From: a virus
IMG/VR virus record: IMGVR_UViG_3300045988_101135
Location: 66,762-130,761 of that record
Direction: 5' to 3' (one strand)
DNA: 64,000 nt
Shown: one piece after another, positions 1-64,000 of the stretch
Position numbering within the stretch: the first letter of the stretch is position 1
How the letters are laid out: each line of letters starts with the position of its first letter
Program-made: the position numbers and the translations under genes
Notes under the pieces: generated by a model
Database searches by the model: none
Told to the model about the DNA's origin: nothing
The model's input: the letters and a program-made list of their open reading frames with translations, nothing else

Positions 1-8
1 CTAATGCT

Positions 9-3000
9 GTGTTTAAGGGGTTGGATGCAGAGGATATAGCAATGCAAGCATCAAATGATATTGCTGATTATGTAAATGACAATAATTTGTTTGATGATAT
101 AAATACGTTTTATTCATTATCAAGTCAAGCTTTTGATACAGCTAATCAGTTAAGGGAATTGCGTAATGAGATTAATGATCTGAATGCTGAAATAGAGAGG
201 TTGGCTACAACTCCGAGAAGAGTAGAGGATGGCAATGATACCGAAGCAGAGGCTATAAAACAAAAAACTATTAAATACGATAATCTTAATAAGGAATATA
301 GAAGGTTGTCAGAAGATCTTCTTAGTAGTTATAAAGAAGTATTTTATTCTTTTGATCCTGGAGTATTAGCTCTTGAGTTGTTTAAATCCGAAACAATAAC
401 TGCTGAAGATATATTGAAGGCTTATGACTCTGTAGCTTCTTTAAGTACTTATATTGAGAATAATAAAGGAAAGAAAGAAGCAGAGGATTTAAGAAATATG
501 GTGGTGAAATACCAGCAAGCCATTACCCAATATAAGGTTTTACGGTCATTTATGAACTCCATACAGGATAAGAAATTCATGAGACATGATTTTTCTTTAT
601 TTTCTAAGTTCTTAAATGATATGGTATCTTCTAATACTAAATCTATAGAAAGTGATCGTTTTTACCAGACAGAGGATAATAATATCAGTTTGGATGAAAA
701 AATAGATGAGCTTCTGAATAATGGAGAAATAAATTCAGATGAAGCATTTACCATGAAAGTATTTGGTCATCTAAACGATGGTATAACTCAGAAGCCGAAA
801 GAAGATATATTGTCTGATTTTGATTATGAGTCGGCAATGGAAGATCTTTTGTCTGCACCTATAGAGGTTAAAGAACGTATCGTAGATAAGATATATACAG
901 GTAATCAAGATCTTTTATCTCCAAGGGAGAAGGAGATATATGAAAAGTATAAACAGGATATTGATGATTATATATCAAATCTTGGTGATAGTCCGGCTAA
1001 GATGATAAAAGATTTATCAGATAAAGTTAGGAGACTTACTGAACCTCGATCTGTGTATGAGGATAATAAAGCTATTATTGATATGGCTAAATCCAATTTA
1101 GAACCAGATCAAAGGAAGGAACTTGATGATGCTATTTCTTCGTATGTTGATATAATGAACAGACGGGATAAAGGGGAGAAGGTTGACGAAGATAAGCTTG
1201 CTGATTCGGTATTTACCATAGAAGATCTTGGTCAGGTTGGAAACATCACAGATCTCCTTCCTTATATTGAACAAAACAGGATTATTGACAAAGGTCGTAT
1301 TTCCGAATCTACGTTAAGTAATTTTGGGGAGGATGATGCTAATATAGATTCTCTTGTAAATGAATTAGACGAATCTGATAATACACCTGGAGCTAACATA
1401 GATAGTGCCCAGAATCCAGAGACGTTGATGGTAAGAAGAATCTCCAATGATGGCAACGAAAGGTATGAAATTGCGGGTCTTAGAGCTGATAAATTTATAT
1501 CTTCTATAAAATCATTGGTTCCTATTCAAATAAGCTCTGAAACGAACGCTAATGGTACTAAAAGGTATTCTCTTAACATAGGTGGAGAAACGGCTACTAT
1601 AATTGAACTGCCTTATCATGCGAGATGGTCTATAGACAAAGAATCGGCTCGTGTTCTTAACCGTTACACAGACGTGTCTATTCAGGACGTGGGTAATTCC
1701 TATTCTTTGGTTTATAAGCGTCTTGATTCAGATGAGTTGGTTCCGTACAGAACGGGTGTTGGATTCGGAGAGAATGAGGTAGATAAAATAGATCAGGAAG
1801 CATTATCTTCTTTGAAAAAAGGAGATAAGGTTAATCTCGAAATAGATGTAAATGATACTTATAATCAGTCTCTTTTTACCGAATACAATGACGCTGTTCA
1901 GTCCGGCGATAAAAAAAGAATAGAATCTGCTGAGAATAAACTGGTGTCCAATATGGTTATCAAGGTCATGAGTGGGAACAGATTCGTTTCTGTTGTAAAA
2001 GCTGATACAGGAGGCATAGATGGTATAAGTAAAATAAGAAGAACGGCTTTTAACAAGTGGAAGAAGGACGCCGGCCGGTCGGCTACCATCGGCGTCGGCA
2101 CGCATGTTGTTGCCCAGACCCTTCCTGGAAGACCGGTGTTTAACATGAGAGTAAACGGTCAAGGATATGGTCAGGTAGAAAATCTCCCTATTACCGAAAA
2201 AGGTGCTGAAAAAGTATCTGATGTTGGATATGTATTAAATGGCAAAGTCGTGCTTAAGAACGGATCTAAATACACAGGCTTCCCATTTGCTTATTCTATA
2301 TTAAATGACAAGGGGAATAATTACAAAAATGTAAGAGTTCCGGTAGTCGTCATCAAAGGTAAAAACGGTCTTAATTATCTTTTCCCAGTTAGCCTACGTT
2401 CTGTAGAATCAGAGGAAGGGCAGAAATGGATGTCTTTTATAGATACGCTGCTTGAATCTGGTGATTCTGAATTGCTACAGATGGGTCAAGATGACATACA
2501 AGATCTTAATGCGTATCTAACCAAGTTAGGTCTTGATCCGGCTTCGTATCAAGTATCGTATTTGAATCCTATTTCAGGGCTTAGAAAAGCTCGTGAGGCT
2601 ATAGAAAAATTATCTACGGTTCCTGATGTTGTTAAGTGGGTAGAAGATGGAAGTAGGAGCGTGAAAGACATTGTGACGTCTGAAGTAGAATCTGGAATAG
2701 ATTTCGAAGGTGAGATGTTTGTCGCTCCTAAGATCAGGATTCAGTTTGGCAAATCATCTTCCAGGCCTAAATCGCTTATAGAGGATGATCTTCCTTTCTC
2801 TGATGAGGGTAAGACCGTTACTTCTAAGGTAGAAGATGTGGAAGTTTATGAAGAGGAAATGCCAGAGGAAGGGGCTGCCCGGGAGACTCAGCCGGCGCCA
2901 TTAGCTCAGCCGGCTCCTGCGGCACAAGCTACGCAGTCTTTACCTGGCAAGAAGCGTACCTCCAGGAAAAACTTCTCTCTTATGTTAAACGAAATAGAAT

Positions 3001-4580
3001 CTCATATAGAAAAAGAAGGATTGCCGTCTTATGCTAATATTTTTGATTTTATAGCAAGGAAGATTGTAGGAGGTGATTTGAGGTTTCTTCGTGAGAGAGG
3101 TAATCCTAAAAGCCTTAAGGAAGAAATGGGATTAGAACCTAAAGGAACAGTAGGTGATAAAATATCCACTCCTTCCAGTAAAGGTGGTAAGACCTTAGAA
3201 GAATACGTTTCTTGGCTTCGTTCTCAAACAGATCAGGTGGTGGTTGATTATGTTGGGCCAAGATCTGACGAACAAATTATATCAGAGTTGAAAAACTTTT
3301 TGAAATATATTAATTTTGTTCCAAGCAAGGCTTTGAATTATTCTCTTAGAGTCAATGGCATGGATACCCTAAAAGAATATGGCACAAAAGAGGAAGTAGA
3401 AAAAATGGAATCTGATATCAATAGTTTGGTTTCTAAAGTTTTGCCTACGGTGGACAACCAAACTATAGAAGATGTTTCTACTGCAATAAAATCAAACAAC
3501 TTGCCTGCCATATGGGAGCCCGTGGAAAGCCTTGATATGACAAACGAGGAAAAAATAGAGTTTTTGAATAACGTAGCAGATTTCCTTAGCGGCATACCAG
3601 AGTATGATGCTGTCGTGGAGTCTATAGAGTCAGAATCAGATAATATTTTAAATGATGGAAAAGAAGGAAGTGCAGAAGGCGGTGCAGTACGCACTGAGGA
3701 AGATGGCGATAAAAAGGGAGATGGAGAAGGCAAAGGACAATCCAGAACAAATGTCGAAGTTAAAGGAAATATCGAATTACCTGGATATGAAGAAGGAAGA
3801 GTAGATAACTATAGGAAGAACGGAGATAAGTTCTCTGACATTGCTGAAGTCACTTTATGGCTACTTAGAAGGGCTGCCGGCATAACCTCTATCCCGGAAG
3901 GAGAAGAGGTTTATGTAGAGGGAGATGAGGTTAATAGTATTATGACCGATATGGAATCAAGGTATGGTATAGACACCATCAATCACTCGCATACGACTAA
4001 GGTTATAAGGGATCTTAACGGCGTATCAGGTTATAAAGTAGAATACGGCTTAACCTTTTTGACATACGATCCTTTTATTAGGATATCCAATCCAAGGGAA
4101 GAATATAAGGCTGCGAAAGACGAGCCTCGTATATCCGAAGAACCTCTTACTCACATATCAAGGGTGACAACCCCTTATTTCCTGTACGGCGGTGATGAAG
4201 CATATACATCTGTTCCGGCTAAGGTAGAACCTATACCGGAGAAGATAATGGGTCGTAATGGCATTAAATTTGGTATGAGTGTAGTCGAGTTAACCAAATT
4301 AGGGTACAAAAAAGCTGGTGGAAACTGGATATATAAATTCTATATGAACTCAGGTGTGTATGATTTGTATAATATCAGTACCGGTGAAGCGTTTAGGGCA
4401 AAACCGGATCTTGGAGTTAAGATAAGTTCCAGTGCATTCATCCGCTCTTTATCTCAATCTGGTAGAAAAATACAAAATATGATGAGTAATATGAGCCAGG
4501 AAGAGATAGATAGGAATAAGAATCTCGTAGAAGGTTCTGATAATTCGGATTCGATAAATGAGTTAAATAAGGAGTGTTGA
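9..4580 (+). CDS. giant hypothetical protein, N-terminally truncated by window edge (>=1523 aa)
   Basis: Uninterrupted ORF; frame is open upstream to position 3 so the true start lies outside the window. Pro/Ala-rich linker (PAPLAQPAPAAQ). No catalytic motif recognised. Confidence 0.7.
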   Translation: MFKGLDAEDIAMQASNDIADYVNDNNLFDDINTFYSLSSQAFDTANQLRELRNEINDLNAEIERLATTPRRVEDGNDTEAEAIKQKTIKYDNLNKEYRRLSEDLLSSYKEVFYSFDPGVLALELFKSETITAEDILKAYDSVASLSTYIENNKGKKEAEDLRNMVVKYQQAITQYKVLRSFMNSIQDKKFMRHDFSLFSKFLNDMVSSNTKSIESDRFYQTEDNNISLDEKIDELLNNGEINSDEAFTMKVFGHLNDGITQKPKEDILSDFDYESAMEDLLSAPIEVKERIVDKIYTGNQDLLSPREKEIYEKYKQDIDDYISNLGDSPAKMIKDLSDKVRRLTEPRSVYEDNKAIIDMAKSNLEPDQRKELDDAISSYVDIMNRRDKGEKVDEDKLADSVFTIEDLGQVGNITDLLPYIEQNRIIDKGRISESTLSNFGEDDANIDSLVNELDESDNTPGANIDSAQNPETLMVRRISNDGNERYEIAGLRADKFISSIKSLVPIQISSETNANGTKRYSLNIGGETATIIELPYHARWSIDKESARVLNRYTDVSIQDVGNSYSLVYKRLDSDELVPYRTGVGFGENEVDKIDQEALSSLKKGDKVNLEIDVNDTYNQSLFTEYNDAVQSGDKKRIESAENKLVSNMVIKVMSGNRFVSVVKADTGGIDGISKIRRTAFNKWKKDAGRSATIGVGTHVVAQTLPGRPVFNMRVNGQGYGQVENLPITEKGAEKVSDVGYVLNGKVVLKNGSKYTGFPFAYSILNDKGNNYKNVRVPVVVIKGKNGLNYLFPVSLRSVESEEGQKWMSFIDTLLESGDSELLQMGQDDIQDLNAYLTKLGLDPASYQVSYLNPISGLRKAREAIEKLSTVPDVVKWVEDGSRSVKDIVTSEVESGIDFEGEMFVAPKIRIQFGKSSSRPKSLIEDDLPFSDEGKTVTSKVEDVEVYEEEMPEEGAARETQPAPLAQPAPAAQATQSLPGKKRTSRKNFSLMLNEIESHIEKEGLPSYANIFDFIARKIVGGDLRFLRERGNPKSLKEEMGLEPKGTVGDKISTPSSKGGKTLEEYVSWLRSQTDQVVVDYVGPRSDEQIISELKNFLKYINFVPSKALNYSLRVNGMDTLKEYGTKEEVEKMESDINSLVSKVLPTVDNQTIEDVSTAIKSNNLPAIWEPVESLDMTNEEKIEFLNNVADFLSGIPEYDAVVESIESESDNILNDGKEGSAEGGAVRTEEDGDKKGDGEGKGQSRTNVEVKGNIELPGYEEGRVDNYRKNGDKFSDIAEVTLWLLRRAAGITSIPEGEEVYVEGDEVNSIMTDMESRYGIDTINHSHTTKVIRDLNGVSGYKVEYGLTFLTYDPFIRISNPREEYKAAKDEPRISEEPLTHISRVTTPYFLYGGDEAYTSVPAKVEPIPEKIMGRNGIKFGMSVVELTKLGYKKAGGNWIYKFYMNSGVYDLYNISTGEAFRAKPDLGVKISSSAFIRSLSQSGRKIQNMMSNMSQEEIDRNKNLVEGSDNSDSINELNKEC

Positions 4581-4582
4581 GT

Positions 4583-5113
4583 ATGAGAAGGAGATTTTTT
4601 AATGCTGCGGATAATTTCGTGGGAGGATGTTATAATAAGTTATCCAATGAAGATATAAAAAGGCTTGGAGGAAAAAGACCTTATGTATGTCAGTTTAATA
4701 AAATTCATATACATATAGGACCTGTATTAAAAGATCATGATTCTGATGTTAGTTACATAATGTTTAATAGTAATTGGAATTATGGTGGTTATGAATCTAT
4801 GGTTTATAATCATAGCAATAATGGTATTTTTATATTAGGTGAAAACAAAATTGGTAACATAGAAGATCATATACAAGATCTAACATATTGGTACGAATAT
4901 GATCCAAGCATTAATGAAAATTATTGTTATTTTTATTATGAGGCTAATAACAGCGGAAATGCTATCAAGTTGAATGGTGAGTTTGGTGATACCAGTACTG
5001 TTTTCAACATTCCCAGCTTGGAAGTCACCACTCTTCGTGATGGCAGTTTGAGTTTTCCGGAGATTTATATAGAAGGAATTTGGGATCCGTCATTGTATAA
5101 GTCGGTTTTATAA
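4583..5113 (+). CDS. MRRRF-family small protein A (176 aa)
   Basis: ATG at 4583 preceded by aaggag; the track ORF starts at GTG 4574. N-terminus is MRRRFF. A C-terminal block EYDPSINENY...NG..G is shared with the ORF at 21329. Confidence 0.6.
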   Translation: MRRRFFNAADNFVGGCYNKLSNEDIKRLGGKRPYVCQFNKIHIHIGPVLKDHDSDVSYIMFNSNWNYGGYESMVYNHSNNGIFILGENKIGNIEDHIQDLTYWYEYDPSINENYCYFYYEANNSGNAIKLNGEFGDTSTVFNIPSLEVTTLRDGSLSFPEIYIEGIWDPSLYKSVL

Positions 5114-5139
5114 TTAACTTTGCAAAAAAGTTAATTACA

Positions 5140-7398
5140 ATGGGTGTCAAATGTCAGATAGAAAAAAAGGAAAATGAAATAAAACGGGTTAAGGCTCCTA
5201 ACGGGGAGCCTTCCGTTCTTTACGAAAGTGCTTTAAAAGTATTAGGAAACAGCGAGCGGGCCCTTCAGGTATGGGCTAAGGCTTACACTCCTGGTTTTTT
5301 GTCGTATTACGGTCATTGGAACAACCCGGCTCCAGGGGAGATGTTTAACACCGATCCCAATGGCGAACCTCTTTTAGAAGACGTGCTGTCGTATATGAAG
5401 CGTCAGACTTATTTTGCTGATCCTTTAACGGCTCAGGATGTTAAGGATGTAAGGGATTTCCTTTTGTCTACTCATTATTTTTTCAATGCGTCTTCATTGT
5501 CTAATGCTATTCTCTTCGATTTTTATGTAGATGGCAGTTTGATACTGAATGAGCAGAAATTAAGGAGATCCGGTTTGTATGATGAAACAGAAATAAGTCG
5601 TATTTTATCCGATCCTTCTGTTTTAAACGAGGTTTCGACTTCCATGAGAAAGTTAATAGATTCTTCTATTAACGAACATGATAGGGAAAAAGATAATTAT
5701 TTTATGTCTATTGACTATCAGTATGGTCCTATTGTTTACAAGGAGGGAGTGTTTAACCAATTTGGTAAAAAAGTACCATATAATCCTTCTGAGCTTTATT
5801 ATGCTATGCGTAAAACAGTAGCCGGCATAAAAAACTTTTCTGAATTTTCATCTGCTTTTGAATCGTTGAGAAATTCATATCCTGAACTGGTTGAGAAATT
5901 CGTTTCTGATAAAGAATTTGCCGAATCTATGTTTGATGAGTTCTCATCTACGAATAAGATTCCGGTAATAAACATAGAAGGGGATGATGTGGTGGAAGGC
6001 AAGAGAAGATCTTTGTCTAAGCTACAAGATCTTTCTTATTACAATTCCGGCAAAATAGAGTTCCTAAGAGCTCGTATATCAGCTTATTTACATAGGGCTA
6101 ATGCCGACACCGAATCCGATTTAAGAAGCATGATATGGGATATAGAAGAGGCTTGTACGTGGTTTGGCATAGATATAATAGGGACATCGGAAACTTATGA
6201 TGGCACAGAAGAATCTTTGAATAAGATAGATAATTTGATGCTGGATCTTGATATTTATGTGGCCAGGCATAATGATGTAAATTATGCTCCAGCGCTGGCA
6301 TCTTCTATAGATGATGTTCTTGGTGATAGTACAGACTATTATTTTGGATTATTGCCGGAGTATATGGATAATTTGAATATCGTTTATTCTGAATCCGATA
6401 TAGACCCAGTAGAGGCATTTGAGAAACATTCATTGCTCAAGGTAGGAGATAATCTATATCAAAGGATCAGCAAAGATGATCTTAACGAGATGTATCAAAT
6501 ATCAACAGTATTAGCCAAGCACAACCTAACTCATTTTTCTACTAAAATATATCCTGAATCTTGTTTTAAGAACGGCGTTTTGGATAAAGAGAAAGTACGG
6601 AACGTAGATAATAATACGCTCATGGCTTCCATTAAAAAATACGTCAGATCGTTCATGGATTCTCAGAACACAGAGGACATGATAATGACCAGGATGGCGT
6701 TTGGGCACCCTGCGGTACTTGACGTTCCTTACGTGGATGTGGATCGGGAGTATAGTCGATACATGAACAAAAAACAAGATAGCGAAAACCCATTATCCTT
6801 ATTCGATTTATACCAATCTTACCTTGACAACAAACTCCATAAAACAAAATTATATGATAATGCCTATAAGTATCTTGACTTCAAACCTGGTCCATCTTTG
6901 GGTCTTATTTCTGATGATCCTGATATTTTGAAATCAATAGAATTATCTTTATCTGGAAAAGACAGGTTGATGTTGTTTGATTATAGCATGACCAGTACCG
7001 ACCCTTCTTTATCAGAATTGTTTTATTTGGAGAGGTATGACCCTTCGTATGCTGGGAATGATTTTGAACACTATTTTTACACCAGGCACCCGTATTTGTT
7101 AAAAGAAAAATCGGGTTCTAATATCGTAGAGCAAGATGGTGTTATAACAGCAGAAGGTATTTATGATAATTTTATAAGAGTAGGTAATAAGATATGGTCT
7201 AAAGTAAGCGAGAGTAGTTCCGGCTCTATCTACCAAAATCTAACAGGAACCGAATCGGAGGTGAAATACGATTCTACTCAGAAGGCTAAGACGGTAGAAA
7301 CCGATTACGCTCCATACCAAAACAGATCTGGCTTGACGCAAGATATGACCGTAAGCAAGTCTGAATTGGATGATCTTAATAAATTGGAATGCAAATAA
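5140..7398 (+). CDS. hypothetical protein (752 aa)
   Basis: Long ORF co-oriented with the giant ORFs; no recognisable domain. Confidence 0.65.
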   Translation: MGVKCQIEKKENEIKRVKAPNGEPSVLYESALKVLGNSERALQVWAKAYTPGFLSYYGHWNNPAPGEMFNTDPNGEPLLEDVLSYMKRQTYFADPLTAQDVKDVRDFLLSTHYFFNASSLSNAILFDFYVDGSLILNEQKLRRSGLYDETEISRILSDPSVLNEVSTSMRKLIDSSINEHDREKDNYFMSIDYQYGPIVYKEGVFNQFGKKVPYNPSELYYAMRKTVAGIKNFSEFSSAFESLRNSYPELVEKFVSDKEFAESMFDEFSSTNKIPVINIEGDDVVEGKRRSLSKLQDLSYYNSGKIEFLRARISAYLHRANADTESDLRSMIWDIEEACTWFGIDIIGTSETYDGTEESLNKIDNLMLDLDIYVARHNDVNYAPALASSIDDVLGDSTDYYFGLLPEYMDNLNIVYSESDIDPVEAFEKHSLLKVGDNLYQRISKDDLNEMYQISTVLAKHNLTHFSTKIYPESCFKNGVLDKEKVRNVDNNTLMASIKKYVRSFMDSQNTEDMIMTRMAFGHPAVLDVPYVDVDREYSRYMNKKQDSENPLSLFDLYQSYLDNKLHKTKLYDNAYKYLDFKPGPSLGLISDDPDILKSIELSLSGKDRLMLFDYSMTSTDPSLSELFYLERYDPSYAGNDFEHYFYTRHPYLLKEKSGSNIVEQDGVITAEGIYDNFIRVGNKIWSKVSESSSGSIYQNLTGTESEVKYDSTQKAKTVETDYAPYQNRSGLTQDMTVSKSELDDLNKLECK

Positions 7399-7442
7399 TT
7401 TTTGTATATATATAATATATTTTTTCATAATTACGATTTGGG

Positions 7443-7472
7443 AAGTGAGGCTTGTGAAAGTCTCACTTTTCT
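7443..7472 (+). terminator. hairpin (7-8 bp stem aagtgagg/tctcactt) followed by ttctc
   Basis: Inverted repeat 45 nt downstream of the 752-aa ORF stop; weak T tract. Confidence 0.35.
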
Positions 7473-7987
7473 CATATATGTACGTATATCAATAACATAC
7501 AAGAAAAGTTAGATTTTCATTGTTTATGAATTATTTTTGTTAAATTTGCGATATTAGTTTCAGGAAGGGATTATAGAAATAGGAAAAAGTAAGAACCGGA
7601 CGTAACTAATAACAGTAGGAAATGAGAATCAGTACCATCAAACGTAACAACAGCATTCATATTATGTATAAAAACATTATGAATGATTTAGGTCAATTAA
7701 GAACTGTAGTTTCAAAATCCTATATTTATAATCTGATACAAAATCAAACCGGATTAAGTATCAAAACTATATCCCATGTACTTAACCATACCAAAGAATA
7801 GGATACGGATTCTTTGTGAAAAGCATATATTTTCATACATTTGTTCGTTCTTTAGTTTTAGTAGGGAAAAGTTTTTCATGGTATTTTAGTTTAGATTAGT
7901 TGAGGCAGGATTCGCAGTGATGCGGATCCTGTTTTGATTTACAGCGCTTTACCCAAAAAAGAAAAGCGAAAGTTGCTGATTATCAAT

Positions 7988-8009
7988 TTTTCCCCATAAA
8001 TGGGGAAAA
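7988..8009. promoter_or_regulatory. perfect palindrome ttttcccca-taaa-tggggaaaa in a 750-nt leader
   Basis: 9-bp perfect inverted repeat with a 4-nt loop and no flanking U-run; lies in the long non-coding stretch 7399-8153. Confidence 0.3.
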
Positions 8010-8153
8010 CTACTCGTTGTATATTATATTTCCGTTTTTACTGAAAATCCTTCCATTTTATCGGAAACAAACTCAGCCTTGTTCCACCCTGCAATCATGA
8101 TCTTTGTTACGTGCTTCATGCACGTATGTTTAACAATTAAATACTATAAAATT

Positions 8154-9161
8154 ATGGGTGGTGATAAAATCGTCCTTTTAGATGGAGCCGGGGCTAACGG
8201 TGGTGGTGCAGCCACTAACGGTCTTCTTTCAATGATTCCCGGCATGTTTGCTAATTTGATAGGTGGTAATAAAATGGATCCGAATCTGGTGGCGGCTTTG
8301 ATGAACGGTCGTAACAACCAGGACGGTTTCGGTGGGGCTAACGGTTGGTGGCTCTGGATAATTGTTTTGTTCTGGCTGTGGGGTGGACGCGGCTTCGGTA
8401 ACGGTTTTGGAAATGGCGGTGATTGTTGTGCCAATGGTTTGCCGGCTCAGTTGAATAACGATTACGGTCGTGAACTTTTGATGCAGGCAATTCAAGGTAA
8501 TCGTAGCGCCATAGATCAGATTGCTTCTGCTTTGAACTGTTCTACTACTCAACTTCAGAACGCTATCTGCAACGTACAGGGTGCTATTGATAAAGTAGCT
8601 GGTCAGGTAGGTATGACTTCTCAGGCTGTTATCAACGCAGTTCAACAACAAGGTTGTGAAATAGGAAATCAAATCAGCTCTTGCTGCTGCAATCTGAGTT
8701 CGTTGATCAATCAAAGCACTTGCCAGACTCAGGGAATGATTACTCAGCAAGGTTTTGATAACCAGCTTCGCATGTTGGAACAAACCAATGTCTTGCAGAA
8801 CGGTCTCAACCAAGGTCTGGCTAACAATCGTGAGCAAGCTACAAGCCAATTCAATATCTTGTCTGCGAAACTTGACGCCCAAACCGTTATGATCAACGAC
8901 AAATTCTGTCAGTTGGAAATGAGGGAAATGCAGAACACTATTGCTCAACTTCGTGAAGAAAAAGCGGCTTTGACAGCTTCGGCATTATCTCAGCAACAAA
9001 CCCAGAATATCGTTGGTCAATTACGCCCGACGGCCGTCCCGGCCTACCCCTCTTGTTCTCCTTACCAGGCTTATACTTGGGGACAGGTATTCGGAGGAGG
9101 TTGCTGTAATAACGGATGCGGATGTAACAACGGATGTTGCAATAACAACGCTGCTGTCTGA
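8154..9161 (+). CDS. Gly/Gln/Asn/Cys-rich low-complexity protein with one hydrophobic segment
   Basis: ATG at 8154 (track ORF starts at TTG 8079). Contains GGGAATNG, WWLWIIVLFWLWGG, Q/N-rich heptad-like stretches, and the C-terminus GGGCCNNGCGCNNGCCNNNAAV. Confidence 0.5.
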   Translation: MGGDKIVLLDGAGANGGGAATNGLLSMIPGMFANLIGGNKMDPNLVAALMNGRNNQDGFGGANGWWLWIIVLFWLWGGRGFGNGFGNGGDCCANGLPAQLNNDYGRELLMQAIQGNRSAIDQIASALNCSTTQLQNAICNVQGAIDKVAGQVGMTSQAVINAVQQQGCEIGNQISSCCCNLSSLINQSTCQTQGMITQQGFDNQLRMLEQTNVLQNGLNQGLANNREQATSQFNILSAKLDAQTVMINDKFCQLEMREMQNTIAQLREEKAALTASALSQQQTQNIVGQLRPTAVPAYPSCSPYQAYTWGQVFGGGCCNNGCGCNNGCCNNNAAV

Positions 9162-9184
9162 TTTTATTAAGAAAGGAGGCTAAT

Positions 9185-9598
9185 ATGGCTTGTGTTTCTA
9201 AAATAGGATCGTTGTATGAGATGGTTACGAAGAATGTTATTGTCAGTACGACAAATACAGTCTTCGGTATTAACCCACGGGCTTGGATCGCCCTTCCGTG
9301 TGAGGGTCTTATCCTTCTTAAGATAAGGCAAGTAGTCCCCACAGCCGGAAGTGCTCTACCGGTACAGATTGCGGTCCCGGCAAACAGCACAGTTTCAACA
9401 GTAGGAGCCGACACCTGTTGCCCGGTTACGGGAGTGAATGTCGTGAACCCTATTAACGTAGCTGTCACGGGTGCTGCTATGGTAAATGGCACAGAACGCC
9501 TTCTGTACTTCAATAAAGTTCGTGGCGTGTTAAGATTAATGGATTGTTGTGTTCCGACAACAACAGCCCAGGCGTCTGAAGTTAAAGCAGGTAAATGA
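9185..9598 (+). CDS. hypothetical protein (137 aa)
   Basis: ORF preceded by gaaaggagg (SD-like); Thr/Val-rich. Confidence 0.55.
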   Translation: MACVSKIGSLYEMVTKNVIVSTTNTVFGINPRAWIALPCEGLILLKIRQVVPTAGSALPVQIAVPANSTVSTVGADTCCPVTGVNVVNPINVAVTGAAMVNGTERLLYFNKVRGVLRLMDCCVPTTTAQASEVKAGK

Positions 9599-9605
9599 TT
9601 TCAGT

Positions 9606-9634
9606 AGGGTGATGAAGATCATCACCCTATTTTC
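9606..9634 (+). terminator. hairpin agggtgatg-aagat-catcaccct followed by atttt
   Basis: 9-bp perfect stem just after the 9598 stop. Confidence 0.35.
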
Positions 9635-9648
9635 ACCTAACTAATATT

Positions 9649-10143
9649 TTGATCATGTTTTCAGATTTGAAGAAAGGGTTTCAGGTACATACCCTTGATA
9701 CTAATACAGTACCTAAATACGAATTGGGAAAGGTAGTAGCCGTATCCGAACCCAGGTATCTTCCTCCTCAGCCAGGTCAGTATCAGGCGATGCAGACCCG
9801 CGTGGTGGATCTGACGGTAGAGCTCACTGGCGAAACCAAGACCTATACGGTCCCGGAATCCCAGAATGTGGCTAAGGCTATGGGCATAACATTATCTACC
9901 AGCATAGATCCGATTATGAACGAACTGAATGCTATAAAAAACACCAGTCAAGACATAATAAACAGCGTAGATGCCCATCGTGCCAAGATAGAGGCTTGTG
10001 AATCTATATTAGAAGACATCAATCCGGCATTCAAACAAACGAGAGAGCAGGATCGTAAAATAGCTGGTATAGAAAATAAGGTGAATGACCTTACTGATTC
10101 ATTCGAAGATTTAAAGAAGTTAATTGTAGAACGTTTGAAATAA
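9649..10143 (+). CDS. hypothetical protein (164 aa)
   Basis: ORF in the co-oriented array; C-terminal half predicted helical. Confidence 0.5.
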   Translation: MIMFSDLKKGFQVHTLDTNTVPKYELGKVVAVSEPRYLPPQPGQYQAMQTRVVDLTVELTGETKTYTVPESQNVAKAMGITLSTSIDPIMNELNAIKNTSQDIINSVDAHRAKIEACESILEDINPAFKQTREQDRKIAGIENKVNDLTDSFEDLKKLIVERLK

Positions 10144-10150
10144 GTGTAAT

Positions 10151-10519
10151 ATGATAGTATATGATTTAAATTCAGGACACAGAGAATATCCTGGATATGA
10201 CGAGATAGAAGACAGACGAGGTGGAGGCAGAGGCAGAAGCCGGCGTTCTGATGGGACGTACATGGGGTACGGTGGTGGTATTTACGACCATTACGGTATG
10301 CATGAGAAGATGAAGGAAATGGAAGAACGCGAAAACGAGCTGGAAGAAAGGGAAAGAAGGCTTGAAGAGCGCGAACGTCGTCATGAAATGGAGGACCGGG
10401 AATACCGGAGGATGGGTTACGAATCCTACCCGACCGATTACTATGGAGACGACAGATACTACGGTGACGGACCTCAGATGCGTAGAGGTCGCGGACGTGG
10501 CAGAGGTCGTTCTTATTGA
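10151..10519 (+). CDS. RG/RGG- and Glu/Arg-repeat protein (122 aa)
   Basis: GGGRGRSRR at the N-terminus, an EERENELEERERRLEERERRHE repeat, and RRGRGRGRGRSY at the C-terminus; resembles disordered nucleic-acid-binding proteins. Confidence 0.45.
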   Translation: MIVYDLNSGHREYPGYDEIEDRRGGGRGRSRRSDGTYMGYGGGIYDHYGMHEKMKEMEERENELEERERRLEERERRHEMEDREYRRMGYESYPTDYYGDDRYYGDGPQMRRGRGRGRGRSY

Positions 10520-10612
10520 GGAGCAGACGCAGAGGATCCAGCTTATCAGAAATATGTAGATACTTACGGCTACCATTTTTCTAATGCTCTCGCTGATGAG
10601 GCGGTAAAGAAG

Positions 10613-10906
10613 ATGGTCAACGTCGATGGATCCAAGAGGATCTGGAAGCAGCCGGAAATAAAAGATATTTTTGAAAAGTGCGGAGCGAAGAAGCCGGATA
10701 AAGCGACATGGGGCGATGTCCAATATGTCTTTGCAATGTACTATTCGGATGGTTTTCCGAAGGTCTTCAAATGTGAGAACGAGTTGGTGAAAGCTACGTT
10801 AATGTATTTGGATGATCCGGATGCTCCCGAAGGAGTAGCCTTTATAAGATGGCTTGCCGTGCAAGATTACCTCGGCGAAAAAATAAACTGGAAGGATCTG
10901 ACCTGA
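10613..10906 (+). CDS. hypothetical protein (97 aa)
   Basis: ORF in the array. Confidence 0.45.
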   Translation: MVNVDGSKRIWKQPEIKDIFEKCGAKKPDKATWGDVQYVFAMYYSDGFPKVFKCENELVKATLMYLDDPDAPEGVAFIRWLAVQDYLGEKINWKDLT

Positions 10907-11270
10907 GATCCAGATCCAGGTCCTTCCGGTGGTGCGGGAGCCATAGTAAAAAATATGATTCCCGCATTCCCGTTTTTCCCGTTTGGAAAAAAAGGAATAA
11001 AAATATTATACCGGTCGGCGGGCAATAGAATACCCGTGGCCGGTTTGTTTCACATAACTTTTTTTGGGATATGAATATAGCACACGAATCTAAATCGAAT
11101 AAAACCCCATTGTATTTAATAGGAGAGTTGATTGGCGTACCGAATACGGTTATGGACTCAGCATTGCATGAACTGAAAGATAGAATAGACAAAGACCCTA
11201 AATATAAAGATGTTAAAAATTGGCTCGAATCTTTACCCAAGATCTGAACCTATTTTTTTTCAATACCAGG

Positions 11271-11305
11271 CCCGATGCGATTTTAACGTATCGGGTTTTT
11301 ATTTT
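11271..11305 (+). terminator. hairpin cccgat-13nt-atcggg followed by tttttatttt
   Basis: 6-bp GC-rich stem plus T tract in the intergenic region 10907-11375. Confidence 0.4.
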
Positions 11306-11375
11306 AATTCATATTGTTTTATTTTAAATCTAATTAATTCATGAATGTCGTACTTTTGTTGAAAAAGTATTCTAT

Positions 11376-11603
11376 ATGGAAAATAAGGAAGATTACGTTG
11401 GTTACGAGGATCAAGAACTGTGTAACCGGTATTACAAAGAGGCTGAAGCCATGAGGCAAAAGCAGGACTGGTCTCGGCTTAGGGCTGTCCCTGCTCCGGC
11501 CAAGGGAACGCCATCGCCCGGCTGGGGTCAGCTTGGACGTGGAAATGATGTCCGTGTTAAGTATGTTAGCATCAATTCAGGATTAGGAGGAGATAGGTTA
11601 TGA
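11376..11603 (+). CDS. hypothetical small protein (75 aa)
   Basis: ORF overlapping the next ORF by 4 nt (ATGA-type coupling). Confidence 0.35.
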   Translation: MENKEDYVGYEDQELCNRYYKEAEAMRQKQDWSRLRAVPAPAKGTPSPGWGQLGRGNDVRVKYVSINSGLGGDRL

Positions 11604-11815
11604 CTGTAGAAGAATTGGCTAATAAAAGATACGGTGGCGAATTTGTTTTCATGTTTGGTCATCTTGAAGGTAGAACAAGATTCGTTTTTGAATGCTTTGA
11701 TCCCAGACCTGATCACGAAGGTAAAAACACTTATATGGTTTCCTATTTTGATAAGGGACTTCGTAGAAGAGATGTGGTAGATGTGCCGTGTTATATGAAT
11801 ATTTTGCCAAAATAA
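11600..11815 (+). CDS. hypothetical small protein (71 aa)
   Basis: Translationally coupled small ORF. Confidence 0.35.
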   Translation: MTVEELANKRYGGEFVFMFGHLEGRTRFVFECFDPRPDHEGKNTYMVSYFDKGLRRRDVVDVPCYMNILPK

Positions 11816-12018
11816 TGGAAACATTAATCTTAGATGTACCTGTATTTTCCGGTAAGATTATTTCTCCTATCTGGATTAAAGCCGTAAGAGATTTTCAATC
11901 CAAATCGAAGACAGAAAGAGACTCGTATTGTTTGATTTGTGGATGTACAGGAGGGTGTAACTTGTGCGATGATATAAGTAAATATAGGATTTCAGAACAA
12001 TTAAAATATTACAAATAA
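11788..12018 (+). CDS. hypothetical Cys-containing small protein (76 aa)
   Basis: ORF with CLICGCTGGCNLC. Confidence 0.35.
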   Translation: MLYEYFAKIMETLILDVPVFSGKIISPIWIKAVRDFQSKSKTERDSYCLICGCTGGCNLCDDISKYRISEQLKYYK

Positions 12019-12749
12019 TGGAATTAAAAGATTCAGTCAGGGTAATGACTAAAGAAGAGTTCGAATCAGCAATCAACGAAGATATTAAATTCGTTGAAGG
12101 AATTAAGCATTTTTTTAAACATGATGATGCTACGAGGGTAATGGAACACGTAAAGTCCGTGTTAGAGGCATCAGTAGACTACCACTACCCGAATCATCCT
12201 GAACCTGAAGCAGAACCTGGAGACATGGGAGAGGTTTCTGATGGATACCATACTTTCAATGAATTGTATCGGTACCGCATGTTGTATAATGCCGCCTTCT
12301 TTAATCTATTAGCCAGAAACGGACAGGTTGAAGTTTGCAAATCAAGGAGACACAGCGATGGAGAAAAATGCTTCGGTTCTGATGATTGGTTTATTGTGAT
12401 GGCGATCCTACCTACCGGTCAGGTATCTAATCACTATGAAAGCAAATACTGGGATTTGTTTGATGTTCCTGAAAGAGAAACCGCTTTCGAATACGATGGC
12501 CATACACCAAATGAAGCCTCCGACAGACTTGAAAAGTATCTCAAACTGCCTCGTCATGGCATGACATTCGAACAGGCTTTAGAACGGCTTAAATTAGGTC
12601 GTAAGATAAAAAGAATCGATTGGGGTAAAAAGTATATCTGTATGTTTGACGTAAATATATTGATGATAGATACAGGTCAAAAAGTAGCATCAAATTGGAA
12701 TCCAACCGAACATGATATTATGTCTAATGACTGGGAGATTGCGGGATGA
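12018..12749 (+). CDS. protein with C-terminal DUF2829 (Tad2-like) domain
   Basis: The last ~60 aa read MTFEQALERLKLGRKIKRIDWGKKY...NWNPTEHDIMSNDWEI. This matches the F-x-EAL-x2-LK-x-G-KK-V-R-x-x-W ... D-W-E signature of the DUF2829/Tad2 family. The N-terminal 180 aa are unassigned. Confidence 0.5.
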   Translation: MELKDSVRVMTKEEFESAINEDIKFVEGIKHFFKHDDATRVMEHVKSVLEASVDYHYPNHPEPEAEPGDMGEVSDGYHTFNELYRYRMLYNAAFFNLLARNGQVEVCKSRRHSDGEKCFGSDDWFIVMAILPTGQVSNHYESKYWDLFDVPERETAFEYDGHTPNEASDRLEKYLKLPRHGMTFEQALERLKLGRKIKRIDWGKKYICMFDVNILMIDTGQKVASNWNPTEHDIMSNDWEIAG

Positions 12750-13021
12750 GTTTGTTTGTTTGTTCAAAATGTGGCTGTATAGATAATACAGCCACATCCT
12801 GTTATTGGGCTCTTATAAGACCTTGTAAGAATCGTATTTACGATAAGTCGCTAAAGGGATATGAAGGCAAGCCTCTTTGTTCTGAATGTGCCGCTATTGA
12901 ATATAGTAAGGGAGACGAAGTGGTGGTAGTTCCTGGAACGTGGCATGGTAAGTTCAAGAAAGAATGGCCTACTGAAGAAGAGAAGAAGCATATTGGTAAA
13001 AACGGTATTTTAAATATGTAA
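12746..13021 (+). CDS. Cys-rich zinc-ribbon-like small protein (91 aa)
   Basis: CSKCGC...C...C...CSEC pattern. Confidence 0.4.
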   Translation: MSLFVCSKCGCIDNTATSCYWALIRPCKNRIYDKSLKGYEGKPLCSECAAIEYSKGDEVVVVPGTWHGKFKKEWPTEEEKKHIGKNGILNM

Positions 13022-13024
13022 ATT

Positions 13025-13330
13025 ATGTGTGATAAGGAAATTGTTGTATGCGCAGCTATATGGGTTCAAGATCACAAGAACAAGCCTCACGGTCCAGTAA
13101 ACATACCATCCGGAACCGTATTTTGTGGATTGAGACATTGTTCTATCATTTCTCAGTTTGCAGCTTATGGTATTGCTCATAAAAACCGCAGTGTTCAAGG
13201 ATTTTTGACAAGCAAGAATCGGTTTCTAACAAGAGAGGAGGCATCTGCTCTTGTTAAGAGCAATAATCAGGAAATGGTAGTAGATAGGAGTGCCATTAGA
13301 GAACAATTGTATTCAGAAGATCTATATTAA
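13025..13330 (+). CDS. hypothetical protein (101 aa)
   Basis: ORF; contains conserved-looking VFCGLRH and GFLTSKNRFLTREEA motifs of unknown family. Confidence 0.45.
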   Translation: MCDKEIVVCAAIWVQDHKNKPHGPVNIPSGTVFCGLRHCSIISQFAAYGIAHKNRSVQGFLTSKNRFLTREEASALVKSNNQEMVVDRSAIREQLYSEDLY

Positions 13331-13347
13331 CTAAAAAACAAAACAAC

Positions 13348-13701
13348 ATGGGGTTTAAAATCAAAAAGTCAATCACTTATGATATGATGGACGACAGTCG
13401 GGTAGAGTACGAATTTGATAATACCAATGATTTAAATCATATCATATTTAAAGGTAATTGTAGAGAACCTTTTTCATTCAGCAGAGTACTTGTTGAAGAA
13501 TTAATTAAGACATTTGAAACCATACGGGATAGATACTCTGATAATTATGAACTTAAGGTCTATCTTTACAATTGTATAATTCAACTGAGCGTAAATCCAA
13601 AGGATCCCAGTGAATCCTTTTTTGGCGTATATGATAGAGATGAGATGAAATTGATATACGGAATAAAGATCAGTATTCTGAAAGGAATGTTTGGCATATG
13701 A
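13348..13701 (+). CDS. hypothetical protein (117 aa)
   Basis: ORF in the array. Confidence 0.45.
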   Translation: MGFKIKKSITYDMMDDSRVEYEFDNTNDLNHIIFKGNCREPFSFSRVLVEELIKTFETIRDRYSDNYELKVYLYNCIIQLSVNPKDPSESFFGVYDRDEMKLIYGIKISILKGMFGI

Positions 13702-14015
13702 TGACTAAACAAGATATACAAGCAGCAGCATCGTATGTTTTCCGAAGCAGTTTTGTCTCGGAGGACCAGACAAGGAAAACAATGGTAAAAGCCGGCAATA
13801 ACGCTACCAAGATCCTCGTCAAGACCTTTAGAGGCAAATTGTTCAAGAAAGCTTTTGAAAGAGCCCGTAGAGGAAAGGATATCAGTTCTTTTGAAAGACA
13901 GGAAAAAGAAAGTGGTTTCAATTTTCTTTACAATCCTAATAATGGTCGTATGCAAAGCGGTCATATTATAATAGATGGAATTGGTCTGTTTAAACAAATA
14001 ATTCATGAAAGGTAA
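13698..14015 (+). CDS. hypothetical basic protein (105 aa)
   Basis: ORF overlapping the previous ORF by 4 nt. Confidence 0.4.
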   Translation: MMTKQDIQAAASYVFRSSFVSEDQTRKTMVKAGNNATKILVKTFRGKLFKKAFERARRGKDISSFERQEKESGFNFLYNPNNGRMQSGHIIIDGIGLFKQIIHER

Positions 14016-14180
14016 AAAAGTTGATATTCGTTTAGGCAGAGGTCTGGCGAATCAGATTAAGATAAACAAAACCATTCCAGTGTCTCATAAACCAAAAGAA
14101 GAACGTCGAATGATGTTTATTTGTGGTGATGATATTGCTTCTCTTATAAAGCGGTTTGAAAACGAATCAAAGTAATATAA

Positions 14181-14212
14181 AGTCGGACATGTGTCTTGTC
14201 CGACTTTTTTTT
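14181..14212 (+). terminator. rho-independent terminator agtcggaca-tgtgtct-tgtccgact + T8
   Basis: Perfect 9-bp stem, 7-nt loop, followed by tttttttt. Confidence 0.7.
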
Positions 14213-14225
14213 ATATATTTGTGGC

Positions 14226-14549
14226 ATGGCAAGAGGTTATTATTGGATACCACAAACAGATGAAACGTTAAATGGCAGAAGCTATTACGTGGCTAAGATA
14301 GTAGGAGATATCACGTTTGATACTAAACGAAAAAGAATCGTATTTCAAGCTGATAGGTATTTCCCTGTAGGATCTGTTTTCCATTTTACGCACAATTGCT
14401 TCAATTATATCATAACTTGCCGACTTCGTAAGCCGGGGCTTTGGTTTGAAGCCAGGAGAGAGGATTCGGGCCCTATTTGCCCTGAAGATATTGAGCGCTT
14501 TGAATCGGGAAGGTTTATACACCGAGATGGGTACATGCATTACATATAA
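14226..14549 (+). CDS. hypothetical protein (107 aa; start moved to the second Met)
   Basis: The track ORF starts at 14196 inside the terminator hairpin; ATG at 14226 (MARGYYW) is the more plausible start. Confidence 0.4.
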   Translation: MARGYYWIPQTDETLNGRSYYVAKIVGDITFDTKRKRIVFQADRYFPVGSVFHFTHNCFNYIITCRLRKPGLWFEARREDSGPICPEDIERFESGRFIHRDGYMHYI

Positions 14550-14602
14550 GCTGAACTTGACGATTTTTCGTCAGATTATAATTTTTTTTTCATATTATTT
14601 TT

Positions 14603-14640
14603 AAGCCATCAGACTGAGAAGTTAGGTGGCTTTATTTTTT
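14603..14640 (+). terminator. hairpin aagccatc-14nt-ggtggctt + tatttttt
   Basis: 8-bp stem (one G-U pair) followed by a T tract, 50 nt upstream of the 2140-aa ORF. Confidence 0.55.
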
Positions 14641-14692
14641 ATGATATGCTTTATTTTTAACTACCTTTGTCTCATAACAAAAATGTTTTATC

Positions 14693-17600
14693 ATGGTATC
14701 AACGTGTATTATTAAAAGAGATAATAAAAAGAAAGTTGTTTCTGTCTCTACCAGATCAGGGGACAGGTCTATGTTGTTTGATAAGATAGCATCTATTCCT
14801 CTTATGGAGAACAGGGAACGGGCTACTACTGTTTTTAAAACCGTATTTTCTAATAAGTTCTTAAAGGATTTTGGCGACTGGAGAAAGAGAGTGCCTATCA
14901 ACAAACCGGCTTATAATAAGGTTAAATCCAACATTGATCTTATTCCGGAAGCTTATAGAGAAAGGGTACTGGATAAGGCTTCTAAGATGAGCAACCCTAT
15001 TCTTGTGTCAAAATCAGATGCACCTTATGGAATCCGAGAATCGGGCTTTGGATTCTACAGCCAAGATCTGGGTGATAATATTATGTTGGTGGATGCTATG
15101 GTTCCGTCAAGTATTTCCGTACCGGAAGGACCTGGAATAGACGCCGGGCAGTATTTACAAGATGCTATATCTTCGGACTTCACTCCCGTATCTATGGTAC
15201 AGGATAAGGGTGTTAATTATATGGTTATAAAAGACGGTCTTAAGATATTTAGCCCAGAAGAGTTACCACAGACAGATTCTAATCCTGTGGGTGTAACGTA
15301 TCATACTGGAGAGCCTCGTTTGTTTTTCATGAACGATCGTAGTCAATTATTTGAAGATTACGGAGAAGCTCTTCGCTCTGGAGGGAATGATATTAGAATA
15401 GGATTCTTATCCGGCACCGTTCAAGAATCTGCCGTGGATGGCGTGGCAGACATTACTTACAAGGCTGGAAAGTATGTTCTTAATAATCCCAAGTCTTTTA
15501 TACCGGTCATGACCGCTTCTGCTTCTACTTCTTTATCAACAAAAGGTGGTATAATTAACTACCTTATAAAGAAAGGTCTTTTGTCCGGATCCAAGATATT
15601 CGATCCGGAAACAAGAAGCTATTATATTACAGGAGAAGGACATACAGGACAAATTAGACTTTTCAATTCAGCCTTATCCTACACTGAGCTCCGTAATCAT
15701 TTTGGTTCCGATGTTTCCATGAACGACCAGGGTATGATAACCATAAATTCATTGGATAATAGTAAGGTAACTATGAGACTCGCCACCGGAGGAACAGAAA
15801 GAGTTAGCAAGGAGCAGATAAAGAGCGATCTTAAGTCTGGAAGATACAATGAATTGGATGCTAAATACGATCACTTTGATGCGCTTGTAGTTTCATTTAT
15901 ATTAGAAGACAATGATCTTTATGCTGATACTAAAGCTAAGATAGTATCGGATTATAGCCAAGAGGAACGTAATCAACGAAATTCTATTGTTGAGATACTG
16001 AAAACGCTGGGCGTTAGTGTCGTTGGCATGACCGATTATATAGAGAAGTACCAAACCAAATACGGGCACGAACCTTCTGCTAAGGCATTGGCGGATATTG
16101 CCAATAACGTAATAGCAGTTGGTGAAGATGCTACTTTATCTGATTTAGTAGAAGAAACAGCCCACTTCCTTGTAGAGGCATACAGAGATCAGAATGCTGT
16201 TGAGGCTGTTCTGCAAGATGTGGAAGGTACGGAAGAGTGGAACCAATATGCAGGTCAGTATTATAATACATACGGTAAAGTATATGAAGGCTCTGAACTT
16301 GATAATGCTGTTAGGAGAGAAATTCTTGGAAAGATCCTCGCCAGGGAGATGCAGACCGGCACAGCACAGGCGCCGGTAGAGCCCACCTCCTTCCTGGGGC
16401 GCGTCCGGCAGCTTTTCTCTGGAATCGTAAGCTGGCTTAAATCAGCTTTATCAACTCAAAGACAAGATTTGAATAACGTTATTAAAAACATTCGTGATCT
16501 TGCCATTACTGACATAGATAAAGGATTTGACACCTCTCTGTTAAAGGATAATGACTTTACATTATACTCCCTTTCTTCTATGAACAAGAACAAGTTTCTT
16601 GAGTCTAAGATCCTGGCATTAAGGAAAACATTAAGAGACTTACGTCAGATAAGCTCTGATAGGGCTGTAACTACGTCTATGACCCTTGCTCAGCTTAAGA
16701 CCATAGAAGATAAGATAAATAAGGTAGAGACCGAAATAGACAAGAATGAGATGGCGGCTGCCATGAACAGCATGATCTCTACAGCCGAAGCTCAGGTCAG
16801 ATACTTAAGCAATGTGGTGAACACCATCCTTCATGGTGATACCAAAGACGGTAAGCTTCACTTCAATACCAATGATCGAAAGAACGTAGATATTATCAAC
16901 AATCAGGTTCTTCCGATCATGAACGATCTTCGAGGATATATCCGTAACAGAAGTACCGAATTTGATGAACGTGAAAAGCAGGATTATACAAATAGGATCA
17001 ATACCGTCATTGCCGACATCAATGGTATTCAGTCTGATATTAAATCAGTACAAGACCTTGATGAAAGTACGTTGCTTGATAAGTTAATGAACGAACTTCA
17101 TGTGCCGGCAGATAAGGTAAAGAGAGTAAAAGAATTTTTCGACAAGGTTCAACACGATGTTTCTTGGATAAGTAGGTGGTTCGGTATATTAGAGCATTCT
17201 TCCAGTCCGTTCAATAACGCTCTTGGAGCTATGATTGCCAAAGACAATTACAATGCGATGGTGAATGCCCAGCCCGCCATATCCGATTTCCTGGCATATG
17301 CGAAAAAGCATGGTTTTAACAAATCTGAATTTGAAAAACTGCTTCAGAAAGTAGACGGCAAAACTTCTAATTACCTTCGTAGTGCTCTTGATATGGCTAA
17401 ATACGATCGTAATAAGAAGCTGGCGCAGATGCGAGCGTTTGCGACTGCCATGAACATAGAGATATCAGAAGAAGAAATTGGTGATGTGGTTGACAATAAC
17501 CGTAATTACGTATTTAAAAGAGAAGTAGTTGACAAGGATGGAAATACGGTTACTGAAAACGCTAAATTCAAACCATCGTCTGATAGGGTTAATACCGATA

Positions 17601-20600
17601 TTTTTACCATCGAGCAGGAAAAGATCTATACAGAGCAGATGGAAAAGTGGGATGCTGAAAATTCGGAACTGGAATTTAGCGAAAGTTATGCCACAAGAAT
17701 GGAATCCATATACAAAAAGGCTGAAGAAGAATTAGGGTATCCGGTTTCTCAAACAACCAAAGAATATCTTAATGCCCTATCCCGGCAAAAACGGATATTG
17801 AGGCAGCCTTTTATTGATAGCGGTGGTAATTTTGATGAGGTTGCCTATTTTAAAAGCAGCAATTACGAAGAAGAAGGACTGCTTCGTAAACAACGTAAGG
17901 AAGCAGCTTCAGAATACATATATGTAGGAACCAGGAGAGTGGAAAAAACCGGCGACCAACTTAAGATGGCCAAAGAAATACAAGCTATAAATGAAGTTTG
18001 GAGAAAGGAATCAAATAATGCCACTAATGCCGTATCAGAATCGTTTTTGCAAAAATTAAGAACGATTCAGAGCGAGTCTGGAGGAGAAGCTGCGCTGAAG
18101 ACACTTATGTTGGGAGGTCACCTGTCATTCAACGATCGGTTTTGGAATGATGTAGAATCAGAACAGTCGGCACGTACCGAATCAAATAACAAGGCTTCGT
18201 ATCTTAAAATGGCGCATGATATCATTAGTTCTACGACAAGTGATAGAGATGCGACTGACGTGGATTCTATTGTGAAAGATATAGAAAAAAATAAGGCTAT
18301 TATCAAGGAAATAATCGGAAACAATCGCGATGTGGCTGATATCGGAGAAATTAACGAAGCGACATTTACCTCATCCGAAAGAGATGCTTTTAGGGCCGCA
18401 TCTGAAGCTATTGAAGCCGATTACGCTATTTTGATAGATTATGCTAAGATGGTGGGTCTTGAAGATATTGATAAGTACCTTACTAAAAGCAGTAAGGCTG
18501 AAAACGAAGTAAATCAGTCTTATTTAAATGCTCTTGCTGACTCCAAGGAAGTGGAATGGAAGTTCGTACAACGTCATACTACGGCGAAGAAAGCAAAAAG
18601 GATTCAGGCTTTAAGGGATAAGCTGTTTAAGGCTGCTGATAACCGATATCTGTTTACCGTATCTGAAACCAACTACCTGTCAGAAAAGCTTGGTATAAGC
18701 AAAGAATTAGACGGTAGAGATTTCAGGAATGCTGTTAATGCTAAGATGGCCAGCTTATTTTTAAATAATACAAGAGAAGAGGGCGTAGAAGAAGCTAATG
18801 CTATTGTTAATGAATTTGCCAGAAGCCAGGTTTTTTCGTACTATAAACGCATGGCGCCTACCGGATATGCAGCTATGATCGACAAAATCGGTCGAGGTGA
18901 GATAGATGTGGCGCAAATGGTTAAGGACGTACAAAACGGTACATCCACCCAAGATTATGGCATGGACATATCGTACTTGTCTTTCGACCCTGCAAGGGCA
19001 TGGGTGGCTGAATCTGAAGCCGAAAATAGCGGTCGTAATCCTGATTATGTAAAAGATCATGGGTATGGTCATCGAATGCCTAAGAAAAGCCTGTATCGTG
19101 ACGAATCGTATTTCAATGACTTTGGTATCAAGTATGATGCTGACGGTAATGAGGTTGCTACTAAAAACGTAGAGCAGTGGAATATGATTCAAAAACTCAA
19201 GGAAATAAAAAGACAATCCCTTGATCTATACAAAGAGCAGAGCCCGAACCTGTATGCTATTCCACAGATATCCAAACAAGATATAGAACGTGTAGAAGGA
19301 TTGGGTATTAACTTCAAAAATACGGTTCGTAATTTTGTATCAGATCTGTGCCTGGACAGAGTAGACGATTCTCTATATGGTAAGACCAGGCAAGGAGAAG
19401 TGTATGATCCAGAAGACAGGCTTAGGTCTATACCTAAATACTACATATATGAATTGGAGAACCAAGATGATGTATCTCACGATTTTGGCTACTCTTATTC
19501 GATGCTTATGATGCAATCATCGTTATACAACGAAAAGCAGAAGTCTATAGAGCTTGCCCAAGGACTGGAGCAGATGTTACTAAATAAACAATTTGAAGGT
19601 GGTAAAAAGGCTGAAGCAACCCAAGCATATCAGATGTTCAGGGACTTCTTCAACGATCATTATTATGGCATTAGGATGAACACCAAAAAACTTACGGTGA
19701 ACATCGGAGGATATACGGTAGACCTTACAAGAATTATGATGGCTGTTGAAAGATTTATGTCGGTTATGAACTTGGCACTGTCTCCGTTTGTGGCAGCTAC
19801 CGGCGCCCTGACAGGCCATATCAACCTCATCATGGAATCAGCCGTAGGACAGTATATAAGCAAAGATTCCCTTAAATACGCATCGGCTGAGTTTTCCCGT
19901 CTTGCGCCATCTTGTATAGCAGAAACCGGAGACATAGATAGGAAAAGCAAATTATATGTCATAGGTGAGAGAATGGGGATATTCAATATCCGAAATCGTA
20001 TGTATGGTGCCGGATACAATAGAGCGGCCAGGACCTTAATGCGTTCGCCTATGTATGCTTTTATGGAAATCCTGAACTACCCTCTTGATCCGCAGGTTAT
20101 GATTGCTACTATGGACAATGTTCGTTATTACAAAGGCCGGTTCTACACGTTCCAAGATTTCAAGATGGAAAAAGAACGCAATAAAGAACAGAGTACCATA
20201 AAAAGAGAATGGAACGCATTAAAAGATCGTACTTTATGGAGTATGGTAGACGTCGTGGATGGAAAGGTGGTTGTAAAGCCGGGATCGGGTGTTACTGTTG
20301 AGGAAGTTGAAACCCAGATGGCTATAACCAGGAATCAAGTCCGTAGCTTGTCGCAGATATGTAACGGATCTTTGAATGAAGAAAACCGAACTGCCGCATC
20401 GCGCAACTGGATAGCCAGGTTCATGACCGCCCACCGAGGATGGTTGGTGCTGGCGGCTCAACGTCTGTGGAAAAGACGTGGCTTCAATTTCCAGACAATG
20501 CAAGAAGAGGAAGGGTTGTCAATTACGTTAAAGAATATGATAGCCAAAACATTTAGCTTAGCTTCCGAGTCTGGTATGAAAAACATCATAGATGCCTGGA

Positions 20601-21115
20601 ACGAAAATAAAGACAATATGAATGAGGTAGAGAAAACCAATATAAAACGTCTCAGTGTCTATGCCGGCACGTTCCTTATCATGCAAGCCGTATCCATGCT
20701 TCTTGCCGGATGGCGTGATGATGATGAAAACGAAGAAAGTTGGCTTACTCAATTTGGATCCTATGTCGGATTCAGAACCATAAACGAAATAGCTTCACAG
20801 ATGCCGTTTATTATGGAGCTTAACGTGGTAGATATCATTAACGATCCGTTTGTTATGGGGCGAAAACTGAAGGATCTTACCGATCTTAGGAATTATTCAC
20901 TTGATAAAGTAACATCCGGTACATACAAGGGAGAGTCTAAGTTATTTAGGCAACTCGCCAAACAGACGTTTATCAAACAATGGTATAATATCAAGACGCC
21001 GGAAGACGTAGCGCGTGCCTATAACTGGTGGCAGCAGACGAACAACAAGTCAATGATGTTTTTCATCGGTGCCACTCCTGATTCAGAAGGAGACGATGAT
21101 GTGAGCTACAAGTAG
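14693..21115 (+). CDS. giant hypothetical protein (2140 aa)
   Basis: 6.4-kb uninterrupted ORF bracketed by terminators. No DxDGD, Walker or other catalytic motif recognised by eye. An alternative start at 14771 (MLFDK) is possible. Confidence 0.8.
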   Translation: MVSTCIIKRDNKKKVVSVSTRSGDRSMLFDKIASIPLMENRERATTVFKTVFSNKFLKDFGDWRKRVPINKPAYNKVKSNIDLIPEAYRERVLDKASKMSNPILVSKSDAPYGIRESGFGFYSQDLGDNIMLVDAMVPSSISVPEGPGIDAGQYLQDAISSDFTPVSMVQDKGVNYMVIKDGLKIFSPEELPQTDSNPVGVTYHTGEPRLFFMNDRSQLFEDYGEALRSGGNDIRIGFLSGTVQESAVDGVADITYKAGKYVLNNPKSFIPVMTASASTSLSTKGGIINYLIKKGLLSGSKIFDPETRSYYITGEGHTGQIRLFNSALSYTELRNHFGSDVSMNDQGMITINSLDNSKVTMRLATGGTERVSKEQIKSDLKSGRYNELDAKYDHFDALVVSFILEDNDLYADTKAKIVSDYSQEERNQRNSIVEILKTLGVSVVGMTDYIEKYQTKYGHEPSAKALADIANNVIAVGEDATLSDLVEETAHFLVEAYRDQNAVEAVLQDVEGTEEWNQYAGQYYNTYGKVYEGSELDNAVRREILGKILAREMQTGTAQAPVEPTSFLGRVRQLFSGIVSWLKSALSTQRQDLNNVIKNIRDLAITDIDKGFDTSLLKDNDFTLYSLSSMNKNKFLESKILALRKTLRDLRQISSDRAVTTSMTLAQLKTIEDKINKVETEIDKNEMAAAMNSMISTAEAQVRYLSNVVNTILHGDTKDGKLHFNTNDRKNVDIINNQVLPIMNDLRGYIRNRSTEFDEREKQDYTNRINTVIADINGIQSDIKSVQDLDESTLLDKLMNELHVPADKVKRVKEFFDKVQHDVSWISRWFGILEHSSSPFNNALGAMIAKDNYNAMVNAQPAISDFLAYAKKHGFNKSEFEKLLQKVDGKTSNYLRSALDMAKYDRNKKLAQMRAFATAMNIEISEEEIGDVVDNNRNYVFKREVVDKDGNTVTENAKFKPSSDRVNTDIFTIEQEKIYTEQMEKWDAENSELEFSESYATRMESIYKKAEEELGYPVSQTTKEYLNALSRQKRILRQPFIDSGGNFDEVAYFKSSNYEEEGLLRKQRKEAASEYIYVGTRRVEKTGDQLKMAKEIQAINEVWRKESNNATNAVSESFLQKLRTIQSESGGEAALKTLMLGGHLSFNDRFWNDVESEQSARTESNNKASYLKMAHDIISSTTSDRDATDVDSIVKDIEKNKAIIKEIIGNNRDVADIGEINEATFTSSERDAFRAASEAIEADYAILIDYAKMVGLEDIDKYLTKSSKAENEVNQSYLNALADSKEVEWKFVQRHTTAKKAKRIQALRDKLFKAADNRYLFTVSETNYLSEKLGISKELDGRDFRNAVNAKMASLFLNNTREEGVEEANAIVNEFARSQVFSYYKRMAPTGYAAMIDKIGRGEIDVAQMVKDVQNGTSTQDYGMDISYLSFDPARAWVAESEAENSGRNPDYVKDHGYGHRMPKKSLYRDESYFNDFGIKYDADGNEVATKNVEQWNMIQKLKEIKRQSLDLYKEQSPNLYAIPQISKQDIERVEGLGINFKNTVRNFVSDLCLDRVDDSLYGKTRQGEVYDPEDRLRSIPKYYIYELENQDDVSHDFGYSYSMLMMQSSLYNEKQKSIELAQGLEQMLLNKQFEGGKKAEATQAYQMFRDFFNDHYYGIRMNTKKLTVNIGGYTVDLTRIMMAVERFMSVMNLALSPFVAATGALTGHINLIMESAVGQYISKDSLKYASAEFSRLAPSCIAETGDIDRKSKLYVIGERMGIFNIRNRMYGAGYNRAARTLMRSPMYAFMEILNYPLDPQVMIATMDNVRYYKGRFYTFQDFKMEKERNKEQSTIKREWNALKDRTLWSMVDVVDGKVVVKPGSGVTVEEVETQMAITRNQVRSLSQICNGSLNEENRTAASRNWIARFMTAHRGWLVLAAQRLWKRRGFNFQTMQEEEGLSITLKNMIAKTFSLASESGMKNIIDAWNENKDNMNEVEKTNIKRLSVYAGTFLIMQAVSMLLAGWRDDDENEESWLTQFGSYVGFRTINEIASQMPFIMELNVVDIINDPFVMGRKLKDLTDLRNYSLDKVTSGTYKGESKLFRQLAKQTFIKQWYNIKTPEDVARAYNWWQQTNNKSMMFFIGATPDSEGDDDVSYK

Positions 21116-21251
21116 ACGAAGAATATCGGACTTGCATTGTTTTTGTATGATTCCAATATGTTATATTAGTATCGTCAAAGAGTAGATTGTACGTTTTTTG
21201 TTCTTACTTGAAAGATTATGTAGGTTAAATTTTTTCTGAAATTGTTTTCTT

Positions 21252-21293
21252 ACCGGTTCTCAGTCAGAGATGATAGGGAACCGGTTTCTTTTA
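21252..21293 (+). terminator. hairpin accggttc-18nt-gaaccggt + ttctttt
   Basis: Perfect 8-bp stem and T tract 137 nt after the giant ORF stop. Confidence 0.5.
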
Positions 21294-21328
21294 TGTTGTC
21301 AATTATTGCTATCTTGCAAACAAAAATC

Positions 21329-21742
21329 ATGAGACGAAGATTTCAAATAGGGATGGGGGTAAATCCCTCGCTTATAATCAATAAAGGCATATACATCCAA
21401 CATGTAGATGGAGGATTATATACAAAAGAAAATTGGTCTAATAAAGGATATTCCAATGATCTATGCAATGGAATAGCTCTTGTAGATAAAGTGTGTTTTG
21501 TTATAGCCACCGAATATATTGGCACATTTAGTTGGGGTAAGGATGGAAGAGTAGACAATGTATTTGCACAAAATAGTTCTTATATGGAGACCGTTAAAAA
21601 GGATTATTGGGGGCGTGAAAATCAGAATGCGTATCTTGAATATGATACCAGTAATGAAAATTACGCTTTTAATAAAGCTAATAGCTATTTATTTAAAAAT
21701 GGTCAAAATGGATATGTAGGTGGCGCCGGAGAGTTTTTTTGA
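21329..21742 (+). CDS. MRRRF-family small protein B (137 aa)
   Basis: ATG at 21329 (MRRRFQ); the track ORF starts inside the terminator. C-terminal block LEYDTSNENYAFNKAN...NGQNGYVGGAGEFF is paralogous to protein A at 4583. Confidence 0.55.
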   Translation: MRRRFQIGMGVNPSLIINKGIYIQHVDGGLYTKENWSNKGYSNDLCNGIALVDKVCFVIATEYIGTFSWGKDGRVDNVFAQNSSYMETVKKDYWGRENQNAYLEYDTSNENYAFNKANSYLFKNGQNGYVGGAGEFF

Positions 21743-21945
21743 TATCATTGTATGCGAATGAAATAAACGAATGCCTTTTAATGGTAGGAGGTACGATAAT
21801 GAGTAATAAAATGTGGACATCCACTCAATCTACACAATTTACCTATTCGTGGTATTATGATATAAACATCCAAGGAGATCATTTGGATACAAGTACAAGG
21901 AGTAATCCACGTTATGTCCGCCCCTTTACCGAATTAATTTTATGA
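21739..21945 (+). CDS. hypothetical small protein (68 aa)
   Basis: Small ORF bridging two MRRRF genes. Confidence 0.3.
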   Translation: MISLYANEINECLLMVGGTIMSNKMWTSTQSTQFTYSWYYDINIQGDHLDTSTRSNPRYVRPFTELIL

Positions 21946-21949
21946 AATT

Positions 21950-22687
21950 ATGAGAAGAAGATTTGAAAATAATGCTAAACTATATGAGTATAAGATAGTT
22001 AGCAATTGTATAGGGGGGAGGGTAATCGTAGAAGGAAAGAAAGTAGGCACCATTCCACAGGGCGGGCAATTTATCTTTCTGTCTAAAAAAGAACGGCTGG
22101 ATTCCATAAGTGTCCAAGGCGGTGTTCCAATGGAAGATAGGCAAGAGATCGATAGTCAGGTTGATACGACAGAGGAATTGCTTGAACAGGATTCGGTGGT
22201 TCTTGCTATTGCTTTAACAACCTCTCCTTATTATGGATTTAGAGTAAGTGTGATAGCACCTGATGAGTTTACGCTAAGAACAACCAATAGGATTAATAGA
22301 ACCTTTTTAATAACAAGCTTTACTCCACCTGCTGCTATATACGGTGTAAACTTTGGTGATCCTATTGTCCTTAATTATGATAGTTACCAATATGAGATGC
22401 CAGATCTTGTAATTGATGGACCTCATGATAGAATAGTTAGGGCAGATCCTAATCTTACTTGGGTTGTAAGATGTACAGACGCCGACTTTAAACCTTTGCC
22501 ATATCCAGAATCATGGTCTGGCCAAGGTTTAAATTCTATGTTCTTATCAGATATGAAACGTCTTGCTCCTGGTGATCATCATGTATCATATACAGCTTAT
22601 ATTAATTTGGACTTGATAAATGATGGCGGAAGTAAAGTTCATACTGAATATCTGATATTAGAAGAAACACTTAATTTTACGATATGA
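21950..22687 (+). CDS. MRRRF-family protein C (245 aa)
   Basis: Starts MRRRFEN; last gene of the plus-strand block. Confidence 0.55.
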   Translation: MRRRFENNAKLYEYKIVSNCIGGRVIVEGKKVGTIPQGGQFIFLSKKERLDSISVQGGVPMEDRQEIDSQVDTTEELLEQDSVVLAIALTTSPYYGFRVSVIAPDEFTLRTTNRINRTFLITSFTPPAAIYGVNFGDPIVLNYDSYQYEMPDLVIDGPHDRIVRADPNLTWVVRCTDADFKPLPYPESWSGQGLNSMFLSDMKRLAPGDHHVSYTAYINLDLINDGGSKVHTEYLILEETLNFTI

Positions 22688-22690
22688 CAA

Positions 22691-22729
22691 CAATCCCCAA
22701 CCGTACGCCTATTGTATGGTTGGGGATTG
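22691..22729. terminator. 12-bp perfect hairpin at the convergent junction (caatccccaacc / ggttggggattg)
   Basis: Inverted repeat with a 15-nt loop exactly between the last plus-strand gene and the last minus-strand gene; the U tracts are weak. Confidence 0.45.
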
Positions 22730-22776
22730 TTGTAGTTACCATCTTTTCTTGTATAAGCAGAACATGAAATAAGTTT

Positions 22777-23265
22777 CTAAGCATTAACTTCATGACCTCC
22801 CCTATCTGTGAAAACTAAACCAATACCTTCTATGATATGTCCTACTACAGGAGCTTTGTCAAATTCCTCCTTCGTAGCCCAAGTAGCATTATCAGGCATA
22901 AGATCCTTGAATGCGTCCGAAACATCACCTTGACACCAGCAGTTATTTGATGTAACAATGCCTTTCCCTTCGATATTGATATACATTTTTCTTCCACCAC
23001 ATCCAAGGCTGTTCCATCCGCTCGGTACGTTTTCCACCATAGGCTTAAGCACCCAGCTTTCACCGTCTATCCTAACCCATCCTGGATCGTCTTTGTGCTT
23101 GTCGTACAAGTTTTGCCAAAAAGAGCATTCGTAGCACCACCCCCTGTCTTCCATGACAGTTCTTATCTCACACCTTTCAAATCCATCTGCATCCATCGTG
23201 TGCGGAGAATGAGGCTGGTGAGGAGTGCCACATTTTGGACATATGAGTTTTAAATTCTTTTCCAT
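22777..23265 (-). CDS. Cys-rich zinc-ribbon protein, paralog of 42630..43073
   Basis: Shares ICPKCG, DGESW and FKDLxPDNAxW blocks with the 147-aa ORF at 42630. Confidence 0.55.
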   Translation of the reverse strand: MEKNLKLICPKCGTPHQPHSPHTMDADGFERCEIRTVMEDRGWCYECSFWQNLYDKHKDDPGWVRIDGESWVLKPMVENVPSGWNSLGCGGRKMYINIEGKGIVTSNNCWCQGDVSDAFKDLMPDNATWATKEEFDKAPVVGHIIEGIGLVFTDRGGHEVNA

Positions 23266-23266
23266 A

Positions 23267-23503
23267 TTATTTAACTTTTACGATCTTAATAGAATCTCCG
23301 ATATTGTATTCCCCTTGGTATCCAACGAATTTTATAAGCCTATTATTATAAAATATTGAAATTCTTTCGTCTTTACCATAATACATTATACATCCATCTT
23401 CTAAAGGACGTAAATCATATATAACCCATCCGTTATTAACCTGACTATCATCATGCGAACATGATGATAACACAAGTGCCATCAATAAAATAAAATACCT
23501 CAT
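23267..23503 (-). CDS. small putative lipoprotein (78 aa)
   Basis: N-terminus MRYFILLMALVLSSC resembles a signal peptide with an LSSC lipobox. Confidence 0.5.
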   Translation of the reverse strand: MRYFILLMALVLSSCSHDDSQVNNGWVIYDLRPLEDGCIMYYGKDERISIFYNNRLIKFVGYQGEYNIGDSIKIVKVK

Positions 23504-23510
23504 ATTATTT

Positions 23511-23702
23511 TCAACATAAAAATTTATAACCTGTTTTTACAGCTTCCGCTTCTTCTCTCGTATCAAACATTAAGATAGTAGTTGATTCTGTACCTTCACA
23601 AATGTAAGATACTTCCACCCACCACCTAAAAATTCCAGAGCCATAATCATCATAGTACGGCTCAGAAAGAATCTCTTCTACATACCCATCCAAATAATTC
23701 AC
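23511..23702 (-). CDS. hypothetical small protein (63 aa)
   Basis: ORF in the minus array. Confidence 0.35.
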   Translation of the reverse strand: MNYLDGYVEEILSEPYYDDYGSGIFRWWVEVSYICEGTESTTILMFDTREEAEAVKTGYKFLC

Positions 23703-24421
23703 GATCGCTCCTCCTTATTTTTAGATTCTGCCTCTTCGAGTATGCTGATCACCTTATCAACAATATCCGAATCAGACATTTTCTCAATAAAAACATCCAT
23801 TGCCTTAGTTATATCATTGGCTTCTTTTTCTTCAAGAGCTATTTCCCCACCGGTAATAGCATCAGATAATGATGTAGATAAGTGTCTTATCTTATCAATG
23901 CTCATAAACGTAAATGGATTACCACCCCAGCCACCACCCATTTCTTTCATGATCTGATATCCACCTGAGATAAGTCTGCCTGATGTCGTGGCCAAGGAGG
24001 ATACGATTAGGGACAGTACCGCCGCTTCCGTCCGCTCCTCGGACACACCCCTCGACCACACGGCTGCCCTTATAGCGCCGGCCAGGTCGTCTATGTATGG
24101 CATGAGGCAATCCTCCATCGCTTGTGTTATATCAGCTATAACCTCACTACGCTCTTTATTTATGTAGTAGATAGAAGCATTGTACCTCTTTATCTCTTTG
24201 TCCATATCATTTAAAAGACGCTTGATATTGTGCTTATACATAGGACTGGTTTTAATTATTTCCTTTAGTTTAAGAATGTAATTATAAGCCTGGTCGTTTA
24301 CGAATAACGTCATGGTCTCAACCGTTGAATGAAGCGTGTTAAGACTGTTAAGAATCTTATCGAAATTGTTTATCAAATAAGCTTTTCTGGCTTTTGCTGC
24401 ATAGTTAATCATCGCATTCAA
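23699..24421 (-). CDS. hypothetical protein (240 aa)
   Basis: ORF in the minus array. Confidence 0.55.
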   Translation of the reverse strand: MNAMINYAAKARKAYLINNFDKILNSLNTLHSTVETMTLFVNDQAYNYILKLKEIIKTSPMYKHNIKRLLNDMDKEIKRYNASIYYINKERSEVIADITQAMEDCLMPYIDDLAGAIRAAVWSRGVSEERTEAAVLSLIVSSLATTSGRLISGGYQIMKEMGGGWGGNPFTFMSIDKIRHLSTSLSDAITGGEIALEEKEANDITKAMDVFIEKMSDSDIVDKVISILEEAESKNKEERS

Positions 24422-24935
24422 ATTTTAGATTTTCAAGTTCATTCAATTTTTTCTTAATAAATTCGATCAGGTGCGCTCTCCGTTCCTCTGCATGTTTTAA
24501 AGCTTCTTCTTTGCTCTCAAAAGCATCCATTCCTATTTCATAAGGAGTGAACCTATCAGGGATGTCGGCTAACAAAAGACCACCATACTCTTCTATTTTA
24601 GCTTTTACTTTTCTTATTATACCGTTTCTCAGGCACGCATCCGTAACCCATATAAATCTATCACATTCTTCTAATTCCCTTTCGTACAATTCATACCATT
24701 CCGGCTTAGGGAATCTTAATGTGAATCTAATTTCGGTATCTTTCTCTAAGACATTAATATCATATGCCTCCGGCCACAGTTCTTTTATGCTGTCTTCATC
24801 TTCAGCATACGCTACCAATACAAATGAATTATCGGATTCTGCACTACACCAATATGGATATTTTATAGGCCATTTGACTGGACGGTAGTCGTTGTCGCAG
24901 TCGGATTTTTTAATGTAAAATCTTGCTCTAATCAT
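24405..24935 (-). CDS. hypothetical protein (176 aa)
   Basis: ORF in the minus array. Confidence 0.5.
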   Translation of the reverse strand: MIRARFYIKKSDCDNDYRPVKWPIKYPYWCSAESDNSFVLVAYAEDEDSIKELWPEAYDINVLEKDTEIRFTLRFPKPEWYELYERELEECDRFIWVTDACLRNGIIRKVKAKIEEYGGLLLADIPDRFTPYEIGMDAFESKEEALKHAEERRAHLIEFIKKKLNELENLKFECDD

Positions 24936-24942
24936 ATCGTTG

Positions 24943-25254
24943 CTAATCTAATAATTTTTCTATTTTAATTAATTTTGATGATAGATACATATTCCATTTT
25001 CCTCTGCCTCTGTCACCTTTTTCGTTTTGTTTTTGGATTGTCAAGTACAGATCTCCGTCTTCACATACTTCAACTTTTTTCAAGAAGCCTATCATTTCAT
25101 CTCCTGTTTCGTGTAAAATACGGATCTTATCTCCTTCTTTTAACCCATAATTGGAATCAAAGTATTCTTTTTTGATTCTATCAATATTGTCTTTATGGTT
25201 TTTTATAGCATAAAGCTCTTTTCTTAATAAATAATTTAGTTGTTCTATTGTCAT
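24943..25254 (-). CDS. hypothetical protein (103 aa)
   Basis: ORF in the minus array. Confidence 0.45.
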   Translation of the reverse strand: MTIEQLNYLLRKELYAIKNHKDNIDRIKKEYFDSNYGLKEGDKIRILHETGDEMIGFLKKVEVCEDGDLYLTIQKQNEKGDRGRGKWNMYLSSKLIKIEKLLD

Positions 25255-25808
25255 TTCTTTTCCTCCTTGTTTAATGGTATCAACCCTTTTCCATGCTTAT
25301 CATACCACAGCATAGCTATACAGTTCCATGCACATTGTGCAAGATGAAAACATCCTGTATCGGAATCCACTCTTTCCCCTTTCATGTATTCCATTAGGTG
25401 TCTGGCAGCCGCAGCACGATACCGTTCAAACCCGTTGTCAAGGTTCTGCCATTTATTGGGTCCGTACTTCTTTGCACCAGCATGATAGACTCTTACAATA
25501 TCCTCAATCTCTTTCATTGGAAGCAAATCCCATCGTAGTTTGTCGTCAATGATGTCATTTTTCACCGATTTGTTTTCTATGGGGTCTTTGGTAAGAATAA
25601 TATCCATAATATCCGTTTCTATGACGAACGTCTCCCCATTGCAACAAACCTCAGCATATTTATCATTTACTTCTATGTCTGATACTGCCTCCGCTATAGC
25701 TCCTTTGACGATTTTAAATTCGGCACTGATTATATCATCTTTTAATATGCGAAAAATAGATCCTTTTGGATAAAGGATATTTTTAGTATTATCATCCATC
25801 TTTTCCAT
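25251..25808 (-). CDS. dATP/dGTP pyrophosphohydrolase-like protein (DUF5664-type domain)
   Basis: RWDLLP...YGPNKW...RHLMEYMKGERVDSDTGCFHLAQCAWNCIAML matches the conserved R-D-L-P / YG-x-NW / RH...GE-x-D-x-ESG-x-HLA signature of the phage dATP/dGTP diphosphohydrolase N-terminal domain family. Confidence 0.6.
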   Translation of the reverse strand: MEKMDDNTKNILYPKGSIFRILKDDIISAEFKIVKGAIAEAVSDIEVNDKYAEVCCNGETFVIETDIMDIILTKDPIENKSVKNDIIDDKLRWDLLPMKEIEDIVRVYHAGAKKYGPNKWQNLDNGFERYRAAAARHLMEYMKGERVDSDTGCFHLAQCAWNCIAMLWYDKHGKGLIPLNKEEKK

Positions 25809-25860
25809 TGCTTTATCGTTGTTTTACCTCATTTCGATAGCAATATAATCCATCTTCGTC

Positions 25861-26148
25861 TTATACCCTATCATTTCTGTTTTTCTCAAAATACTGTTTT
25901 ACGGCTTCAATCGCCTTATCGTCATCAAAAGCCTCTACAAACCCCTCATAGAATCTATTTCGCTCCATAGAGAACGTATTGCTTCCATCCGGAATGGTTC
26001 TGAACACAACTACCTTCTCTCCATCTACGTTCGTTCCTATGATGTTGTTATGGAGAATAATAGAATACCGCCCAGAGTTTTTGTTCTGGACGACACTATG
26101 TTCGAGATTGTAGAGTCTAAGTAGTTCTCTTATTTCTTTTACTCCCAT
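25861..26148 (-). CDS. hypothetical protein (95 aa)
   Basis: ORF in the minus array. Confidence 0.45.
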   Translation of the reverse strand: MGVKEIRELLRLYNLEHSVVQNKNSGRYSIILHNNIIGTNVDGEKVVVFRTIPDGSNTFSMERNRFYEGFVEAFDDDKAIEAVKQYFEKNRNDRV

Positions 26149-26149
26149 A

Positions 26150-26917
26150 TTATTTTACGTTTTTAGAAGTTACAGCCTCTTCTCCCCATTTCTTTACATA
26201 TATAGATCTCATCATGTTCATTAAATTAGAGAAAGAAGAGATGGTTCCCATCTCTATGCAGAATGCAAGATTAGACTGTAGGGTTTCAAGTTCTTTCAAC
26301 TGCTCCTGTGTAGCCCTATTTCTTATCATGCTTTCATGCTCATTAAATACAATCCAATTTAAGCCTTTAGCCATCTTGGAGTAATCGGCATCCGGAAATC
26401 TTGATATAGCTCTTGATAGGACATTGTATTTATCACCTGCCTCTATTCGGTTTAAGATAAGCTTATCTGTTAACCACGTAACAACCTCAGCATACAACAT
26501 AGGGTTTAGTTCCATAGCTACAAGCACCCATATATATGGATTACACATAGTTCTCCTATTCTCTCCTCTACCCATTGTCTTATAAGCTCCCATTTTTTTC
26601 ATCACTTTTATAAGTGACTCTTTTTCAACAGATTGTATAAAACCAGGAAATCCTGATTCTATCTTATATCCTTGTTTTTCAAGGATATAGTAAACACGTT
26701 CCGCACTCTCCTTATTAGATAGGATATTCTCTATTCTCTTTTCATTCCACCCCATCTCAACCCTCTTCTTCGTATAGGCTTCCTGAAGGTCTGTTAAGGA
26801 CATAAACGAAGTTTTAGTGTCCTGCTTAATTATTACGCCAAATAATTCTCGGTCTTTTGATACCATTGTAACATTTGTTTTCATAAAATATAACACATAA
26901 AAAATAATACGATACAA
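26150..26917 (-). CDS. KilA-N/Bro-N-like DNA-binding domain protein (tentative)
   Basis: The segment NPYIWVLVAMELNPMLYAEVVTWL resembles the C-terminal KilA-N signature. The true start is probably the internal Met at 26884 or 26866, because the track start sits inside a terminator hairpin. Confidence 0.4.
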   Translation of the reverse strand: MYRIIFYVLYFMKTNVTMVSKDRELFGVIIKQDTKTSFMSLTDLQEAYTKKRVEMGWNEKRIENILSNKESAERVYYILEKQGYKIESGFPGFIQSVEKESLIKVMKKMGAYKTMGRGENRRTMCNPYIWVLVAMELNPMLYAEVVTWLTDKLILNRIEAGDKYNVLSRAISRFPDADYSKMAKGLNWIVFNEHESMIRNRATQEQLKELETLQSNLAFCIEMGTISSFSNLMNMMRSIYVKKWGEEAVTSKNVK

Positions 26918-26933
26918 AAATATGTATCGTATT
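26896..26933 (-). terminator. hairpin aatacgatac-8nt-gtatcgtatt followed (on the minus strand) by attttttat
   Basis: Perfect 10-bp stem; the A-run on the plus strand at 26898-26904 gives a T-run on the minus strand, downstream of the 26983..27345 gene. Confidence 0.5.
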
Positions 26934-26982
26934 ATACTTATACAAATATACTGTGTTAAATTTTATTATTGTATTTTTTATA

Positions 26983-27345
26983 CTATGCGCCTATCGCTGC
27001 CTCTAAATTCCCTATAATACCAGTTTCTATGTCATCGATTTTATCATCAATGGTTGAAACCGCATTCTCTAAATCCCCTACAATACTTTCCATATCATCA
27101 ACAACCGCCTCCATATTAGCTACAGCCTCATCTGATTGATAATATCTTTCTGTATCTTGTAATGACTCCGGCATATTGTCTCTTGCTTCTGTCTCCTCGT
27201 CTAAAATCATATCAACATCATCCTTGGCTGAATCCAAATTATGCCTGACCTCTAACAGCTTTGATTTGATAAACTCAAGATCTGTTTTATGCTTTTCCAA
27301 ATTGGAAATAATATCCTCTATTTTCTTACGTCTTTTGCTGTTCAT
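26983..27345 (-). CDS. acidic coiled-coil protein (120 aa)
   Basis: ORF; Asp/Glu-rich and helical. Confidence 0.5.
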   Translation of the reverse strand: MNSKRRKKIEDIISNLEKHKTDLEFIKSKLLEVRHNLDSAKDDVDMILDEETEARDNMPESLQDTERYYQSDEAVANMEAVVDDMESIVGDLENAVSTIDDKIDDIETGIIGNLEAAIGA

Positions 27346-28763
27346 GCTTTTATCCTATTATAATATTCGATAATCTTTTCTTTCCTATCTCCCGGTTTTA
27401 CCGCCATATTCTCAGCCAAGAACCTAAAATACGACACCGGTATGTCCTTGAATCTAATTCCTTCATATTTTCCAAACCACATTATTATACTGTCAAGATC
27501 GTCTTCTCTCCTACCATCTCCATTCACAGATTTAATCGAGGCTGCCCGACGAAGGATCTCGTCTTTGGTAATAATATCACCCATCCTTATATTAGACAGA
27601 AGTTGATCGCCGGCAAACATACACCAGCCCTTAGAAGGGAATTGCTCGATTGTCAGGTCTTCTATCCGACCAAAGCGCCTCATGTTGTCGCAGCAGTCAA
27701 CTATCAGCGCCTCTTTCTTGTCAGGATGGATGCGGACGCACCTGCCGAGCACCTGGTAATATGTTGAATATGAGAATGTTGGTCGTCCAAACATCACACA
27801 ATCAAGTTCGGGAAAATCAAATCCGGTAGCAAGCGTTGAATAATTAAAAACCACCTTCAACTTACCTTCTTTGAAATCGGATATGATTTGCTCTCTTTTC
27901 TTTTTGGTTGTTAGCGATGTTACGACACCGGTTATGGCTCCCATCCTGGCATTCATGAACTCTGATATTCTATTACATGATTCGATAGAATCCATGCAAA
28001 CCAAAATAGCTTTACGCTCGTTCATAAGTTGAAGAAGGCGCTTGTAGATAGAGTTGTTTAAGCCGTTTCGTACGATGCTTTCTTTAATAGATTCGTTGGT
28101 ATATTCGGCTCCGGTACTGTTTAATATCAGAGCCGATTCATCAAACGACCATCGTTCGTACTTAAGAGGGCACCAAAATCCCTGAGAAGTTAGCTCTTGT
28201 ATTTGAGTCACATGAACTATCTTCTTAAAGAAATTATGCTCGTCTTTCGTCAGCATATTAAGTTTGCTGTAGTTTCCTTCCAGCATGGAGCTGTAGGTCC
28301 GGAGGCGGCAGGGCGTGGCGGTGAAGCCCAGCACCTTCGCCTCTGGGAACCTGTTCATAAACTCCATAAATTCAGAACCTTCTTCAGGAGAATACCCGCT
28401 ATGCACCTCATCTATCAATAATGTGTCTATCCCTATATCTTTCAACCTTGCTACGTCTTTCTTTATGCTTTTAAGTGTAGCATAAGTCATAGCCGATAAC
28501 TCTTTTTTTTTACATGAAGCAGAATATATGGTAGGTTTAGAACCGAATGATACAGCCTTCGCATAATTCTGCTCCAGAATCTCTTTAGATGGCTGTAATA
28601 CAAGGATAGGTCTTTTTAATTCATGAGCTATCTTGCTAATTATCAAAGACTTCCCCGCTGCACACGGCAAGACTTCTATGCCAGGCTTCTTAGATCTTCC
28701 TGTAAGGAACTTAAGCCCGGCATCTACTGCCTCTTTTTGGTAAGGTCTAAGTTCAAAGCCCAT
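27342..28763 (-). CDS. superfamily-2 DEAD/DEAH-box helicase with C-terminal DUF3820-like tail
   Basis: LRPYQ (Q motif), PCAAGKS (Walker A), LLIDEVH (DEVH box), GFTATP (motif III), QVLGRCVR (motif VI). The C-terminal MWFGKYEGIRFKDIPVSYFRFLAEN resembles the DUF3820 motif. Confidence 0.8.
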   Translation of the reverse strand: MGFELRPYQKEAVDAGLKFLTGRSKKPGIEVLPCAAGKSLIISKIAHELKRPILVLQPSKEILEQNYAKAVSFGSKPTIYSASCKKKELSAMTYATLKSIKKDVARLKDIGIDTLLIDEVHSGYSPEEGSEFMEFMNRFPEAKVLGFTATPCRLRTYSSMLEGNYSKLNMLTKDEHNFFKKIVHVTQIQELTSQGFWCPLKYERWSFDESALILNSTGAEYTNESIKESIVRNGLNNSIYKRLLQLMNERKAILVCMDSIESCNRISEFMNARMGAITGVVTSLTTKKKREQIISDFKEGKLKVVFNYSTLATGFDFPELDCVMFGRPTFSYSTYYQVLGRCVRIHPDKKEALIVDCCDNMRRFGRIEDLTIEQFPSKGWCMFAGDQLLSNIRMGDIITKDEILRRAASIKSVNGDGRREDDLDSIIMWFGKYEGIRFKDIPVSYFRFLAENMAVKPGDRKEKIIEYYNRIKA

Positions 28764-29130
28764 CGCAATCTATTTTACTGTTTTTTGAAAGTTCTATTAT
28801 CGCCTCTTTCAACATCTCCCTTGCTTTATCTTCGTTATCTTCAAGCAAGCATACACTGCACGATATGCCCATACGATCCCCATAAGCCTCGGCATTACCT
28901 AATGTGAATGCGCAGCAGTAATCATAATCCATGTTTTTTGCTACGGCAATAAACTGATTATCTTCTATCAGTACAGCATATTCAGCATCAGTTTCACACA
29001 TGATAATGGCTTTATCTTTTTTTATAGACAACACCTTGTTTCTGAAAAGTCCGTTATAAATCCATAGTTCTTTTCCTGTATTTTTATAAAACACAGCCAT
29101 ATCTTCCTTGATTGTGACTTCTTTTTTCAT
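28753..29130 (-). CDS. hypothetical protein (125 aa)
   Basis: ORF in the minus array. Confidence 0.5.
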   Translation of the reverse strand: MKKEVTIKEDMAVFYKNTGKELWIYNGLFRNKVLSIKKDKAIIMCETDAEYAVLIEDNQFIAVAKNMDYDYCCAFTLGNAEAYGDRMGISCSVCLLEDNEDKAREMLKEAIIELSKNSKIDCDGL

Positions 29131-29133
29131 GAC

Positions 29134-29463
29134 TTACTTGTGTTTAACATCAGTAATTAAAATGTATTTTTTAACAATATCTTCAAGACTCACAGAAGAA
29201 CGTATATATGGTTTTTCTTCGTACTCATATAGAACGTACCCTTCTTTTATGTCTAATATCTTAATCACATGCTTGCCTCTTTCAAATGGATCCTCAAAGT
29301 AGTTCTTATGTTCGTATCTTTGACCTACTTTGATTTTGTCAGTTTTCTTCTTCATCTTATAACGATCTACTGCTCTACCTGTTTTTATGAAAGCTGTCGT
29401 GAGCAAGTATAATAAAACTAAATACAAAAGGATCGCTACTCCACATATTAGATCTTCTTTCAT
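29134..29463 (-). CDS. membrane-anchored small protein (109 aa)
   Basis: N-terminal hydrophobic helix ICGVAILLYLVLLYLLTTAFI. Confidence 0.5.
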   Translation of the reverse strand: MKEDLICGVAILLYLVLLYLLTTAFIKTGRAVDRYKMKKKTDKIKVGQRYEHKNYFEDPFERGKHVIKILDIKEGYVLYEYEEKPYIRSSVSLEDIVKKYILITDVKHK

Positions 29464-29633
29464 TGGACTCCCTTTAAGTAGTTAAACCATATATCCTCCA
29501 GCTTCTCCTGAAGTTCAAATGCTTTCTTGAAATTCCCACATCTTACAGCAACGTCTCTCATGTATTCTACGTTTATAACTTCCGGATCTTGCCGGTATTT
29601 TGTTCTTAACTTTTGAACGTCCTCGTATTTCAT
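29460..29633 (-). CDS. unlisted 57-aa ORF (MKYEDVQKLRTKYRQDPEVINVEYMRDVAVRCGNFKKAFELQEKLEDIWFNYLKGVQ)
   Basis: Hand translation shows that it fills the 166-nt gap exactly. ATGA overlaps both the upstream stop (29630) and the downstream start (29463). It is below the 60-aa cutoff of the supplied track. Confidence 0.45.
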   Translation of the reverse strand: MKYEDVQKLRTKYRQDPEVINVEYMRDVAVRCGNFKKAFELQEKLEDIWFNYLKGVQ

Positions 29634-30649
29634 CGTTTTATCTTTTTAGACGGATCCCAATCCGAAGAGAAAGGGCATTCGTTTTTGTTATGTAATCCAA
29701 AGTCACAATAGTAACACAGTGCTGACGGGCAGGGTAGCTTGTTTTGCGGAACAGGCTGGCTTAGGGTGGCACGCCGCTTGCTATACCTGGCTCCTTCTGC
29801 TCCCTGGATGTATGCCTGAAATGTTTTTACACTATTATCTTCAAAATCATACATTTTAGACAAAGTGTCATTTAGCATCTCTATAGATTTTGTTTTACGT
29901 TCCTCATCCACCTTAACCTTTTGGTATTGTCTGGTCCTGGTAAAGAAATAGATGTTCATATCTGGCAGAACTCCACCATATTTTCTATAGATGTAAAACG
30001 AATATATAGGATGCTGTAAATTCGTTTCCAACTTCTTAGAATCAAAAACCTTATTACCTGATTTCCAATCTATGACATAATGGTGAACTACGTTCTTGCT
30101 TTTTATAGCCAGATGAAGGTCTACCGATCCTACTATGTACACATGAGTATGAATTACTCCATTTATGTTAACAGGCTTAGGAAGACGGTACGGCAGCACA
30201 AAATCTTCTTCGACTCCAACTATAGCGCCGTGTCTGATAAGTTTCTCGCAGGGATTAAGATCACTATCAGCTATCATAAACCTATTGCCGTCTTTTTTGA
30301 ACAGATCCACAATCCAAGCAAGAAGCTCTCCAGATTGCTTCATGGCTATCATCATATTTTCCGGTGATTGCCAAGGTATGTCTTCTTGGTAAGCATAGTA
30401 ACTTATAGCTTCCCCCAGGTCTTTGCCAGAAGGCTGTCTTCCGTTCTTGAAGAAGTATTCCAGTGTCTTATGAATAACCGTACCATAAGACGTAGCTTCT
30501 TGTTTTTCCGTAGACCTTTTGCCCTCCACGTAAGTTTTATACCATTTCATTGGACAAGTAAGAAACGTATCTATCTGGGAATAAGATATGGCAAGACGTT
30601 TCACACCATTAAACTCCTTATATAGCAAATGCGTTTCCGGGACCATCAT
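29630..30649 (-). CDS. Cas4/RecB-like PD-(D/E)XK exonuclease with C-terminal 4-Cys cluster
   Basis: N-terminal YSQIDTFLTCPMKWY...GTVIHKTLE; core VGSVDLHLAI...IDWKSGN (D...D-x-K); C-terminal CPSALCYYCDFGLHNKNEC typical of Fe-S Cas4-family nucleases. Confidence 0.6.
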   Translation of the reverse strand: MMVPETHLLYKEFNGVKRLAISYSQIDTFLTCPMKWYKTYVEGKRSTEKQEATSYGTVIHKTLEYFFKNGRQPSGKDLGEAISYYAYQEDIPWQSPENMMIAMKQSGELLAWIVDLFKKDGNRFMIADSDLNPCEKLIRHGAIVGVEEDFVLPYRLPKPVNINGVIHTHVYIVGSVDLHLAIKSKNVVHHYVIDWKSGNKVFDSKKLETNLQHPIYSFYIYRKYGGVLPDMNIYFFTRTRQYQKVKVDEERKTKSIEMLNDTLSKMYDFEDNSVKTFQAYIQGAEGARYSKRRATLSQPVPQNKLPCPSALCYYCDFGLHNKNECPFSSDWDPSKKIKR

Positions 30650-31005
30650 AAGTCATTGTCTTTAAATCCTTCCGGGTAATATACGACATACTTCTTACCG
30701 TCTTCTGGTGTCATGGCAAACTGCATGTAGTTATTACGATTACGATGCTTGCCATCCAATCCTCGTTTCCAATACAGGATACCGTCTATATCCACATAAG
30801 ATCGGCCGCGGTCGGCTCTAACCACGTCCGTGTGTAGCAGATACCCGTCGGAAGACACAATCCACACTTTATCCCCTTTGCTTAAATAAGATATTCTTTT
30901 TCTTACAACAACCCTTTTCTTATTATCCAATACAAATTCCTCGTCAGTCATACTCTTCATCCTCCTCTTCTTCTGTTTCAAAATCAATTCCATAATACTG
31001 ATCAT
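30646..31005 (-). CDS. hypothetical protein (119 aa)
   Basis: ORF; the true start may be the internal Met (MKSMTDEEF). Confidence 0.45.
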   Translation of the reverse strand: MISIMELILKQKKRRMKSMTDEEFVLDNKKRVVVRKRISYLSKGDKVWIVSSDGYLLHTDVVRADRGRSYVDIDGILYWKRGLDGKHRNRNNYMQFAMTPEDGKKYVVYYPEGFKDNDL

Positions 31006-31126
31006 AATGCTTGGTCAGTTCTTCTGGTTCTAAATCTTGTCCAAAATCCATGTTAAAAATATCGTAATTAGTAAAGCACTGTTCCTGCCGGCAGGAAATC
31101 TATGAATGCTGCTTTTATTTCTTCAA

Positions 31127-32860
31127 TTAGGCCCAAGTGTAACCCTGGGCCATTGTATTTATTTTTTTGTCATCTCCTTTTAGCTTCTTTAAAGTATCTG
31201 CAATCGGAAGCTGATCAATGACTCCCAATGCCGGAGCGACGGTCTTAACAACATTGTTAAGGAAATTACCGGTACTGTTCTGACCGCCGTCAAATACCGT
31301 GATATTTCCGAGGTTAATGTGCTCAAATGCCTTAACCTGTTCTCCGGCAATTTCTTTCCACTGATTAACCATCTTGTACTGGATGGCGATCTGAGGATTG
31401 GATTCTGCTGCTTCCACCATAGCCTTAAATCCGTCGGCTTCTGCCATCAACGACTTTTTCTTACCTTCGGCTTCCGCTTCCAGCTTCATCTGAATAGCTT
31501 TTGCTTCCGCCTCTGCTTTTGCCAAATGTGCTGCTGCTTCAGCATCGGCCCGGCGTTTGATCTTCTCGGCCTCGGCATCAGCTTGCAACATAGCCTCCTG
31601 CTTCTGAATTTCAGCCGGCACAATCTTTTCAGCTTTAAGCGCAGCTTGAACCTTCTTAGCTTTAGCTTCTTCCACTTCTTTATCAGCAAGCTCTTTTGCC
31701 GTTTTCACAGCCGCTTCCGATTTAACTTTCTCTTCTCCGGCTTTCTTTTCTGATTGAGCTTTGATAACCTGCAATTCTGATTCTGATACAGCAACCTCTT
31801 TCTGGGCATTGTTGTAGCCTACAGAAGCATTTTTCTCAGCCTCAGCTTTCTTAATCTGAGCTTCAGAGTCTTGTATTGCTATAGCTGCTTGTTTGTCAGC
31901 TTCAGCTTTATTCTTTCCAACTTCTTCCATTCTTTCGGCTTCAGCTTTGTTTACTTCAAGTTCCGCCTTAGATCTTGCAATCGCTGATTCCTTGTCAGCC
32001 AAAGTCTTTGCTATAGCCGCAGCCCTATCTCTATCGGCTTGAGCTACACCGATCTGTTTTTCTTTATCGGTTAAAGCCAAAGCTACTTCTTTTTCTTTCT
32101 TTGTTTCAGCTACTACCGTTTCTTTTTCTTTTTCAGTATAGGCAATTTGAATCTCTTGCTCTTTTTGGGTATTAGCTACAGCCGTTTCTTTTTCCTTCTG
32201 TTGTACAGCAATCTTAATAGCACCCAGCTTTTCCTGTTCTTCGATATTAGCCTGTGCTTCGTTCAGAGCCTTGCTTTCAGCCTCTTTACCAAGATTCATG
32301 ATGTAGCCGGCTTCATCTCTGATGTCACTGATGTTAATGTTCAAAAGATAAAGACCCAATTTATTAAGTTCGTTATCAATGTTTTTTCTTGCCTTATCCA
32401 AAAACTCATCCCTATCAGAATTAAGTTTTTCGATTGTCATTTCGGCAATAATCAAACGCATCTGACCGTAAACGATGTCTGTAATAAGATTTTCAGTAGA
32501 TTCGGTATCCATCCCCAAAAGTCTTTCTGCTGCATTTTGCATGATTTCAGGATTTGTACTGATAGCTACTGTAATAGTTGTAGGCACATCTACTCTAATA
32601 TTCTGAGATGACAAAGCACCGGTAAGCCTACAATCTATTTGCATAGGCTCCATAGACAAAACATCATAGCTTTGAATAATAGGCAAGACAAATGCCGCTC
32701 CACCATGATATAATTTTGCCGACTTCTTTTCCCCACCTGTCTTACCGTAAACGACCAAGACCTGATTAGGCTTACATCTACGATACCTTGATAAGACTCC
32801 GATGATTGTCAAAATAATCACTACAGCTAAGATGGCTGACACGTACATAATTGTTGTCAT
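31127..32860 (-). CDS. flotillin-like SPFH/band-7 membrane scaffold protein (577 aa)
   Basis: N-terminal TM helix (VSAILAVVIILTIIGVL), an SPFH core (PNQVLVVYGKTG...), and a long Ala/Glu/Lys coiled-coil with EAEA repeats; architecture of FloT/YqiK. Confidence 0.75.
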   Translation of the reverse strand: MTTIMYVSAILAVVIILTIIGVLSRYRRCKPNQVLVVYGKTGGEKKSAKLYHGGAAFVLPIIQSYDVLSMEPMQIDCRLTGALSSQNIRVDVPTTITVAISTNPEIMQNAAERLLGMDTESTENLITDIVYGQMRLIIAEMTIEKLNSDRDEFLDKARKNIDNELNKLGLYLLNINISDIRDEAGYIMNLGKEAESKALNEAQANIEEQEKLGAIKIAVQQKEKETAVANTQKEQEIQIAYTEKEKETVVAETKKEKEVALALTDKEKQIGVAQADRDRAAAIAKTLADKESAIARSKAELEVNKAEAERMEEVGKNKAEADKQAAIAIQDSEAQIKKAEAEKNASVGYNNAQKEVAVSESELQVIKAQSEKKAGEEKVKSEAAVKTAKELADKEVEEAKAKKVQAALKAEKIVPAEIQKQEAMLQADAEAEKIKRRADAEAAAHLAKAEAEAKAIQMKLEAEAEGKKKSLMAEADGFKAMVEAAESNPQIAIQYKMVNQWKEIAGEQVKAFEHINLGNITVFDGGQNSTGNFLNNVVKTVAPALGVIDQLPIADTLKKLKGDDKKINTMAQGYTWA

Positions 32861-32891
32861 AACTTTTAAAATTTAATTGTTGATAAAAAAA

Positions 32892-33386
32892 TTAGATAAT
32901 TAATTCTCCTTCTTCGTATTTTATATTCACCTTGTCACCGTTTTTGTAAGTTTTTCCAGACAAGCATCTTACTCTCATTTGCTCCTGTCTTCCATTTTTC
33001 GAAATATTTACCATATAATGATTCTTCCCTGATCTAAACACTATCTCCACCTCTCTGCCATTTAAATCTTCCGGACATTCGTACACCATTTCTTGCTTTA
33101 ACTTAAGAAGTAACTTATATACGTAAAACAAAACGATAAAGAAAAACGACCCTATCACAACCCCTACTAAATGGGAACCCGAAAAGTAGGTAGTCCAGCT
33201 ATATCCAAGAATAAAATGTGTTATGCCCTTGAATGATATGATGTCCGACAAAGACATACTTAAATCAGAAGCATCATCAATATCAATATCCGTATCCAGA
33301 TCAGATCCTAATATCGACAACAAAAACTGTATAACAAAAGCAAATGACGCTATTAAAGCCATGCATAAAATTATGTCACTTCCCAT
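32892..33386 (-). CDS. NfeD-like membrane protein (short YuaF-type), partner of flotillin
   Basis: Three N-terminal hydrophobic helices plus a C-terminal soluble beta domain (EVEIVFRSGKNHYMVNI...GDKVNIKYEEGELII). It sits immediately upstream of the flotillin gene, as in yuaF-floT operons. Confidence 0.6.
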   Translation of the reverse strand: MGSDIILCMALIASFAFVIQFLLSILGSDLDTDIDIDDASDLSMSLSDIISFKGITHFILGYSWTTYFSGSHLVGVVIGSFFFIVLFYVYKLLLKLKQEMVYECPEDLNGREVEIVFRSGKNHYMVNISKNGRQEQMRVRCLSGKTYKNGDKVNIKYEEGELII

Positions 33387-33627
33387 ATCCTTCTGTTATT
33401 ATTTTGTAAACAAGATCAGTCATATCTTTGATGGTCTCCATATCATAATCATTAATAACAATATTGAATTTTTGTTCCACCATCACTTCCAGTTCAATTT
33501 GATCGATAGAATCTAATCCAAGTTCTTTAAACGTCACATCTTCTTCATGAACTATATCTATTTCCGAATTAAGAAACTGAGTAATAATTATATCCTCTAT
33601 TATCTTTCTGATTCTTACTTTTTCCAT
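33376..33627 (-). CDS. acyl carrier protein-like (83 aa)
   Basis: FKELGLDSIDQIELEVMVEQKFNIVI matches the ACP helix II DSL phosphopantetheine-attachment motif. Confidence 0.7.
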   Translation of the reverse strand: MEKVRIRKIIEDIIITQFLNSEIDIVHEEDVTFKELGLDSIDQIELEVMVEQKFNIVINDYDMETIKDMTDLVYKIITEGYGK

Positions 33628-34328
33628 TGCTTTCTAATTTTGTTAAATAAATACGTTTTTATGTTTTTCAATCGCTCTTTGTCTGTTTCAGAACTTCCGG
33701 TAAACAAATAATCCGGATTGCCTTTAGCCGGCGGCGTAGGCAATTTAGATACGGCAAACAACCAATCCATTTCCTTATTCTTCTTAGACTCCAAATAAGG
33801 CTCGGTAGCGATCTTAAATTTTTCAGCTATTAAGTCAAAGAGCTTTGAATTTTTAAGGTTCATATGGACCGAAAAGGCCTGAGAAGGCGGTTTCCATATG
33901 AAGTTACATAAGCTCATTGTATAATCTCCTGACTCTGCTATATAAGATTCCGTTACCTGAAGTATGACCTCTTTCTTGAATGAGGTGTTACCCATAAACC
34001 AACACAACCTGGATTCCGCTTCTTTTCTGCTGACACCTATGTCTTTTGAATACGATTCGTACATTCCTATCATAATCTTCAACGTTTCCAGAACCTCGTC
34101 TGTCATCTCCGGTGTCTCTATATAATTCACAAAAGACGTTCCTTTGTTGGTCAATCTCATCACGCCTGATTTTAATTTCTCAACCAGGCCAAGCTCTATA
34201 TACCTCCCAGCATCTTTTTCCAGCATGGCTTCGATCATAACCGTATCCTTCTGTCTTATAGCAAGAAGATTAGCCAGATCATTAGGAGTCATGTCTGATG
34301 CTGCAAGTTGTCTGAAATTGATGTACAT
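33615..34328 (-). CDS. hypothetical protein (237 aa)
   Basis: ORF overlapping the ACP gene start by 13 nt. Confidence 0.5.
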   Translation of the reverse strand: MYINFRQLAASDMTPNDLANLLAIRQKDTVMIEAMLEKDAGRYIELGLVEKLKSGVMRLTNKGTSFVNYIETPEMTDEVLETLKIMIGMYESYSKDIGVSRKEAESRLCWFMGNTSFKKEVILQVTESYIAESGDYTMSLCNFIWKPPSQAFSVHMNLKNSKLFDLIAEKFKIATEPYLESKKNKEMDWLFAVSKLPTPPAKGNPDYLFTGSSETDKERLKNIKTYLFNKIRKQWKK

Positions 34329-34330
34329 GC

Positions 34331-34540
34331 CTAATCAGCTTTAATAAAAATAACATCCTTACCATCCTCCCTCTCTACGTGATTACACGGGCCTGCGACT
34401 ACATCTACCGACCCGCATGTAATGTGGTCATTAAATATACATCCTTCACATCCTAAGTCTGGCTCTGGAGCATCCACACATTTTAATCTCACAAGTCCGG
34501 CATCAAACACTTCTCCTACTTTAAATTCCTTCTTTTCCAT
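34331..34540 (-). CDS. hypothetical Cys-containing small protein (69 aa)
   Basis: ORF with CxxC...C...C. Confidence 0.4.
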   Translation of the reverse strand: MEKKEFKVGEVFDAGLVRLKCVDAPEPDLGCEGCIFNDHITCGSVDVVAGPCNHVEREDGKDVIFIKAD

Positions 34541-34555
34541 ATTTCCTCCTTGTTT

Positions 34556-35158
34556 TTAACTGTTGTACCCTTCTTTGATAATCGAATTTCTACCGGTAGA
34601 TACCGACTGTCGAAGATCGTCATGTACAGAATCTACCGTAGAATACTTGTTTCTGGTTGTAAAAATCACTTCCAGCATCTCCTTGTAATCACCTAAAGCT
34701 ACTTCATATCTCGGATCTACTTTGGCTTTTCTTTCGGCCTCGGCATTACTCTTAGCCAGCTCTCGGTCAAGAAGATCTTCTTTGATTCGGTCAGCAATCA
34801 TATCAAGTTCTTTTTTTATGACTTCTCCTGCTGCCCGAAGTTGACCTTCTACGTCGCCAAGCTGATCTTGGACGGTTCCTATTTCTTTCTTTAGGCGATC
34901 GTATTCGTTAATCATACCCATATCACCTGCATAGCCGGAAAAGTCCTTGATTATTCTGGTTCCTTCTTTAAGGAGTTCAATAACTCGTCTTTTACGTTCT
35001 CTGCTTATTAAAGACGGAAGACGATAATTCATATCCGCCACCGCCTTATCATGTATGGAGTTGATTAAAAACATCTCTCTTTCATCCCCTGCAAACTCAG
35101 TAAGAACCAAAAGGAACTTACTTATCAGGTATTCGTTTTCTTCTACTGTTAGTCTCAT
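34556..35158 (-). CDS. hypothetical coiled-coil protein (start trimmed to Met 35158)
   Basis: The track ORF (to 35311) would overlap the helicase gene by 139 nt; the internal ATG lies right after the helicase stop. Confidence 0.5.
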   Translation of the reverse strand: MRLTVEENEYLISKFLLVLTEFAGDEREMFLINSIHDKAVADMNYRLPSLISRERKRRVIELLKEGTRIIKDFSGYAGDMGMINEYDRLKKEIGTVQDQLGDVEGQLRAAGEVIKKELDMIADRIKEDLLDRELAKSNAEAERKAKVDPRYEVALGDYKEMLEVIFTTRNKYSTVDSVHDDLRQSVSTGRNSIIKEGYNS

Positions 35159-35172
35159 GGTTCTTATTTTTT

Positions 35173-36306
35173 TTAATACAATGACTGTTCTTCCTTTGTC
35201 TCTTGTTCTTGATCTTGATTGTTCGTAACGTCTTCCACAGTATAGAGCTTGGGCGGCGTCGGCGGCTGGTTGGGGTTCACGAACTTCGTCCCGCCCTCCC
35301 CGTACATCCATCCATGTCCCGGCAGTATCTCTGGGTGGATTGTATTAGTAAGCTCTTCCATACTAACTTGCCTTACCTTCAGTATATGATGAAACACCAG
35401 TCCGGCTGTCCTGAATGATGTTTTGTTTTCAGTTTTAAACCTATCAAGAGTCTGATACCAATCTTTCCCAAATATCATATACTTATCCAGCCCGTACCTA
35501 CGAGGATTGTGCAAGCCTATCATTAACGTACATAACTGACCCAGCGTATCAGACTGGTAAAAATCAGAAAGACGCGGAGGCTGCTCTTGTGGGCTTTTTA
35601 TCCTTCCTTCTATTTCTCTGTTGAATTGGGATATGATGAGGAAAAATATGTTTTTATATACTAATTTAGCTTCGTTCATAACCGCCACCAAATCATCTAT
35701 AGCCGACTTAGGATCTAATCCCATTCTTTTTATCAAAGCAATATGATCGACTTTAAATATTATAAGACGTTTGTCTTTATGTTTGGTAGCTATATGATAC
35801 ACAGCCGCCTCAAACTCTTTTACCGTACACGGAGCATCGATGTATATTATATTATTTCTGATTTCACCTTGAAGGATTTCAAACATCCTCATCTCTTCTA
35901 CTGTATTAGAATCTTGCCTTCTTAATATTTCAGGAGCCCGCTTTTTCATATCCTGGCTCATTCTACGAAGAAGAAGATCTTGAGGATTCATTTCGAACTC
36001 GCAATTAACAAGAAAATAATCTTCTGCTTGCGGGTTGATCATCGGATTCATCACATTTTCCAATATCTTTTGGGCCACATACGATTTACCTACAGATGGC
36101 CGGGCTCCTATGGCAATAGCATGCTGAGGGAAAATACCTCCAAGCAAAGCCTCATCAATATAATCGTATCCGGTTTTAGCGGGGATAAGCTCTCCCCGCC
36201 TGTATTTCAAGATATTCTCATACGCCTCTTCCATAACTTGTTTAGAGGTCTTGAATATCCTTCTTATATCTATCCTATTTGCTATCTCCTCTTGCATTTT
36301 TGTCAC
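35173..36306 (-). CDS. DnaB-family replicative helicase (C-terminal RecA-like domain)
   Basis: GARPSVGKS Walker A, FEMNPQDLLLRRMS, IFKVDHIALI, ISQFNREIEGR match the DnaB C-terminal domain motifs. The ATG at 36297 is the likely start (GTG at 36306). Confidence 0.7.
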   Translation of the reverse strand: MTKMQEEIANRIDIRRIFKTSKQVMEEAYENILKYRRGELIPAKTGYDYIDEALLGGIFPQHAIAIGARPSVGKSYVAQKILENVMNPMINPQAEDYFLVNCEFEMNPQDLLLRRMSQDMKKRAPEILRRQDSNTVEEMRMFEILQGEIRNNIIYIDAPCTVKEFEAAVYHIATKHKDKRLIIFKVDHIALIKRMGLDPKSAIDDLVAVMNEAKLVYKNIFFLIISQFNREIEGRIKSPQEQPPRLSDFYQSDTLGQLCTLMIGLHNPRRYGLDKYMIFGKDWYQTLDRFKTENKTSFRTAGLVFHHILKVRQVSMEELTNTIHPEILPGHGWMYGEGGTKFVNPNQPPTPPKLYTVEDVTNNQDQEQETKEEQSLY

Positions 36307-36553
36307 CTTTCGTATCCGACTTGGATCCCCTATTAGCTTTTACTGATTTATACCTAAGACCGTTCTTGGTATGAGAACAATCCTTGCCTTTCCTCCAGCC
36401 CTTGCCCTTCTTCTTGTCCGTTTCGTAGTTTTTACGACCAAGCTCCCGGCGTTTGGCTTTCTGTTCCGGTCTGGCATTTATCTCCTTGTCCTTTTTAGCC
36501 TTTTTCTTCCTGGCTTCTGGATGAGTCCTGTAGTACTCTGTTGATCTGCCCAT
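36275..36553 (-). CDS. highly basic Lys/Arg-rich small protein (92 aa)
   Basis: ORF overlapping the helicase start by 32 nt; about 40% K/R. Confidence 0.35.
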   Translation of the reverse strand: MGRSTEYYRTHPEARKKKAKKDKEINARPEQKAKRRELGRKNYETDKKKGKGWRKGKDCSHTKNGLRYKSVKANRGSKSDTKGDKNARGDSK

Positions 36554-36605
36554 GTGCTTATATTTTTTTTGATTAATAATAGCACAAAGATAGGCAATTC
36601 GCGCC

Positions 36606-37172
36606 CTATTTCAACCTGCCGTAGCTCATATCAGGATCACACCAGACATACCCATCTTTCTCATCATGGAGATACTCAGGACATCCTCTACATGCGCTAC
36701 TTCCTGACACTATTTGATTGTTCTTATTAGGGCACTTATCTCCAGGCTTATGCCATTCTATTCTCGAACCTGATCGTTCTTTGTTTACATGACAGAACTG
36801 AAAGACTTTTCCCATCGTCTTCTCGCCAAACATACCTATATGTGTGTACTCTTCCGGTATAGATAGAAATTCAGATAAATCTTTATACATCCTTTCCCGT
36901 TCCTCCGGCGTAGACCATAATCTGTCAAGTTCGGCATGGACTCTTATCTTAAGAGACCTCAGTGATGGCCCCGCAAGCCGGCCTTTAGCTTTTCCCTTAT
37001 TCGGCCCTGATTCATGAACACCGACATAAGCGTTGCATGGTTTGCACATCATAACCATCCCTAAGCCTTTTCTGCTATATATTTTATCGGCATTTACCAG
37101 CTCAGTTTCTCTTCCGCAATAAGGACAAATTTCGCCTCTTAAAACCCGTTGTTGGCGCTCATTAAGTTCCAT
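36606..37172 (-). CDS. zinc-ribbon protein (188 aa)
   Basis: CPYCG...CKPC plus a second CRGC cluster. Confidence 0.5.
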   Translation of the reverse strand: MELNERQQRVLRGEICPYCGRETELVNADKIYSRKGLGMVMMCKPCNAYVGVHESGPNKGKAKGRLAGPSLRSLKIRVHAELDRLWSTPEERERMYKDLSEFLSIPEEYTHIGMFGEKTMGKVFQFCHVNKERSGSRIEWHKPGDKCPNKNNQIVSGSSACRGCPEYLHDEKDGYVWCDPDMSYGRLK

Positions 37173-37414
37173 ACCCTATTCTTTTGTTTTTCTTTAAACT
37201 TTTCATACAAACTGCTTTCAGTTTCCATTTCTGAGATCTCTACCTCTACGTCCTCTCTTTTGAAAATTACTTTCTTGGCTGTCGGATACGCACATTTAGA
37301 GATACGAATAGCATTACGAATAGCGTAAACAAAATACGTTTCTGGTGACGATTCGATCACCACTACCTCATTTAAAGTATTTTTATAATTTTCCATATTA
37401 TCTGCTTGCTTCAA
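37139..37414 (-). CDS. hypothetical protein (91 aa)
   Basis: ORF in the minus array. Confidence 0.4.
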   Translation of the reverse strand: MKQADNMENYKNTLNEVVVIESSPETYFVYAIRNAIRISKCAYPTAKKVIFKREDVEVEISEMETESSLYEKFKEKQKNRVWNLMSANNGF

Positions 37415-37751
37415 TTATATAACCCGGATGATCTTCACACGCCTCTTTGTATTTGATAAGAAACTTAAGAAATGAATCATAAGACCCCCATCCGTTTTCT
37501 GGTTCGTATCTCAAAAGACTCTTTCTCTTGGAGATCATAATATATATACCTTTTGTGAGTATCTTCACCATCTCCTTAGTATCTATTTCCCTGCCCAATT
37601 CTTCCGGTCTCCAAACATAATCGTATAGTGTTTCTTTGTTTTCTGATACGAATATTTTTTGTGCCATCTTGTTCATGTTGTGGGTGATGTTTGCAACCCA
37701 TTTACGATCCTCTTCTTTCTTCTTGCTCTTAATATAAACGTCCAGGCTCAT
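37398..37751 (-). CDS. hypothetical protein (117 aa)
   Basis: ORF in the minus array. Confidence 0.45.
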   Translation of the reverse strand: MSLDVYIKSKKKEEDRKWVANITHNMNKMAQKIFVSENKETLYDYVWRPEELGREIDTKEMVKILTKGIYIMISKRKSLLRYEPENGWGSYDSFLKFLIKYKEACEDHPGYIIEASR

Positions 37752-38742
37752 AATATTTCTCTTTTACTTTGTTATTAATTATCAAATCTGCCACATCATC
37801 TCCGTCCCCTACATTCTCAACACTCTGAAGATAGTCCGATACTTTTATCCTTGACTTCATCATCATCCCATCTATCTTTTTACTCCATGTGTCAAATGCT
37901 TGTCCTTTGTCCGGAAAAGCTACAGTCTTTCTATCTTTTAAAACATCTATCACTTCCGGTCTTAAGTTCTGCAACCCACCGGTAGCTACAAACAACTCAT
38001 CTGGTTTATTCACGGCGCATATAATAGCCGTCTTTTCTGACTCCACCAAATTAACTACCTTATCTGGATACTGGCTTAGAAGATGTTCTCCAAACAGGCA
38101 TTGTCTAAACAAGAAGTCTCTTGCATGCAACGAGTGATAAAACATGACATGAGGTCGCTCATTGTCACCGTCTTTTTCCTTCACTCTTTTTACATCAATC
38201 TCATTCCCCTGGCTGTCGGTCTTTATATAAAAATCCATAATCTTGCCGGTTCTGCATACAAAGTCCTTATCTATCTGCCAGAATATACAACACCCTTTCC
38301 ATCCCCATAAGTCCATTGTTCCAACATGATACCTTCTAAATACGTCAGATACCCTTTCTTTTCCCCATAGAGACGATAAAAATCTAAATACGGTGTTTCT
38401 ATCGTCTGGAACTACAGTCCTCTCAAACTCGCTAAAAGGTATGTAATTTACAACGTCAGGATTTACAGGAGGACGATAAGCTCTTATGCACTTATTTCCC
38501 GAAATCCAAAGATCTTTGTCACCTACATCCTTGCCGGTAGGTCGTTTATCATAACCGCAAGTTCGTTCATGATCGCATCTTCCAAACTCATTGCCAACGA
38601 CCTGACCGGTCGCCACATCAATATAAGGGGTAAGGCACCGGCTTTTCCCGCAAGCCGGGCAGGTTAGCTTCAGTCGGCTCCTGCCCGGCCTGCGGTCAAG
38701 TTGAAACCGAGGTACGTTTTCGTATTTTCTAAAATCAAGCAT
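37729..38742 (-). CDS. primase-like protein (N-terminal zinc ribbon + Toprim-like segment)
   Basis: CPACGKSRC...C.HERTC near the N-terminus; LVESEKTAI ... VAFPDKGQA resembles Toprim E / DxD elements. It lies three genes from the DnaB-like helicase. Confidence 0.4.
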   Translation of the reverse strand: MLDFRKYENVPRFQLDRRPGRSRLKLTCPACGKSRCLTPYIDVATGQVVGNEFGRCDHERTCGYDKRPTGKDVGDKDLWISGNKCIRAYRPPVNPDVVNYIPFSEFERTVVPDDRNTVFRFLSSLWGKERVSDVFRRYHVGTMDLWGWKGCCIFWQIDKDFVCRTGKIMDFYIKTDSQGNEIDVKRVKEKDGDNERPHVMFYHSLHARDFLFRQCLFGEHLLSQYPDKVVNLVESEKTAIICAVNKPDELFVATGGLQNLRPEVIDVLKDRKTVAFPDKGQAFDTWSKKIDGMMMKSRIKVSDYLQSVENVGDGDDVADLIINNKVKEKYYEPGRLY

Positions 38743-38764
38743 TTTTAACTCCTCTCATTGCTTT

Positions 38765-40081
38765 TTATATCATGAACCTTTTAGATATTTCCTCTGCAAT
38801 ATCATATACAACCGTATGATCCTCTTCATTGTATGGTTTATTGATATTCAACACTCCTTTTCTCACTTTGAATTTCTTATCTTTTCTAAGGTGATTCAAC
38901 ATACCTTGTTGGAACACACAGTCCGCCTTTTCAAGTGCTACACTGTCTTCTGTCCATTCTTTCAGCGTATATCCTTTACTGCTCGTGCTTTTTGGAGAAA
39001 AGTTCATAATACGTGCATCAATGCCATACCATGCTTTAACCATTCTTCTTTCAGCTTCCAATTGGAATGCATATGATTCCCATATTCCTCCCGATTTAAA
39101 GTCAAGAATGACCACTTCTTCTTTTTCCACTTCTCTTACTTCCTTCTTCGGATCACCTTTTTTGAACTGTCCGGTAGCCCTTTGATACACGGCTCCAAAA
39201 TAACCTTCTTCTTTGTATTTGAATGTCATTTTAACCATCGCATCTATCGGCGTAGCTACTAAATAGTCTTCTAATGACAATATTCTTTCAATCATCATCG
39301 GCTTAACCTTATACTCTGAACAAAATTTGGCAAACTTCATAATTCTGACAATCATATCATCAAGATCATCAATACTGTTAAAAAACCGATCAAGATTTTT
39401 CTTAGATATTTTCAGCTTGCCTTCTTGCACTGTCTTAACTACAAAGCTTCGATTTAAGACCATATCTCTACCTGTTAGGTACAATCCGTACAGATAGTGC
39501 ATGATCGTTCCCCTGTCGGCTTCATACTGTGCCACCTCTTCCGGATTGCGACCAAGCATCTTCATCTCTTGCTTCCATTCCTGAAGTGCGGTCTTATCAT
39601 CTACATACCCATCTTTGATTAAAGTTGTTACCGAAGCATATATCTTGGCCGTTCCATCATCCATCTTCCTTACATAAAAACGATTGTCGTCTAATGTCAA
39701 TCTTACGAATTTGGGAGTCTCAATCTTCTTTAACTCATCACAGATATAAAACGGTTCTAACGTTTCCTGATTTTCTGTAAACGGATTCGAATCCTCTTCT
39801 CCAGGGTTAGGAGCGGCTTCCTCCGCCGGAGCTTCCGGTTCCTCCTTCTGGGCCTGCTCTGTCTCAGGCGCCGGCTCTTCAACTACTGGAACCTGTCCGC
39901 CTCTTTCTGCTATGTCTCTGTTCTTTATTAAAGACATAACCTCCTTCTTCAACTGCTCTGGTGTTTGGTTAGGATCTGACACCGACATCACAACATCGTT
40001 CATTCTAAACAACGTATTTCCTTCTCCTTCCACCATAGGGACAAATCCTAAATCTGTCAATATTTTTATTTTCTCTTTCAT
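38765..40081 (-). CDS. PD-(D/E)XK nuclease-like protein with acidic N-terminal linker (438 aa)
   Basis: GTIMHYLYG ... PIDAMVKM ... VVILDFKSGG (D ... D-x-K) pattern; Glu/Pro/Ala-rich low-complexity region at aa 60-100. Confidence 0.4.
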   Translation of the reverse strand: MKEKIKILTDLGFVPMVEGEGNTLFRMNDVVMSVSDPNQTPEQLKKEVMSLIKNRDIAERGGQVPVVEEPAPETEQAQKEEPEAPAEEAAPNPGEEDSNPFTENQETLEPFYICDELKKIETPKFVRLTLDDNRFYVRKMDDGTAKIYASVTTLIKDGYVDDKTALQEWKQEMKMLGRNPEEVAQYEADRGTIMHYLYGLYLTGRDMVLNRSFVVKTVQEGKLKISKKNLDRFFNSIDDLDDMIVRIMKFAKFCSEYKVKPMMIERILSLEDYLVATPIDAMVKMTFKYKEEGYFGAVYQRATGQFKKGDPKKEVREVEKEEVVILDFKSGGIWESYAFQLEAERRMVKAWYGIDARIMNFSPKSTSSKGYTLKEWTEDSVALEKADCVFQQGMLNHLRKDKKFKVRKGVLNINKPYNEEDHTVVYDIAEEISKRFMI

Positions 40082-40263
40082 GATCTTCCTCTAATCAATT
40101 CTTCTTTAATACAATGTAACACTGTTTCCACTTCATCTTTATCTCTATCTTTCACTGCGATAGCTATATCCTTACCATAACTTTCTCTCTGTATGTGAGC
40201 ATAAAAGATAGTTTCATCGTCAGCTTCTATTCTTATTTTATAAAGTTTTCTCATATCTGTCAA
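40078..40263 (-). CDS. hypothetical small protein (61 aa)
   Basis: ORF in the minus array. Confidence 0.35.
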   Translation of the reverse strand: MTDMRKLYKIRIEADDETIFYAHIQRESYGKDIAIAVKDRDKDEVETVLHCIKEELIRGRS

Positions 40264-40753
40264 TTATTTCAATAATTAATCTACCTCTTTCTTTAATCAT
40301 TCCCCTGCTTTCCATATCCAGCACCTTCTTTACCGCATACTTCCACACAAAAGGAAATTCTGTTTCAAGTTTATCAAATTCCATCCGGTCAAGATACATG
40401 TCGAATACCGTATGCTCTGATTCATGAAGGAAAACTATATTATCCCTGCAAGTGGCAACCGACTTATATAACCTTTTCGGAAGTATGTGACAGACGTTAC
40501 ATACTGTAGGAAAATGAATAGCTTTACCAGTCATAGACATTCGAATAGTACTCAACTCCTCCAACATAAGACGAAAAAACCCGGATAAATCCGGGTTCTC
40601 TAACTTTTTCTTCTTGCTGCTGTTTTTAATGGATGTAATTCTGTCTTTTTTCTTCGGAGTCAACTCTTTACTCCTGCAAGCCTGGCATAAGCCATGACTT
40701 CTTATCATCACTTTTCGTCCGCATCTTTCGCAGACGTACAATTTCTTTTCCAC
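40238..40753 (-). CDS. zinc-ribbon protein (171 aa)
   Basis: N-terminal CERCG...CQAC. Confidence 0.5.
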   Translation of the reverse strand: MEKKLYVCERCGRKVMIRSHGLCQACRSKELTPKKKDRITSIKNSSKKKKLENPDLSGFFRLMLEELSTIRMSMTGKAIHFPTVCNVCHILPKRLYKSVATCRDNIVFLHESEHTVFDMYLDRMEFDKLETEFPFVWKYAVKKVLDMESRGMIKERGRLIIEIIDRYEKTL

Positions 40754-40938
40754 TCTCTATATTTCAATACAAGTGATATAATTGAAAAGGATACTGCCGT
40801 TAAAGATAACGTATATGGTAAGTTCATTAACCATCTCGGTACTTCTTCGGTCTTAATCACTATCAACAAAGTAGCACCTGCTACTACCAATAATACAATT
40901 GCCGTCGCAAGTGCTACACGGGAAACAACATCACTCAT
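40708..40938 (-). CDS. small two-TM membrane protein (76 aa)
   Basis: Two hydrophobic helices (ALATAIVLLVVAGATLLIVI; LSLTAVSFSIISLVL); fills the gap between neighbours. Confidence 0.35.
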   Translation of the reverse strand: MSDVVSRVALATAIVLLVVAGATLLIVIKTEEVPRWLMNLPYTLSLTAVSFSIISLVLKYREWKRNCTSAKDADEK

Positions 40939-41401
40939 CAGTTTTCTTTTCTCCCAATTTTTCTACACCTTTTTGCAGATCGTATTTAAACACTTCAATG
41001 ATCTTTGTTTCAGCAATAGACTCGCAATTCCAGTCTCCCAACGTACCCTGCATACCTTTAGTCAACACAGCTTCGGCGTCTTTAGGATTGCCGGCTTGGA
41101 CATACATATAGCATGGCGTTTTCTTTTCTTTACCTTTCTTTTCATCCAGTGTAATGTAATTCACCTTGCACTTATACCAGTACTCAGCTTCTCCGTTGAA
41201 AAAGATTTCTGACACTTTAATAGGGTTAATTTTTACAACCTCGAAAGAATTGTACAAATCCTTAAAGATCTCCAACGATCTTGATTCTGCCTCTGTATAA
41301 GACAAGGCATCCACCAAATACTTTTCAGTTACTTTCTTTTTTTTGCCGTTCTCGATATTATCAATCTCGGCTTTTACCGTAATTTCAAACCAGCGATTCA
41401 T
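40931..41401 (-). CDS. hypothetical protein (156 aa)
   Basis: ORF in the minus array. Confidence 0.5.
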   Translation of the reverse strand: MNRWFEITVKAEIDNIENGKKKKVTEKYLVDALSYTEAESRSLEIFKDLYNSFEVVKINPIKVSEIFFNGEAEYWYKCKVNYITLDEKKGKEKKTPCYMYVQAGNPKDAEAVLTKGMQGTLGDWNCESIAETKIIEVFKYDLQKGVEKLGEKKTDE

Positions 41402-41412
41402 TGTATTAATAT

Positions 41413-41721
41413 TTAATTAGTTGATTTCTTTCCTTTCTCTATACTATTTTTAAATCTTTCAGAACACCACTGCAAAACGTCCATCATCATCATCTCATTA
41501 TTAGATAAGATACCTTTTATAACTAACGCCAATTGATGCTGTGACATTCTTTGGCTCATATCAAATCTTCTTTCCTCTTCATTTACTATCGTAGCCACGA
41601 AATACTTACACCCCTCTAAGTGCGTCAGGGCTTCAATCATAGCTTCTTTTATCTCTTTTTCTTCCATTATGTTTGTTTTTTTTGGGCAAAGATATGTCTT
41701 TTGATAATAAAAAAGATTCAA
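41413..41721 (-). CDS. hypothetical protein (102 aa)
   Basis: ORF in the minus array. Confidence 0.45.
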   Translation of the reverse strand: MNLFYYQKTYLCPKKTNIMEEKEIKEAMIEALTHLEGCKYFVATIVNEEERRFDMSQRMSQHQLALVIKGILSNNEMMMMDVLQWCSERFKNSIEKGKKSTN

Positions 41722-41741
41722 AATGATTTAATTTAGCTTAA

Positions 41742-42410
41742 TTACTGCTCTTTTGATTCGTCCGGTATAGGCATGTCAAACTTTTTTCTGATAAACGACT
41801 CTGTTTCTTCATTGAATGGATAGGCTTCCTTAATAAAATTCATAGCTACCTCCATATCACCGTCTGCTATATCTTTATACCTTTCAAAGATACCAACCAG
41901 GTCATTGTTATATGAACGCTCTTGTTTTATGTTGTACACGTATTTCAACACCCTGTCTTTAATTTCATTGGCTTTTTTCACGGTGTCATTGAAGGTATTT
42001 ATACTTGTCAATTCAGGGTTTTTATTTTTCTCATCTATCTTATCAAACTCTTCCTTGCTATATCCTGTTTCTCCTTTAACAGCCGGGCAAACACCCTCCT
42101 TCATGATCCAAAACTGTTCATACGATCCTGCCAGATATCTCGATTCTGTTTTAAATGCATTATACTTGACAAGCAAATTAGCCACCTCAGTTGCACCTTC
42201 TATGGTTCTAAAACCGATGCCGATATCTTTTAACATAAATACCGGAACTCCAGTTCTTGGATACACGACTTCTTTTTTGTTCTTTATATTCCAGTTTTTA
42301 GCTTCAATTGGAATACCTTTATTAGCAAGCTCTTTGTCTATATACAGACTTATGTCTTCGTCTGTCAATGCCACAATCTCATCTCTGCTTAAATCAAAAA
42401 CTGTTTTCAT
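41742..42410 (-). CDS. hypothetical protein (222 aa)
   Basis: ORF in the minus array. Confidence 0.5.
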   Translation of the reverse strand: MKTVFDLSRDEIVALTDEDISLYIDKELANKGIPIEAKNWNIKNKKEVVYPRTGVPVFMLKDIGIGFRTIEGATEVANLLVKYNAFKTESRYLAGSYEQFWIMKEGVCPAVKGETGYSKEEFDKIDEKNKNPELTSINTFNDTVKKANEIKDRVLKYVYNIKQERSYNNDLVGIFERYKDIADGDMEVAMNFIKEAYPFNEETESFIRKKFDMPIPDESKEQ

Positions 42411-42610
42411 TTTTCTTTATTTATTAAATTAAACAACTTACTTCTTTGTTCAGGCTCCGTATATTCTACCCATATATCGGCCGCCACATTTCTAAGAAAT
42501 TCCATAAAGTCTTGATGATCCCTGTATTCAGCAGAATCAACTTTTCTCACAAAACTTAGAATTTCCTTTAACATCTTATTGTTTTCTTCAAGAAGTTCTC
42601 TGTCGGTCAT
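42407..42610 (-). CDS. hypothetical small protein (67 aa)
   Basis: ORF in the minus array. Confidence 0.4.
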   Translation of the reverse strand: MTDRELLEENNKMLKEILSFVRKVDSAEYRDHQDFMEFLRNVAADIWVEYTEPEQRSKLFNLINKEK

Positions 42611-42629
42611 AACCTTTCATATTTTCTTC

Positions 42630-43073
42630 TTAACTCATTTTTACCCATTTGGCATTATCAGGTATTAAATCCTTAAATTCTTCTGGGATTTTCCCTTGAT
42701 GCCACCAATCATTGGAAATGATTTTTCTCCCATCATTTGAAATAGCCTCCATCATTCTTCCTCCCATACCCATGAATCTTCGTGTTTTGTTGTTTGTATT
42801 GGGAACAAACGGATTAGCTATCCATGATTCTCCATCTATAATCAACCAATTGGGATTATTCTTATTCTCTTCATATAGTCTGATCCAAAACGCACAAGAA
42901 TAGCAAACTCCATCTCGTTCCATAATAGACCGTATAGGACATTTACAAAAATGTTCTGGATTCATGCTATGTATATTATTTTGCCCCGACCCATCTTCGC
43001 AGCCGCATTTGGGACATATTTTCTTCTTTTCGCTTTCCATATTGCTTATGCTGTTTTTAAGGTAATAGATCAT
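42630..43073 (-). CDS. Cys-rich zinc-ribbon protein, paralog of 22777..23265
   Basis: KICPKCG...DGESWIANP...FKDLIPDNAKW blocks shared with the ORF at 22777. Confidence 0.55.
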   Translation of the reverse strand: MIYYLKNSISNMESEKKKICPKCGCEDGSGQNNIHSMNPEHFCKCPIRSIMERDGVCYSCAFWIRLYEENKNNPNWLIIDGESWIANPFVPNTNNKTRRFMGMGGRMMEAISNDGRKIISNDWWHQGKIPEEFKDLIPDNAKWVKMS

Positions 43074-43317
43074 CTAAATAAGCCCATGATTCCATTTCAT
43101 CTAATCTGTATAAAATACATCCTGGACGGCTGGATATAAAAGTTTTGTTCTCTTCCAATATACCCATAATTGGACTCTTTGATCCTATTGTTGATTTCTT
43201 GGGGAGAAACACAATAAAACGGTGGCAATCTGGAATTACTGTTATAGAATGCCACACGCTGTTAATGCGCCACTCTGCACCAGCTTTAAAAAGAGGAATA
43301 GCATATTCTTGTTCCAT
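43057..43317 (-). CDS. hypothetical protein (86 aa)
   Basis: ORF in the minus array. Confidence 0.4.
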   Translation of the reverse strand: MEQEYAIPLFKAGAEWRINSVWHSITVIPDCHRFIVFLPKKSTIGSKSPIMGILEENKTFISSRPGCILYRLDEMESWAYLDDLLP

Positions 43318-43323
43318 GTCTAT

Positions 43324-43779
43324 TTAGTTTTGAATTAATGTGAAAAGAGCAATTATAGCCGCAACTGATATAATAGATAAAATAACGTTTGCCAATGCAT
43401 GCTTTAAGAGGCGCCTTTCGAGATTTGCGATATGCTTTCTTAGTCCTTCGCAATGTTTTTTTGTAGATCTGGATTCTTTGAGTTCTTTGTTGTATTTTAC
43501 CATATTTTTGTCGCACCATTTCATTATATCAGCACTTGCTTTGTTAAGCATATCTCTGATTTTTTCATCATCATAGAATGGTATTTCAACATCAACACAA
43601 GTATTTGGCCTGTATAATAATCCGTATGTATCAAAGCACACTTTCAATGTGACAACTTCAGGCTTAGCCATTTCTTCGGCTTGTTTCTTTATCTGCTCAT
43701 CTGTTGCTTCGGCTTTAGCTTTAAGCTCATTGTAGTCTTCTATATTCAGCAAAGCCATGTTTTCAAATTCTGTATTCAT
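43324..43779 (-). CDS. tail-anchored membrane protein (151 aa)
   Basis: Helical/coiled N-terminus and a C-terminal hydrophobic helix VILSIISVAAIIALFTLI. Confidence 0.5.
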   Translation of the reverse strand: MNTEFENMALLNIEDYNELKAKAEATDEQIKKQAEEMAKPEVVTLKVCFDTYGLLYRPNTCVDVEIPFYDDEKIRDMLNKASADIMKWCDKNMVKYNKELKESRSTKKHCEGLRKHIANLERRLLKHALANVILSIISVAAIIALFTLIQN

Positions 43780-43965
43780 ATCTACTATTTCTTATTTAGA
43801 GTGAATGTTTGCCAAATGCTTTATCCCAACGCCTGCTTGCTATCTGTACACATACTACCAACGCATCACGATATTTACGGGATTAGATGGTTCTTATGTG
43901 GCGGATGTTGATAATCCTAACAACGCATTCGTACTGATTTTTGCAAACTGTTCACTCAATTATTT

Positions 43966-44217
43966 TTAATTTTTAATTAATTCAACTCCTATAATATCTT
44001 CGTAATCAATATAGTGCATCATTGAAACACCGTTGTCATCATCGGCCATTATTTCAACACAAGCAGAACAGCCATTGAATGCACCTTCGATTGTTATACC
44101 TGTTAATTGCCTAAAGAATCCTAAAAATTTCTTTGGTTTGATAACCCTAATGCGGACAAGATCATTCCAAGTTATTCCTTTCTCTTCGCAAATAGATTTA
44201 AACTTCTCGGCTGTCAT
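43966..44217 (-). CDS. hypothetical protein (83 aa)
   Basis: ORF in the minus array. Confidence 0.4.
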   Translation of the reverse strand: MTAEKFKSICEEKGITWNDLVRIRVIKPKKFLGFFRQLTGITIEGAFNGCSACVEIMADDDNGVSMMHYIDYEDIIGVELIKN

Positions 44218-44224
44218 AGTTCAC

Positions 44225-44422
44225 TTATTTTTTACGATTACGTTTATTCATTTTCTTCTTCTTACGATCTTTCTTGATCTGTTTTTCGCTTCTTCCGGAT
44301 TTGTAAGAAGAACCTTTATATGCCGGTGGTTTATTTTCCCACATCGGAAGGCTGACTTCTATTTCATCCATAACATTCTGGACATTGGTCAGCTCCACGT
44401 GGAAGAAGCATTTGTACTCCAC
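44225..44422 (-). CDS. Lys-rich small protein (65 aa)
   Basis: C-terminus KKDRKKKKMNKRNRKK. Confidence 0.35.
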   Translation of the reverse strand: MEYKCFFHVELTNVQNVMDEIEVSLPMWENKPPAYKGSSYKSGRSEKQIKKDRKKKKMNKRNRKK

Positions 44423-44482
44423 ATTGAGTACATCTCACCCAGTCTCCATGCTGCACCCCTTCGTATGTTCTTGTTTTCATAT

Positions 44483-44677
44483 TTATTGTTTATCATTTAT
44501 AACATTTACTTCTTCGCTCCACAAATGTCTCTTATATATCGGAGTGATGCCGATCAGAATACCACTATCTTCGCCCCAATACTGAAGTGTTTTAGGCTCA
44601 ATTTTATGATGCAATTCTTGTATTCCTCCTTTGTTTCTGTCATAAGGAGAAAAATCAGATAATTTTACCGTTTTCAT
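44483..44677 (-). CDS. hypothetical small protein (64 aa)
   Basis: ORF in the minus array. Confidence 0.35.
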   Translation of the reverse strand: MKTVKLSDFSPYDRNKGGIQELHHKIEPKTLQYWGEDSGILIGITPIYKRHLWSEEVNVINDKQ

Positions 44678-45408
44678 TTTTCTGGATTTTCAGCAGTTCC
44701 TAAAAGATATTCATTGCCCTCAAAAGGAATGCAATAAACATACACTGTTCCATTCAAGCATTCATATTTAATCTCCCCATCCTGATCGTCTGTAATTGTT
44801 CTTATGAATAAACTGGCCTCCCAATTATCGTCCTCATAATATTTTGCTAACACTTTGTCAAACGGCTTAAACTCATATTTCGTCCTTTCTTCAATTCCGA
44901 AGAAGCGTTTTAGATATTCTTTTGCTTTAGGATTTTTGCTTTTCTTTAACGCTTTAATCATCTTCTGTTTTTCCGAATCTGTTGCAAGTCTATAACATTC
45001 TATGTGGTTTTCGTGTGCAGCCAAATTATCCGATATATTAAGACTTTTTCCCGCTGCAAGACTCGCATAAAAAGATGTTAAATATTTCCCATGCGTATTT
45101 AAAATAAAAATATAACTTCCATCTTTGCTGCTTAACACATCTCCATCTTTAAATGTAGTATATTCCGGGACTTCAAGAAGGAGGCGATTTTCGCTGCTAA
45201 ATGCTTTTCCTGTAGCAGAAAACCAATCTGCCGATACAGAAATAGAATGAATTACAACCAATAACGGACAAATTGACGAATTGTCTTCATATACTATTTC
45301 TGCTCTATTTCGTCCTTTCTCTGTCACAATCTGACCTACTCTTTCCCCTATGTTTATTTTTTTCGCCGTTTCTAAATCAAACGGGATTGTTACCATTTTA
45401 TATTCCAT
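44674..45408 (-). CDS. hypothetical protein, tandem paralog 1 (244 aa)
   Basis: Shares IPFDLxTAxKI...FKPFxxVLxxxxxxxxWxxxLF...YECLxG...CIPxEGNExLLGT with the adjacent ORF at 45413. Confidence 0.55.
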   Translation of the reverse strand: MEYKMVTIPFDLETAKKINIGERVGQIVTEKGRNRAEIVYEDNSSICPLLVVIHSISVSADWFSATGKAFSSENRLLLEVPEYTTFKDGDVLSSKDGSYIFILNTHGKYLTSFYASLAAGKSLNISDNLAAHENHIECYRLATDSEKQKMIKALKKSKNPKAKEYLKRFFGIEERTKYEFKPFDKVLAKYYEDDNWEASLFIRTITDDQDGEIKYECLNGTVYVYCIPFEGNEYLLGTAENPEK

Positions 45409-45412
45409 AATC

Positions 45413-46204
45413 TTATTTGTTTTTATTGGTTCCTAAAAGATGTTCGTTCCCTTCGTATGGGATACACTGACTAAATCCTACCCCTCCTAAGCATTCGTAT
45501 TTATTATCTCCTACTGATTCTCTGGAAAATAGATGCAATTTCCACCTCTCTTGGTTAGTTCTTCTCACCAGCACTCGTTCAAATGGTTTGAAGTCACGTT
45601 TCGGCATCTCATCTAATAGATACTCATATTCACTTAAATATCGTTTTATTATATCTATTTTTCTACTGTCTTCGGCTTTTATAATCTTTTCTGCTAAAAA
45701 TTTCTTCTCTTCTTCTATAGCCTTTCTTACATGCCGTTTTTTATCTTCATCATACACATCAGTCCATAATCCGCTATGATCAAACTTAATATCTCCAGAT
45801 GTTACCATTCCACATATACTTCCCATTACCCCTTTGGTAATAAGTCCATCATATATAAATTGACATCCTTTAGTGTTTGTTAATACATCTCCTTTCTTAA
45901 AATACGCTCCAGCCTCTACCCTCAATTCCAGAGTGGTGCCGCCAATAATACAACCTTCCGTGTTGGCATATATAGCACTTATCCCATATCCATCTTTTTT
46001 TACAAAAAGCAAATTATAAGGACCTGCACAGTCTTTCGACTCATATACAAATTCTATTTCAATATTATCAATTAATACCGAACCTTCTATTTCTCCGCTT
46101 TTAATTTTTCTCGCCGTATTTAAATCAAACGGAATAATAATTGCATTTTCCATATTTTTCTTGTTTTTAGTTGTTATAAAATAAGATGGGTTACTTACGC
46201 CCAT
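45413..46204 (-). CDS. hypothetical protein, tandem paralog 2 (263 aa)
   Basis: See 44674..45408. Confidence 0.55.
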   Translation of the reverse strand: MGVSNPSYFITTKNKKNMENAIIIPFDLNTARKIKSGEIEGSVLIDNIEIEFVYESKDCAGPYNLLFVKKDGYGISAIYANTEGCIIGGTTLELRVEAGAYFKKGDVLTNTKGCQFIYDGLITKGVMGSICGMVTSGDIKFDHSGLWTDVYDEDKKRHVRKAIEEEKKFLAEKIIKAEDSRKIDIIKRYLSEYEYLLDEMPKRDFKPFERVLVRRTNQERWKLHLFSRESVGDNKYECLGGVGFSQCIPYEGNEHLLGTNKNK

Positions 46205-47133
46205 CCCAGTTGCTTTGCAATACTTTCCATCTCACTATACGCAATACGATGACATCCGGCTGTCAGTATATCGTTTTCATACCGGTTTATGCTCCACTTA
46301 TTGCCACCCACGTCCTCTACCAGGCCATGCCGGAACTGGCCTCCCCGGTGCAACAGTGACACCATCTGCCACATCCTTCTGGCTTCTTCTATCCCGATTT
46401 TTATTTGTTTGCTCGTTTCAATAATTCCCCCTTTTATGCGCATCCAAGCATTTACGTCAGCACAATCAATAAAATAATATGAATGCAAGAAATTAAGTTC
46501 TCCCGACTTCCATTTTTCTAATTTTTCATAAAAATCCTTACGAAATTTGTCTAATTCTTCTTCCCTTGCCCTTCGCTTTTTTTCCTGTTTTGCTTCTATA
46601 TTTATTCTATATTTTTCAACTCTTTCCCGATATTTCAACCAAGTTCCTTCACCACAAACTTCATCTACAATCACAATAACGGTTCCAAGGACTTCCAGTG
46701 CTTGATGATTCAATAATATCTGGAAAACACGTTTCAACTCACGGACATGTTCACGTTTAATCTTATCTGATTTCCATGATAATTCATGGTTAGTTCCAAG
46801 CCATTCGTTTGCGCTCTTTTTAAGAAGACGCCGGGGAGTCCCCATATCGAAGAACTCAATATAATCCATCAGATTTTTAAAATTCCCCCAAACATCCCGA
46901 TAAGACAATTCGGTTCTGGCTTTCTTGTATTTTTCAATAGCATCTTTAATACATTCCAACATATTGGTAACAAAGAGCATGTTACCGATACAATATGATA
47001 TATTACATTCAACATAGAACACCTTTGAGCCAGTTGGTATTGCTTCACGAACATAATATTGATGCTTGCTTGTAGTAGAAGAATAGTATGTATCATTAAT
47101 CAAATACGCCTTTTCTCCACGCTTGTTTCGCAC
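46195..47133 (-). CDS. hypothetical protein (312 aa)
   Basis: ORF in the minus array. Confidence 0.55.
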   Translation of the reverse strand: MRNKRGEKAYLINDTYYSSTTSKHQYYVREAIPTGSKVFYVECNISYCIGNMLFVTNMLECIKDAIEKYKKARTELSYRDVWGNFKNLMDYIEFFDMGTPRRLLKKSANEWLGTNHELSWKSDKIKREHVRELKRVFQILLNHQALEVLGTVIVIVDEVCGEGTWLKYRERVEKYRINIEAKQEKKRRAREEELDKFRKDFYEKLEKWKSGELNFLHSYYFIDCADVNAWMRIKGGIIETSKQIKIGIEEARRMWQMVSLLHRGGQFRHGLVEDVGGNKWSINRYENDILTAGCHRIAYSEMESIAKQLGWA

Positions 47134-47271
47134 GATTCTTCCGACCTCAAAATGTCTTCCATAGGAGTAAATACTTTCACCTTCAAAATAGAAATTACTA
47201 CCATTTGCAGATTCTTACTTTTCGTTTGCCCACAAGTGAGCGACCATTGAATTGTTCATATAAATATCTTT

Positions 47272-47562
47272 TTAATTGTTTAACTTACCTTTATCATATG
47301 ACATTCTTTTTTCGTATTTTTCAATACGTTCGATTATCATATCGCAGAAGACTTGCCCATCTTTTTCGGAACCTCTGAAGTAACCGATCATCTTCAGGAT
47401 ATTCCCGTTAAACTCATGGACAAACTTGTTGTAATAATGTTCTCCCATAACTTTCCCGTATTTTTCTATGAACAAATCCTTGTCCAACGATTCATCTTTA
47501 AAACAACGGTTGTAATCCCATATTACGACACGAAGTAACGTTTCAAAATCCAACCTTTCCAT
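47272..47562 (-). CDS. hypothetical protein (96 aa)
   Basis: ORF in the minus array. Confidence 0.45.
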   Translation of the reverse strand: MERLDFETLLRVVIWDYNRCFKDESLDKDLFIEKYGKVMGEHYYNKFVHEFNGNILKMIGYFRGSEKDGQVFCDMIIERIEKYEKRMSYDKGKLNN

Positions 47563-47570
47563 ATCCTGTA

Positions 47571-48467
47571 TTATTTAAGTTCAAACTTGATGCCTTCCGG
47601 CAACTGAGAGCGGTCTACGTTATTCACAAAATCATCAAACTCTTCCTGTGTGATTTTTCCTCCATAATCGTTCCAGTTGAAAGATAAAGTGTTCGTGTGA
47701 GGATAATATATAACATTATTAATTGGCAATCCATAATCAAACACACAGAGTATTATCTTCTTTTCTGCTTCTGCTTGTCTGATTTTTTTATCGTATCGCT
47801 CACAAATTTCAGCACGTTTTGCCGCCATCTTTGCTTTATGGGCTTCCACTCTGCGTTTCTCTATATTTTCTGAGGAATAATGCCCGGCTTTAATACGCTC
47901 TTCAATAAGAGATCGTTCCTCGTCCGTTAGTGTTAAAACAAATCTTTCTTCTTCCGGCTTATATGGATTAACCCACTTCTTTCCACACAATTTTTCAAGT
48001 TCCGCAATAAGCTCTTCTGATTCTCTTTTCCATCTATCCACAATCCCAAGATTGAAAAGCTGATACTTGAAATACAACTCATCCTCAGAGGCTTTATATA
48101 ATTCTGCGCATTCTTGTTCTGATATACGCAAATACTCCATTGCTACAGACATGCCACTTCTTCTAACGTGATATATGCCATTTTCCACCGGATACATAGG
48201 AGCACCATAATGGTTACAAAGATGCAACGATATGAATTTTGCCAATTCCGGAAAATGTTTTGCAACTTCATCGTGACAGCAGCCTCCCATATACTCCTTG
48301 TATTGTCCACGTTGATTTTTCCATCTAACATCGGCTGTTACGCTCCAGTCACACATATTGCTACGACAATCATCATCTAAAGATACTGTGACTGTTATTC
48401 TGTATTCTTCTTTGTTTTCTGTAAAGAATTTTGTACTTAAATAAGTTAGTTTGTTTGCAGTTTCCAT
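47571..48467 (-). CDS. hypothetical protein (298 aa)
   Basis: ORF; central coiled-coil. Confidence 0.55.
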   Translation of the reverse strand: METANKLTYLSTKFFTENKEEYRITVTVSLDDDCRSNMCDWSVTADVRWKNQRGQYKEYMGGCCHDEVAKHFPELAKFISLHLCNHYGAPMYPVENGIYHVRRSGMSVAMEYLRISEQECAELYKASEDELYFKYQLFNLGIVDRWKRESEELIAELEKLCGKKWVNPYKPEEERFVLTLTDEERSLIEERIKAGHYSSENIEKRRVEAHKAKMAAKRAEICERYDKKIRQAEAEKKIILCVFDYGLPINNVIYYPHTNTLSFNWNDYGGKITQEEFDDFVNNVDRSQLPEGIKFELK

Positions 48468-48478
48468 ATTATTTTAGT

Positions 48479-48733
48479 TTAATCATTACACTTATGAAAA
48501 ATAAAATCTGCACACTCTCCGGGAAGTGTTCCTGCGTCATTACAACGGTAAAACCCTTGTGTTTCCAAATCTACATCTACCGGATAACCTTCTGCTTTTT
48601 TCAAAAAAGCATCTATTTCCTGTATTTCTTCTTCAGACAGTCCTGAATAATCACCGTTTATCAGAGCGCAAGCCCAATAAATCGGAAGCCTGTATCTTAT
48701 TATTTCTATCATACCACCTTCGTTTATACGCAT
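48479..48733 (-). CDS. hypothetical protein (84 aa)
   Basis: ORF in the minus array. Confidence 0.4.
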   Translation of the reverse strand: MRINEGGMIEIIRYRLPIYWACALINGDYSGLSEEEIQEIDAFLKKAEGYPVDVDLETQGFYRCNDAGTLPGECADFIFHKCND

Positions 48734-49029
48734 TCTATTATATCCACATCATCAATTTGAGCAACCTGTACACCTTCGTCGTTTTCTATGATATATACAT
48801 TAACTGCAAAAGGCGAACAGAAACCATTTTTTGATTCTCCTCCAGTGATGGGATTATTATCCTCATCTAACCCGCCCCATACCTCAAAATGATATTTTCC
48901 GAAATCAAAATAAGAGAACCAGACATTATTGTCTTCATGTATTTCAATCTCTTTTTTATCTATTTTGTAATTATGTTTACACCCACCATATTTAAATGAT
49001 ATGGTTATATATTTATCAAATTCTTTCAT
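48724..49029 (-). CDS. hypothetical protein (101 aa)
   Basis: ORF in the minus array. Confidence 0.45.
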   Translation of the reverse strand: MKEFDKYITISFKYGGCKHNYKIDKKEIEIHEDNNVWFSYFDFGKYHFEVWGGLDEDNNPITGGESKNGFCSPFAVNVYIIENDEGVQVAQIDDVDIIECV

Positions 49030-49030
49030 T

Positions 49031-49423
49031 TTATATCTTCATTAGTCTGCAATTTGCATCTTCAAATACCGGAATCATCCCTTGTTCTCTAAAATAAGCA
49101 GTGGCCACTTTAAAAGCATACAGCGGATTTACTTTCTGGATTTCCCGCTGTGATTTGTAGAAAGATAACGGTTGACATACATAGAAGTTTTCATTGCCAA
49201 GACTCCCAAAAAGCCAATCCATACTACCTTCATCACAATTAGTGCCACCCAGTATTATTAAATCACATCCGGTCTTTCTGGTTCCAAGAATAAATATCTT
49301 ATTCTTGTTTTTCGGTTGCATAAATATCTCCTTGTCGATTTTAAACCAGTCACTCTGGCAACTCTCCACATCCCGACGAACGATTTCGTCAATTTCACGG
49401 GCATATTCTTCTTGTGTTTTCAT
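49031..49423 (-). CDS. hypothetical protein (130 aa)
   Basis: ORF in the minus array. Confidence 0.5.
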   Translation of the reverse strand: MKTQEEYAREIDEIVRRDVESCQSDWFKIDKEIFMQPKNKNKIFILGTRKTGCDLIILGGTNCDEGSMDWLFGSLGNENFYVCQPLSFYKSQREIQKVNPLYAFKVATAYFREQGMIPVFEDANCRLMKI

Positions 49424-49460
49424 AAGATATGTTATTAAAAATGATAACTAAATATGTTTC

Positions 49461-49874
49461 TTAAAAGAAACTCCAACAAAATGTTACGATAAATTCTCCC
49501 ATTCCGTATTCAGCAAGTTGCTTAAACGATTCTATCCCATTGCAGTAACAAAAAACATCATCATTGTCATCATCGTTGATGTTCAATGATAGTTTCATTG
49601 TCTTTCTTTGTTCATCTCCTGTCTCTTTCCGTACAATCTGACATTCTACGTATTCAGGCTCCTTCCCTGTTCTTTCTACAAATTCATGAAACCTTAAATC
49701 AATTTCATGTTTGACTTCTTCAATGTTGGATATTATCACCTCGTTTTCACAATTCGAGCAAATAGCATGCATAAAAGATCCATCAAAATAATCTATTATT
49801 TTTCCGGTATTCGGATTTACTATGGCTTCACAAGCAACATTTGTTCCACCACATCTTGTACATATATATCCCAT
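49461..49874 (-). CDS. Cys-rich protein (137 aa)
   Basis: CTRCG...C...CSNC zinc-ribbon-like pattern. Confidence 0.5.
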   Translation of the reverse strand: MGYICTRCGGTNVACEAIVNPNTGKIIDYFDGSFMHAICSNCENEVIISNIEEVKHEIDLRFHEFVERTGKEPEYVECQIVRKETGDEQRKTMKLSLNINDDDNDDVFCYCNGIESFKQLAEYGMGEFIVTFCWSFF

Positions 49875-49920
49875 AATTATCTGTTTTTAAAATGTTCAAC
49901 AATTTCATCTACTGTAGCCT

Positions 49921-49990
49921 TACGTCACGCAAAGCAGGCCCCGTCTCCCCTGAACCGGAGCTCTTCGCACTTTCCCACCTGTCTCCTGTG
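49921..49990. other. GC/polypyrimidine-rich intergenic island
   Basis: About 65% GC and CT-rich on the plus strand (ctcccctg, cctgtctcctgtgg) within a roughly 33% GC genome. Confidence 0.3.
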
Positions 49991-50017
49991 GCGTCCGTCA
50001 CTATCAGCCATTATAAC

Positions 50018-50827
50018 CTATTCTTCTAAATCATTCTCTATCATAACTTCCTTTATCAATTCATCTGTCTCCTCGTAACATCCCCAGCAAGAATCAACCT
50101 CTTCCCATTCTTCACAATCTTCATCCTCTCTTGATTCGTCTTTGTATCTCTTGGTAAATGCTACCTTCTTTTCAAGAACGTACCCTTTTACATCTCCCCA
50201 CATCCACATACCTATGGACTTTACTTCATTATCTATAATTTTGGCACAATCTTCTTTCCAGTCTCCTTCTTTATCGCAGACTTCATTATCATATTTTTCT
50301 TTTGTAACGTATGCTATCCCTTTTATATAATCACCTTGATTATAACCCCTTGTTGACCACTCTATAGCCACCACATCTTTTCCATATTTGGATATGATAT
50401 CTAACAAATCTTCGTCATCCAGATCCTCTATTAATTCTCCTCTGCAATCAAAGTCCGTCAAATCACTTGGTGAAAACTCTTGATCTATATATGGACTTGT
50501 CTTATGCTTCAACTCCCATACATTGCTACCTCTGTTGTATGTGAATGAGATCCCATTCGCTTCCCCTTTCTTTAAATATTTTACAATGTCTTTCTGTTCT
50601 ATATGCTTCATTACAATAGCATCAATAACATCTCTAAGATTATGCTTGTTATCGTAGAAGAAAGTTTTCCAATTGCATTCATCATGTAATCGATGTGTAT
50701 CTGAGTATTCAAAAAAGAATGACCCAAACAAACCCCAATTAGTTATAGGGCATTCTGAATCACGGCAATAATACACTTTAATGCGATAATCACCTACTTC
50801 TTTTGTTGTAATAAGATCGTCTTCCAT
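50018..50827 (-). CDS. acidic hypothetical protein (269 aa)
   Basis: ORF; Asp/Glu-rich with an EDEDCEEWEEVDSCWGCYEETDE tail. Confidence 0.55.
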   Translation of the reverse strand: MEDDLITTKEVGDYRIKVYYCRDSECPITNWGLFGSFFFEYSDTHRLHDECNWKTFFYDNKHNLRDVIDAIVMKHIEQKDIVKYLKKGEANGISFTYNRGSNVWELKHKTSPYIDQEFSPSDLTDFDCRGELIEDLDDEDLLDIISKYGKDVVAIEWSTRGYNQGDYIKGIAYVTKEKYDNEVCDKEGDWKEDCAKIIDNEVKSIGMWMWGDVKGYVLEKKVAFTKRYKDESREDEDCEEWEEVDSCWGCYEETDELIKEVMIENDLEE

Positions 50828-50875
50828 GTCTTTATATTTTAAATAGTTCTTAATTTTTCTGCTGCTGTCATAATA

Positions 50876-51190
50876 TTAATCTGTTATTCTGTAATAATAA
50901 TCAAGTTCTTCTCCCTTAAAGTTGTTCATGGCATACTCGTCAGCTTCTCGCCACAACCGGTCATACAGTGCAGCCAGTTTACGATTGCTTTCATGATGTT
51001 GCCAGATTTTATGATTCAATACAAGCGTTAATTCCGTGAAGAACTTATAATCGTCTTTCCATTCATTGAACGCACGTCTGTAGGTATCTTTGACACCTAC
51101 TATACCATACTTGTCGGCTATACTAAAATCTTCCCAAAAGGTAGTCAGTAGGTTATAGCCCACTTCTTTCATAAATTCTTTGAATGTCAT
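50876..51190 (-). CDS. hypothetical protein (104 aa)
   Basis: ORF in the minus array. Confidence 0.45.
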   Translation of the reverse strand: MTFKEFMKEVGYNLLTTFWEDFSIADKYGIVGVKDTYRRAFNEWKDDYKFFTELTLVLNHKIWQHHESNRKLAALYDRLWREADEYAMNNFKGEELDYYYRITD

Positions 51191-51378
51191 AAACTATTAT
51201 TTTAGGTATATAATTATCTTATCTTATCAATGACCTCTCTCTTGAACTCGTAATATTCATATATGCGACCTTTATAATCAGCCACCATTTCTTAAAATTA
51301 CTTCTGCTTCTTCTGCGCTGTTAAGTTTTAATTCGTTTCCCATTTTATGTATTGTTTTCGCCGTTCACTATCTGATTA

Positions 51379-51470
51379 ATGTATGGCCCTGGCCACGAAC
51401 AGCCAGGCTGGCCTCATGGCAGGACGGGCGCCTCCTTACCCTGGCTGCTCTGCCCACTCCCTGTATCCTA
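51379..51470. other. GC-rich structured island (cagccagg ... cctggctg 8-bp stem)
   Basis: About 68% GC stretch with nested inverted repeats, partly overlapping a weak 62-aa ORF. Confidence 0.3.
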
Positions 51471-51624
51471 CGTTAAAACCAATAGGATCATACCTTTTGA
51501 TCATAGTACCATAATTCTCTCTACCGCAATATCTGTTCCTTCCTCCAATAATCCATGCTTCATCGTCTCTATCTGGAGATATGGAGTTAAGATATTTTTC
51601 ATAATCCTTTCTACTCTTTCCCAT
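51436..51624 (-). CDS. hypothetical small protein (62 aa)
   Basis: ORF overlapping the GC-rich island; uncertain. Confidence 0.3.
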   Translation of the reverse strand: MGKSRKDYEKYLNSISPDRDDEAWIIGGRNRYCGRENYGTMIKRYDPIGFNVGYREWAEQPG

Positions 51625-51710
51625 CTTTGTCTTGATTTAAGCAATAGTTAATAAAATAAGCAACCTGTTCATTTTCCCCTGTATTATCAAAATCACCTAA
51701 AGTCATATCA

Positions 51711-51971
51711 TCATAGTCCAGCAGAACCATACGAAAATCGTTTTTTTTTGACATACACCTCCGTTAAAAACATAGGAATCCCAGCAATTTCTATTATCAC
51801 CGGAAACTGATCATCAAAGTCAAACGCATTATTATCTTCTCCCCATTTTTTAAATTTTAGCTTTATACTTCCACCATTCTCCACTAATGCCTCTTTGATG
51901 TACTTTAATCTTTTTGCATTCAGATCAATCTCTGCTTTTTCTATTTCTTTGTACAATTCATTCAGATCCAT
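51711..51971 (-). CDS. hypothetical protein (86 aa)
   Basis: ORF in the minus array. Confidence 0.4.
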   Translation of the reverse strand: MDLNELYKEIEKAEIDLNAKRLKYIKEALVENGGSIKLKFKKWGEDNNAFDFDDQFPVIIEIAGIPMFLTEVYVKKKRFSYGSAGL

Positions 51972-52058
51972 ATTCCACTATATTTATATTGTCAAATTTT
52001 TCTTTTATAATATCCAAAGCACCGCACTCGTTTGTTACCATAACATACTTTCCCGGCT

Positions 52059-52382
52059 TCATTCCTTTATTCTCCTTATCTTTAAATTGTTATTCCCACA
52101 GTATTCCTTCAGCCAACTATCCGTTAGATAACGATTAACTCTATCGTATTTCTTTTTCGGACCCTTGCTCCAGAATTTCCATTCGTTTGTGATATTGTAC
52201 CCATATTTATCAAACCAATAGATATAATACACTACGTTACCGTATAAATCCACTCTTTTTCTTTCCTGTATGACTACCTCATAAGGTATCTCCTTGTCTC
52301 TTTTTCCCATCTTTGTCCTCCTTTCTTGAATAAAAAAAACGGCACCTATCTTCACAGACCAGTGCCGGCAACTAACTCGCAT
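52059..52382 (-). CDS. hypothetical protein (107 aa)
   Basis: ORF in the minus array. Confidence 0.45.
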   Translation of the reverse strand: MRVSCRHWSVKIGAVFFIQERRTKMGKRDKEIPYEVVIQERKRVDLYGNVVYYIYWFDKYGYNITNEWKFWSKGPKKKYDRVNRYLTDSWLKEYCGNNNLKIRRIKE

Positions 52383-52388
52383 GGAAAA

Positions 52389-52799
52389 CTACTTAACCTC
52401 AACTAATTCTACAGAGCTGTAGAATTTAGTGAAGCTACCAACAAATTCTCTTATATTTTTATATTCTTCTGGTCGTTTTCTGTTACCATCTTTTATACAA
52501 TTCACCCACAGTCTATCCTCTATGTTCTTAATCGCATTCTCTATCGTAAATTCGTCGCTGACGCTCATTAAACACGAAGACCCGGTTTTCTTATGTGGTT
52601 TATATATCCTTGAAAAAGACCACATTTTTATTCTATCATATATATATCCGTTGTTGGGATAAACGAATCCTATCCGGCTGTCACCTTCTTTAGCGTAAAA
52701 CACACCTGGCTCCTTCCCGCCCTTTCTATATACTACAAATCCTTTTTCTTTTAGGATATTAACCACTTTATCTAATTTATTTTCTACGTTCATTTTCAT
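52389..52799 (-). CDS. hypothetical protein (136 aa)
   Basis: ORF in the minus array. Confidence 0.5.
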   Translation of the reverse strand: MKMNVENKLDKVVNILKEKGFVVYRKGGKEPGVFYAKEGDSRIGFVYPNNGYIYDRIKMWSFSRIYKPHKKTGSSCLMSVSDEFTIENAIKNIEDRLWVNCIKDGNRKRPEEYKNIREFVGSFTKFYSSVELVEVK

Positions 52800-53250
52800 G
52801 CAAAAATTTAAAAACGACCCTCATTACAGTTGCGAAGTTCTCTACCTTAACCCACTCATGAGCTACTGCTCTAAGTACAGACGTTTCATATGTTGGGACA
52901 TTGTCTTCTTTAACCACCTTACAAGAAGCCAGAACTCCTTCAGTCGGCTTTAGTCCACGGTCATGCAGCTCGCATAGACCGTCCGGCCGGCGGAATGCGC
53001 ACCACCCGTCTTTCTCTGTTGGCTGGATCATCGCTATTGGTTTTTCTTTCACTGCAAGATACCCTACCATCCACATTGTTTCTTTTAACCTGTCAGCGTA
53101 TCCGGCATCTATGATAGCCTCTATGTCTTTTGGCGTACCAATACAAGGAACCTTACACATGTTCTTGCATTTATCACATGTACAAGGTTGCTCCCATCTG
53201 TTATGATCTATGCCTACCAACTTCTTTATCCGTTCTACTTCTTCTTTCAT
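52777..53250 (-). CDS. Cys-rich protein (157 aa)
   Basis: CTCDKCKNMCKVPC cluster. Confidence 0.5.
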   Translation of the reverse strand: MKEEVERIKKLVGIDHNRWEQPCTCDKCKNMCKVPCIGTPKDIEAIIDAGYADRLKETMWMVGYLAVKEKPIAMIQPTEKDGWCAFRRPDGLCELHDRGLKPTEGVLASCKVVKEDNVPTYETSVLRAVAHEWVKVENFATVMRVVFKFLHENERRK

Positions 53251-53251
53251 A

Positions 53252-53533
53252 TTATACTATCTCTGTTAGTTTTTCATAATACAACTTCATTTCCGGTGAA
53301 GCATATTCCATGAATGCTTCGAATAAGTGGGGTACCTCTATTATCATATTCACATTACAACCTTCTGCCTGTGAAAGAGATTCAAGATCATTACTGTATG
53401 AACACGTTACATAAGCTCCTACATTAAACACATGTAAATCTAATCTTACATATTCCATACATAAATCTAACGCTTTAAACAAGTTCTCTACCTCAATCTC
53501 CTGAAATAGGTCTATAAACATCCTTAAATCCAT
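53252..53533 (-). CDS. hypothetical protein (93 aa)
   Basis: ORF in the minus array. Confidence 0.4.
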   Translation of the reverse strand: MDLRMFIDLFQEIEVENLFKALDLCMEYVRLDLHVFNVGAYVTCSYSNDLESLSQAEGCNVNMIIEVPHLFEAFMEYASPEMKLYYEKLTEIV

Positions 53534-53916
53534 TATTTTACCACCCTTTCTACATGTTTAATTAATACTACTGCTATTCCATTGCCGGTTTTTATCGCAC
53601 ATTCCGATCCCCTTATCCATTCTACACACCCTACATACTTTTCCGTAGCATGAAATCCGGGATTGTATTTTCCAGATGTACTGAACTCTACCGTATCCCC
53701 TACCCTCAGATCATCAAAAGCAATAGACCATGTGGTCCAAATTCTGTCATGTCTCCCAGGCTGAATGGCCCCGATTACGCCTTTTTTACGACCGTTTTTT
53801 ATTGCCCTTAGTATTATCTTCCTATCACCTTCGATAAGGCTGCAAAAGCGCCCGTAAAAGGTCAAATCAACCTGTTTTCCTCCTATTTCTTCTCTTATTT
53901 TTGTTATTCTGTTCAT
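53533..53916 (-). CDS. hypothetical protein (127 aa)
   Basis: ORF in the minus array. Confidence 0.5.
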   Translation of the reverse strand: MNRITKIREEIGGKQVDLTFYGRFCSLIEGDRKIILRAIKNGRKKGVIGAIQPGRHDRIWTTWSIAFDDLRVGDTVEFSTSGKYNPGFHATEKYVGCVEWIRGSECAIKTGNGIAVVLIKHVERVVK

Positions 53917-54160
53917 TTTCTGATTTTGTTTTATTTTTTTCTTTGTTTTTTCTATCTTCTATAGAAGATGATAATAACATTATCTTTTCTATGTTACTTT
54001 TTGACTGTAAAAAAGAATCGCATTTCATTACTACTACCACCTTCTTAAGTTCCCCATTATCGTATAGCGATACACGCATCATGTTTTGCACCTCGTCCAC
54101 TATCAGACCTGGAGTAGTCTTAGCCATTTTGCGTAGCTTATTATACTCCGGTCTTTCCAT
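53867..54160 (-). CDS. hypothetical protein with basic tail (97 aa)
   Basis: C-terminus KNKEKNKTKSENEQNNKNKRRNRRK. Confidence 0.4.
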   Translation of the reverse strand: MERPEYNKLRKMAKTTPGLIVDEVQNMMRVSLYDNGELKKVVVVMKCDSFLQSKSNIEKIMLLSSSIEDRKNKEKNKTKSENEQNNKNKRRNRRKTG

Positions 54161-54425
54161 TTCCTCTGTTTATTACTCTATAGTATTTATCCTTATCCCC
54201 TTCTTTCAACTTCTCCAGATAGAAAATTCCATCATGTAAATGAGACAAACAAAACCTGTATCCGTATTTCTGTACTCTTCTTACATGATCCCGCAGTCTT
54301 ATCTCTTCACTTTTGTCTTGTACTTTGATTTTAATACTGTCTCCTTCTTTGATTGTGTATAAAATAGTTTGAATCTCTTCTTTTTTCATCTTATAAAATA
54401 TTTTAACGGCAGCACCTATACTCAC
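54141..54425 (-). CDS. hypothetical protein (94 aa)
   Basis: ORF in the minus array. Confidence 0.4.
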   Translation of the reverse strand: MSIGAAVKIFYKMKKEEIQTILYTIKEGDSIKIKVQDKSEEIRLRDHVRRVQKYGYRFCLSHLHDGIFYLEKLKEGDKDKYYRVINRGNGKTGV

Positions 54426-54452
54426 GCACCACTACTGCCTTATGTTTAACAA

Positions 54453-55262
54453 TTAAATACTTAACTCTTCAATGGTCAAGCCTTTTTCTTTTGCCCACTT
54501 TAGCATCGCGCATAATTCTGTTTCTGACTTATATTTCGGATCACGCCACGCCCATCCGAATTTATCCAGGACATGATGATATAATTCGTCGGCCTTTGCC
54601 GTGTAAATGTCTTTGAATAAATGCTCCGAACCTTCCGGTATAAGCATCTCTGTTGTTGCAAAATCGGAATACGATAAACATCCGTAAGCATATTCTGTTA
54701 TTTCACTCCATGCTTCTCCGGCTTTAAATCCAAATTCTTTTACAAAAGCCAAAGTTAGATACATATTTAATAATATTGTTACATCATATCCGGAATCCGA
54801 CTTTCTTTCTATTATTTCCTTTTCAAATTCCTTTAAATCTTCAGGTCCTAAAAAGATGTATCCTGATACCGACCGGTAATTAGTCTCCGCATACTTCTTG
54901 CATTTATCATCATTGACAATCTTACTAATGTTAGATAACATCTTTTGCCTCCATTCATCACAAAACTCTACCTCTACGTTCATCCAATCAGTACCATAAT
55001 TATATTCTTTCGGATATCCGACCGATGTTACCTTTATACTATTCACGCCATATCCGTAAAGGCGTTCACTTACCTCATTCGCCCATTCCTGTACAAAAGG
55101 AATAAACTTATTGTAATAAGAATCAAAATCAAAATCCGATTCCTCCTCATATTCTGGCATCTCTTCATAATCCTGTTCAAAGAAATGACGAGGATCTGCT
55201 ATTGTTTCGTAGAAACTTACGTTAATGAAACAAAACTCGTTGGTTGTCGTTTTTAATATCAT
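54453..55262 (-). CDS. acidic hypothetical protein (269 aa)
   Basis: N-terminal EQDYEEMPEYEEESDFDFD acidic patch. Confidence 0.55.
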   Translation of the reverse strand: MILKTTTNEFCFINVSFYETIADPRHFFEQDYEEMPEYEEESDFDFDSYYNKFIPFVQEWANEVSERLYGYGVNSIKVTSVGYPKEYNYGTDWMNVEVEFCDEWRQKMLSNISKIVNDDKCKKYAETNYRSVSGYIFLGPEDLKEFEKEIIERKSDSGYDVTILLNMYLTLAFVKEFGFKAGEAWSEITEYAYGCLSYSDFATTEMLIPEGSEHLFKDIYTAKADELYHHVLDKFGWAWRDPKYKSETELCAMLKWAKEKGLTIEELSI

Positions 55263-55513
55263 AACTTTTTGTATTTACGTACATTTTTCTTGCCATAGAA
55301 TCTACACATGGCACGAATCTGACTATAAAATACTTTTGTCCTCCTGGCCTCAAAGTATTTAAACATTTCTTCATTCTTTGTTTCCCAAACGTAATCCGTT
55401 TGGGAACTCATGCGATCTTTCTCCTTGCGTGAATAATGGTAATATGATACCACAACACGTTTCATACCATTCTTTACAGGTACGATATTTACGTCTATAC
55501 TATTCTCTGTCAT
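55259..55513 (-). CDS. hypothetical protein (84 aa)
   Basis: ORF in the minus array. Confidence 0.4.
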   Translation of the reverse strand: MTENSIDVNIVPVKNGMKRVVVSYYHYSRKEKDRMSSQTDYVWETKNEEMFKYFEARRTKVFYSQIRAMCRFYGKKNVRKYKKL

Positions 55514-55632
55514 ATTATTATTGTTTTATGCATTATACAAATACAAAGAGCGCATACCTTCACAGGCCGGCGCTCCTTTCAATAAAAATGAAAAAACTAA
55601 TATTACATAAACATATTGTTTTCTACTCTTTA

Positions 55633-55866
55633 TTACAATACTTTTGTTCCGCAATTATTATATCTTCCGTACTCTTTTTTCGTATCATTCAAGATTTCAA
55701 AAACCATCTTCTTGTGATCTTCGTTTGGTAACCTATCCTTAACAGCCGATATTACGCCCGCTATAGACGTAAAGCCTGAATCTGTTATTGAACACAGCAA
55801 CACGCCTCTGTCGGCTCCGGTGCTTATTGCTGACGCCTTTATAATATCATTCTTATATATTCTCAT
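55633..55866 (-). CDS. hypothetical protein (77 aa)
   Basis: ORF in the minus array. Confidence 0.4.
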   Translation of the reverse strand: MRIYKNDIIKASAISTGADRGVLLCSITDSGFTSIAGVISAVKDRLPNEDHKKMVFEILNDTKKEYGRYNNCGTKVL

Positions 55867-55879
55867 AACTTTTTTGTTT

Positions 55880-55975
55880 TATTGTTTGTGAGATGCCCAG
55901 AATCGAACCAGGACCGGCACATACGCACCGGCACGCCGCGTCATCCCCTCTATGATGCAGAAATAGGCATGCCTA
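55880..55975 (-). tRNA. tRNA-like element 1 (canonical T-arm; ~95 nt; atypical body)
   Basis: The minus strand reads ...cctgg-TTCGATT-ctggg-catctcac. This is a T-stem/loop with G53, T54, T55, C56 and C61, followed by a 7-nt acceptor 3' strand. A complementary 5' strand (gtgagga) lies about 95 nt upstream. An internal 7-8 bp hairpin (ccggtgc-gtat-gtgccgg) could be a long variable arm. D and anticodon arms could not be folded by eye. Confidence 0.45.
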
Positions 55976-56041
55976 TCCTCACGAACCGACATGCCAAAAC
56001 CCAAAACTTAATTTGATGAATAAAATAGATTAACAAAAATA

Positions 56042-56356
56042 CTATTCTAATTCTTTTATAATATCTTTCACAATATTCAGCCTTACCTCCTTCGTTTCTG
56101 GACTAAGACAACCAAACCACCCATAAAACGTTCTTGTTTCCTCTGGTTCTGTGGCCATACTTATCTTCTCTTCCAATTCCGGGAAATATATTCTCACCAT
56201 TTCGTCTGAACGAAACTCATAGATATTTTTATGTGTTTTGAAATACATAAACACTACATTTCTTAACGCAACACATATGTATTCCCCATCCTCTAACCTA
56301 TCAATCATCTCATATACCTTTTTCCATATGAATAATCGCTCTTCTTTTGCAAACAT
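56042..56356 (-). CDS. hypothetical protein (104 aa)
   Basis: ORF in the minus array. Confidence 0.45.
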   Translation of the reverse strand: MFAKEERLFIWKKVYEMIDRLEDGEYICVALRNVVFMYFKTHKNIYEFRSDEMVRIYFPELEEKISMATEPEETRTFYGWFGCLSPETKEVRLNIVKDIIKELE

Positions 56357-56378
56357 ATCTTTCTTTATTTTTGTGGTA

Positions 56379-56708
56379 TTATTTGACTGTACGCAGACTT
56401 TTCCATGTACACAATACTATGTGTCCAAGTATTTTCTTTGCTGCTTCTTTCTTTATCGCGCAATATCTCCCTGTACGATACGGATTCTTTTGATCTGATC
56501 CATCCTCAACTTCGATAATAAAACAACCTCCGTCATCTATTATCTTTTTGCAATTGTCACATATTTCTCCCGTGCATATATGATGCGGCGCCTGCCCTTT
56601 GATGTTATTCCCTAATAAAGCAATCCCCATCTCTTCACCGCATACTATGCATAGTTCTATGGATGGATTCAACCCATGCTCTGGATGCAATACAATACCG
56701 TCTTTCAT
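56379..56708 (-). CDS. Cys/His-rich protein (109 aa)
   Basis: CIVCG...HHICTGEICDNC pattern. Confidence 0.45.
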   Translation of the reverse strand: MKDGIVLHPEHGLNPSIELCIVCGEEMGIALLGNNIKGQAPHHICTGEICDNCKKIIDDGGCFIIEVEDGSDQKNPYRTGRYCAIKKEAAKKILGHIVLCTWKSLRTVK

Positions 56709-57109
56709 TTTCTATCCTCCTTTATTAATTCTATTATAAACTTTTTATCTTGTTCCCACAATGGCAGCCCTTCTTTTACTGTGTATGCCACTGTTTCCCT
56801 CTCTCCTATTAATCGCACGGCAATCTCTCTTGCTTTCAAGTCATCCTCCTCATGCGATTTGTTTATTAAATCATAGGCACATGATTCCACCTTTTGCCTT
56901 TCGATTATTATCGAACCCATTAACTCGCTTATATGCGATCCTAAAAACGATAAGACATTAATAGCTTTCCCAATATCATTTGAAATAGCACTTGCTAAAT
57001 ACATCTTATCCATATACTCCGGCAAAGCCTCGTATGCCGTTTCTATGTTTTTATACTGATTTTCGTTTACCTCCCTTTTAATCAGTTCTTCAAATTCTTC
57101 TTTTAACAT
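56705..57109 (-). CDS. hypothetical protein (start trimmed to Met 57109; 134 aa)
   Basis: The track ORF (to 57256) would run through the tRNA-like element; the internal ATG (MLKEEFEEL) avoids this. Confidence 0.5.
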   Translation of the reverse strand: MLKEEFEELIKREVNENQYKNIETAYEALPEYMDKMYLASAISNDIGKAINVLSFLGSHISELMGSIIIERQKVESCAYDLINKSHEEDDLKAREIAVRLIGERETVAYTVKEGLPLWEQDKKFIIELIKEDRK

Positions 57110-57132
57110 GTTCTTCCCTATTTTAATGTTGT

Positions 57133-57199
57133 GTGAGATCGCCGGAATCGAACCGACTTGCTGCACCATGAATCCCATAAAGCAAATGCTCCGATCTTC
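57133..57199 (-). tRNA. tRNA-like element 2 (T-arm gtcgg-TTCGATT-ccggc + acceptor 3' gatctca)
   Basis: Same T-arm core (ccggaatcgaaccg on the plus strand) as elements 1 and 3. The candidate 5' acceptor strand gaagatc pairs 5 of 7. The 67-nt span is short for a canonical tRNA. Confidence 0.4.
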
Positions 57200-57256
57200 G
57201 CAGATGGGAGCATTCTGTCTAAAGCATAAGAAAATTAATGAAGAAATTTTTCTCAC

Positions 57257-57337
57257 TTACGCCATAGCATCTAAAATAGCTATCAGCACTATTTCTATGA
57301 CAAACATAATAGAAAATATCTTAAATGCCTTTTTCAT
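57257..57337 (-). CDS. unlisted 26-aa hydrophobic peptide MKKAFKIFSIMFVIEIVLIAILDAMA
   Basis: ATG preceded at 9 nt by ggagg (strong SD); the peptide is a single predicted TM helix; below the track cutoff. Confidence 0.3.
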   Translation of the reverse strand: MKKAFKIFSIMFVIEIVLIAILDAMA

Positions 57338-57444
57338 ATCGCTATCTCCTCCTTTTTATTTTTTTTAGTTCCACAATAAACTGTTCCGGCTCTGCTCCGA
57401 CCTACGTTCCACCTACAACCGCAGGCCTTAGCCCAAGGCGCCGC

Positions 57445-57714
57445 CTACTCCCCCTCTATGGCAGCCTGTTCGTACCTACAAATCCAATCTCCATCTATAC
57501 AACTATCACTACGCGATAATAAACATTTATCCTTATAACAATCATAAAAAATACACCTATCACAACTGTAATCCTTAACGTCTACACAGCTAACTACCTT
57601 AGCATATACTATTCCATCACTGCCTTCTATTCCTTTTACCCCGAAAATAGAACCTTCTACCTCCTTACTCAAATCTAAGTCAGGCGCAAAGTCATATACG
57701 TTCATACCATCCAT
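57445..57714 (-). CDS. Cys-rich small protein (89 aa)
   Basis: CVDVKDYSCDRCIFYDCYKDKC...C...C. Confidence 0.4.
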   Translation of the reverse strand: MDGMNVYDFAPDLDLSKEVEGSIFGVKGIEGSDGIVYAKVVSCVDVKDYSCDRCIFYDCYKDKCLLSRSDSCIDGDWICRYEQAAIEGE

Positions 57715-57803
57715 ATTTTAATTGTTAAACATCCCGCTTAAAAAAAAATACTCACATAATGCAGTCCTCAACCCTTAATCTGTTGGAAGGAACCTATATA
57801 ATG

Positions 57804-57889
57804 CTGTTTTAAACCCTTATCATATTGAATTTTGTGGAAATGATCTACAGAACACTGTTTTAAAACGCTTATCTATTGAATTTTGTTGG
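57804..57889. repeat. imperfect direct repeat (2 x ~34 nt): ctgttttaaa(a)c(g)cttatc(a/t)tattgaattttgt(t)gg
   Basis: Two copies at 57804-57837 and 57855-57889. Confidence 0.5.
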
Positions 57890-58000
57890 TAGGGAGTGCC
57901 CTCCCTCTCCCCCTCTCCAACCCCGGCTAATCCTCCGGCTTTCCGCATAGAACCTGCGCTCTCGGCCTCACTACCGGCATACGGAGAGCGCTACAAGCTT
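57889..58000. other. GC/CT-rich structured island (possible small RNA)
   Basis: ccctccctctccccctctcc tract followed by nested hairpins: agggag-tgcc-ctccct, ccgg-ctaatcct-ccgg, and gcgctctc-20nt-gagagcgc. Confidence 0.3.
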
Positions 58001-58420
58001 ATACTCTGGCATGAAGTATGGGGTATTTAGAGATAATATCATTCCATAGAGAGAATAGAGAGCCTTCAGCCCACGCCCTACCGCCTGCTCCTCCTATCAA
58101 GATAGATATTTAAGCCTATAATCAAAGCCAATAAAGAAAAGCAAAAGACCATTACAATATTATACTGATCCGGTCCGTACTCCAACATAGAGCGAATACC
58201 AACCGACAGAAAATACAAGTCAGCTACTAATAAAAACCACCACATAAAATAAAAAAAAAATACAATAAGTATGTCCGAAAATACGGGGATTATAAAACCT
58301 AACTAATTGATAATCAAGCATACATAATTTTTAAGAAAAGTACAATAAGCCTAATTTTCAATCCATAGAGACGAAAAAGGCGGAATCCGGAACCCTATTT
58401 TGGGCCAGAAAACCGCATAA

Positions 58421-58514
58421 AGTTTCGTTTTAGACCAATTTTAACGACATGATATAGACAAAATACCGGCATTATATCCAAACTATCCTATTTTAGTTTC
58501 GTTTTAGACCAATA
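58421..58514. repeat. 19-nt direct repeat agtttcgttttagaccaat x2, spaced 75 nt
   Basis: Exact copies at 58421-58439 and 58496-58514. Confidence 0.5.
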
Positions 58515-58618
58515 TAGCTTACATCCGCCGTTCACTCTCAGAATATCCTACCCGTAAATAGAAAGAGTAGGATACAAAAATAGGGCTGCTCCGATATTCG
58601 AAACAACCCTACTCCTGT

Positions 58619-58825
58619 TTAAATACTGTTTATGTTTTCCTTCACGTAAGTTCGTGATGTATGGACTTTACGTTTGCATTTGTCCTTTCCCGTATCGGCA
58701 TGATACGCTTCTTTGAGATCACGATACAACATAAATTCCCGATACGCTCTTTTCCGCTTTTCTTTAGCTTCTTTCCTGGACAGACCGCGGACGTCTACCA
58801 TATGAGATTTAAATTTCCTTTCCAT
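58619..58825 (-). CDS. basic small protein (68 aa)
   Basis: Isolated ORF in the non-coding hub; Lys/Arg-rich. Confidence 0.35.
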   Translation of the reverse strand: MERKFKSHMVDVRGLSRKEAKEKRKRAYREFMLYRDLKEAYHADTGKDKCKRKVHTSRTYVKENINSI

Positions 58826-59043
58826 TTTCTTTATGCTTTAATTATGATTAACTCCAGCGGTTAAGAGCTTCGATATAGAAACCCTCCGCCTCTTTATACT
58901 CATTTTCACTGAGTGTTTCCACCGTCTCGATATAGTTACGCAATGTTATTTTTACGCAGATGTTTTTAGATTTATTGAACGCTTCAGTTAAAGCGTTGAT
59001 CATTTCTTTCTTTTCCATGTTATTATATTGTTTATAATTTAGA

Positions 59044-59110
59044 GGTTGCTCCGGAATCGAACCGAACGCGCATTCCTATCCTGTACGAATTTTATGCTAC
59101 AACCAACAGC
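59044..59110 (-). tRNA. tRNA-like element 3 (T-arm ttcgg-TTCGATT-ccgga; D-arm-like gctg-ttggttg-tagc)
   Basis: Shares ccggaatcgaaccga with element 2. The ggttgt / gcaacc acceptor pairing is possible, but the spacing is non-canonical. Confidence 0.35.
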
Positions 59111-59577
59111 CCGTAATTAGTACGTAGTTCTTGTGTACAGGCCCGTACTATGTTGTTATTATATTTTCCGTCTGCTACACAACTTAGCCACAAATAAAGG
59201 CGATTGTGTCCTTGCGTTTTGATACAACATGTTCCTACATGTTAGGCTACATGTTTATACCCTGTAATTTAATCTACAGCCTTGTCCTATTTTACGTGCA
59301 GGCAAGTAAGGCACGTTTCGGTCTAGAGATAAACCGCGTACAACGGTATGTTTTCCAAACTGTACTAACATACCTAACATAACTACATTTATCCAATGTA
59401 GTACATGCAGTAATACCAGCCCTTTAATTGCCAACGGCAAGGGCAAAGGTATATCTATCTCCAATATGTAAAATAACTCTCTGTTTTGTCAGCTTCAGTC
59501 TAAAGCATACGCGGGACATGCACCCACTGACAACGGCGTACAAGCGCGTTTAAAGGTACGCGCCCAACCTTGTTTTT

Positions 59578-60117
59578 TCACTGTTGATTGCTTTCGTGTG
59601 CTAAATACTCAGATACACACTTTGCAACGGTACGAAGCGAATAAGATTTGATCTTAACGGCCACATAAGTAGATTTATACTCGTCCGTCTCTTTAACGAT
59701 CCATTTTGCACTACTTTTCGTTTCCAACGTTTCCGCGGTCGCAAATCCGAAAGGCTTGTACTCTTCGCCATAAACTACATTATCAGCGCACCAATCAGCC
59801 GTTTTAGCCTCAACGCCTTTCTCTTTGTCTGCATTGGTATCCTTATACACTTTAGAGTATAAAGCAAATTTAACAAATGTATCGTCAACTTTCGGTAACA
59901 TTTGGCTACACACAGCTACCAGGCGTTTTTTATCCTTGGCGAGGGCTGCAACCTTTACGGCGTATTCTGCCGGTATTTCTAAGGCCTTGCAAATAGACTT
60001 AAGATCAGCTCCATTAGCAAATAAAGCGTTGTATAACTTTACGGCACCTACCAAATTTGCAGCATTTTCTTTGATAACAGCATTCTGTAGTTTGTTTACA
60101 TTTTTTTTAGTAATCAT
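59578..60117 (-). CDS. Ala/Lys-rich hypothetical protein (179 aa)
   Basis: Clean ORF inside the otherwise non-coding hub; the direction matches the DHH/PNKP operon. Confidence 0.55.
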   Translation of the reverse strand: MITKKNVNKLQNAVIKENAANLVGAVKLYNALFANGADLKSICKALEIPAEYAVKVAALAKDKKRLVAVCSQMLPKVDDTFVKFALYSKVYKDTNADKEKGVEAKTADWCADNVVYGEEYKPFGFATAETLETKSSAKWIVKETDEYKSTYVAVKIKSYSLRTVAKCVSEYLAHESNQQ

Positions 60118-60344
60118 AACATTATGTATTTATTTGTTAAACAAGTGATATTCAATTCAATAGCCCACAACGCAAGCTATTAACAGATACAGATATAGCG
60201 TTATCCAACGGATACACTATATAGGTTCATCATGTCGGCATGTGTTATCGCTTTAACACATTGCAAATATACTACTTTTATTGTTACTACAAATATATAT
60301 ACTATATTTTTTTTGTTAACTTGTATTAATTTCGATTCTATTAT

Positions 60345-60496
60345 CTGATTATCAGCAAATTATAAAACACGCAAGAGCAGTATTATACGCGTACATTAAT
60401 ATGTAGGATATATGCTTATTTAAGTGGCTTATAATCAATATGTTACAATAACACATTGATTATCAATAATTTAAATAAGTGGTTGATAATCAGAGA
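60345..60496. repeat. cluster of TGAT(T/A)ATCA palindromic motifs plus a 20-nt direct repeat taagtgg(c)tt(g)ataatca
   Basis: ctgattatcag (60345), cttataatcaat (60428), attgattatcaat (60455), ttgataatcag (60483); iteron-like. Confidence 0.45.
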
Positions 60497-60595
60497 GTTT
60501 TTAAGTTTGAGGTAAAAACGCGTTTTCGGTTTTCCAGCGAAGGGGGTGTGGGGGAGAAAACGCGTTTCGGGGGCGGGAGGTTCGTGATAGGTACC

Positions 60596-60720
60596 CCCTC
60601 TCTCCCATCACATAAACATCTTTTACCCTCTCTCCCATCACATAAACCTCTTTCTCACATATCTCCCACATTACATAAACATCTTTTACCCTCTCTCCCA
60701 TCACATACCCACCTCACACA
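60596..60720. repeat. tandem ~30-bp polypyrimidine repeat ccctctctcccatcacataaacatctttta (about 4 degenerate copies)
   Basis: Periodic repeat visible directly in the sequence; generates the spurious plus-strand ORF 60479..60736 with a repeated LPSLPSHK. Confidence 0.6.
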
Positions 60721-60724
60721 CAAC

Positions 60725-60759
60725 AAAAAAAAATAGGATTGATAGAAACCAATCCTATT
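60725..60759 (-). terminator. rho-independent terminator (10-bp stem aataggattg/caatcctatt, then T9 on the minus strand)
   Basis: Perfect hairpin 20 nt after the DHH gene stop; the A9 on the plus strand at 60725-60733 reads as a U-run on the minus strand. Confidence 0.65.
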
Positions 60760-60779
60760 TAAAACACGACCTTATTAAT

Positions 60780-61766
60780 TTATTGAATTGAAGTAAGTTT
60801 ATGGTTTTCAAGGAAGTCCTTAAACTGGTCACTTGATACGTCTATAACGAATCCAGCAGCACCAGCATGTCCTCCACCACCGAATCTCTTACTTACCTCA
60901 CAGCAATCCGCGCTGTCTTCCACGCATTCATAAAGAGAGAACCTAACCTTACCACCTGGCATGATACAAAATGGCATAAGGGCTTTAATTTTTCTACCGT
61001 CTAACCAGTCTCGTGTAAGAGAATCAAATACTTTAGAACTAAATTCCGTAGTATTCATCGCCACGACCTTAACCTCGTCTACGTAAGCTTCGAACGAATA
61101 CGCACTTACCTCTTGTTCGTTTTTACCAGCCATGTAGTTAATTATAGCACGTCCTTCTTTAGCGAGATCATAAAAAATAAGATCAATTTCATTGTCCTTC
61201 ATATCTTCTTTAAAGTGATCATACAAATACGACAATGCTATTAATACATTGAGTCTTATTTTTGATCTCAAGGCATACTGGATAGCTACTACCGTATCCC
61301 ATCCTAATTCAGAATCTTTATTCCACACATCGTAGTCTGACAGGCACCGGACGATCGCCGGCACCTTCCCCATCAGCAGGTCCGAGGCCAGAGCGCACGC
61401 ACCGACACCGACTCTCCTCAACCCTGGAACTACGAACCCCCATGTCTTACTATCTTCGATAATCCCCTTATGATGATCTATCCACATCAGGCTCTTTCCT
61501 TCATCAAGCCATTTCTTGAAAACCGTTTTAGAATCGGCTCCGAAAGACACGTCAAGAACATAAACAACATCTAAGTCACGCACTTGGTCAACAACTTTCT
61601 TAACATCATCTTCATACGAATACGGGATATAAACAACATCCTTGTTTTTACTGTGTTCATACATAGTTGCGATGGCTGCCGACACAACGCCATCTAAATC
61701 CGATTTATGATAAACTATCGCTGTTTTCTTTACTTTCATGATACAAACTTGTATATTTGATACCAC
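60780..61766 (-). CDS. DHH-DHHA1 family phosphoesterase (NrnA/RecJ-like)
   Basis: YHKSDLDGVVSA (motif I), IDHHKG (DHH motif), C-terminal GGGHAGAAGF (DHHA1 GGGH motif). The true start is probably MKVKK at 61739. Confidence 0.7.
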   Translation of the reverse strand: MVSNIQVCIMKVKKTAIVYHKSDLDGVVSAAIATMYEHSKNKDVVYIPYSYEDDVKKVVDQVRDLDVVYVLDVSFGADSKTVFKKWLDEGKSLMWIDHHKGIIEDSKTWGFVVPGLRRVGVGACALASDLLMGKVPAIVRCLSDYDVWNKDSELGWDTVVAIQYALRSKIRLNVLIALSYLYDHFKEDMKDNEIDLIFYDLAKEGRAIINYMAGKNEQEVSAYSFEAYVDEVKVVAMNTTEFSSKVFDSLTRDWLDGRKIKALMPFCIMPGGKVRFSLYECVEDSADCCEVSKRFGGGGHAGAAGFVIDVSSDQFKDFLENHKLTSIQ

Positions 61767-62646
61767 CGTCTTTTAATGTTTCTATTTTTATAACATCACT
61801 ATATAAATTGAAATTCTGATCTTTATCAATCCTTATATTCAGCACATCATCTACGGTTGCAGTTTTTCCATCATCGGTTTCAATCTTATAAAAATCTTTT
61901 AAAGTGATTTTTATATTAAGACCAACACCATATGGATTTTCAAGGATATATATATGATCGTTGTTGAGAATAACTATTCCTTCACTTGTATGTTCTTTGG
62001 ACAATACATATTCTAAATCAAGATCTTTATCCAAAAATGTAGTAATATCCATATAGTTAATACCGGAATTATAGGCACATACCTTATCCGAATCAGAGAA
62101 CTGCCCTGGCAGACCACTGGCGTCCCCGACCATCAACGAACATCCCTTAAGTTGACTGAAGTTCATACCGCGCATTACCGTGTCTTTACACTTCATAAGA
62201 ATATCATCAATCATGCCCGTATTAGGCTTCCTCATCGGATTTTGTTCGTCATTTGAATAACACAACCTTTTTTCATATAGGACGCCTCTTATACCTCTCT
62301 TTACCGCCAGATCATGTACGGACCTCAGTACGTATTCTATCTTAGCTTCAATATCAGCTCCAGAAACAAACCCAGCTTCTACTCCTCCTTGATTGCTTAC
62401 GATAGCAAATACCTTAACACCGTTCTCCTGCATGAGGTCAAGAGCCTTATTCACCACATCCATCTTAATCCTCATATCTGTCAAGTCTGTAGCGAACGTA
62501 TTCCCAGAAGCGGTTTCTATAAGCGTTCCATCAAAATCAAACAATAATATTCGTTTGGATTTTATATCAATATCTTGTACCATATCATTCTCCTTTCTCA
62601 AACTTACTTTTCTTAATCTCTCTCGGAACCAGGCAGAACACACCAT
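61705..62646 (-). CDS. PNKP-type HAD-family polynucleotide 3'-phosphatase with unknown C-terminal domain
   Basis: FDFDGTLIETASGNTFAT (DxDGT motif I plus the PNKP-specific TxxSG), SNQGGV, RKPNTGM, MVGDASG...FSDSDKVCAYNSGINY parallel the T4 Pnk / mammalian PNKP phosphatase domain. No kinase P-loop is present. Confidence 0.65.
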   Translation of the reverse strand: MVCSAWFRERLRKVSLRKENDMVQDIDIKSKRILLFDFDGTLIETASGNTFATDLTDMRIKMDVVNKALDLMQENGVKVFAIVSNQGGVEAGFVSGADIEAKIEYVLRSVHDLAVKRGIRGVLYEKRLCYSNDEQNPMRKPNTGMIDDILMKCKDTVMRGMNFSQLKGCSLMVGDASGLPGQFSDSDKVCAYNSGINYMDITTFLDKDLDLEYVLSKEHTSEGIVILNNDHIYILENPYGVGLNIKITLKDFYKIETDDGKTATVDDVLNIRIDKDQNFNLYSDVIKIETLKDGGIKYTSLYHESKENSDSLS

Positions 62647-63007
62647 CTTCGTCCTTAACCTTCACAATATCATAAACCGCATACTGATTATCACCGATAT
62701 CCCAACCTAACGAAGACAGTACATCACGGAGGTAAATACGTCTATATTTCTCACCTTGTTTATTTAATAAAAACGATCTCTCGTCTTCTACCTTAGAAGG
62801 AGCTATATACAAATTAGAATCCAACACCCCTTTAAACTCAGCTCCTTCTTCCATACCAATAATAACCGCATCTTCGATACCCATCCATTTCAGATTGTCC
62901 ACCGATATGGTCATAATCCGATCTTTGCTAATAGAAAGCTTTCTGATTTTAGCTTCTTTTGTCTTAGAACCTACATAGGTTTTACTGCTTAAAAAGTTTA
63001 TCTTCAT
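62585..63007 (-). CDS. hypothetical protein (140 aa)
   Basis: ORF in the minus array. Confidence 0.45.
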   Translation of the reverse strand: MKINFLSSKTYVGSKTKEAKIRKLSISKDRIMTISVDNLKWMGIEDAVIIGMEEGAEFKGVLDSNLYIAPSKVEDERSFLLNKQGEKYRRIYLRDVLSSLGWDIGDNQYAVYDIVKVKDEDGVFCLVPREIKKSKFEKGE

Positions 63008-63086
63008 GATATAATGTTTTTAAATTGTATCGCAAATATACGCAATAATATAAACAATACAATTTAAAAACAATTAAAATATGATA

Positions 63087-64000
63087 TTATAATACAGGTA
63101 ATTTTTTGAACTGCTCTGGAGCCACCTCGGATATGATTCCACGGAAAGCAAGACGCGAACCGAAGTACGAACTCGCGCTCAACGCGTTGCGAGACGCATA
63201 CGCATACGCCACGCCACTACTCGTATCCGAGCCGCTATAGGAGCGCGCCAAAACAATGGAGTTGCTCGATGTCTGACTATAGTAATCTGAATAATGCATG
63301 GAATCGTTACCGCCAACATTTGTCGGCACCACATCGAAAAACGGACCGTTTTCCGCTGCGATATTCGTTATCCAGCCATTGGAAGTTCCGGCGTTCACAT
63401 TGCGAGTCGATCCGTCTGGGTCGGTGATTTTCCAAACTCGGTTGTTGATTTCTACACCTTCAACCCATTCATAGATACCACCAAAAACCCCTTCCAAACC
63501 TAAGCCGCAAACGTACTTTGAACTTTCGTTTTTGGTATCCGCACCGCCGGTTGCGTTGCTGCTTCCCGTTGTTGTAGCCGGATTATTATTTGCGCCACCT
63601 AATCCTAATACAGATTGAATATTACGTGTTTTGTACTTAGCATACAACATCATAGCAATCACGCAATGTTGTTGAAAATCTATCATCTGAAACCCGGTAC
63701 CACGCGCTTTCGCATAACCTTCAAAATCGTTGAATGATTTTGAAGTTGTAGGACTAACACCACTCCAGCTATATAATCCATTCAAAGATACATATCCTTT
63801 ATATGCTCCAACAAGAGATTCCGGGACATGGATGTAAGTGCCGTCAATATCATGATCAGCAAAATGATAAAGAAATCTATTATCATCCACCTTATACCAT
63901 TTATACCAAAATTCTAAGAAAACGACCATCACATCACCTTCTGGTCCGGTAAGATTAGCCTGACTACCATCAAGATACAAATTGCTGTTGTCTTCCTTCA
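63087..64000 (-). CDS. Gly/Ser/Thr/Asn-rich fibre-like protein, N-terminus beyond the window edge
   Basis: The frame stays open to the window end. Composition (GGANNNPATTTGSSNATGGADT; the C-terminus has many S/T/N/G) resembles receptor-binding or tail-fibre distal domains. Confidence 0.5.
   Translation of the reverse strand, partial: KEDNSNLYLDGSQANLTGPEGDVMVVFLEFWYKWYKVDDNRFLYHFADHDIDGTYIHVPESLVGAYKGYVSLNGLYSWSGVSPTTSKSFNDFEGYAKARGTGFQMIDFQQHCVIAMMLYAKYKTRNIQSVLGLGGANNNPATTTGSSNATGGADTKNESSKYVCGLGLEGVFGGIYEWVEGVEINNRVWKITDPDGSTRNVNAGTSNGWITNIAAENGPFFDVVPTNVGGNDSMHYSDYYSQTSSNSIVLARSYSGSDTSSGVAYAYASRNALSASSYFGSRLAFRGIISEVAPEQFKKLPVL

What the first reader, a model, noticed from the sequence alone, without database searches (positions are those of the whole stretch)
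9..21115. Two giant ORFs (>=1523 aa and 2140 aa) plus a 752-aa ORF with no recognisable domains
Together they take up more than 13 kb of the plus-strand block. Each is bracketed by hairpin terminators: 14181 and 14603 lie upstream of the 2140-aa gene, and 21252 lies after it. Proteins of this size in phages are typically tape-measure proteins, ejected cargo, virion-packaged multisubunit-like RNA polymerases, or large tail/receptor proteins. I looked for DxDGD-type double-psi beta-barrel catalytic motifs and for Walker motifs, and saw none.
Basis: partly seen in the sequence, partly recalled or inferred. Interest (0 to 1): 0.55.

Follow-up and report, generated by a model that had tools for sequence, protein, structure and literature searches.

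The report
Crass-like phage cargo proteins without polymerase
The three big genes are the virion-packaged "cargo" proteins of an epsilon-group crAss-like gut phage, relatives of the partners of the crAss virion RNA polymerase, but the polymerase's catalytic core is missing; each protein also carries an unusual cysteine at its very end, which suggests they are linked into a chain.

Summary
The ORFs are real. The window is about 95% identical to the published epsilon crAss-like phage crAssE-Sib. ORF1 (9..4580) is cut by the window edge and is the last 1523 aa of a ~2230-aa orthologue of crAss001 gp47 / phi14:2 gp67 / phi4:1 gp38. The 2140-aa ORF is the orthologue of crAss001 gp49 / phi14:2 gp65 / phi4:1 gp35.

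The 752-aa ORF, published as "DNA-dependent RNA polymerase", sits where the catalytic virion RNAP sits in other crassviruses and shares its N-terminal domain and C-terminal "ECK" tail. It has no DFDxD motif, and no double-psi barrel fold was detected. It is a stand-alone copy of a ~700-aa module found in more than 800 protein clusters. About 40% of the top 146 listed clusters carry inserted or appended peptidase, ADP-ribosyltransferase or LPD23 domains.

All three phi4:1 orthologues are annotated as virion proteins from MS/MS. The most likely role is packaged, ejected cargo.

New here: extreme-terminal cysteines follow the order gp47-like (C-terminus), middle protein (both ends), gp49-like (N-terminus) in four crass groups. 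I read this as a possible disulfide-linked ejection chain; it is untested. This is a known kind in an RNAP-less variant, and the biochemical function remains unknown.

The parts
1..4580 (+). 3' 4.57 kb of the gp47-like giant cargo gene (last 1523 of ~2230 aa). It ends '...INELNKEC', with Cys as the final residue (codon 4575-4577).
   Evidence: ORF. Aligns to residues 717-2233 of P0111. Orthologous to phi17:2 gp39, phi14:2 gp67 and IAS gp58. Full-length form matches phrog_32390 at 4e-69. C-terminal Cys.
3807..4115 (+). Insertion of about 100 aa (fragment aa 1267-1369) relative to the common 2135-aa variants of the same protein.
   Evidence: BLASTP HSP breaks against P0112, P0122 and P0222.
4574..5113 (+). 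Small 179-aa ORF between ORF1 and the 752-aa gene. Function unknown. No significant BLASTP match (E<=1e-3) to the 192-aa protein at the same place in crAssE-Sib.
   Evidence: No family hit.
5140..7398 (+). 752-aa stand-alone 'chassis' module, the orthologue of phi4:1 gp37 / phi17:2 gp38. Published as 'DNA-dependent RNA polymerase' (crAssE-Sib ORF98).
5140..5379 (+). N-terminal domain of about 80 aa (MGVKC...YGHW...NTDPNGEPLLEDV). Shared with the 2140-aa protein, cr52_1 gp35 and the phi14:2 vRNAP gp66.
   Evidence: A1 profile hits win_752 at 4e-10. A2b profile hits gp66 residues 15-69 at 2e-5. Visible in the sequences. Both models show the same beta-hairpin plus three helices.
7384..7395 (+). 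C-terminal tail 'LECK' with a conserved penultimate Cys. Compare gp66 '...KQECK'.
   Evidence: 175 of 180 module proteins have Cys in the last 3 residues. Tails listed.
7399..14692 (+). Variable cassette of about 7.3 kb of small genes between the 752-aa and 2140-aa genes. In phi17:2 and phi4:1 only one small gene (gp37 / gp36, 119 aa) separates the two orthologues. Context only, not part of the cargo set.
14179..14207 (.). Strong bidirectional terminator-like hairpin: 11-bp stem, T-run on the + strand.
14603..14640 (+). Terminator-like hairpin (8 bp including one G-U, 14-nt loop) plus T-run, 53 nt upstream of the 2140-aa start codon.
   Evidence: Read from the sequence. Not called by the scan.
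14693..21115 (+). 2140-aa gp49/gp65-like giant cargo gene. It is followed by two small + strand ORFs (21242..21742, 21950..22687) before the switch to the minus-strand replication genes.
   Evidence: phrog_37651 at 1e-76. phi17:2 gp36 at 5e-86, cr52_1 gp35 at 8e-31, IAS gp57 at 4e-15. Profile against phi14:2 gp65 at 8e-26.
14693..14902 (+). N-terminal shared domain of the 2140-aa protein (MVSTC...), with Cys5.
   Evidence: C5 is invariant in A1. All 97 members aligned at that column have Cys; three of the 18 gapped sequences, inspected by eye, also start MxxC.
16151..16177 (+). Family-wide motif E487-E-T-A-H491-F-L-V-E495. It lies in the N-terminal third, as the zincin HEIMH of phi14:2 gp65 does, and may be a degenerate metallopeptidase helix.
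   Evidence: motif in nearly all aligned members. Aligned to IAS gp57 'EEFSHLIVG'. gp65 HEIMH at residue 245 with a weak SprT-like hit. The fold was not confirmed.
19754..19810 (+). Hydrophobic segment, aa 1688-1706.
   Evidence: Kyte-Doolittle scan.
20651..20707 (+). Hydrophobic, transmembrane-like helix (aa 1987-2005) followed by an acidic DDDENEE patch. A similar helix lies 110-150 aa from the C-terminus in all five gp49/gp65-like proteins examined.
   Evidence: Sequences.
21252..21293 (+). Hairpin (8-bp perfect stem, 18-nt loop) with a T-rich tail, downstream of the 2140-aa gene.
   Evidence: Read from the sequence.

Best explanation
Window 1-21115 carries the internal-virion 'cargo' gene block of an epsilon-group crAss-like phage.

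- ORF1 is the C-terminal two-thirds of the gp47/gp67-type giant protein.
- The 2140-aa ORF is the gp49/gp65-type giant protein.
- The 752-aa ORF is a bare copy of a ~700-aa carrier module. It occupies the slot that the two-barrel virion RNA polymerase (phi14:2 gp66 / crAss001 gp50) fills in other crassviruses. It shares that enzyme's N-terminal domain and C-terminal Cys tail, but not its catalytic core.

Shown: the orthology, the synteny, the missing catalytic motif, the modular architecture of relatives, and the terminal cysteines.

Inferred from what is published for crAss001, phi14:2 and phi4:1: the proteins are packed inside the capsid late in infection and expelled through the tail into the host ahead of, or along with, the DNA.

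Inferred from sequence features: the hydrophobic helices (N-terminal part of the gp47-like protein, C-terminal part of the gp49-like protein) engage the host envelope. The shared ~70-80-aa N-terminal domain and the terminal cysteines serve packaging or ordered ejection, possibly by linking the three proteins head to tail.

Because this lineage keeps both giants yet has no detectable catalytic RNAP, their core job is probably ejection or host take-over rather than transcription. Early genes would then be read by the host polymerase.
For: Identity of the phage: 95% nucleotide identity over 88% of window 1-25000 to crAssE-Sib. That phage is published as an epsilon crAss-like phage (PMC11054128).

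Orthology of ORF1:
- Full-length P0111 residues 181-319 hit the 'RNA-polymerase subunit' of IAS virus, cr85_1, cr128_1 and PhiCrAssBcn phages, at E 7e-9 to 1e-5.
- crAssE-Sib 2208-aa protein against phi17:2 gp39: 7e-44. phi14:2 gp67 against the Sib protein: 1e-5, and against gp39: 5e-11.

Orthology of the 2140-aa protein:
- phi17:2 gp36 at 5e-86, cr52_1 gp35 at 8e-31, IAS gp57 at 4e-15.
- Family profile against phi14:2 gp65 at 8e-26.

The 752-aa protein:
- phi17:2 gp38 matches the family profile at 2.5e-66, and the gp39 C-terminus carries module positions 90-172.
- The profile finds 805 clusters. Of the 146 top clusters beyond the family's own close relatives, 62 are longer than 1000 aa, with inserted or appended regions that carry 1-4 HExxH motifs, LPD23 and ART-PolyVal domains. 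None of these has a DFDxD motif.

Synteny: the order gp47-like, middle protein, gp49-like matches phi14:2 gp67-gp66-gp65 and phi17:2 gp39-gp38-(gp37)-gp36.

Virion location: phi4:1 gp35, gp37, gp38 and gp39 are annotated 'experimental MS/MS proteomics'. crAss001 gp47, gp49 and gp50 were detected in virions and modelled as ejected cargo (PMC10172136). gp66 is reported as translocated with the DNA (preprint 10.1101/2020.03.07.982082).

No catalytic RNAP:
- No D-x-D-x-D motif in the three large proteins or in crAssE-Sib's 2208-aa copy. IAS gp56, cr52_1 gp34 and gp66 all have G[ST]DFDIDK.
- No other RNAP appears in the crAssE-Sib annotation.
- Yutin 2021 reports the transcription block, with its DxDxD protein, in all crAss-like groups except Epsilon (PMC7886860).

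Terminal cysteines.
Against: No experiment exists for any epsilon gut phage. Packaging and ejection are extrapolated from Cellulophaga phages and crAss001.

My own profile-profile alignments were not significant beyond the first ~80 residues.

The hydrophobic helices come from a simple hydropathy scan. The zincin-remnant reading of EETAHFLVE has no fold support.

The window portion of ORF1 was not modelled, and its fold is unknown.
Confidence: 0.8

Rival explanations
1. The 752-aa protein is a functional, miniaturised virion DNA-dependent RNA polymerase, as annotated for crAssE-Sib ORF98, and the two giants are its accessory subunits.
For: - Same genomic slot as gp66/gp50.
- N-terminal domain and 'ECK' tail shared with gp66.
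- HHpred 95% probability, 46% coverage, E 3e-3, reported in PMC11054128.
- A 'LDLDIY' stretch (aa 369-374) faintly recalls DFDID.
Against: - There is no DxDxD motif. In 'LDLDIY' the third Asp is Tyr/Phe, and the first Asp is lost in distant members.
- The protein is one third the length of gp66, whose barrels, connector, bridge helix and trigger loop span roughly residues 800-1640.
- The model's predicted secondary structure is mostly helical, with no pair of six-stranded barrels evident.
- Relatives are fused to peptidases, ART and LPD23 domains, never to a DFDxD core.
- Profile-profile alignment is significant only for the first ~80 aa.
- Yutin 2021 lists Epsilon as lacking the transcription block.
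Confidence: 0.08
2. The giants are polyvalent anti-defence or host-takeover effectors whose main role is enzymatic (peptidase, methyltransferase, ART), not ejection.
For: Homologues of the 2140-aa protein carry LPD23, DUF6782/SprT-like metallopeptidase, Methyltransf_23 or NAS-type methyltransferase inserts. Homologues of the 752-aa module carry multiple HExxH motifs, LPD23 and ART-PolyVal. The genes lie among late virion genes, as described for phage polyvalent proteins (PMC5512222).
Against: The window's own copies have none of these domains. The one candidate site has Phe where a zincin needs the catalytic Glu. What is conserved across all members is the carrier part, not any enzyme. This reading overlaps with the best explanation rather than excluding it.
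Confidence: 0.1
3. They are ordinary tape-measure or tail-fibre/receptor-binding proteins.
For: Size only. The N-terminal 1100 aa of the 2140-aa protein is rich in long helices.
Against: - No tape-measure, fibre or receptor-binding family hit in Pfam, PHROGs or NCBIfam.
- The orthologues in crAss001 are internal cargo, not tail parts, in the virion atlas.
- crAssE-Sib has a separate muzzle protein, a receptor-binding protein and carbohydrate-binding proteins upstream.
- The helices form spectrin/GAT-like bundles rather than one continuous coiled coil.
Confidence: 0.02

Closest known systems
crAss001 gp47 / phi14:2 gp67 / IAS gp58 ('putative RNA-polymerase subunit', 1800-2340 aa virion cargo)
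   Same: - Conserved N-terminal region including a hydrophobic stretch.
- Giant size.
- Position after the tail and muzzle genes.
- Cys at or next to the C-terminal end. It is the only Cys in crAss001 gp47 and in the cr85_1 homologue.
   Different: Only about 5% of the protein is recognisably similar to Steigviridae members, and that part lies outside the window. The window portion (aa 717-2233) matches only phi17:2/phi4:1 gp39/gp38 (9e-12). In this lineage there is no catalytic polymerase for it to be a 'subunit' of.
phi14:2 gp65 'RNA polymerase associated protein' / crAss001 gp49 / cr52_1 gp35
   Same: - Homologous C-terminal ~650 aa.
- Conserved hydrophobic helix 110-150 aa from the C-terminus.
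- N-terminal MxxC.
- End of the cargo block, next to the strand switch.
   Different: It is 500-800 aa longer, with a beta-rich region (aa ~100-370) and spectrin-like bundles not aligned to gp65. gp65 has a zincin HEIMH, whereas this family has HFxxE/D. Some relatives carry inserted methyltransferase or metallopeptidase domains.
phi14:2 gp66 / crAss001 gp50 two-barrel virion RNA polymerase (PDB 6VR4)
   Same: Relative to the 752-aa protein:
- the same slot between the two giants;
- a shared N-terminal domain (FGDW...DGEPLL..DV);
- a shared C-terminal '...ECK' tail with Cys at both ends;
   Different: No DFDxD motif, no detectable double-psi barrels, and 752 aa against 2180-2412 aa.
Polyvalent proteins of phages and conjugative elements (Iyer et al. 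2017, PMC5512222)
   Same: Encoded among late virion genes. Relatives combine zincin peptidases, ART-PolyVal, LPD23 and methyltransferases in one chain.
   Different: The window's proteins are the bare carriers, without any recognisable effector domain. The ~700-aa module and the ~70-aa N-terminal domain have no match in the Pfam copy searched.
Podovirus ejection proteins (T7 gp14/15/16, P22 gp7/16/20, N4 gp51/52 plus vRNAP)
   Same: The proposed role is the same: packed in the capsid, expelled first, with segments that enter the envelope (as discussed for crAss001 in PMC10172136).
   Different: No sequence or fold similarity was found. The resemblance is functional inference only.

Membership tests
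Crassvirales gp47/gp67-type cargo protein | Sequence homology to the conserved N-terminal region of gp47/gp67/IAS gp58 | tested here: met
   P0111 residues 181-319 hit crAss 'RNAP subunit' genes at 7e-9 to 1e-5. phi14:2 gp67 against the crAssE-Sib 2208-aa protein gives 1e-5. This region lies upstream of the window.
Crassvirales gp47/gp67-type cargo protein | Position downstream of the tail/muzzle genes and upstream of the RNAP slot | tested here: met
   Order in crAssE-Sib, phi17:2, phi14:2, IAS virus and cr85_1.
Crassvirales gp47/gp67-type cargo protein | Presence in purified virions | not testable with these tools
   The orthologue phi4:1 gp38 is annotated from MS/MS. crAss001 gp47 was detected by MS.
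Crassvirales gp49/gp65-type cargo protein | Homology of the C-terminal ~650 aa | tested here: met
   cr52_1 gp35 at 8e-31 and IAS gp57 at 4e-15. Family profile against gp65 at 8e-26.
Crassvirales gp49/gp65-type cargo protein | Zincin-like HExxH metallopeptidase motif (described for gp65) | tested here: not met
Crassvirales gp49/gp65-type cargo protein | End of the cargo block, next to the switch to the replication strand | tested here: met
   In this window two small + strand ORFs (21242..21742, 21950..22687) follow before the switch.
Two-barrel virion RNA polymerase (gp66/gp50, QDE-1-like) | DFDxD metal-binding motif | tested here: not met
   Absent from the 752-aa, 2140-aa, 1523-aa and crAssE-Sib 2208-aa proteins. 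Present in the positive controls gp66, IAS gp56 and cr52_1 gp34.
Two-barrel virion RNA polymerase (gp66/gp50, QDE-1-like) | Two double-psi beta-barrel domains | tested here: inconclusive
Two-barrel virion RNA polymerase (gp66/gp50, QDE-1-like) | N-terminal domain and slot between the gp47-like and gp49-like genes | tested here: met
   Met for the 752-aa protein.
Polyvalent proteins (Iyer 2017) | Two or more disparate effector domains in one polypeptide | tested here: not met
   No effector domain in the window's proteins. Met in relatives P0025, P0030, P0317, P0337 and P0319.
Polyvalent proteins (Iyer 2017) | Encoded next to late virion genes | tested here: met
Tape-measure protein | Tape-measure family match | tested here: not met
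   No tape-measure family hit. The genes sit after muzzle and tail-lysozyme genes in a crass-type genome.

The most novel reading that the evidence does not exclude
The crassvirus cargo proteins may form a defined head-to-tail chain held by terminal disulfides (or a shared metal): gp47-like C-terminal Cys, then a middle protein with Cys at both ends, then gp49-like N-terminal Cys. This would be the non-peptide equivalent of the single polyprotein seen in some crassviruses, and would allow ordered ejection through the tail.

The middle link would be a general carrier: a ~70-aa N-terminal delivery domain, a body, and a Cys tail. Evolution has inserted different payloads into it, namely peptidases, ADP-ribosyltransferases, and, more speculatively, the two-barrel RNA polymerase in most crassviruses. 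Epsilon phages would carry the empty carrier and so have no virion polymerase. The 'RNAP subunits' of crAss phages would then be ejection machinery rather than transcription factors.
Probability: 0.3. Interest if true: 0.75.

Novelty: new variant of a known kind. Interest (0 to 1): 0.5.

Why it matters
Epsilon crAss-like phages make up roughly a seventh of crAss reads in human gut viromes (13-18% per group; PMC7886860). The giant genes take up about 9% of the genome, and their function is unknown.

Three consequences follow.
- The published 'RNA polymerase' label for the 752-aa gene should be treated as unsupported. Early transcription in this lineage probably depends on the host enzyme.
- The two giants called 'RNAP subunits' in crAss001-type phages persist without a detectable polymerase. 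This argues that they work in genome and protein delivery, and it changes which experiments are worth doing on crAss001 gp47 and gp49.
- The terminal-cysteine rule and the insert-tolerant carrier module give a directly testable model of how podovirus-like phages load and eject megadalton protein cargo. They also suggest a natural scaffold for delivering foreign proteins into Bacteroidota.

Tried and rejected
**Searches and models that led nowhere**
- Single-sequence searches against PDB sequences found nothing for any of the three proteins. Profile searches with the 2140-aa family and the gp47-like family gave only coiled-coil noise.
- Pfam, NCBIfam and a relaxed Pfam scan of the EETAHF region gave nothing. 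Only gp65's own HExxH region gave a weak SprT-like hit, E 0.01.
- hhalign of the 752-aa family against gp66-type polymerases gave probability 54% and then 3%. Only the N-terminal ~80 aa were convincing. I therefore do not claim sequence homology to the polymerase body.

**Ideas considered and dropped**
- 'DKDGDID' in crAssE-Sib's upstream 993-aa protein as a hidden RNAP site. I did not pursue it. It lies outside the window, it looks like a Ca-binding loop, and no DxDxD motif was found in the phi17:2 gp40 orthologue.
- 'LDLDIY' in the 752-aa protein as a decayed DFDID. It is not conserved in distant members.
- N-terminal MxxC as a lipoprotein signal. There is no preceding signal peptide.
- A DGR target as the cause of the divergence in ORF1. 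Not tested; the published crAssE-Sib DGR targets a different gene.

**Data not obtained**
- The homologous-protein search for ORF1 returned only near-identical sequences among the 120 listed, so no deep alignment of the window part of ORF1 was possible.
- Accession NC_024711 (used as p-crAssphage, from memory) is not in the phage collection. The cysteine rule was therefore not tested on an Intestiviridae member.

Full report
**1. The observation**

The + strand of window 1-22700 is one co-oriented gene block; GC skew changes sign near 22 kb. It holds ORFs at 9..4580 (1523 aa), 4574..5113 (179 aa), 5140..7398 (752 aa) and 14693..21115 (2140 aa).

ORF1 runs off the window. Residue 1 of the fragment aligns to residue 717 of a 2233-aa homologue, P0111. 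The copy in the nearest published genome is 2208 aa.

The hairpin at 14179-14207 is a strong terminator-like site. The hairpins at 14603 and 21252 can be read in the sequence. Nothing separates ORF1, the 179-aa ORF and the 752-aa ORF.

Pfam and NCBIfam find nothing. DxDxD, DxDGD and Walker A motifs are absent from the three large proteins.

**2. Which phage this is**

Window 885-24935 is 95% identical to phage crAssE-Sib, OR575929 (151 kb, human gut). That genome is described as an epsilon-group crAss-like phage (PMC11054128). Yutin et al. place Cellulophaga phage phi17:2 in the same Epsilon group (PMC7886860).

The proteins are very common in gut metagenomes. One 90%-identity cluster of the 2140-aa protein holds 13,405 member sequences.

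**3. Orthology of the two giants**

The 2140-aa protein:
- matches phrog_37651, 'virion structural protein', at 1e-76;
- matches phi17:2 gp36 / phi4:1 gp35 over 87% of its length at 5e-86;
- has a C-terminal ~650 aa that matches cr52_1 gp35 (8e-31) and IAS virus gp57 (4e-15);
- belongs to a family whose profile matches phi14:2 gp65, the 'RNA polymerase associated protein', at 8e-26. IAS gp57 is the counterpart of crAss001 gp49.

The full-length form of ORF1:
- matches phrog_32390 at 4e-69 and phi17:2 gp39 at 7e-44;
- has residues 181-319 that hit the genes annotated 'RNA-polymerase subunit' in IAS virus, cr85_1, cr128_1 and the PhiCrAssBcn phages. These are the crAss001 gp47 type;
- is linked through phi14:2 gp67, which hits both gp39 and the crAssE-Sib protein.

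Gene order agrees. phi14:2 has gp67-gp66-gp65. phi17:2 has gp39-gp38-gp37-gp36. Here the order is ORF1, 179 aa, 752 aa, a cassette, then 2140 aa.

In phi4:1 the orthologues gp38, gp37 and gp35 all carry the GenBank note 'experimental MS/MS proteomics analysis'. In crAss001, gp47, gp49 and gp50 were detected in virions and assigned to a capsid cargo zone, from which they are proposed to be ejected partly unfolded (PMC10172136).

**4. The 752-aa protein is not a demonstrable polymerase**

Babkin et al. list it as 'DNA-dependent RNA polymerase' (Table S1, ORF98). The basis is an HHpred match to the phi14:2 enzyme with 95% probability, 46% coverage and E 3e-3. It does sit in the gp66 slot.

The catalytic signature is absent. 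That signature is present in my positive controls: gp66 at residue 1361 (GSDFDIDK), IAS gp56 (GTDFDIDK) and cr52_1 gp34 (GSDFDIDK). It is absent from this protein and from all its relatives examined.

A 16-sequence alignment gave a good AlphaFold model: pLDDT 81.6, pTM 0.71. By predicted secondary structure it is mostly helical, with a few small sheets.

My profile comparisons support homology to gp66 only for the N-terminal ~80 residues. That similarity is plain by eye: 'FGDW...NEDGEPLLIQDV' in gp66 against 'YGHW...NTDPNGEPLLEDV' here.

No other polymerase is annotated in crAssE-Sib. [quoted passage not shown]

My reading: the lineage lacks the catalytic enzyme but, contrary to a simple 'block absent' summary, keeps both large partner proteins.

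**5. What the 752-aa protein is instead**

A profile search of 1.84 billion representative proteins found 805 clusters at E<=1e-3, of which 350 at E<=1e-30. Among the 146 top clusters beyond the family's own close relatives:
- 84 are stand-alone proteins of 1000 aa or less, most about 700-780 aa;
- 62 are longer than 1000 aa, up to 3072 aa.

In the long ones the module is either followed by an extension or split open. The first ~65-78 residues (in some, ~176 or ~244) stay at the N-terminus. An insert of 270-1800 aa follows, and then the rest of the module. In the model, residues 61-68 form a low-confidence loop, which fits an insertion point.

The extra regions carry one to four HExxH motifs, LPD23 and ART-PolyVal domains. 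These are the vocabulary of the 'polyvalent proteins' that Iyer et al. proposed are injected with phage or plasmid DNA (PMC5512222).

The 2140-aa family behaves the same way. Some members carry LPD23 plus a SprT-like/DUF6782 metallopeptidase, or a methyltransferase. In three extended members examined (P0025, P0101, P0107) the MxxC N-terminus is retained.

In phi17:2 the module is divided between the end of gp39 (module positions 90-172) and gp38 (positions 199-752). One metagenomic protein, P0373, fuses a gp47-like protein to the module.

The window's 752-aa protein is therefore the bare form of a widespread, insert-tolerant carrier.

**6. A shared N-terminal domain**

The 2140-aa family profile hits the 752-aa protein at 4e-10 over residues 4-178, although only the first ~70 residues match consistently in the reverse search. 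It also hits the N-terminus of cr52_1 gp35.

Both AlphaFold models start with the same beta-hairpin plus three helices. An HMM of this domain found no other ORF in the window, nor in the fetched loci of crAssE-Sib, phi17:2, phi4:1, phi14:2 and IAS virus, apart from these two families and gp66. gp66 was in the training set; the independent A2b profile gave 2e-5.

A domain restricted to packaged proteins of otherwise different make-up is a candidate packaging or ejection signal. This is inference.

**7. Terminal cysteines (new, unexplained)**

These proteins are poor in Cys: 3 in 752 aa, 4 in 2140 aa and 2 in 2233 aa, against 1.6% in other window ORFs. Yet cysteines sit at the extreme ends in a fixed pattern.

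| Protein type | Pattern | Examples |
|---|---|---|
| gp47-like | Cys at or within 4 residues of the C-terminus | window ORF1 ...NKEC; phi17:2 gp39 ...GFMC; phi14:2 gp67 ...NTIC; IAS gp58 ...YLRC; crAss001 gp47 ...ALRCNS; cr85_1 ...AIKCIAF |
| Middle protein | Cys at both ends | 752 aa MGVKC / ...LECK; gp66 MAC / ...QECK; crAss001 gp50 MSKRC / ...KICGANTLYEL; cr126_1 MSKTC / ...NKIC. Exception: IAS gp56 has only the C-terminal Cys (...DDNLC) |
| gp49/gp65-like | Cys at the N-terminus only | MVSTC here; MSC in phi17:2 gp36 and gp65; MAKKC in crAss001 gp49; MARSC in IAS gp57; MAKGIC in cr52_1 gp35 |

In crAss001 gp47 and the cr85_1 gp47-like protein, the terminal Cys is the only Cys in more than 2300 residues. 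In crAss001 gp49, Cys5 is the only Cys in 1349 residues.

Of 180 module proteins, taken from the two homology searches (most of them cluster representatives at <=50% identity), 170 have Cys in the first 7 residues and 175 in the last 3. This includes 61 and 62 of the 62 long forms. Controls are 11% and 6.5% among 46 other window ORFs.

The pattern follows the chain order gp47-like, middle protein, gp49-like. Drobysheva et al. note that in some phages the three are one polyprotein. In cr52_1, gp34 fuses the gp47-like and polymerase parts.

The simplest reading is head-to-tail linkage by disulfides or a shared metal. crAss001 virions do use intermolecular disulfides in the portal vertex and tail. 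I found no mention of this feature in the papers read. It is a hypothesis, and the relatedness of the sequences inflates the raw counts.

**8. Other features of the 2140-aa protein**

- The motif EE[TVA][AS]HF[LI][VI][ED] (aa 487-495) is present in nearly all aligned members and aligns with 'EEFSHLIVG' of IAS gp57.
- gp65 has its zincin HEIMH at residue 245, likewise in the N-terminal third. The motif here may be a dead remnant, with the catalytic Glu replaced by Phe. Neither Pfam nor fold searches support this, so I leave it as a lead.
- A hydrophobic helix 110-150 aa from the C-terminus, followed here and in phi17:2 gp36 and cr52_1 gp35 by an acidic patch, is found in all five gp49/gp65-like proteins examined. 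gp47-like proteins have a hydrophobic stretch in their conserved N-terminal region. These fit envelope insertion during ejection, as proposed for crAss001 gp45, but they rest on a hydropathy scan only.

**9. Mechanism proposed**

The following steps are extrapolated from crAss001, phi14:2 and phi4:1. They are shown there only in part, and nothing is shown for this phage.
1. Late in infection the three proteins are made from the structural-module strand.
2. They are loaded into the capsid cargo zone.
3. On infection they are expelled through the tail, partly unfolded.

The following steps are inferred from sequence.
1. The N-terminal domain and terminal cysteines set loading or ejection order.
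2. Hydrophobic helices contact the membranes.
3. In relatives, inserted enzymes act in the host after delivery.
4. In this phage the carriers are empty and there is no virion polymerase, so host RNAP reads the early genes.

**10. Verdict**

The finding is real. It resolves to a known kind, the crassvirus internal cargo proteins, in a published near-identical genome. So it is not a new system.

The variant is nonetheless informative:
- the polymerase slot holds a bare carrier;
- the published RNAP label is not supported by the defining features;
- the partner giants persist without the enzyme;
- the termini obey a rule that suggests a testable assembly model.

The biochemical function of all three proteins remains unproven.

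Noticed in passing
window 12018..12749 (+): A 243-aa protein with a WDGH domain (PF25311, 4.5e-36) followed by a Tad2-like Thoeris anti-defence domain (PF11195, 5.6e-11). This is a candidate anti-defence gene inside the cassette between the 752-aa and 2140-aa genes.
   Followed up: partly
window 7399..14692; L001 14561-22736; L012 1-10000: The space between the 752-aa and 2140-aa genes is a variable cassette of small genes. The window lacks the ~0.9-kb antirepressor gene that crAssE-Sib has there. A distant relative (L012) has a DNA methylase, a resolvase and a TnpB/IS605 gene at the same place. In phi17:2 and phi4:1 only one small gene separates the flanking orthologues.
   Followed up: partly
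L001 22737-29139 (crAssE-Sib 103085..109487): In the published crAssE-Sib record the 2140-aa gene is split into two overlapping CDS of 846 and 5658 nt. The window and the large metagenomic clusters have one intact ORF, so the split is probably a frameshift or an assembly error in that record.
   Followed up: partly
window 1..884 and 3807..4115: ORF1 is mosaic between strains. The first 884 nt did not match crAssE-Sib by megablast, and the protein is only 78% identical overall to the Sib copy while the neighbouring genes are ~95% identical. The window copy has a ~100-aa insertion relative to the common 2135-aa variants.
   Followed up: partly
L003 7040-14450 (phi17:2 gp39/gp38): In phi17:2 the carrier module is divided. 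Module positions 90-172 lie at the C-terminal end of gp39 and positions 199-752 in gp38, with the two CDS overlapping by 17 nt. This could be a natural split, a programmed frameshift or an annotation artefact.
   Followed up: no
L001 2078-5059 (crAssE-Sib 993-aa structural protein, upstream of the window): Contains 'TIDKDGDIDLKD', which matches both DxDGD and DxDxD patterns. It looks more like a calcium-binding loop than an RNAP site, and no DxDxD motif was found in the phi17:2 gp40 orthologue.
   Followed up: partly
L007 (cr52_1), all cargo genes: Translation with table 11 gives 6-37 in-frame stops per gene in cr52_1 gp31-gp35. This is consistent with the TAG reassignment reported for some delta-group crAss-like phages.
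   Followed up: no
crAss001 L010 (gp47, gp49, gp50); cr85_1 L005; cr126_1 L011; IAS L006: Single-cysteine giants. crAss001 gp47 (2341 aa) and gp49 (1349 aa) each contain exactly one Cys, placed 4 residues from the C-terminus and at position 5 respectively. The cr85_1 orthologues show the same pattern.
   Followed up: yes

Follow-up and report, generated by a model that had tools for sequence, protein, structure and literature searches.

Short N-terminal tags in described phages

The closest described counterparts of the proteins considered here belong to branched systems of receptor-binding proteins (RBPs). Conserved N-terminal peptides of 7 and 11 residues on the tailspikes of K1-5, K1E, and SP6 bind the adaptor gp37, and the secondary receptor-binding proteins of KP34-like phages begin with "MALxxLV" (PMC6872550). 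Docking peptide binding in branched RBP systems is also treated in a further article (PMC13352976). We describe a short basic N terminus, the MRRR head, that recurs on otherwise unrelated proteins (bodies) of a crassvirus. It resembles the branched systems in that a very short peptide at the extreme N terminus is carried by unrelated, horizontally exchanged proteins of the virion block, with several bearers per genome and genes located where synteny breaks. The head differs in being basic (RRR) and 4 to 5 residues long, whereas the documented docking peptides have 7 to 11 residues, and its bearer is a crassvirus of Bacteroidota rather than a T7- or SP6-like coliphage.

Within the same viral order, the PhicrAss001 tail fiber gp22 docks into the THA/THB hub via N-terminal residues 1 to 26 (PMC10172136), and in this case too an N-terminal segment is all that links the appendage to the tail barrel. 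Unlike the headed proteins, gp22 begins with MFFTQEDYRK and is a single conserved 832-aa fiber, not a set of swappable small proteins. A scan of 50 kb of PhicrAss001 (positions 10000–59999, the virion-module region) found no MRRR heads, so this precedent holds by analogy only.

Crassviruses rank among the most abundant human-gut viruses, and their host recognition and persistence are poorly known. To our knowledge, no epsilon-group crassvirus has been cultured, and our literature search found no proteome or structure of an epsilon crAss-like phage. The 64-kb stretch of DNA analyzed here (the window), from an abundant human-gut phage, is ≈96% identical to crAssE-Sib, a crAss-like phage of the epsilon group. 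By analogy with the systems above, we tentatively read M-R-R-R-[F/Y] as a short docking peptide at the N terminus of accessory virion adhesins that can be exchanged.

The MRRR head

A sequence-only reading of the window had pointed to three genes that start with MRRRF, and all three are confirmed as ATG-initiated ORFs (Table 1). Gene A starts 2 nt past the stop of giant ORF 1, gene B starts 213 nt past that of giant ORF 2, and gene C follows gene B.

Table 1. Positions of the genes and homopolymer tracts discussed, numbered from the first nucleotide of the window
Feature	Position	Strand	Description
Giant ORF 1	9..4580	+	Context only; at least 1523 aa, cut by the window start
Gene A	4583..5113	+	MRRRFF head (4583–4597), orphan body; 176 aa, ATG start
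Giant ORF 2	14693..21115	+	Context only; 2140 aa
Gene B	21329..21945	+	MRRRFQ head, 205-aa body, weak Lcl_C/DUF1566-like signal
G5 homopolymer	21355..21359	+	Gene B codons 9–11; second length-variable tract
T7 homopolymer	21734..21740	+	In gene B; frameshift site in the window, OFF or truncated state
Gene C	21950..22687	+	MRRRFE head (21950–21964), PEGA-like beta domain (~residues 11–60), more Ig-like beta-sandwich domains; 245 aa
Interrupted poly-G tract (G6 A G3)	22013..22022	+	Gene C codons 22–24; in-frame interrupted allele, G8–G10 in relatives

The motif is not random. In six frames of the window, MRRRF is observed three times against 0.05 expected from composition; all three occurrences are ORF starts and are also the only MRRR there, and just 0.0004 genes beginning with M-RRRF would be expected. 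Each of the five MRRR in six frames of crAssE-Sib is likewise an ORF start within the structural gene block. Across ≈240 related loci and crAssE-Sib, every MRRR is a gene start in that block, at three variable loci, and an MSRRRY variant forms one more ORF start there.

M1, R2, R3, and R4 are almost invariant in an alignment extending to 22% identity, and among ≈178 intact headed genes the sole replacement is R2K (in five). The following residues 5 to 8 vary freely (FFNA, FQIG, FENN, YEDV, FLIK, FEYK). The arginine codons differ from copy to copy (AGA AGG AGA, AGA CGA AGA, AGA AGA AGA, AGG CGT CGT, and AGA CGC AGG), as does the phenylalanine codon of the head (TTT or TTC); the variation of the arginine codons points to selection on the peptide. 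The earlier proposal that small virion-block proteins, diverged in other respects, carry a conserved tag at the N terminus is upheld, with selection at the protein level. PEGA-like domain copies at internal positions (in P0147, P0153, P0155, P0156, and P0159) lack RRR, and N-terminal copies (in P0147 and P0159) have it; judged by these comparisons, the head is an N-terminal element and not part of the domain. AlphaFold2 predicts residues 1 to 6 as disordered, followed by a confident all-beta body.

Basic N termini also occur at the start of exported proteins: MRRRF resembles the n-region of a signal peptide, RRxF resembles the twin-arginine motif, and MRRRFLIK resembles RRxFLK. That the head is such an n-region, belonging to a Sec, lipoprotein, or Tat export signal, is nevertheless very improbable, because no hydrophobic h-region follows it. 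In nine of ten types, the highest Kyte-Doolittle mean over 10 residues lies between −0.1 and 1.3, and the remaining type reaches 1.9, whereas a control signal peptide of the same phage has 3.3. A translational role, whether as a purine-rich start context or as a regulatory nascent peptide, is equally improbable. Although AGAAGGAGA is Shine-Dalgarno-like, the glycine-rich copy with AGG CGT CGT leaves no common RNA motif, and the upstream contexts vary between loci. The translation-initiation context that had been suggested for the motif is not supported, on the same grounds, the upstream DNA not being common to the loci and the arginine codons differing.

Bodies and gene neighborhood

At least eight body types follow the head, with no detectable similarity outside it: Ig-like/PEGA-like, weakly lectin-like, glycine-rich (Gly_rich_2 at 5e-18), DUF5977 plus BACON (one headed protein of 772 aa, with three DUF5977 copies and a BACON domain), and orphans. 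Relatives of the bodies are PEGA/BACON proteins and SprB/CarboxypepD_reg repeats. Such body types are characteristic of exposed adhesins from phages or bacteria; the bodies of A, of the 149-aa and 169-aa proteins, and of the MSRRRY protein have no recognizable fold. Gene C itself has no Pfam match, and the stretches of P0153–P0159 that match it coincide with or adjoin Pfam PEGA matches in proteins that also carry BACON. Its body is a chain of Ig-like sandwiches, not a beta-helix, and both its PEGA/BACON relatives and its beta-sandwich fold place it among PEGA-like/Ig-like adhesins. The Lcl_C signal (PF07603) lies below the 34.9-bit Pfam gathering cut-off both in B (E=0.81, 10.4 bits) and in a related 218-aa MRRRFEFD protein (E=0.017, 15.9 bits).

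Genes A, B, and C had been read as a paralog family, with A and B sharing a C-terminal EYD-S-NENY block. Neither claim is supported by alignment. BLASTP aligns A with B at E=0.26 in a register different from that of the block, Smith-Waterman alignment of the two bodies gives z=1.5 (23 of 300 shuffles score equally well), and the hhalign profile-profile alignment is limited to the 6-residue head. A and B each beat shuffles against the 218-aa MRRRFEFD protein of related genomes (z=4.2 and 6.1, respectively), a result that leaves room for a remote kinship between A and B through that protein. As in branched RBP systems, one short N-terminal peptide is found here on virion-module proteins that are otherwise unrelated, within a single phage group. 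Trimeric beta-helix tailspikes or depolymerases were not found; the bodies are Ig-like, Gly_rich_2, DUF5977 plus BACON, weakly Lcl_C-like, or orphan.

Both giant ORFs lack matches in Pfam and PDB sequence searches; the crAssE-Sib homologue of giant ORF 1 is a 2208-aa protein annotated as "structural protein". Over 80 loci, the C-terminal 399 aa of giant ORF 1 are 95 to 100% conserved and the slot downstream varies, and the C-terminal 400 aa of giant ORF 2 are 99 to 100% conserved and the downstream B/C locus varies or is missing. Headed genes are flanked by ring-protein, BACON tail-protein, and muzzle genes. The sequence-only reading, that they trail each giant ORF, is not supported as a general rule: their largest array is found upstream of the muzzle gene, and more distant relatives have a headed gene next to ring-protein genes or following tail-fiber-like genes.

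T4 internal proteins carry a capsid-targeting tag of ≈10 residues that is not Arg-rich and is cut by the prohead protease at a conserved L/I-x-E site, and their genes are small, polymorphic, and dispensable. The headed proteins likewise combine a short conserved N-terminal tag with unrelated bodies, and their genes too are small, polymorphic, and dispensable. The head might then be a packaging or ejection signal that, like the T4 sequence, targets small polymorphic proteins to a cargo space of the capsid or tail for delivery into the host with giant cargo proteins. Both loci of the window directly follow giant ORFs, the positional counterparts of the RNAP-associated cargo proteins in PhicrAss001 (PMC10172136), and the tag, being basic, could associate with DNA or with an acidic tail such as the end of giant ORF 2 (...PDSEGDDDVSYK). 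We consider such a signal quite unlikely. The Ig-like/PEGA, BACON, weakly lectin-like, and glycine-rich bodies have folds typical of exposed adhesins, and the largest array is not behind a cargo gene. Unlike in T4, the residues behind the head form no conserved cleavage motif (positions 5 to 7 read FFN, FQI, FEN, YED, or FLI), and a prohead protease is absent from the crAssE-Sib annotation (OR575929). Co-ejection, which had been raised for these proteins, is a weaker candidate, the body folds resembling external adhesins rather than internal proteins.

Cassette exchange, slippage, and a putative docking role

Headed bodies are swapped, duplicated, or deleted between related genomes. Among 80 related loci, the slot after giant ORF 1 is filled by the A type, by a 192-aa MRRRYED type unrelated to it, by the two together in either order, or by shortened copies, and it is empty in four. 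Homologs of A are confined to this phage group. After giant ORF 2, 12 of 80 genomes have no MRRRF gene, and 10 of these have nothing there. Homologs of B are often shortened or chimeric, and many copies of headed genes are frameshifted. The headed genes are dispensable, which also fits decaying genes without a virion role.

Some crossovers fall inside the head, and they raise the question of whether the head is anything other than a recombination joint. It would then be functionless in the mature protein, a 5' end left from one shared recipient gene into which bodies were inserted just past a working start, with the shared 12 to 15 nt serving as microhomology for shuffling. A and the MRRRYED type share their upstream DNA and exactly the first 12 nt, ATGAGAAGGAGA, before they diverge; tandem copies repeat ≈35 nt of upstream sequence; and in two loci (L025 and L031) B was lost through a crossover within the head that joined its codons (ATGAGACGAAGATTT) to the C or the 149-aa body. 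Chimeric B/C and B/149 proteins are also found. We nevertheless judge a mere joint unlikely, because the head persists even where as many as 6 of the 12 nt have changed synonymously (AGG CGT CGT TTC versus AGA AGA AGA TTT) and is kept at 22 to 35% body identity with other codons (ATGAGACGCAGGTTT and ATGAGAAGACGTCTA). The three loci have unrelated upstream regions, and neutral retention leaves the near-invariant R2 to R4 beside freely varying residues 5 to 8 unexplained.

Individual headed genes also differ in the length of homopolymers, all read from assembled metagenomic contigs. In the window, a frameshift splits gene B into ORFs 21329–21742 and 21739–21945; treating B as a 137-aa protein was rejected, since its crAssE-Sib homolog is an unbroken 205-aa ORF. 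Its T tract is T8 in 39 of 49 loci, T9 in five, and T7 in five (T8 in crAssE-Sib), and its G5 tract has other lengths (G4, G6, G8, or G9) in 13 of 57 loci. P0161, the most abundant B cluster (3360 members), has its head region in a different frame (MQKKNEKKISNRGG...), with the G tract bringing the body back into frame. The poly-G tract of gene C is G10, in frame, at 12 loci, G9 at 13, and G8 at five, with several interrupted in-frame alleles besides. Headless "MYRGG..." or "MYVNN..." calls make up 13 of 120 protein clusters, and, judged from sequence, a frameshift at this tract would account for the 10 MYRGG calls.

Tract length differs between loci that are otherwise identical across ≈880 nt. 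Eleven of 12 control tracts of 6 to 7 bases, in a giant ORF and minus-strand genes, have no length variant, and the exception, at 26899, has one length variant of 12. The tracts of B and C therefore vary faster than their surroundings and toggle the reading frame, as in phase-variable genes. A study by Sorensen et al. (2021, Cell Reports) reportedly describes hypermutable poly-G tracts in the receptor-binding protein genes of Campylobacter phages. There as here, homopolymers of the virion module vary between near-identical genomes and toggle the frame; the present case differs in that T tracts vary too and in being known from metagenomic contigs alone. The phage also has a diversity-generating retroelement (DGR).

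Our preferred reading of the head is that of a docking peptide, and of the roles suggested earlier a targeting signal, taken as targeting or attachment, fits best. Through the flexible head, a changing set of small accessory proteins of adhesin type would attach to the epsilon-crAss virion at a single shared site, probably of the tail. Recombination in three hypervariable slots, sometimes inside the head codons, would exchange, duplicate, and delete the bodies, and homopolymer slippage would turn individual headed genes on or off. We infer that the headed proteins are in the virion and that one of its components is bound by the head, as well as what that component may be. Among ten tail-region proteins from crAssE-Sib and the window, Pfam detects only BACON and no branching domain of the T4gp10-like kind, although its profiles may miss a divergent one. 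A fuller version of the docking reading, conceivable but doubtful, is a plug-and-play display in which a universal basic plug (MRRR-F/Y) fits a common socket and serves a library of unrelated adhesins, with recombination in the plug codons, homopolymer on/off switching, and stochastic surface combinations alongside the DGR. Because its modules would be both shuffled and individually switched, one lineage could make particles with stochastic combinations of adhesins, a contingency-locus system.

Were the tag a packaging signal instead, it would be without precedent in Crassvirales. If the docking reading is right, the headed genes are defined candidates for host- or mucus-interaction factors, and the tag suggests a minimal handle for the display of foreign proteins on crass particles. 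The body swaps, the deletions at the head, and the hypermutable tracts would then mark three hot spots of strain variation, which could be used for strain tracking and for studies of phage–host coevolution in metagenomes.

Headed genes in the window and its relatives

Bases 4000-24000 of the window are 95.7% identical to crAssE-Sib (OR575929), with 91% of the query covered, and this genome serves as our reference relative. crAssE-Sib is presented by Babkin et al. 2024 (PMC11054128) as an epsilon crAss-like phage of 151 kb from the human gut. The first 22.7 kb of the window (plus strand) form the distal end of the structural gene block; past 22.7 kb, genes lie on the minus strand and have replication functions. 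The sequence-only reading had picked out three plus-strand proteins with a common first pentapeptide, and the ORFs, which we term genes A, B, and C, do begin MRRRFF, MRRRFQ, and MRRRFE. These starts are not random, as composition predicts 0.05 MRRRF across six frames and 0.0004 genes that begin M-RRRF, and a six-frame scan of the 64-kb window finds no MRRRF or MRRR beyond the three. We term an N-terminal MRRR followed by F or Y the head, genes or proteins that start with it headed, and the remainder the body.

Gene A starts 2 nt past the stop of giant ORF 1, and gene B 213 nt past that of giant ORF 2, with C next after B. Reading B as a 137-aa protein is wrong: its crAssE-Sib counterpart is an unbroken 205-aa ORF, and in the window the frame is shifted by a T7 run that is T8 in most relatives, leaving the remainder of the protein in a separate ORF. 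Neither giant ORF has a match in a PDB sequence search or in Pfam. The second is a single ORF in the window and two overlapping CDS (281 and 1885 aa) in the GenBank record of crAssE-Sib, a difference that points to a frameshift or a sequencing error in one or the other. Between the giant ORFs, a nonstructural island of ≈20 small genes, annotated in crAssE-Sib as repressor, antirepressor, DNA-binding, DUF2829, and similar, is embedded in the structural gene block. Neither Pfam nor PHROGs has a match for a conserved 752-aa ORF located immediately 3' of the A slot.

Six-frame translation of crAssE-Sib yields five MRRR, each at the start of a plus-strand ORF within the structural gene block, and a sixth such gene starts MSRRRYF. 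Three loci contain headed genes: one lies 5' of the muzzle gene, and the others follow giant ORF 1 and giant ORF 2. For each locus, 80 related contigs were surveyed. The slot after giant ORF 1 is filled by the A type, by an unrelated 192-aa MRRRYED type, or by the two together in either order; some contigs have truncated copies there, and in others the slot is empty. After giant ORF 2, B is accompanied by either the 245-aa C type or an unrelated 149-aa MRRRFEN type; this locus is empty in 10 of the 80 contigs, and two further loci hold just head-mutated remnants of B. The locus 5' of the muzzle gene has arrays with as many as five headed ORFs. TnpB (IS605 OrfB-type) elements are found within or beside headed-gene arrays, and the crAssE-Sib MRRRFENV gene has 32 codons, as against 169 aa in relatives, with the start of a TnpB gene ≈75 nt downstream.

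That headed genes trail each giant ORF does not survive as a rule. In related locus L165, a headed PEGA-type gene is flanked by a ring-protein gene and BACON tail-protein/muzzle genes; in L167, a headed gene adjoins ring-protein genes and a TnpB element; and in L250, tail-fibre-like genes are followed by one for a headed BACON protein of 753 aa. Because headed genes of these distant relatives sit beside ring-protein or tail-fibre-like genes, trailing a giant ORF is local to the window. A distant headed protein gave no match in a tblastn search of GenBank phages.

Features of the headed loci. Positions are those of the window unless a record or locus is named.
Feature	Position	Strand	Detail
Giant ORF 1	9-4580	+	cut by window start
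Gene A	4583-5113	+	
Conserved ORF 3' of A slot	5140-7398		
Nonstructural island	7400-14700		
T8 tract	14205-14212		at or just inside start of ORF 14196-14549
T9 tract	14582-14590		before giant ORF 2; T7-T10 among relatives
Giant ORF 2	14693-21115	+	2140 aa
Its crAssE-Sib counterpart	OR575929 103085-109487 = L001:17428-23830		
T6 tract	21194-21199		at or just 5' of gene start
Gene B	21329-21945	+	
G5, gene B	21355-21359	+	length varies in 13/57 loci
T7/8/9 tract, gene B	21734-21740	+	length varies in 10/49 loci
ORF with remainder of B	21739-21945		
Gene C	21950-22687	+	
Poly-G, gene C codons 22-24	22013-22022	+	G10 (in frame) 12 loci, G9 13, G8 5
G11 tract, crAssE-Sib	L003:13256-13266 (record ≈63256)		
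TnpB element, crAssE-Sib	L003:14017-15413		
TnpB element, L167	L167:10001-12383		
Muzzle-upstream array member MSRRRYFE			153-157 aa
Muzzle-upstream array member, glycine-rich protein			Pfam Gly_rich_2, 5e-18
Muzzle-upstream array member MRRRFENV			169 aa
Muzzle-upstream array member MRRRFEFD			218 aa
Muzzle-upstream array member MRRRFLYD, one genome			772 aa; three DUF5977 repeats and BACON domains

Diverse bodies and a conserved head

Comparison of the bodies without their heads leaves only three pairs of types that score above shuffles: the 218-aa type pairs with B and, weakly, with A, and the 149-aa type pairs with the 153-aa type. An N-terminal domain is also common to C and the MRRRYED type. 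In the usual sense, therefore, the headed proteins do not make up the paralog family that had been proposed. A C-terminal block thought to be shared by A and B likewise finds no backing, since BLASTP gives E=0.26 in a different register, Smith-Waterman comparison of the bodies with shuffles gives z=1.5, and profile-profile alignment (hhalign) aligns only the six head residues.

A, B, C, and their crAssE-Sib counterparts have no significant match in Pfam or PHROGs, and A, B, and C have none among PDB sequences. The N-terminal domain of C also occurs inside large proteins with Pfam PEGA and BACON domains, and C has a match to SprB and CarboxypepD_reg repeats around residues 182-230. From a single sequence, AlphaFold2 reached a pLDDT of 35 for C; the usable model, made with a 31-sequence alignment, predicts an all-beta chain (mean pLDDT 92) in which pLDDT drops below 50 only at the head (residues 1-6). 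A Foldseek search of BFVD returned a single match, a homolog of the query itself. B and the 218-aa type have Lcl_C/DUF1566 matches, both subthreshold; A, like several other bodies, is an orphan restricted to this phage group. One alternative is that the head is a T4-like packaging signal; the position of headed genes after putative cargo giants fits, but adhesin-type bodies do not and there is no cleavage motif, and we regard it as quite improbable.

The RRRF codons differ among A (AGA AGG AGA TTT), B (AGA CGA AGA TTT), C (AGA AGA AGA TTT), the glycine-rich type (AGG CGT CGT TTC), and a distant relative (AGA CGC AGG TTT). Among ≈178 intact headed genes tallied, the only head replacement is R2K, five times. 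A search with C against 1.84 billion cluster representatives found 40 relatives, and those matching only its N-terminal domain start MRRRYEN, MRRRFEI, MRRRLYN, MRRRFMN, MRRRSST, MRRSTYS, MSLLRRRM, or MKRRFYQ. In the 31-sequence alignment, which reaches down to 22% identity, M1, R2, R3, and R4 are conserved equally with domain core residues. Internal copies of this domain in protein clusters P0147, P0153, P0155, P0156, and P0159 have no RRR before them, whereas the N-terminal copies in P0147 and P0159 carry the head; the motif is thus a property of the N-terminus and not of the fold. As judged from these comparisons, selection targets the head peptide.

An export or translational signal is very hard to credit. 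No hydrophobic stretch comes after any of the heads, and hydropathy rules out a signal peptide or Tat signal. Diverse codons and differing upstream DNA rule out a translation-initiation or RNA motif, and the conserved translation-initiation context once suggested falls with it.

Cassette exchange and variable tracts

A and the MRRRYED type have their upstream DNA in common, as well as the initial 12 nt, and diverge from there; tandem headed genes repeat ≈35 nt of upstream sequence. In loci L025 and L031, B has been lost via a crossover inside the head, which fuses B-type head codons to a C or 149-aa body, and chimeric headed proteins are common. Such hybrid heads would fit neutral retention of a common 5' end also serving as a recombination joint; synonymous divergence and deep conservation do not, and we think this account unlikely.

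Tract length changes in B and C toggle the reading frame among near-identical genomes, and loci identical across ≈880 nt have different tract lengths. The poly-G of C also has interrupted in-frame alleles, such as G6AG3 in the window, where C is in frame and B frameshifted. Of 12 control tracts of 6-7 bases (giant ORF, gene C, minus-strand genes), 11 have no length variant and the twelfth has one among 12 loci. Known from contigs alone, this variation looks like contingency-type switching; it may instead be fixed decay, or assembly noise at G9-G10. The T9, T8, and T6 tracts near gene starts are also length-polymorphic among relatives and may affect promoter spacing or be merely unconstrained. 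The crAssE-Sib G11 tract precedes the glycine-rich MRRRFL gene, ≈20 nt from its start codon, and is G9-G11 in the few related loci where it can be anchored.

The most abundant B variant, P0161 (3360 member sequences), starts MQKKNEKKISNRGG (compare window 21300-21360). From an upstream ATG, its head region is read in another frame, and the poly-G tract brings the body frame back; many phages would thus produce B without the MRRRF head, if B is made at all.

A possible role for the head

To our knowledge, the MRRR motif is undescribed, as are its basic character, minimal length, host phage order, range of bodies, and link to hypermutable tracts. A literature search for "MRRRF" returned nothing relevant, and headed genes are not discussed in the protein-analysis section (3.3) of the crAssE-Sib genome paper. 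As a principle, a short conserved tag at the N-terminus of modular phage proteins is already known. Secondary receptor-binding proteins of K1-5, K1E, SP6, and KP34-like phages are attached via conserved N-terminal peptides of 7-11 residues (PMC6872550), and the first 26 residues of the PhicrAss001 fibre gp22 hold it in the tail hub (PMC10172136). Unlike the window phage, PhicrAss001 has no MRRR head within the 50 kb scanned (10000-59999); an MKRRYSS string in that stretch is internal to gp46. Pfam found no T4gp10-like anchor in ten tail-region proteins, where sequence profiles may miss a divergent domain.

We infer both the incorporation of headed proteins into the virion and a binding partner for the head. 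By analogy with the docking logic of the K1-5, K1E, SP6, and KP34 peptides and the gp22 N-terminus, the best-supported reading, which we propose tentatively and at somewhat less than even chances, sees the head as a docking peptide, short and flexible, at the N-terminus of exchangeable accessory adhesin-like proteins, which it would attach at one common site on the virion.

Follow-up and report, generated by a model that had tools for sequence, protein, structure and literature searches.

The DNA considered here, a stretch of 64 kb (henceforth the window), comes from an epsilon-group crAss-like phage with 96% identity to phage csAssE-Sib. A sequence-only reading had singled out two gene products between positions 8154 and 10519, a 335-aa protein (c0) and a 122-aa protein with RGG and ERE repeats (x), as members of one cluster of unusual, low-complexity, non-enzymatic proteins. 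The described compositions are all present. In c0, Gly, Asn, Gln, and Cys make up 13.1, 11.6, 10.7, and 5.1% of the residues, respectively (17 Cys in all), and in x the shares of Arg, Gly, Glu, and Tyr are 19.7, 16.4, 15.6, and 12.3%, with a central (E/R)n block. Both proteins are part of a larger unit, a colinear cassette of five to seven genes that is common to hundreds of crAss-like and other Bacteroidales phages.

Conservation and organization of the cassette

The cassette runs in the order small HTH gene, c0, c1, c2, x, DUF7841, and, often, a mini-gluzincin. It is seen in at least 35 Bacteroidales phage or prophage loci, the genomes and MAGs being dominated by Bacteroidales, and, going by the labels given in the records, it is common to Crassvirales and to phages annotated or named under other morphotypes. 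Throughout the loci examined, this order is fixed, with c0 found in 37, c1 and c2 in 34 each, DUF7841 in 32, and the peptidase in 28. The grouping of c0 with x thus stands, since an R/G/E/D/Y-rich protein occupies the same position in every related cassette. The picture of a two-protein cluster does not, for it overlooked two genes on the plus strand between them, c1 (9185-9598) and c2 (9649/9655-10143), both of which are conserved cassette members. The window carries the HTH gene, c0, c1, c2, x, and DUF7841. The mini-gluzincin, a ~140-aa HExxH...E metallopeptidase whose H88, E89, H92, and E108 are invariant in 28 related loci, is absent: a six-frame search of the window (E ≤10) and a search of the first 90 kb of csAssE-Sib both came back empty. 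In the Bacteroides phage C3_41T2LP, this peptidase is annotated as a "PolyVal metallopeptidase."

Could these reading frames be spurious ORFs in a noncoding low-complexity region? The opposite strand also has long ORFs (239, 191, and 183 aa), as might be expected if they were. Against this, c0 has 2,962 homologs at E ≤1e-3 (935 cluster representatives at 50% identity), and across the thousands of homologs of the cassette proteins, motifs, gene order, and frame are conserved down to ~25 to 30% identity. Further, there are matches to PHROG and Pfam families, themselves uncharacterized, and a confident fold for c1. The conservation data refute the idea, which retains practically no chance of being correct; the frames are conserved in relatives and the genes are real. 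Matches among phage records number 30 for c0, 11 for c1, and 26 for c2.

Several cassette members are fused to each other in nature. c0 and c2 are joined in frame (c0::c2) in several epsilon lineages, among them contigs of 79 to 150 kb; c1(1-74)::DUF7841 fusions are found in at least 14 long contigs; an x-like::DUF7841 fusion is present in the cultured Parabacteroides phage PD691P3, and the reverse order, DUF7841::x-like, in cr1_1. Such repeated fusions show that the parts of the cassette are functionally coupled. Epsilon phages also display many natural deletion variants, some of them without x and c2 yet keeping c0, which indicates that c1, c2, and x, at a minimum, can be dispensed with. Apart from DUF7841, Pfam, NCBIfam, and PADLOC searches of the cassette proteins returned just coiled-coil noise (PADLOC E ≥1e-3); no component matched a characterized lysis protein family, and the sequences of solved structures yielded nothing significant when searched with profiles of c0, c1, DUF7841, and the peptidase. 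Literature searches on csAssE-Sib and on DUF7841 found no papers, and those on Bacteroides uniformis phages and Bacteroides prophage lysis found no description of the cassette.

Architectures of c0, c1, and c2

c0 (8154-9161, plus strand; PHROG 16490, E = 3.2e-43) strings together segments of very different character, among which the Gly-rich tracts, the single Trp-rich hydrophobic segment, and the peculiar tail are all present as described earlier. Its N-terminal ~60 aa, with a DPNLVAALMN motif, precede a Gly-rich tract, the Trp-rich hydrophobic anchor (WWLWIIVLFWLW, aa 65-76), and a second Gly-rich tract. These are followed by a Q/N-rich helical region with Cys, a CCC at aa 177-179 that is invariant in the family alignments, a ~108-residue helix (aa 183-290), a Pro-rich linker, and the C-terminal tail GGGCCNNGCGCNNGCCNNNAAV. 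The CC-x3-C-x-C-x3-CC motif of this tail is conserved within the epsilon clade, and throughout the family the tails are Gly/aromatic (GFGG, GYGLG...FWG) or Gly/Cys. An AF2 model (pLDDT 53) is confident solely for the helix 183-290, and the charges flanking the hydrophobic segment are uninformative for topology. We also considered a RiPP or TOMM precursor with a microcin B17-like Gly/Cys tail and rejected it, as the tail is part of a 335-aa hydrophobic-anchored protein; the neighboring ORFs (4574-14549) gave no match to cyclodehydratase or radical SAM-type modification enzymes.

c1 (137 aa) is confidently predicted to fold into an all-β sandwich, in a structure model for which the alignment was rebuilt from database matches. 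Its nearest structures are phage tail-fiber domains (Pa193 gp47 was matched), and the resemblance to fiber-tip domains is weak. c2 (PHROG 28898, E = 3.9e-19) combines an N-terminal β domain with a C-terminal coiled coil and has 162 aa from the ATG at 9655, or 164 aa if it starts from the TTG at 9649, where the ORF opens.

Architectures of this kind invite comparison with several known systems. Spanins come either as the Rz-type i-spanin with its Rz1 o-spanin or as the T1 gp11-type u-spanin. c0 resembles them in having a hydrophobic anchor near the N terminus and a long coiled coil with Cys, and in usually lying beside holin/endolysin genes. However, it has ~60 residues before the anchor and no sequence similarity to spanins, the cassette has five further conserved partner genes, and a separate u-spanin-like protein is already encoded in the prophage-like loci. 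Nor is there a lipoprotein partner: a search for an embedded, overlapping, or adjacent o-spanin gene found none, and neither a signal peptide nor a lipobox is present in c1, c2, x, or DUF7841, in the window or in relatives. Location within the lysis cassette, as is usual for an i-spanin, applies to most related loci, to PD691P3, and to BF486P2, but not to this lineage or to C3_41T2LP. Class I fusion proteins, such as coronavirus S2 with its HR1, share with c0 a Gly-rich hydrophobic segment followed by Q/N-rich heptad helices. Unlike them, c0 lacks a signal peptide, HR2, and a C-terminal anchor, and the match spans 40 to 110 coiled-coil residues. The best matches of the c0 family profile among solved structures are S2 HR1 peptides and rotavirus VP4, with E-values (0.0097 to 0.05) that are not significant. 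With no Pfam match and a different architecture besides, the GenBank label "spike protein/glycoprotein" for c0 is rejected as an artifact of coiled-coil composition; this misleading database label and that of "outer capsid protein/viral fiber" can both be corrected.

The third comparison is with phage fiber and needle proteins, given the long helices of c0 and c2 and the small β-sandwich of c1; P22 gp26 and the Sf6 needle knob are further examples of a coiled-coil shaft with a β-tip. In contrast to these, the shaft and the "tip" are here separate small proteins, c0 has a membrane-type hydrophobic segment, and most genomes have the cassette at a site apart from the structural modules. This comparison bears on the possibility that the cassette products are virion associated or ejected, with c0, c2, and c1 forming a fiber- or needle-like assembly, or a membrane-inserting ejection or cargo device, and with x-DUF7841 and, where present, the peptidase as packaged accessory cargo that enters together with the DNA. 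This possibility comes near to the cargo role suggested in the sequence-only reading. The long fiber-like helix of c0 would suit such a role, as would the absence of signal peptides from its partners, which is expected for cytoplasmic assembly, and the c0::c2 fusions, which imply a single shared compartment. The PolyVal-type annotation of the peptidase in C3_41T2LP points the same way, as this class was reportedly proposed by Iyer et al. in 2017 to be delivered with DNA. Yet the matches at the level of fold are weak, fibers do not usually have a strongly hydrophobic, Trp-rich stretch of 12 to 14 residues, natural deletions are frequent, and the cassette is absent from crAss001, for which the virion structure is said to have been solved.

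x, DUF7841, and the in-frame TGA

x (10151-10519, plus strand), recognized by its position and its RGG, (E-R)n, and Tyr-rich composition, is predicted from the latter to be disordered. It has RGG-type boxes at both ends (RRGGGRGRSRR and RRGRGRGRGRSY), a fraction of charged residues of 0.45, a net charge of ~0, and aromatic and Gly contents of 12 and 16%. Wherever c2 and DUF7841 are neighbors, an R/G/E/D/Y-rich ORF of 71 to 125 aa separates them, and equivalents of x by position and composition were identified in 23 loci. The HMM score of x against the x proteins of other loci was 38.1, versus 30.3 ± 4.3 for shuffles, with 24 of 500 shuffles scoring equal or better; as the sequence similarity is not above that from composition, we claim only positional and compositional equivalence. 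Conservation of composition without conservation of sequence, as seen here across loci, is typical of functional disordered regions.

RGG/RG-box low-complexity proteins are exemplified by the eukaryotic FUS or hnRNP-type regions. With these, x shares RGG/RGR runs, enrichment in Tyr and Gly, and blocks of opposite charge; it differs in being a bacterial-virus protein of 71 to 125 aa without an RNA-recognition domain, which is coupled to DUF7841 as a neighbor or a fusion. To judge from composition, the aromatic/Gly tails of c0 and the Arg-rich tails of x would be compatible with phase separation. On this basis, a membrane-anchored, Q/N-rich c0 and an Arg/Tyr-rich x might form a condensate or a cross-linked matrix, possibly with nucleic acid. 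The charge, aromatic, and Gly content of x, its retention despite sequence divergence, and the Gly/aromatic or Gly/Cys tails of c0 are all in line with this proposal. However, this evidence is compositional, natural epsilon variants have deleted x and c2 while retaining c0, and x behaves like a detachable appendage to the folded DUF7841 domain rather than a stand-alone scaffold. We regard it as quite improbable as the explanation of the cassette; it also describes a physical mode of action and not a biological function, and as such is compatible with every other reading.

The ORF of x ends at a TGA (10517-10519), beyond which a complete DUF7841 domain follows in frame (10517-10906, plus strand; Pfam PF25223). 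In the window, this domain is matched by Pfam with E = 3.8e-9, above the gathering score, and by PHROG 38431 with E = 2e-5; inclusion of the 31 codons upstream of the ATG gives E = 1.5e-34 with a custom profile that contains the window's own copy. The first ATG, GTG, or TTG available to DUF7841 is at 10613, 31 codons inside the conserved region, and the profile alignment begins at codon 9 past the TGA. This TGA is present in 101 of 101 IMG/VR contigs, and the same layout recurs in a divergent locus (L041) in which 23 of the 31 codons differ, 12 through synonymous changes. Given that DUF7841 lacks a separate start codon and lies in frame after the TGA, we infer that the full domain is obtainable in this lineage only via readthrough of the x stop codon. 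Programmed UGA readthrough is known from the coat/A1 protein of Qβ, where, as here, an in-frame TGA splits two coding regions, the downstream one without its own start; in the present case this TGA is invariant. Stop-codon recoding has been described in other crAss-like groups (PMC7886860). The present case differs in that the phage has dsDNA and that one site is concerned instead of the whole genome. No suppressor tRNA was found: a tRNA scan of the window detected no tRNA at all, and the tRNAs encoded in the first 90 kb of csAssE-Sib are limited to Cys-GCA, Arg-CCT, Gln-TTG, Met, Tyr, and Lys. Genome-wide stop recoding was rejected, with a single TGA site involved and 24 of the window's 79 ORFs ending in TGA. 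What emerges is a possible case of UGA readthrough at just one site of a dsDNA phage genome; the Pfam domain DUF7841 also gains a context, as a hub to which disordered Arg-rich tails are fused.

The region upstream of c0

The segment 7399-8153, previously taken for a long noncoding leader of 750 nt, instead contains a gene for a 59-aa HTH-like protein (p59), two terminator-like hairpins, and an indel site. The first hairpin (7440-7471, plus strand), directly 3' of the 752-aa gene and followed by UUUUCUC, has a folding energy of -19.2 kcal/mol (z = -5.1), equaled by none of 200 shuffles. The second (7898-7939, plus strand), 3' of p59 and followed by UUUUG, folds with -25.2 kcal/mol (z = -7.7). 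Between them, p59 (7622-7801, plus strand; cluster c10) has homologs with 42 to 51% identity directly 5' of c0 homologs in L026, L027, L028, and L032, and a weaker one (~32%) upstream in L035, with two ORFs intervening; the motif ...KTIAYILNHTK is conserved among them. The gene is intact in the window, and the csAssE-Sib copy is frameshifted. p59 is one among several unrelated small DNA-binding genes found directly 5' of the cassette, a position that such a gene, of variable family, occupies in most loci.

Beyond the second hairpin, blastn breakpoints delimit a segment of 88 nt (7942-8028) without a csAssE-Sib counterpart; that phage has in its place 1.1 kb with an annotated antirepressor gene. 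Inside this segment lies the inverted repeat 7988-8009, TTTTCCCCAT-AA-ATGGGGAAAA, which had been described as a perfect palindrome; it has 10-nt arms around a 2-nt nonpalindromic center and shows no conservation among relatives. It occurs once in the window and forms a weak hairpin (-11.8 kcal/mol). A role as conserved operator or terminator was rejected for this repeat, which is unique, not conserved, and followed by no T run. Closer to c0, a conserved block and a hairpin mark a putative promoter and 5' UTR of that gene (8098-8126, plus strand). The block, (T/A)CTTTGT(T/A)ACG, is conserved in divergent relatives, and the hairpin (8108-8126) has counterparts of different sequence at the same position in L041 and L043; TGATCTTTG resembles the Bacteroides -7 box TAnnTTTG. 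A scan for sigma-70 promoters and terminators gave nothing above shuffles and overlooked the real hairpins, and an Rfam search of the whole window returned 0 families.

Genomic neighborhoods and the link to lysis genes

Informative gene neighborhoods, defined as those with at least 2.5 kb of upstream sequence, are available for 27 loci; in at least 19 of these, no more than 5 kb separates the cassette from genes for a holin, an endolysin, or a spanin-like protein. The neighboring endolysins belong to six types unrelated to one another (Peptidase_M15_3, Phage_lysozyme, Amidase_2, Amidase_3, the PHROG 873 type, and L,D-carboxypeptidase). In prophage-like loci, the cassette is downstream of the lysis genes, which form a complete set of holin, endolysin, and a u-spanin-like protein (lipobox at the N terminus, TM segment at the C terminus). 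In cr1_1, the lysis block encloses the cassette; in cr116_1, the cassette directly follows that block, and in the cultured phages PD691P3 and BF486P2, it immediately precedes the holin-endolysin genes. In C3_41T2LP, it is preceded by recombination genes, not lysis genes, and in csAssE-Sib, the endolysin, a transmembrane protein, and a signal-peptide protein are encoded ~55 kb away. Both there and in the window, giant genes annotated as "structural" flank the cassette on both sides.

The occurrence of the cassette in phages labeled with different morphotypes, together with its adjacency to lysis genes, fits a role at the host envelope or late in infection better than a capsid-internal matrix. 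Our tentative preference, held as a possibility rather than as a settled view, is that the cassette is a putative accessory of the lysis/egress program, working at the cell envelope in the late phase of infection. The recurrence of the lysis-gene link across six endolysin types and differing gene orders fits such a role, as does the architecture of c0, with its hydrophobic anchor and ~108-residue helix. Being common to phages labeled with several morphotypes, the cassette also looks host specific rather than virion specific. Several observations speak against the lysis role, namely the csAssE-Sib cassette far from the endolysin and between giant "structural" genes, the recombination genes preceding that of C3_41T2LP, the natural deletions in epsilon phages, and the lack of similarity to characterized lysis families. 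Likewise, the complete lysis set of the prophage-like loci leaves no missing lysis function to fill, and adjacency may be no more than a consequence of lying last in the late operon.

Position also bears on the virion-associated alternative. Giant "structural" genes on either side of the cassette, as in the window and in csAssE-Sib, favor it and may point to a cargo role in this phage; in PD691P3, the cassette sits between a gene for a β-rich 370-aa protein and the holin gene, a frequent site of tail-fiber genes. However, structural modules are normally morphotype specific, whereas the cassette is found in crAss-like as well as sipho- and myo-labeled phages, and in most temperate loci it comes after the lysis genes, outside the structural block. 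Taking this together with the features of the proteins, we consider a virion-associated or ejected assembly rather unlikely.

The dedicated small HTH gene upstream of the cassette and its integrase neighbor in many loci, which also count against the lysis role, fit an independently regulated "moron" with its own HTH regulator, serving membrane-based superinfection exclusion, inter-phage competition, defense, or anti-defense and belonging neither to lysis nor to the virion. A convergent integrase comes directly after the cassette in 11 loci, a classic moron position, and the small DNA-binding gene directly 5' is of varying family. In the window, the cassette is part of an island of small accessory genes, among them one for a WDGH + Tad2-like (Thoeris anti-defense) protein and, in csAssE-Sib, an antirepressor gene; nearby insertions of TnpB and antirepressor genes and the frequent deletions are as expected of dispensable conflict genes. 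The position of the cassette also varies among crAss-like genomes. Against these points, no PADLOC defense model matched above noise, six or seven genes are unusually many for an exclusion function, the cassette is conserved alike in virulent-type crAss-like and temperate phages, and its linkage to lysis genes recurs through rearrangements. We consider a moron of this kind likewise rather unlikely.

Possible mode of action and wider significance

Under the preferred lysis-accessory role, c0 would sit in the inner membrane via its Trp/Gly-rich segment and, together with c2, would form a long coiled-coil stalk. The soluble partners (c1, x-DUF7841, and, where present, the peptidase), having no signal peptides, would meet c0 on the cytoplasmic side or, alternatively, reach it once the holin opens the membrane, by the canonical endolysin route. 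Such a complex might adjust when the envelope of Bacteroidales hosts breaks down and virions are released, or help to finish the process; candidate envelope- or partner-binding elements would be the tails, Arg-rich in x and aromatic/Gly/Cys in c0. A more ambitious proposal, which we put forward as fairly unlikely in its entirety, is that the cassette is a new multiprotein machine specific to Bacteroidales phages. It would consist of a membrane-anchored c0/c2 coiled coil, a fiber-tip-like subunit, and a disordered, Arg-rich effector coupled to DUF7841, dedicated to a step in envelope breakdown, release control, or entry blocking beyond the reach of holins, endolysins, and spanins. Its regulation in epsilon crAss-like phages would occur through programmed readthrough of the one invariant UGA, with x and an x-DUF7841 fusion as products.

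Conserved across hundreds of phages, linked to lysis genes, and devoid of any characterized homolog, the cassette is a concrete and testable candidate for missing biology. Three cultured phages (PD691P3, BF486P2, and C3_41T2LP) carry it, at least in divergent form, which makes genetics feasible.

Composition and conservation of a multigene cassette

Positions 7000-11000 of the window are 96% identical to phage csAssE-Sib (OR575929.1, 151 kb, human gut), which identifies the window as crAss-like phage DNA; the 151 kb and the gene content of csAssE-Sib agree with the ~150-kb Epsilon group of Yutin et al. (PMC7886860). The two low-complexity proteins singled out by the sequence-only reading had their compositions described correctly. 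The 335-aa product of ORF 8154-9161 (c0) has 13% G, 12% N, 11% Q and 17 Cys, a single hydrophobic segment rich in Trp and, as its tail, GGGCCNNGCGCNNGCCNNNAAV, and the 122-aa product of ORF 10151-10519 (x) has 20% R, 16% G, 16% E and 12% Y, with RGG boxes and an (E/R)n core. Absent from that reading are two genes lying between them, at 9185-9598 (c1, 137 aa) and 9649/9655-10143 (c2, 164/162 aa); the ORF after x is Pfam DUF7841. The reading had named frames unconserved in relatives as what would undo it, yet c0, c1, c2 and DUF7841 all match homologues or families, and this conservation excludes spurious ORFs. The c0 protein matches PHROG 16490 (E 3e-43), has 2962 homologues in a word-indexed search (935 cluster representatives at 50% identity) and occurs in 30 phage records, mostly Crassvirales; c2 matches PHROG 28898 and 26 phage records; and c1 matches 11 phage records and, by profile, 528 proteins.

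Clustering of the ORFs from 35 loci recovered by a pattern scan (one genome per species, mostly Bacteroidales isolates and MAGs), together with phage loci, revealed a fixed gene order. It begins with a small DNA-binding gene drawn from four unrelated families, including the window's own (p59), a DnaA_C-like and a Xis/TerS-like family, followed by c0 (~310 aa), c1 (105-200 aa), c2 (~170 aa), an x-type ORF (71-125 aa), DUF7841 (~137 aa), in some loci a 60-aa ORF, and a peptidase of ~140 aa with an invariant HExxH and a downstream Glu. Among the compared loci, c0 occurs in 37, c1 and c2 in 34 each, DUF7841 in 32 and the peptidase, the sole cassette member missing from the window, in 28. All components are from catalogued, uncharacterised families, and a literature search found no paper describing the cassette.

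Several local peculiarities accompany these genes. Homing-endonuclease genes of the HNH (I-HmuI-like) type have repeatedly inserted within or beside the cassette (between c0 and c1 or after c1 in L013, L018 and L037; at 6009-6629 in L003), in three loci antisense to it. Long antisense ORFs of 239, 191 and 183 aa lie opposite cassette genes on the minus strand (8229-8948, 8938-9513 and 10172-10723); the skewed composition of the cassette genes opens them, and they are likely gene-calling traps. In the csAssE-Sib locus, a greedy ORF selection preferred one of them to the RGG gene. The Vibrio olivae CECT 8064 assembly includes a 2.3-kb contig (NZ_JBHMEP010000037.1) with c0, c1 and c2, which are 72%, ~31% and 61% identical to those of the window, respectively; it looks like DNA of a gut phage contaminating the assembly of a marine isolate, not like part of a Vibrio phage.

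The region upstream of c0

The interval 7399-8153, which had been taken for a single untranslated leader of 750 nt, resolves into several elements. Directly 3' of the 752-aa gene is a strong hairpin with a U run (7440-7471; predicted at -19.2 kcal/mol), followed by the intact 59-aa gene p59 (7622-7801), a second strong hairpin with a U run (7898-7939; -25.2 kcal/mol) and an 88-nt piece (7942-8028) that stands in place of 1.1 kb of csAssE-Sib. That 1.1 kb (8928-10031 of the csAssE-Sib locus) bears a Bro-N/antirepressor gene, and on other contigs Bro-N or TnpB sequences are fused to c0 or c1 fragments (proteins P0004, P0098, P0082 and P0339). The supposed perfect palindrome at 7988-8009 falls within the 88-nt piece: an inverted repeat does exist, TTTTCCCCAT-AA-ATGGGGAAAA, with arms of 10 nt around an AA centre. 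It is present as a single copy in the window, lacks a T run 3' of it and is not conserved in relatives, and we treat it as a local feature of the indel junction.

Four unrelated loci have a p59 homologue (42-51% identical) immediately 5' of their c0 homologue; in a fifth, a weaker p59 homologue (~32%) is also upstream, with two ORFs intervening. All five share with p59 the helix-turn-helix-like end ...KTIAYILNHTK. The csAssE-Sib copy (8620-8844 of its locus) is frameshifted and annotated as a 'lactose operon repressor'; the window copy is intact. Immediately 5' of the c0 start are a conserved CTTTG block, resembling a Bacteroides -7 promoter box, and a hairpin whose sequence differs in the divergent relatives L041 and L043; together they plausibly constitute the promoter and 5'UTR of c0.

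Anatomy of the encoded proteins

The c0 protein opens with ~60 residues bearing a conserved DPNLVAALMN motif, after which two Gly-rich tracts bracket a Trp-rich hydrophobic core of 12-14 residues, with flanking charges compatible with either membrane topology. These are followed by a Q/N-rich helical region with conserved Cys, an invariant CCC motif, a ~108-residue helix that is the only well-scored part of the AF2 model, a Pro-rich linker and a variable tail, which is either Gly/Cys (GCGCGC) or Gly/aromatic (...GYGLGFG..GFWG) in type; the epsilon clade has the former, as a conserved CC-x3-C-x-C-x3-CC. Database entries call c0 an 'outer capsid protein/viral fiber' or a 'spike protein/glycoprotein', names that go back to non-significant profile matches over the coiled coil, to coronavirus S2 HR1 peptides and rotavirus VP4 (E 0.01-0.03); these matches reflect coiled-coil composition, not homology.

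The AF2 model of c1 is an all-β sandwich (pLDDT 79, pTM 0.71). In BFVD its first fold matches are other members of the family, uncharacterised and in one case fused to DUF7841; then come tail fibres and collagen-like phage proteins, matched in their C-terminal domains, which gives the predicted fold a weak likeness to a fibre tip. That the cassette is a virion or ejected-cargo module we consider unlikely. The c2 protein has a β domain at its N-terminus and a coiled coil at its C-terminus, and neither a signal peptide nor a lipobox was found in c1, c2, x, DUF7841 or the peptidase.

The ORF that separates c2 from DUF7841 is in every case R-rich (10-21%) and also rich in G, E, D and Y; x-type ORFs mostly end in RRRR, RGRGRY or GRYM, and MGERR-type motifs recur. 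The window's x is the positional and compositional equivalent of this ORF in other loci. Against a profile of those equivalents, 24 of 500 shuffles score as high as x, and we therefore claim no sequence homology. That such compositions mark a condensate or matrix, as first proposed, is in our estimate quite improbable as an account of the cassette; the idea describes how the proteins might behave physically, not what they are for, and would be compatible with lysis, virion and moron readings alike.

An in-frame TGA between x and DUF7841

Homology to DUF7841 starts directly 3' of the TGA that ends x (window 10517-10612; likewise 12529-12624 in the csAssE-Sib locus and 7544-7675 in L041). In alignment, the 31 codons at 10520-10612 (GADAEDPAYQKYVDTYGYHFSNALADEAVKK) correspond to the N-terminal part of DUF7841 where conservation is highest, and in the frame of x they contain no ATG, GTG or TTG at which DUF7841 could start. 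L041, a divergent epsilon contig, has an identical TGA layout; 23 of its 31 codons differ, 12 only synonymously, and most replacements are conservative, so the stretch appears to be under selection at the protein level. TGA occupies the junction in all 101 informative IMG/VR contigs, from two lineages, retrieved with a pattern that included the downstream context and not the stop codon itself. The same codon is the ordinary stop of 24 of the 79 window ORFs, and a tRNA search found no suppressor tRNA in the window or in the first 90 kb of csAssE-Sib; stop-codon recoding is reported mainly in crAss groups other than this one (PMC7886860). Most simply, low-level TGA readthrough would yield x plus an x-DUF7841 fusion of ~251 aa, possibly a dsDNA-phage instance of programmed UGA readthrough confined to one site.

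Natural fusions and deletions

Epsilon-group metagenome contigs carry many deletion variants of the cassette, with c0 retained in all those examined. In several epsilon lineages, residues 1 to ~300 of c0 are fused in frame to the C-terminal coiled coil of c2 (e.g., on 79-150-kb contigs); in another, on at least 14 long contigs, c1(1-74) is fused to DUF7841, with c2 and x lost. PD691P3, a cultured Parabacteroides phage, has a charged region of low complexity fused to the N-terminal side of DUF7841, and in cr1_1 a D/E/R/Y-rich x-like region is joined to the DUF7841 C-terminus. The fusions show the cassette parts to be coupled; among them DUF7841 behaves as a hub, with x as its detachable disordered tail, and the variants show c1, c2 and x to be dispensable in nature. 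Compared with metagenome proteins P0003-P0188, window positions 8154-10906 constitute a natural-deletion hotspot of the epsilon crAss-like populations, with dozens of different junctions at which the 5' part of c0 meets c2, DUF7841 or genes several kb downstream; some of these are stable in-frame fusions found in many samples.

Linkage to lysis genes

At least 19 of the 27 loci with 2.5 kb or more of upstream sequence have a holin, endolysin or spanin-like gene no more than 5 kb from the cassette. Lysis genes are only partly annotated in the eight 'negative' loci, and the counts are not independent, as the loci share ancestry. Six unrelated endolysin types occur (Peptidase_M15_3, Phage_lysozyme, Amidase_2, Amidase_3, a PHROG 873 type and L,D-carboxypeptidase); the holin belongs to the Phage_holin_4_1 type, and the spanin-like proteins either are DUF6808 proteins or combine an N-terminal lipobox with a C-terminal TM segment. 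In prophage-like loci the lysis genes precede the cassette, which frequently forms the final block ahead of a convergent integrase. The cassette lies within the lysis block in cr1_1 and just 3' of it in cr116_1, and in PD691P3 and the B. fragilis phage BF486P2 divergent versions of c0, c2 and x::DUF7841 are immediately upstream of holin and endolysin. The exceptions are csAssE-Sib, where ~55 kb separate it from the lysis genes, and the B. uniformis phage C3_41T2LP, where recombination genes precede it; crAss001 lacks it. Phages of nominally different morphotypes carry the cassette.

The best-supported reading of the cassette, which we hold tentatively, is a late accessory of lysis or egress acting at the envelope; in its favour, the lysis linkage survives module shuffling and endolysin replacement, and the cassette, like host-envelope modules, is common to phages of nominally different morphotypes. 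In such a scheme c0 would provide the membrane component, its coiled coil lengthened by c2, and the partners without signal peptides would join it from the cytoplasm or via holin lesions. Against this reading, prophage-like loci already have complete lysis sets, in the window's own phage lineage the cassette lies apart from the lysis genes, and several of its parts are dispensable. It also has its own HTH gene upstream, which would suit a moron under separate control, serving exclusion or conflict; such a role we hold to be unlikely. Tests for membership among fusion glycoproteins, defence systems and RiPP precursors came out negative; as for spanins, no lipoprotein partner of the o-spanin kind was found among c1, c2, x and DUF7841. 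We rate the cassette as falling within the broad kind of phage late or lysis-associated accessory modules, and doubt that it is a truly new machine.

Two neighbouring features deserve record. In Bacteroidales prophage-like loci, u-spanin-like proteins of textbook form sit beside the endolysin (L010 6979-7383; a cluster from 14 loci, c5), with a lipobox at the N-terminus, a TM segment at the C-terminus and a β-rich part between them, and without Pfam or PHROG annotation. In the window, a 243-aa protein (12018-12749, plus strand) combines a WDGH domain (E 4.5e-36) with a Tad2-like Thoeris anti-defence domain (E 5.6e-11); its gene shares with the cassette a small-gene island between two giant ORFs.
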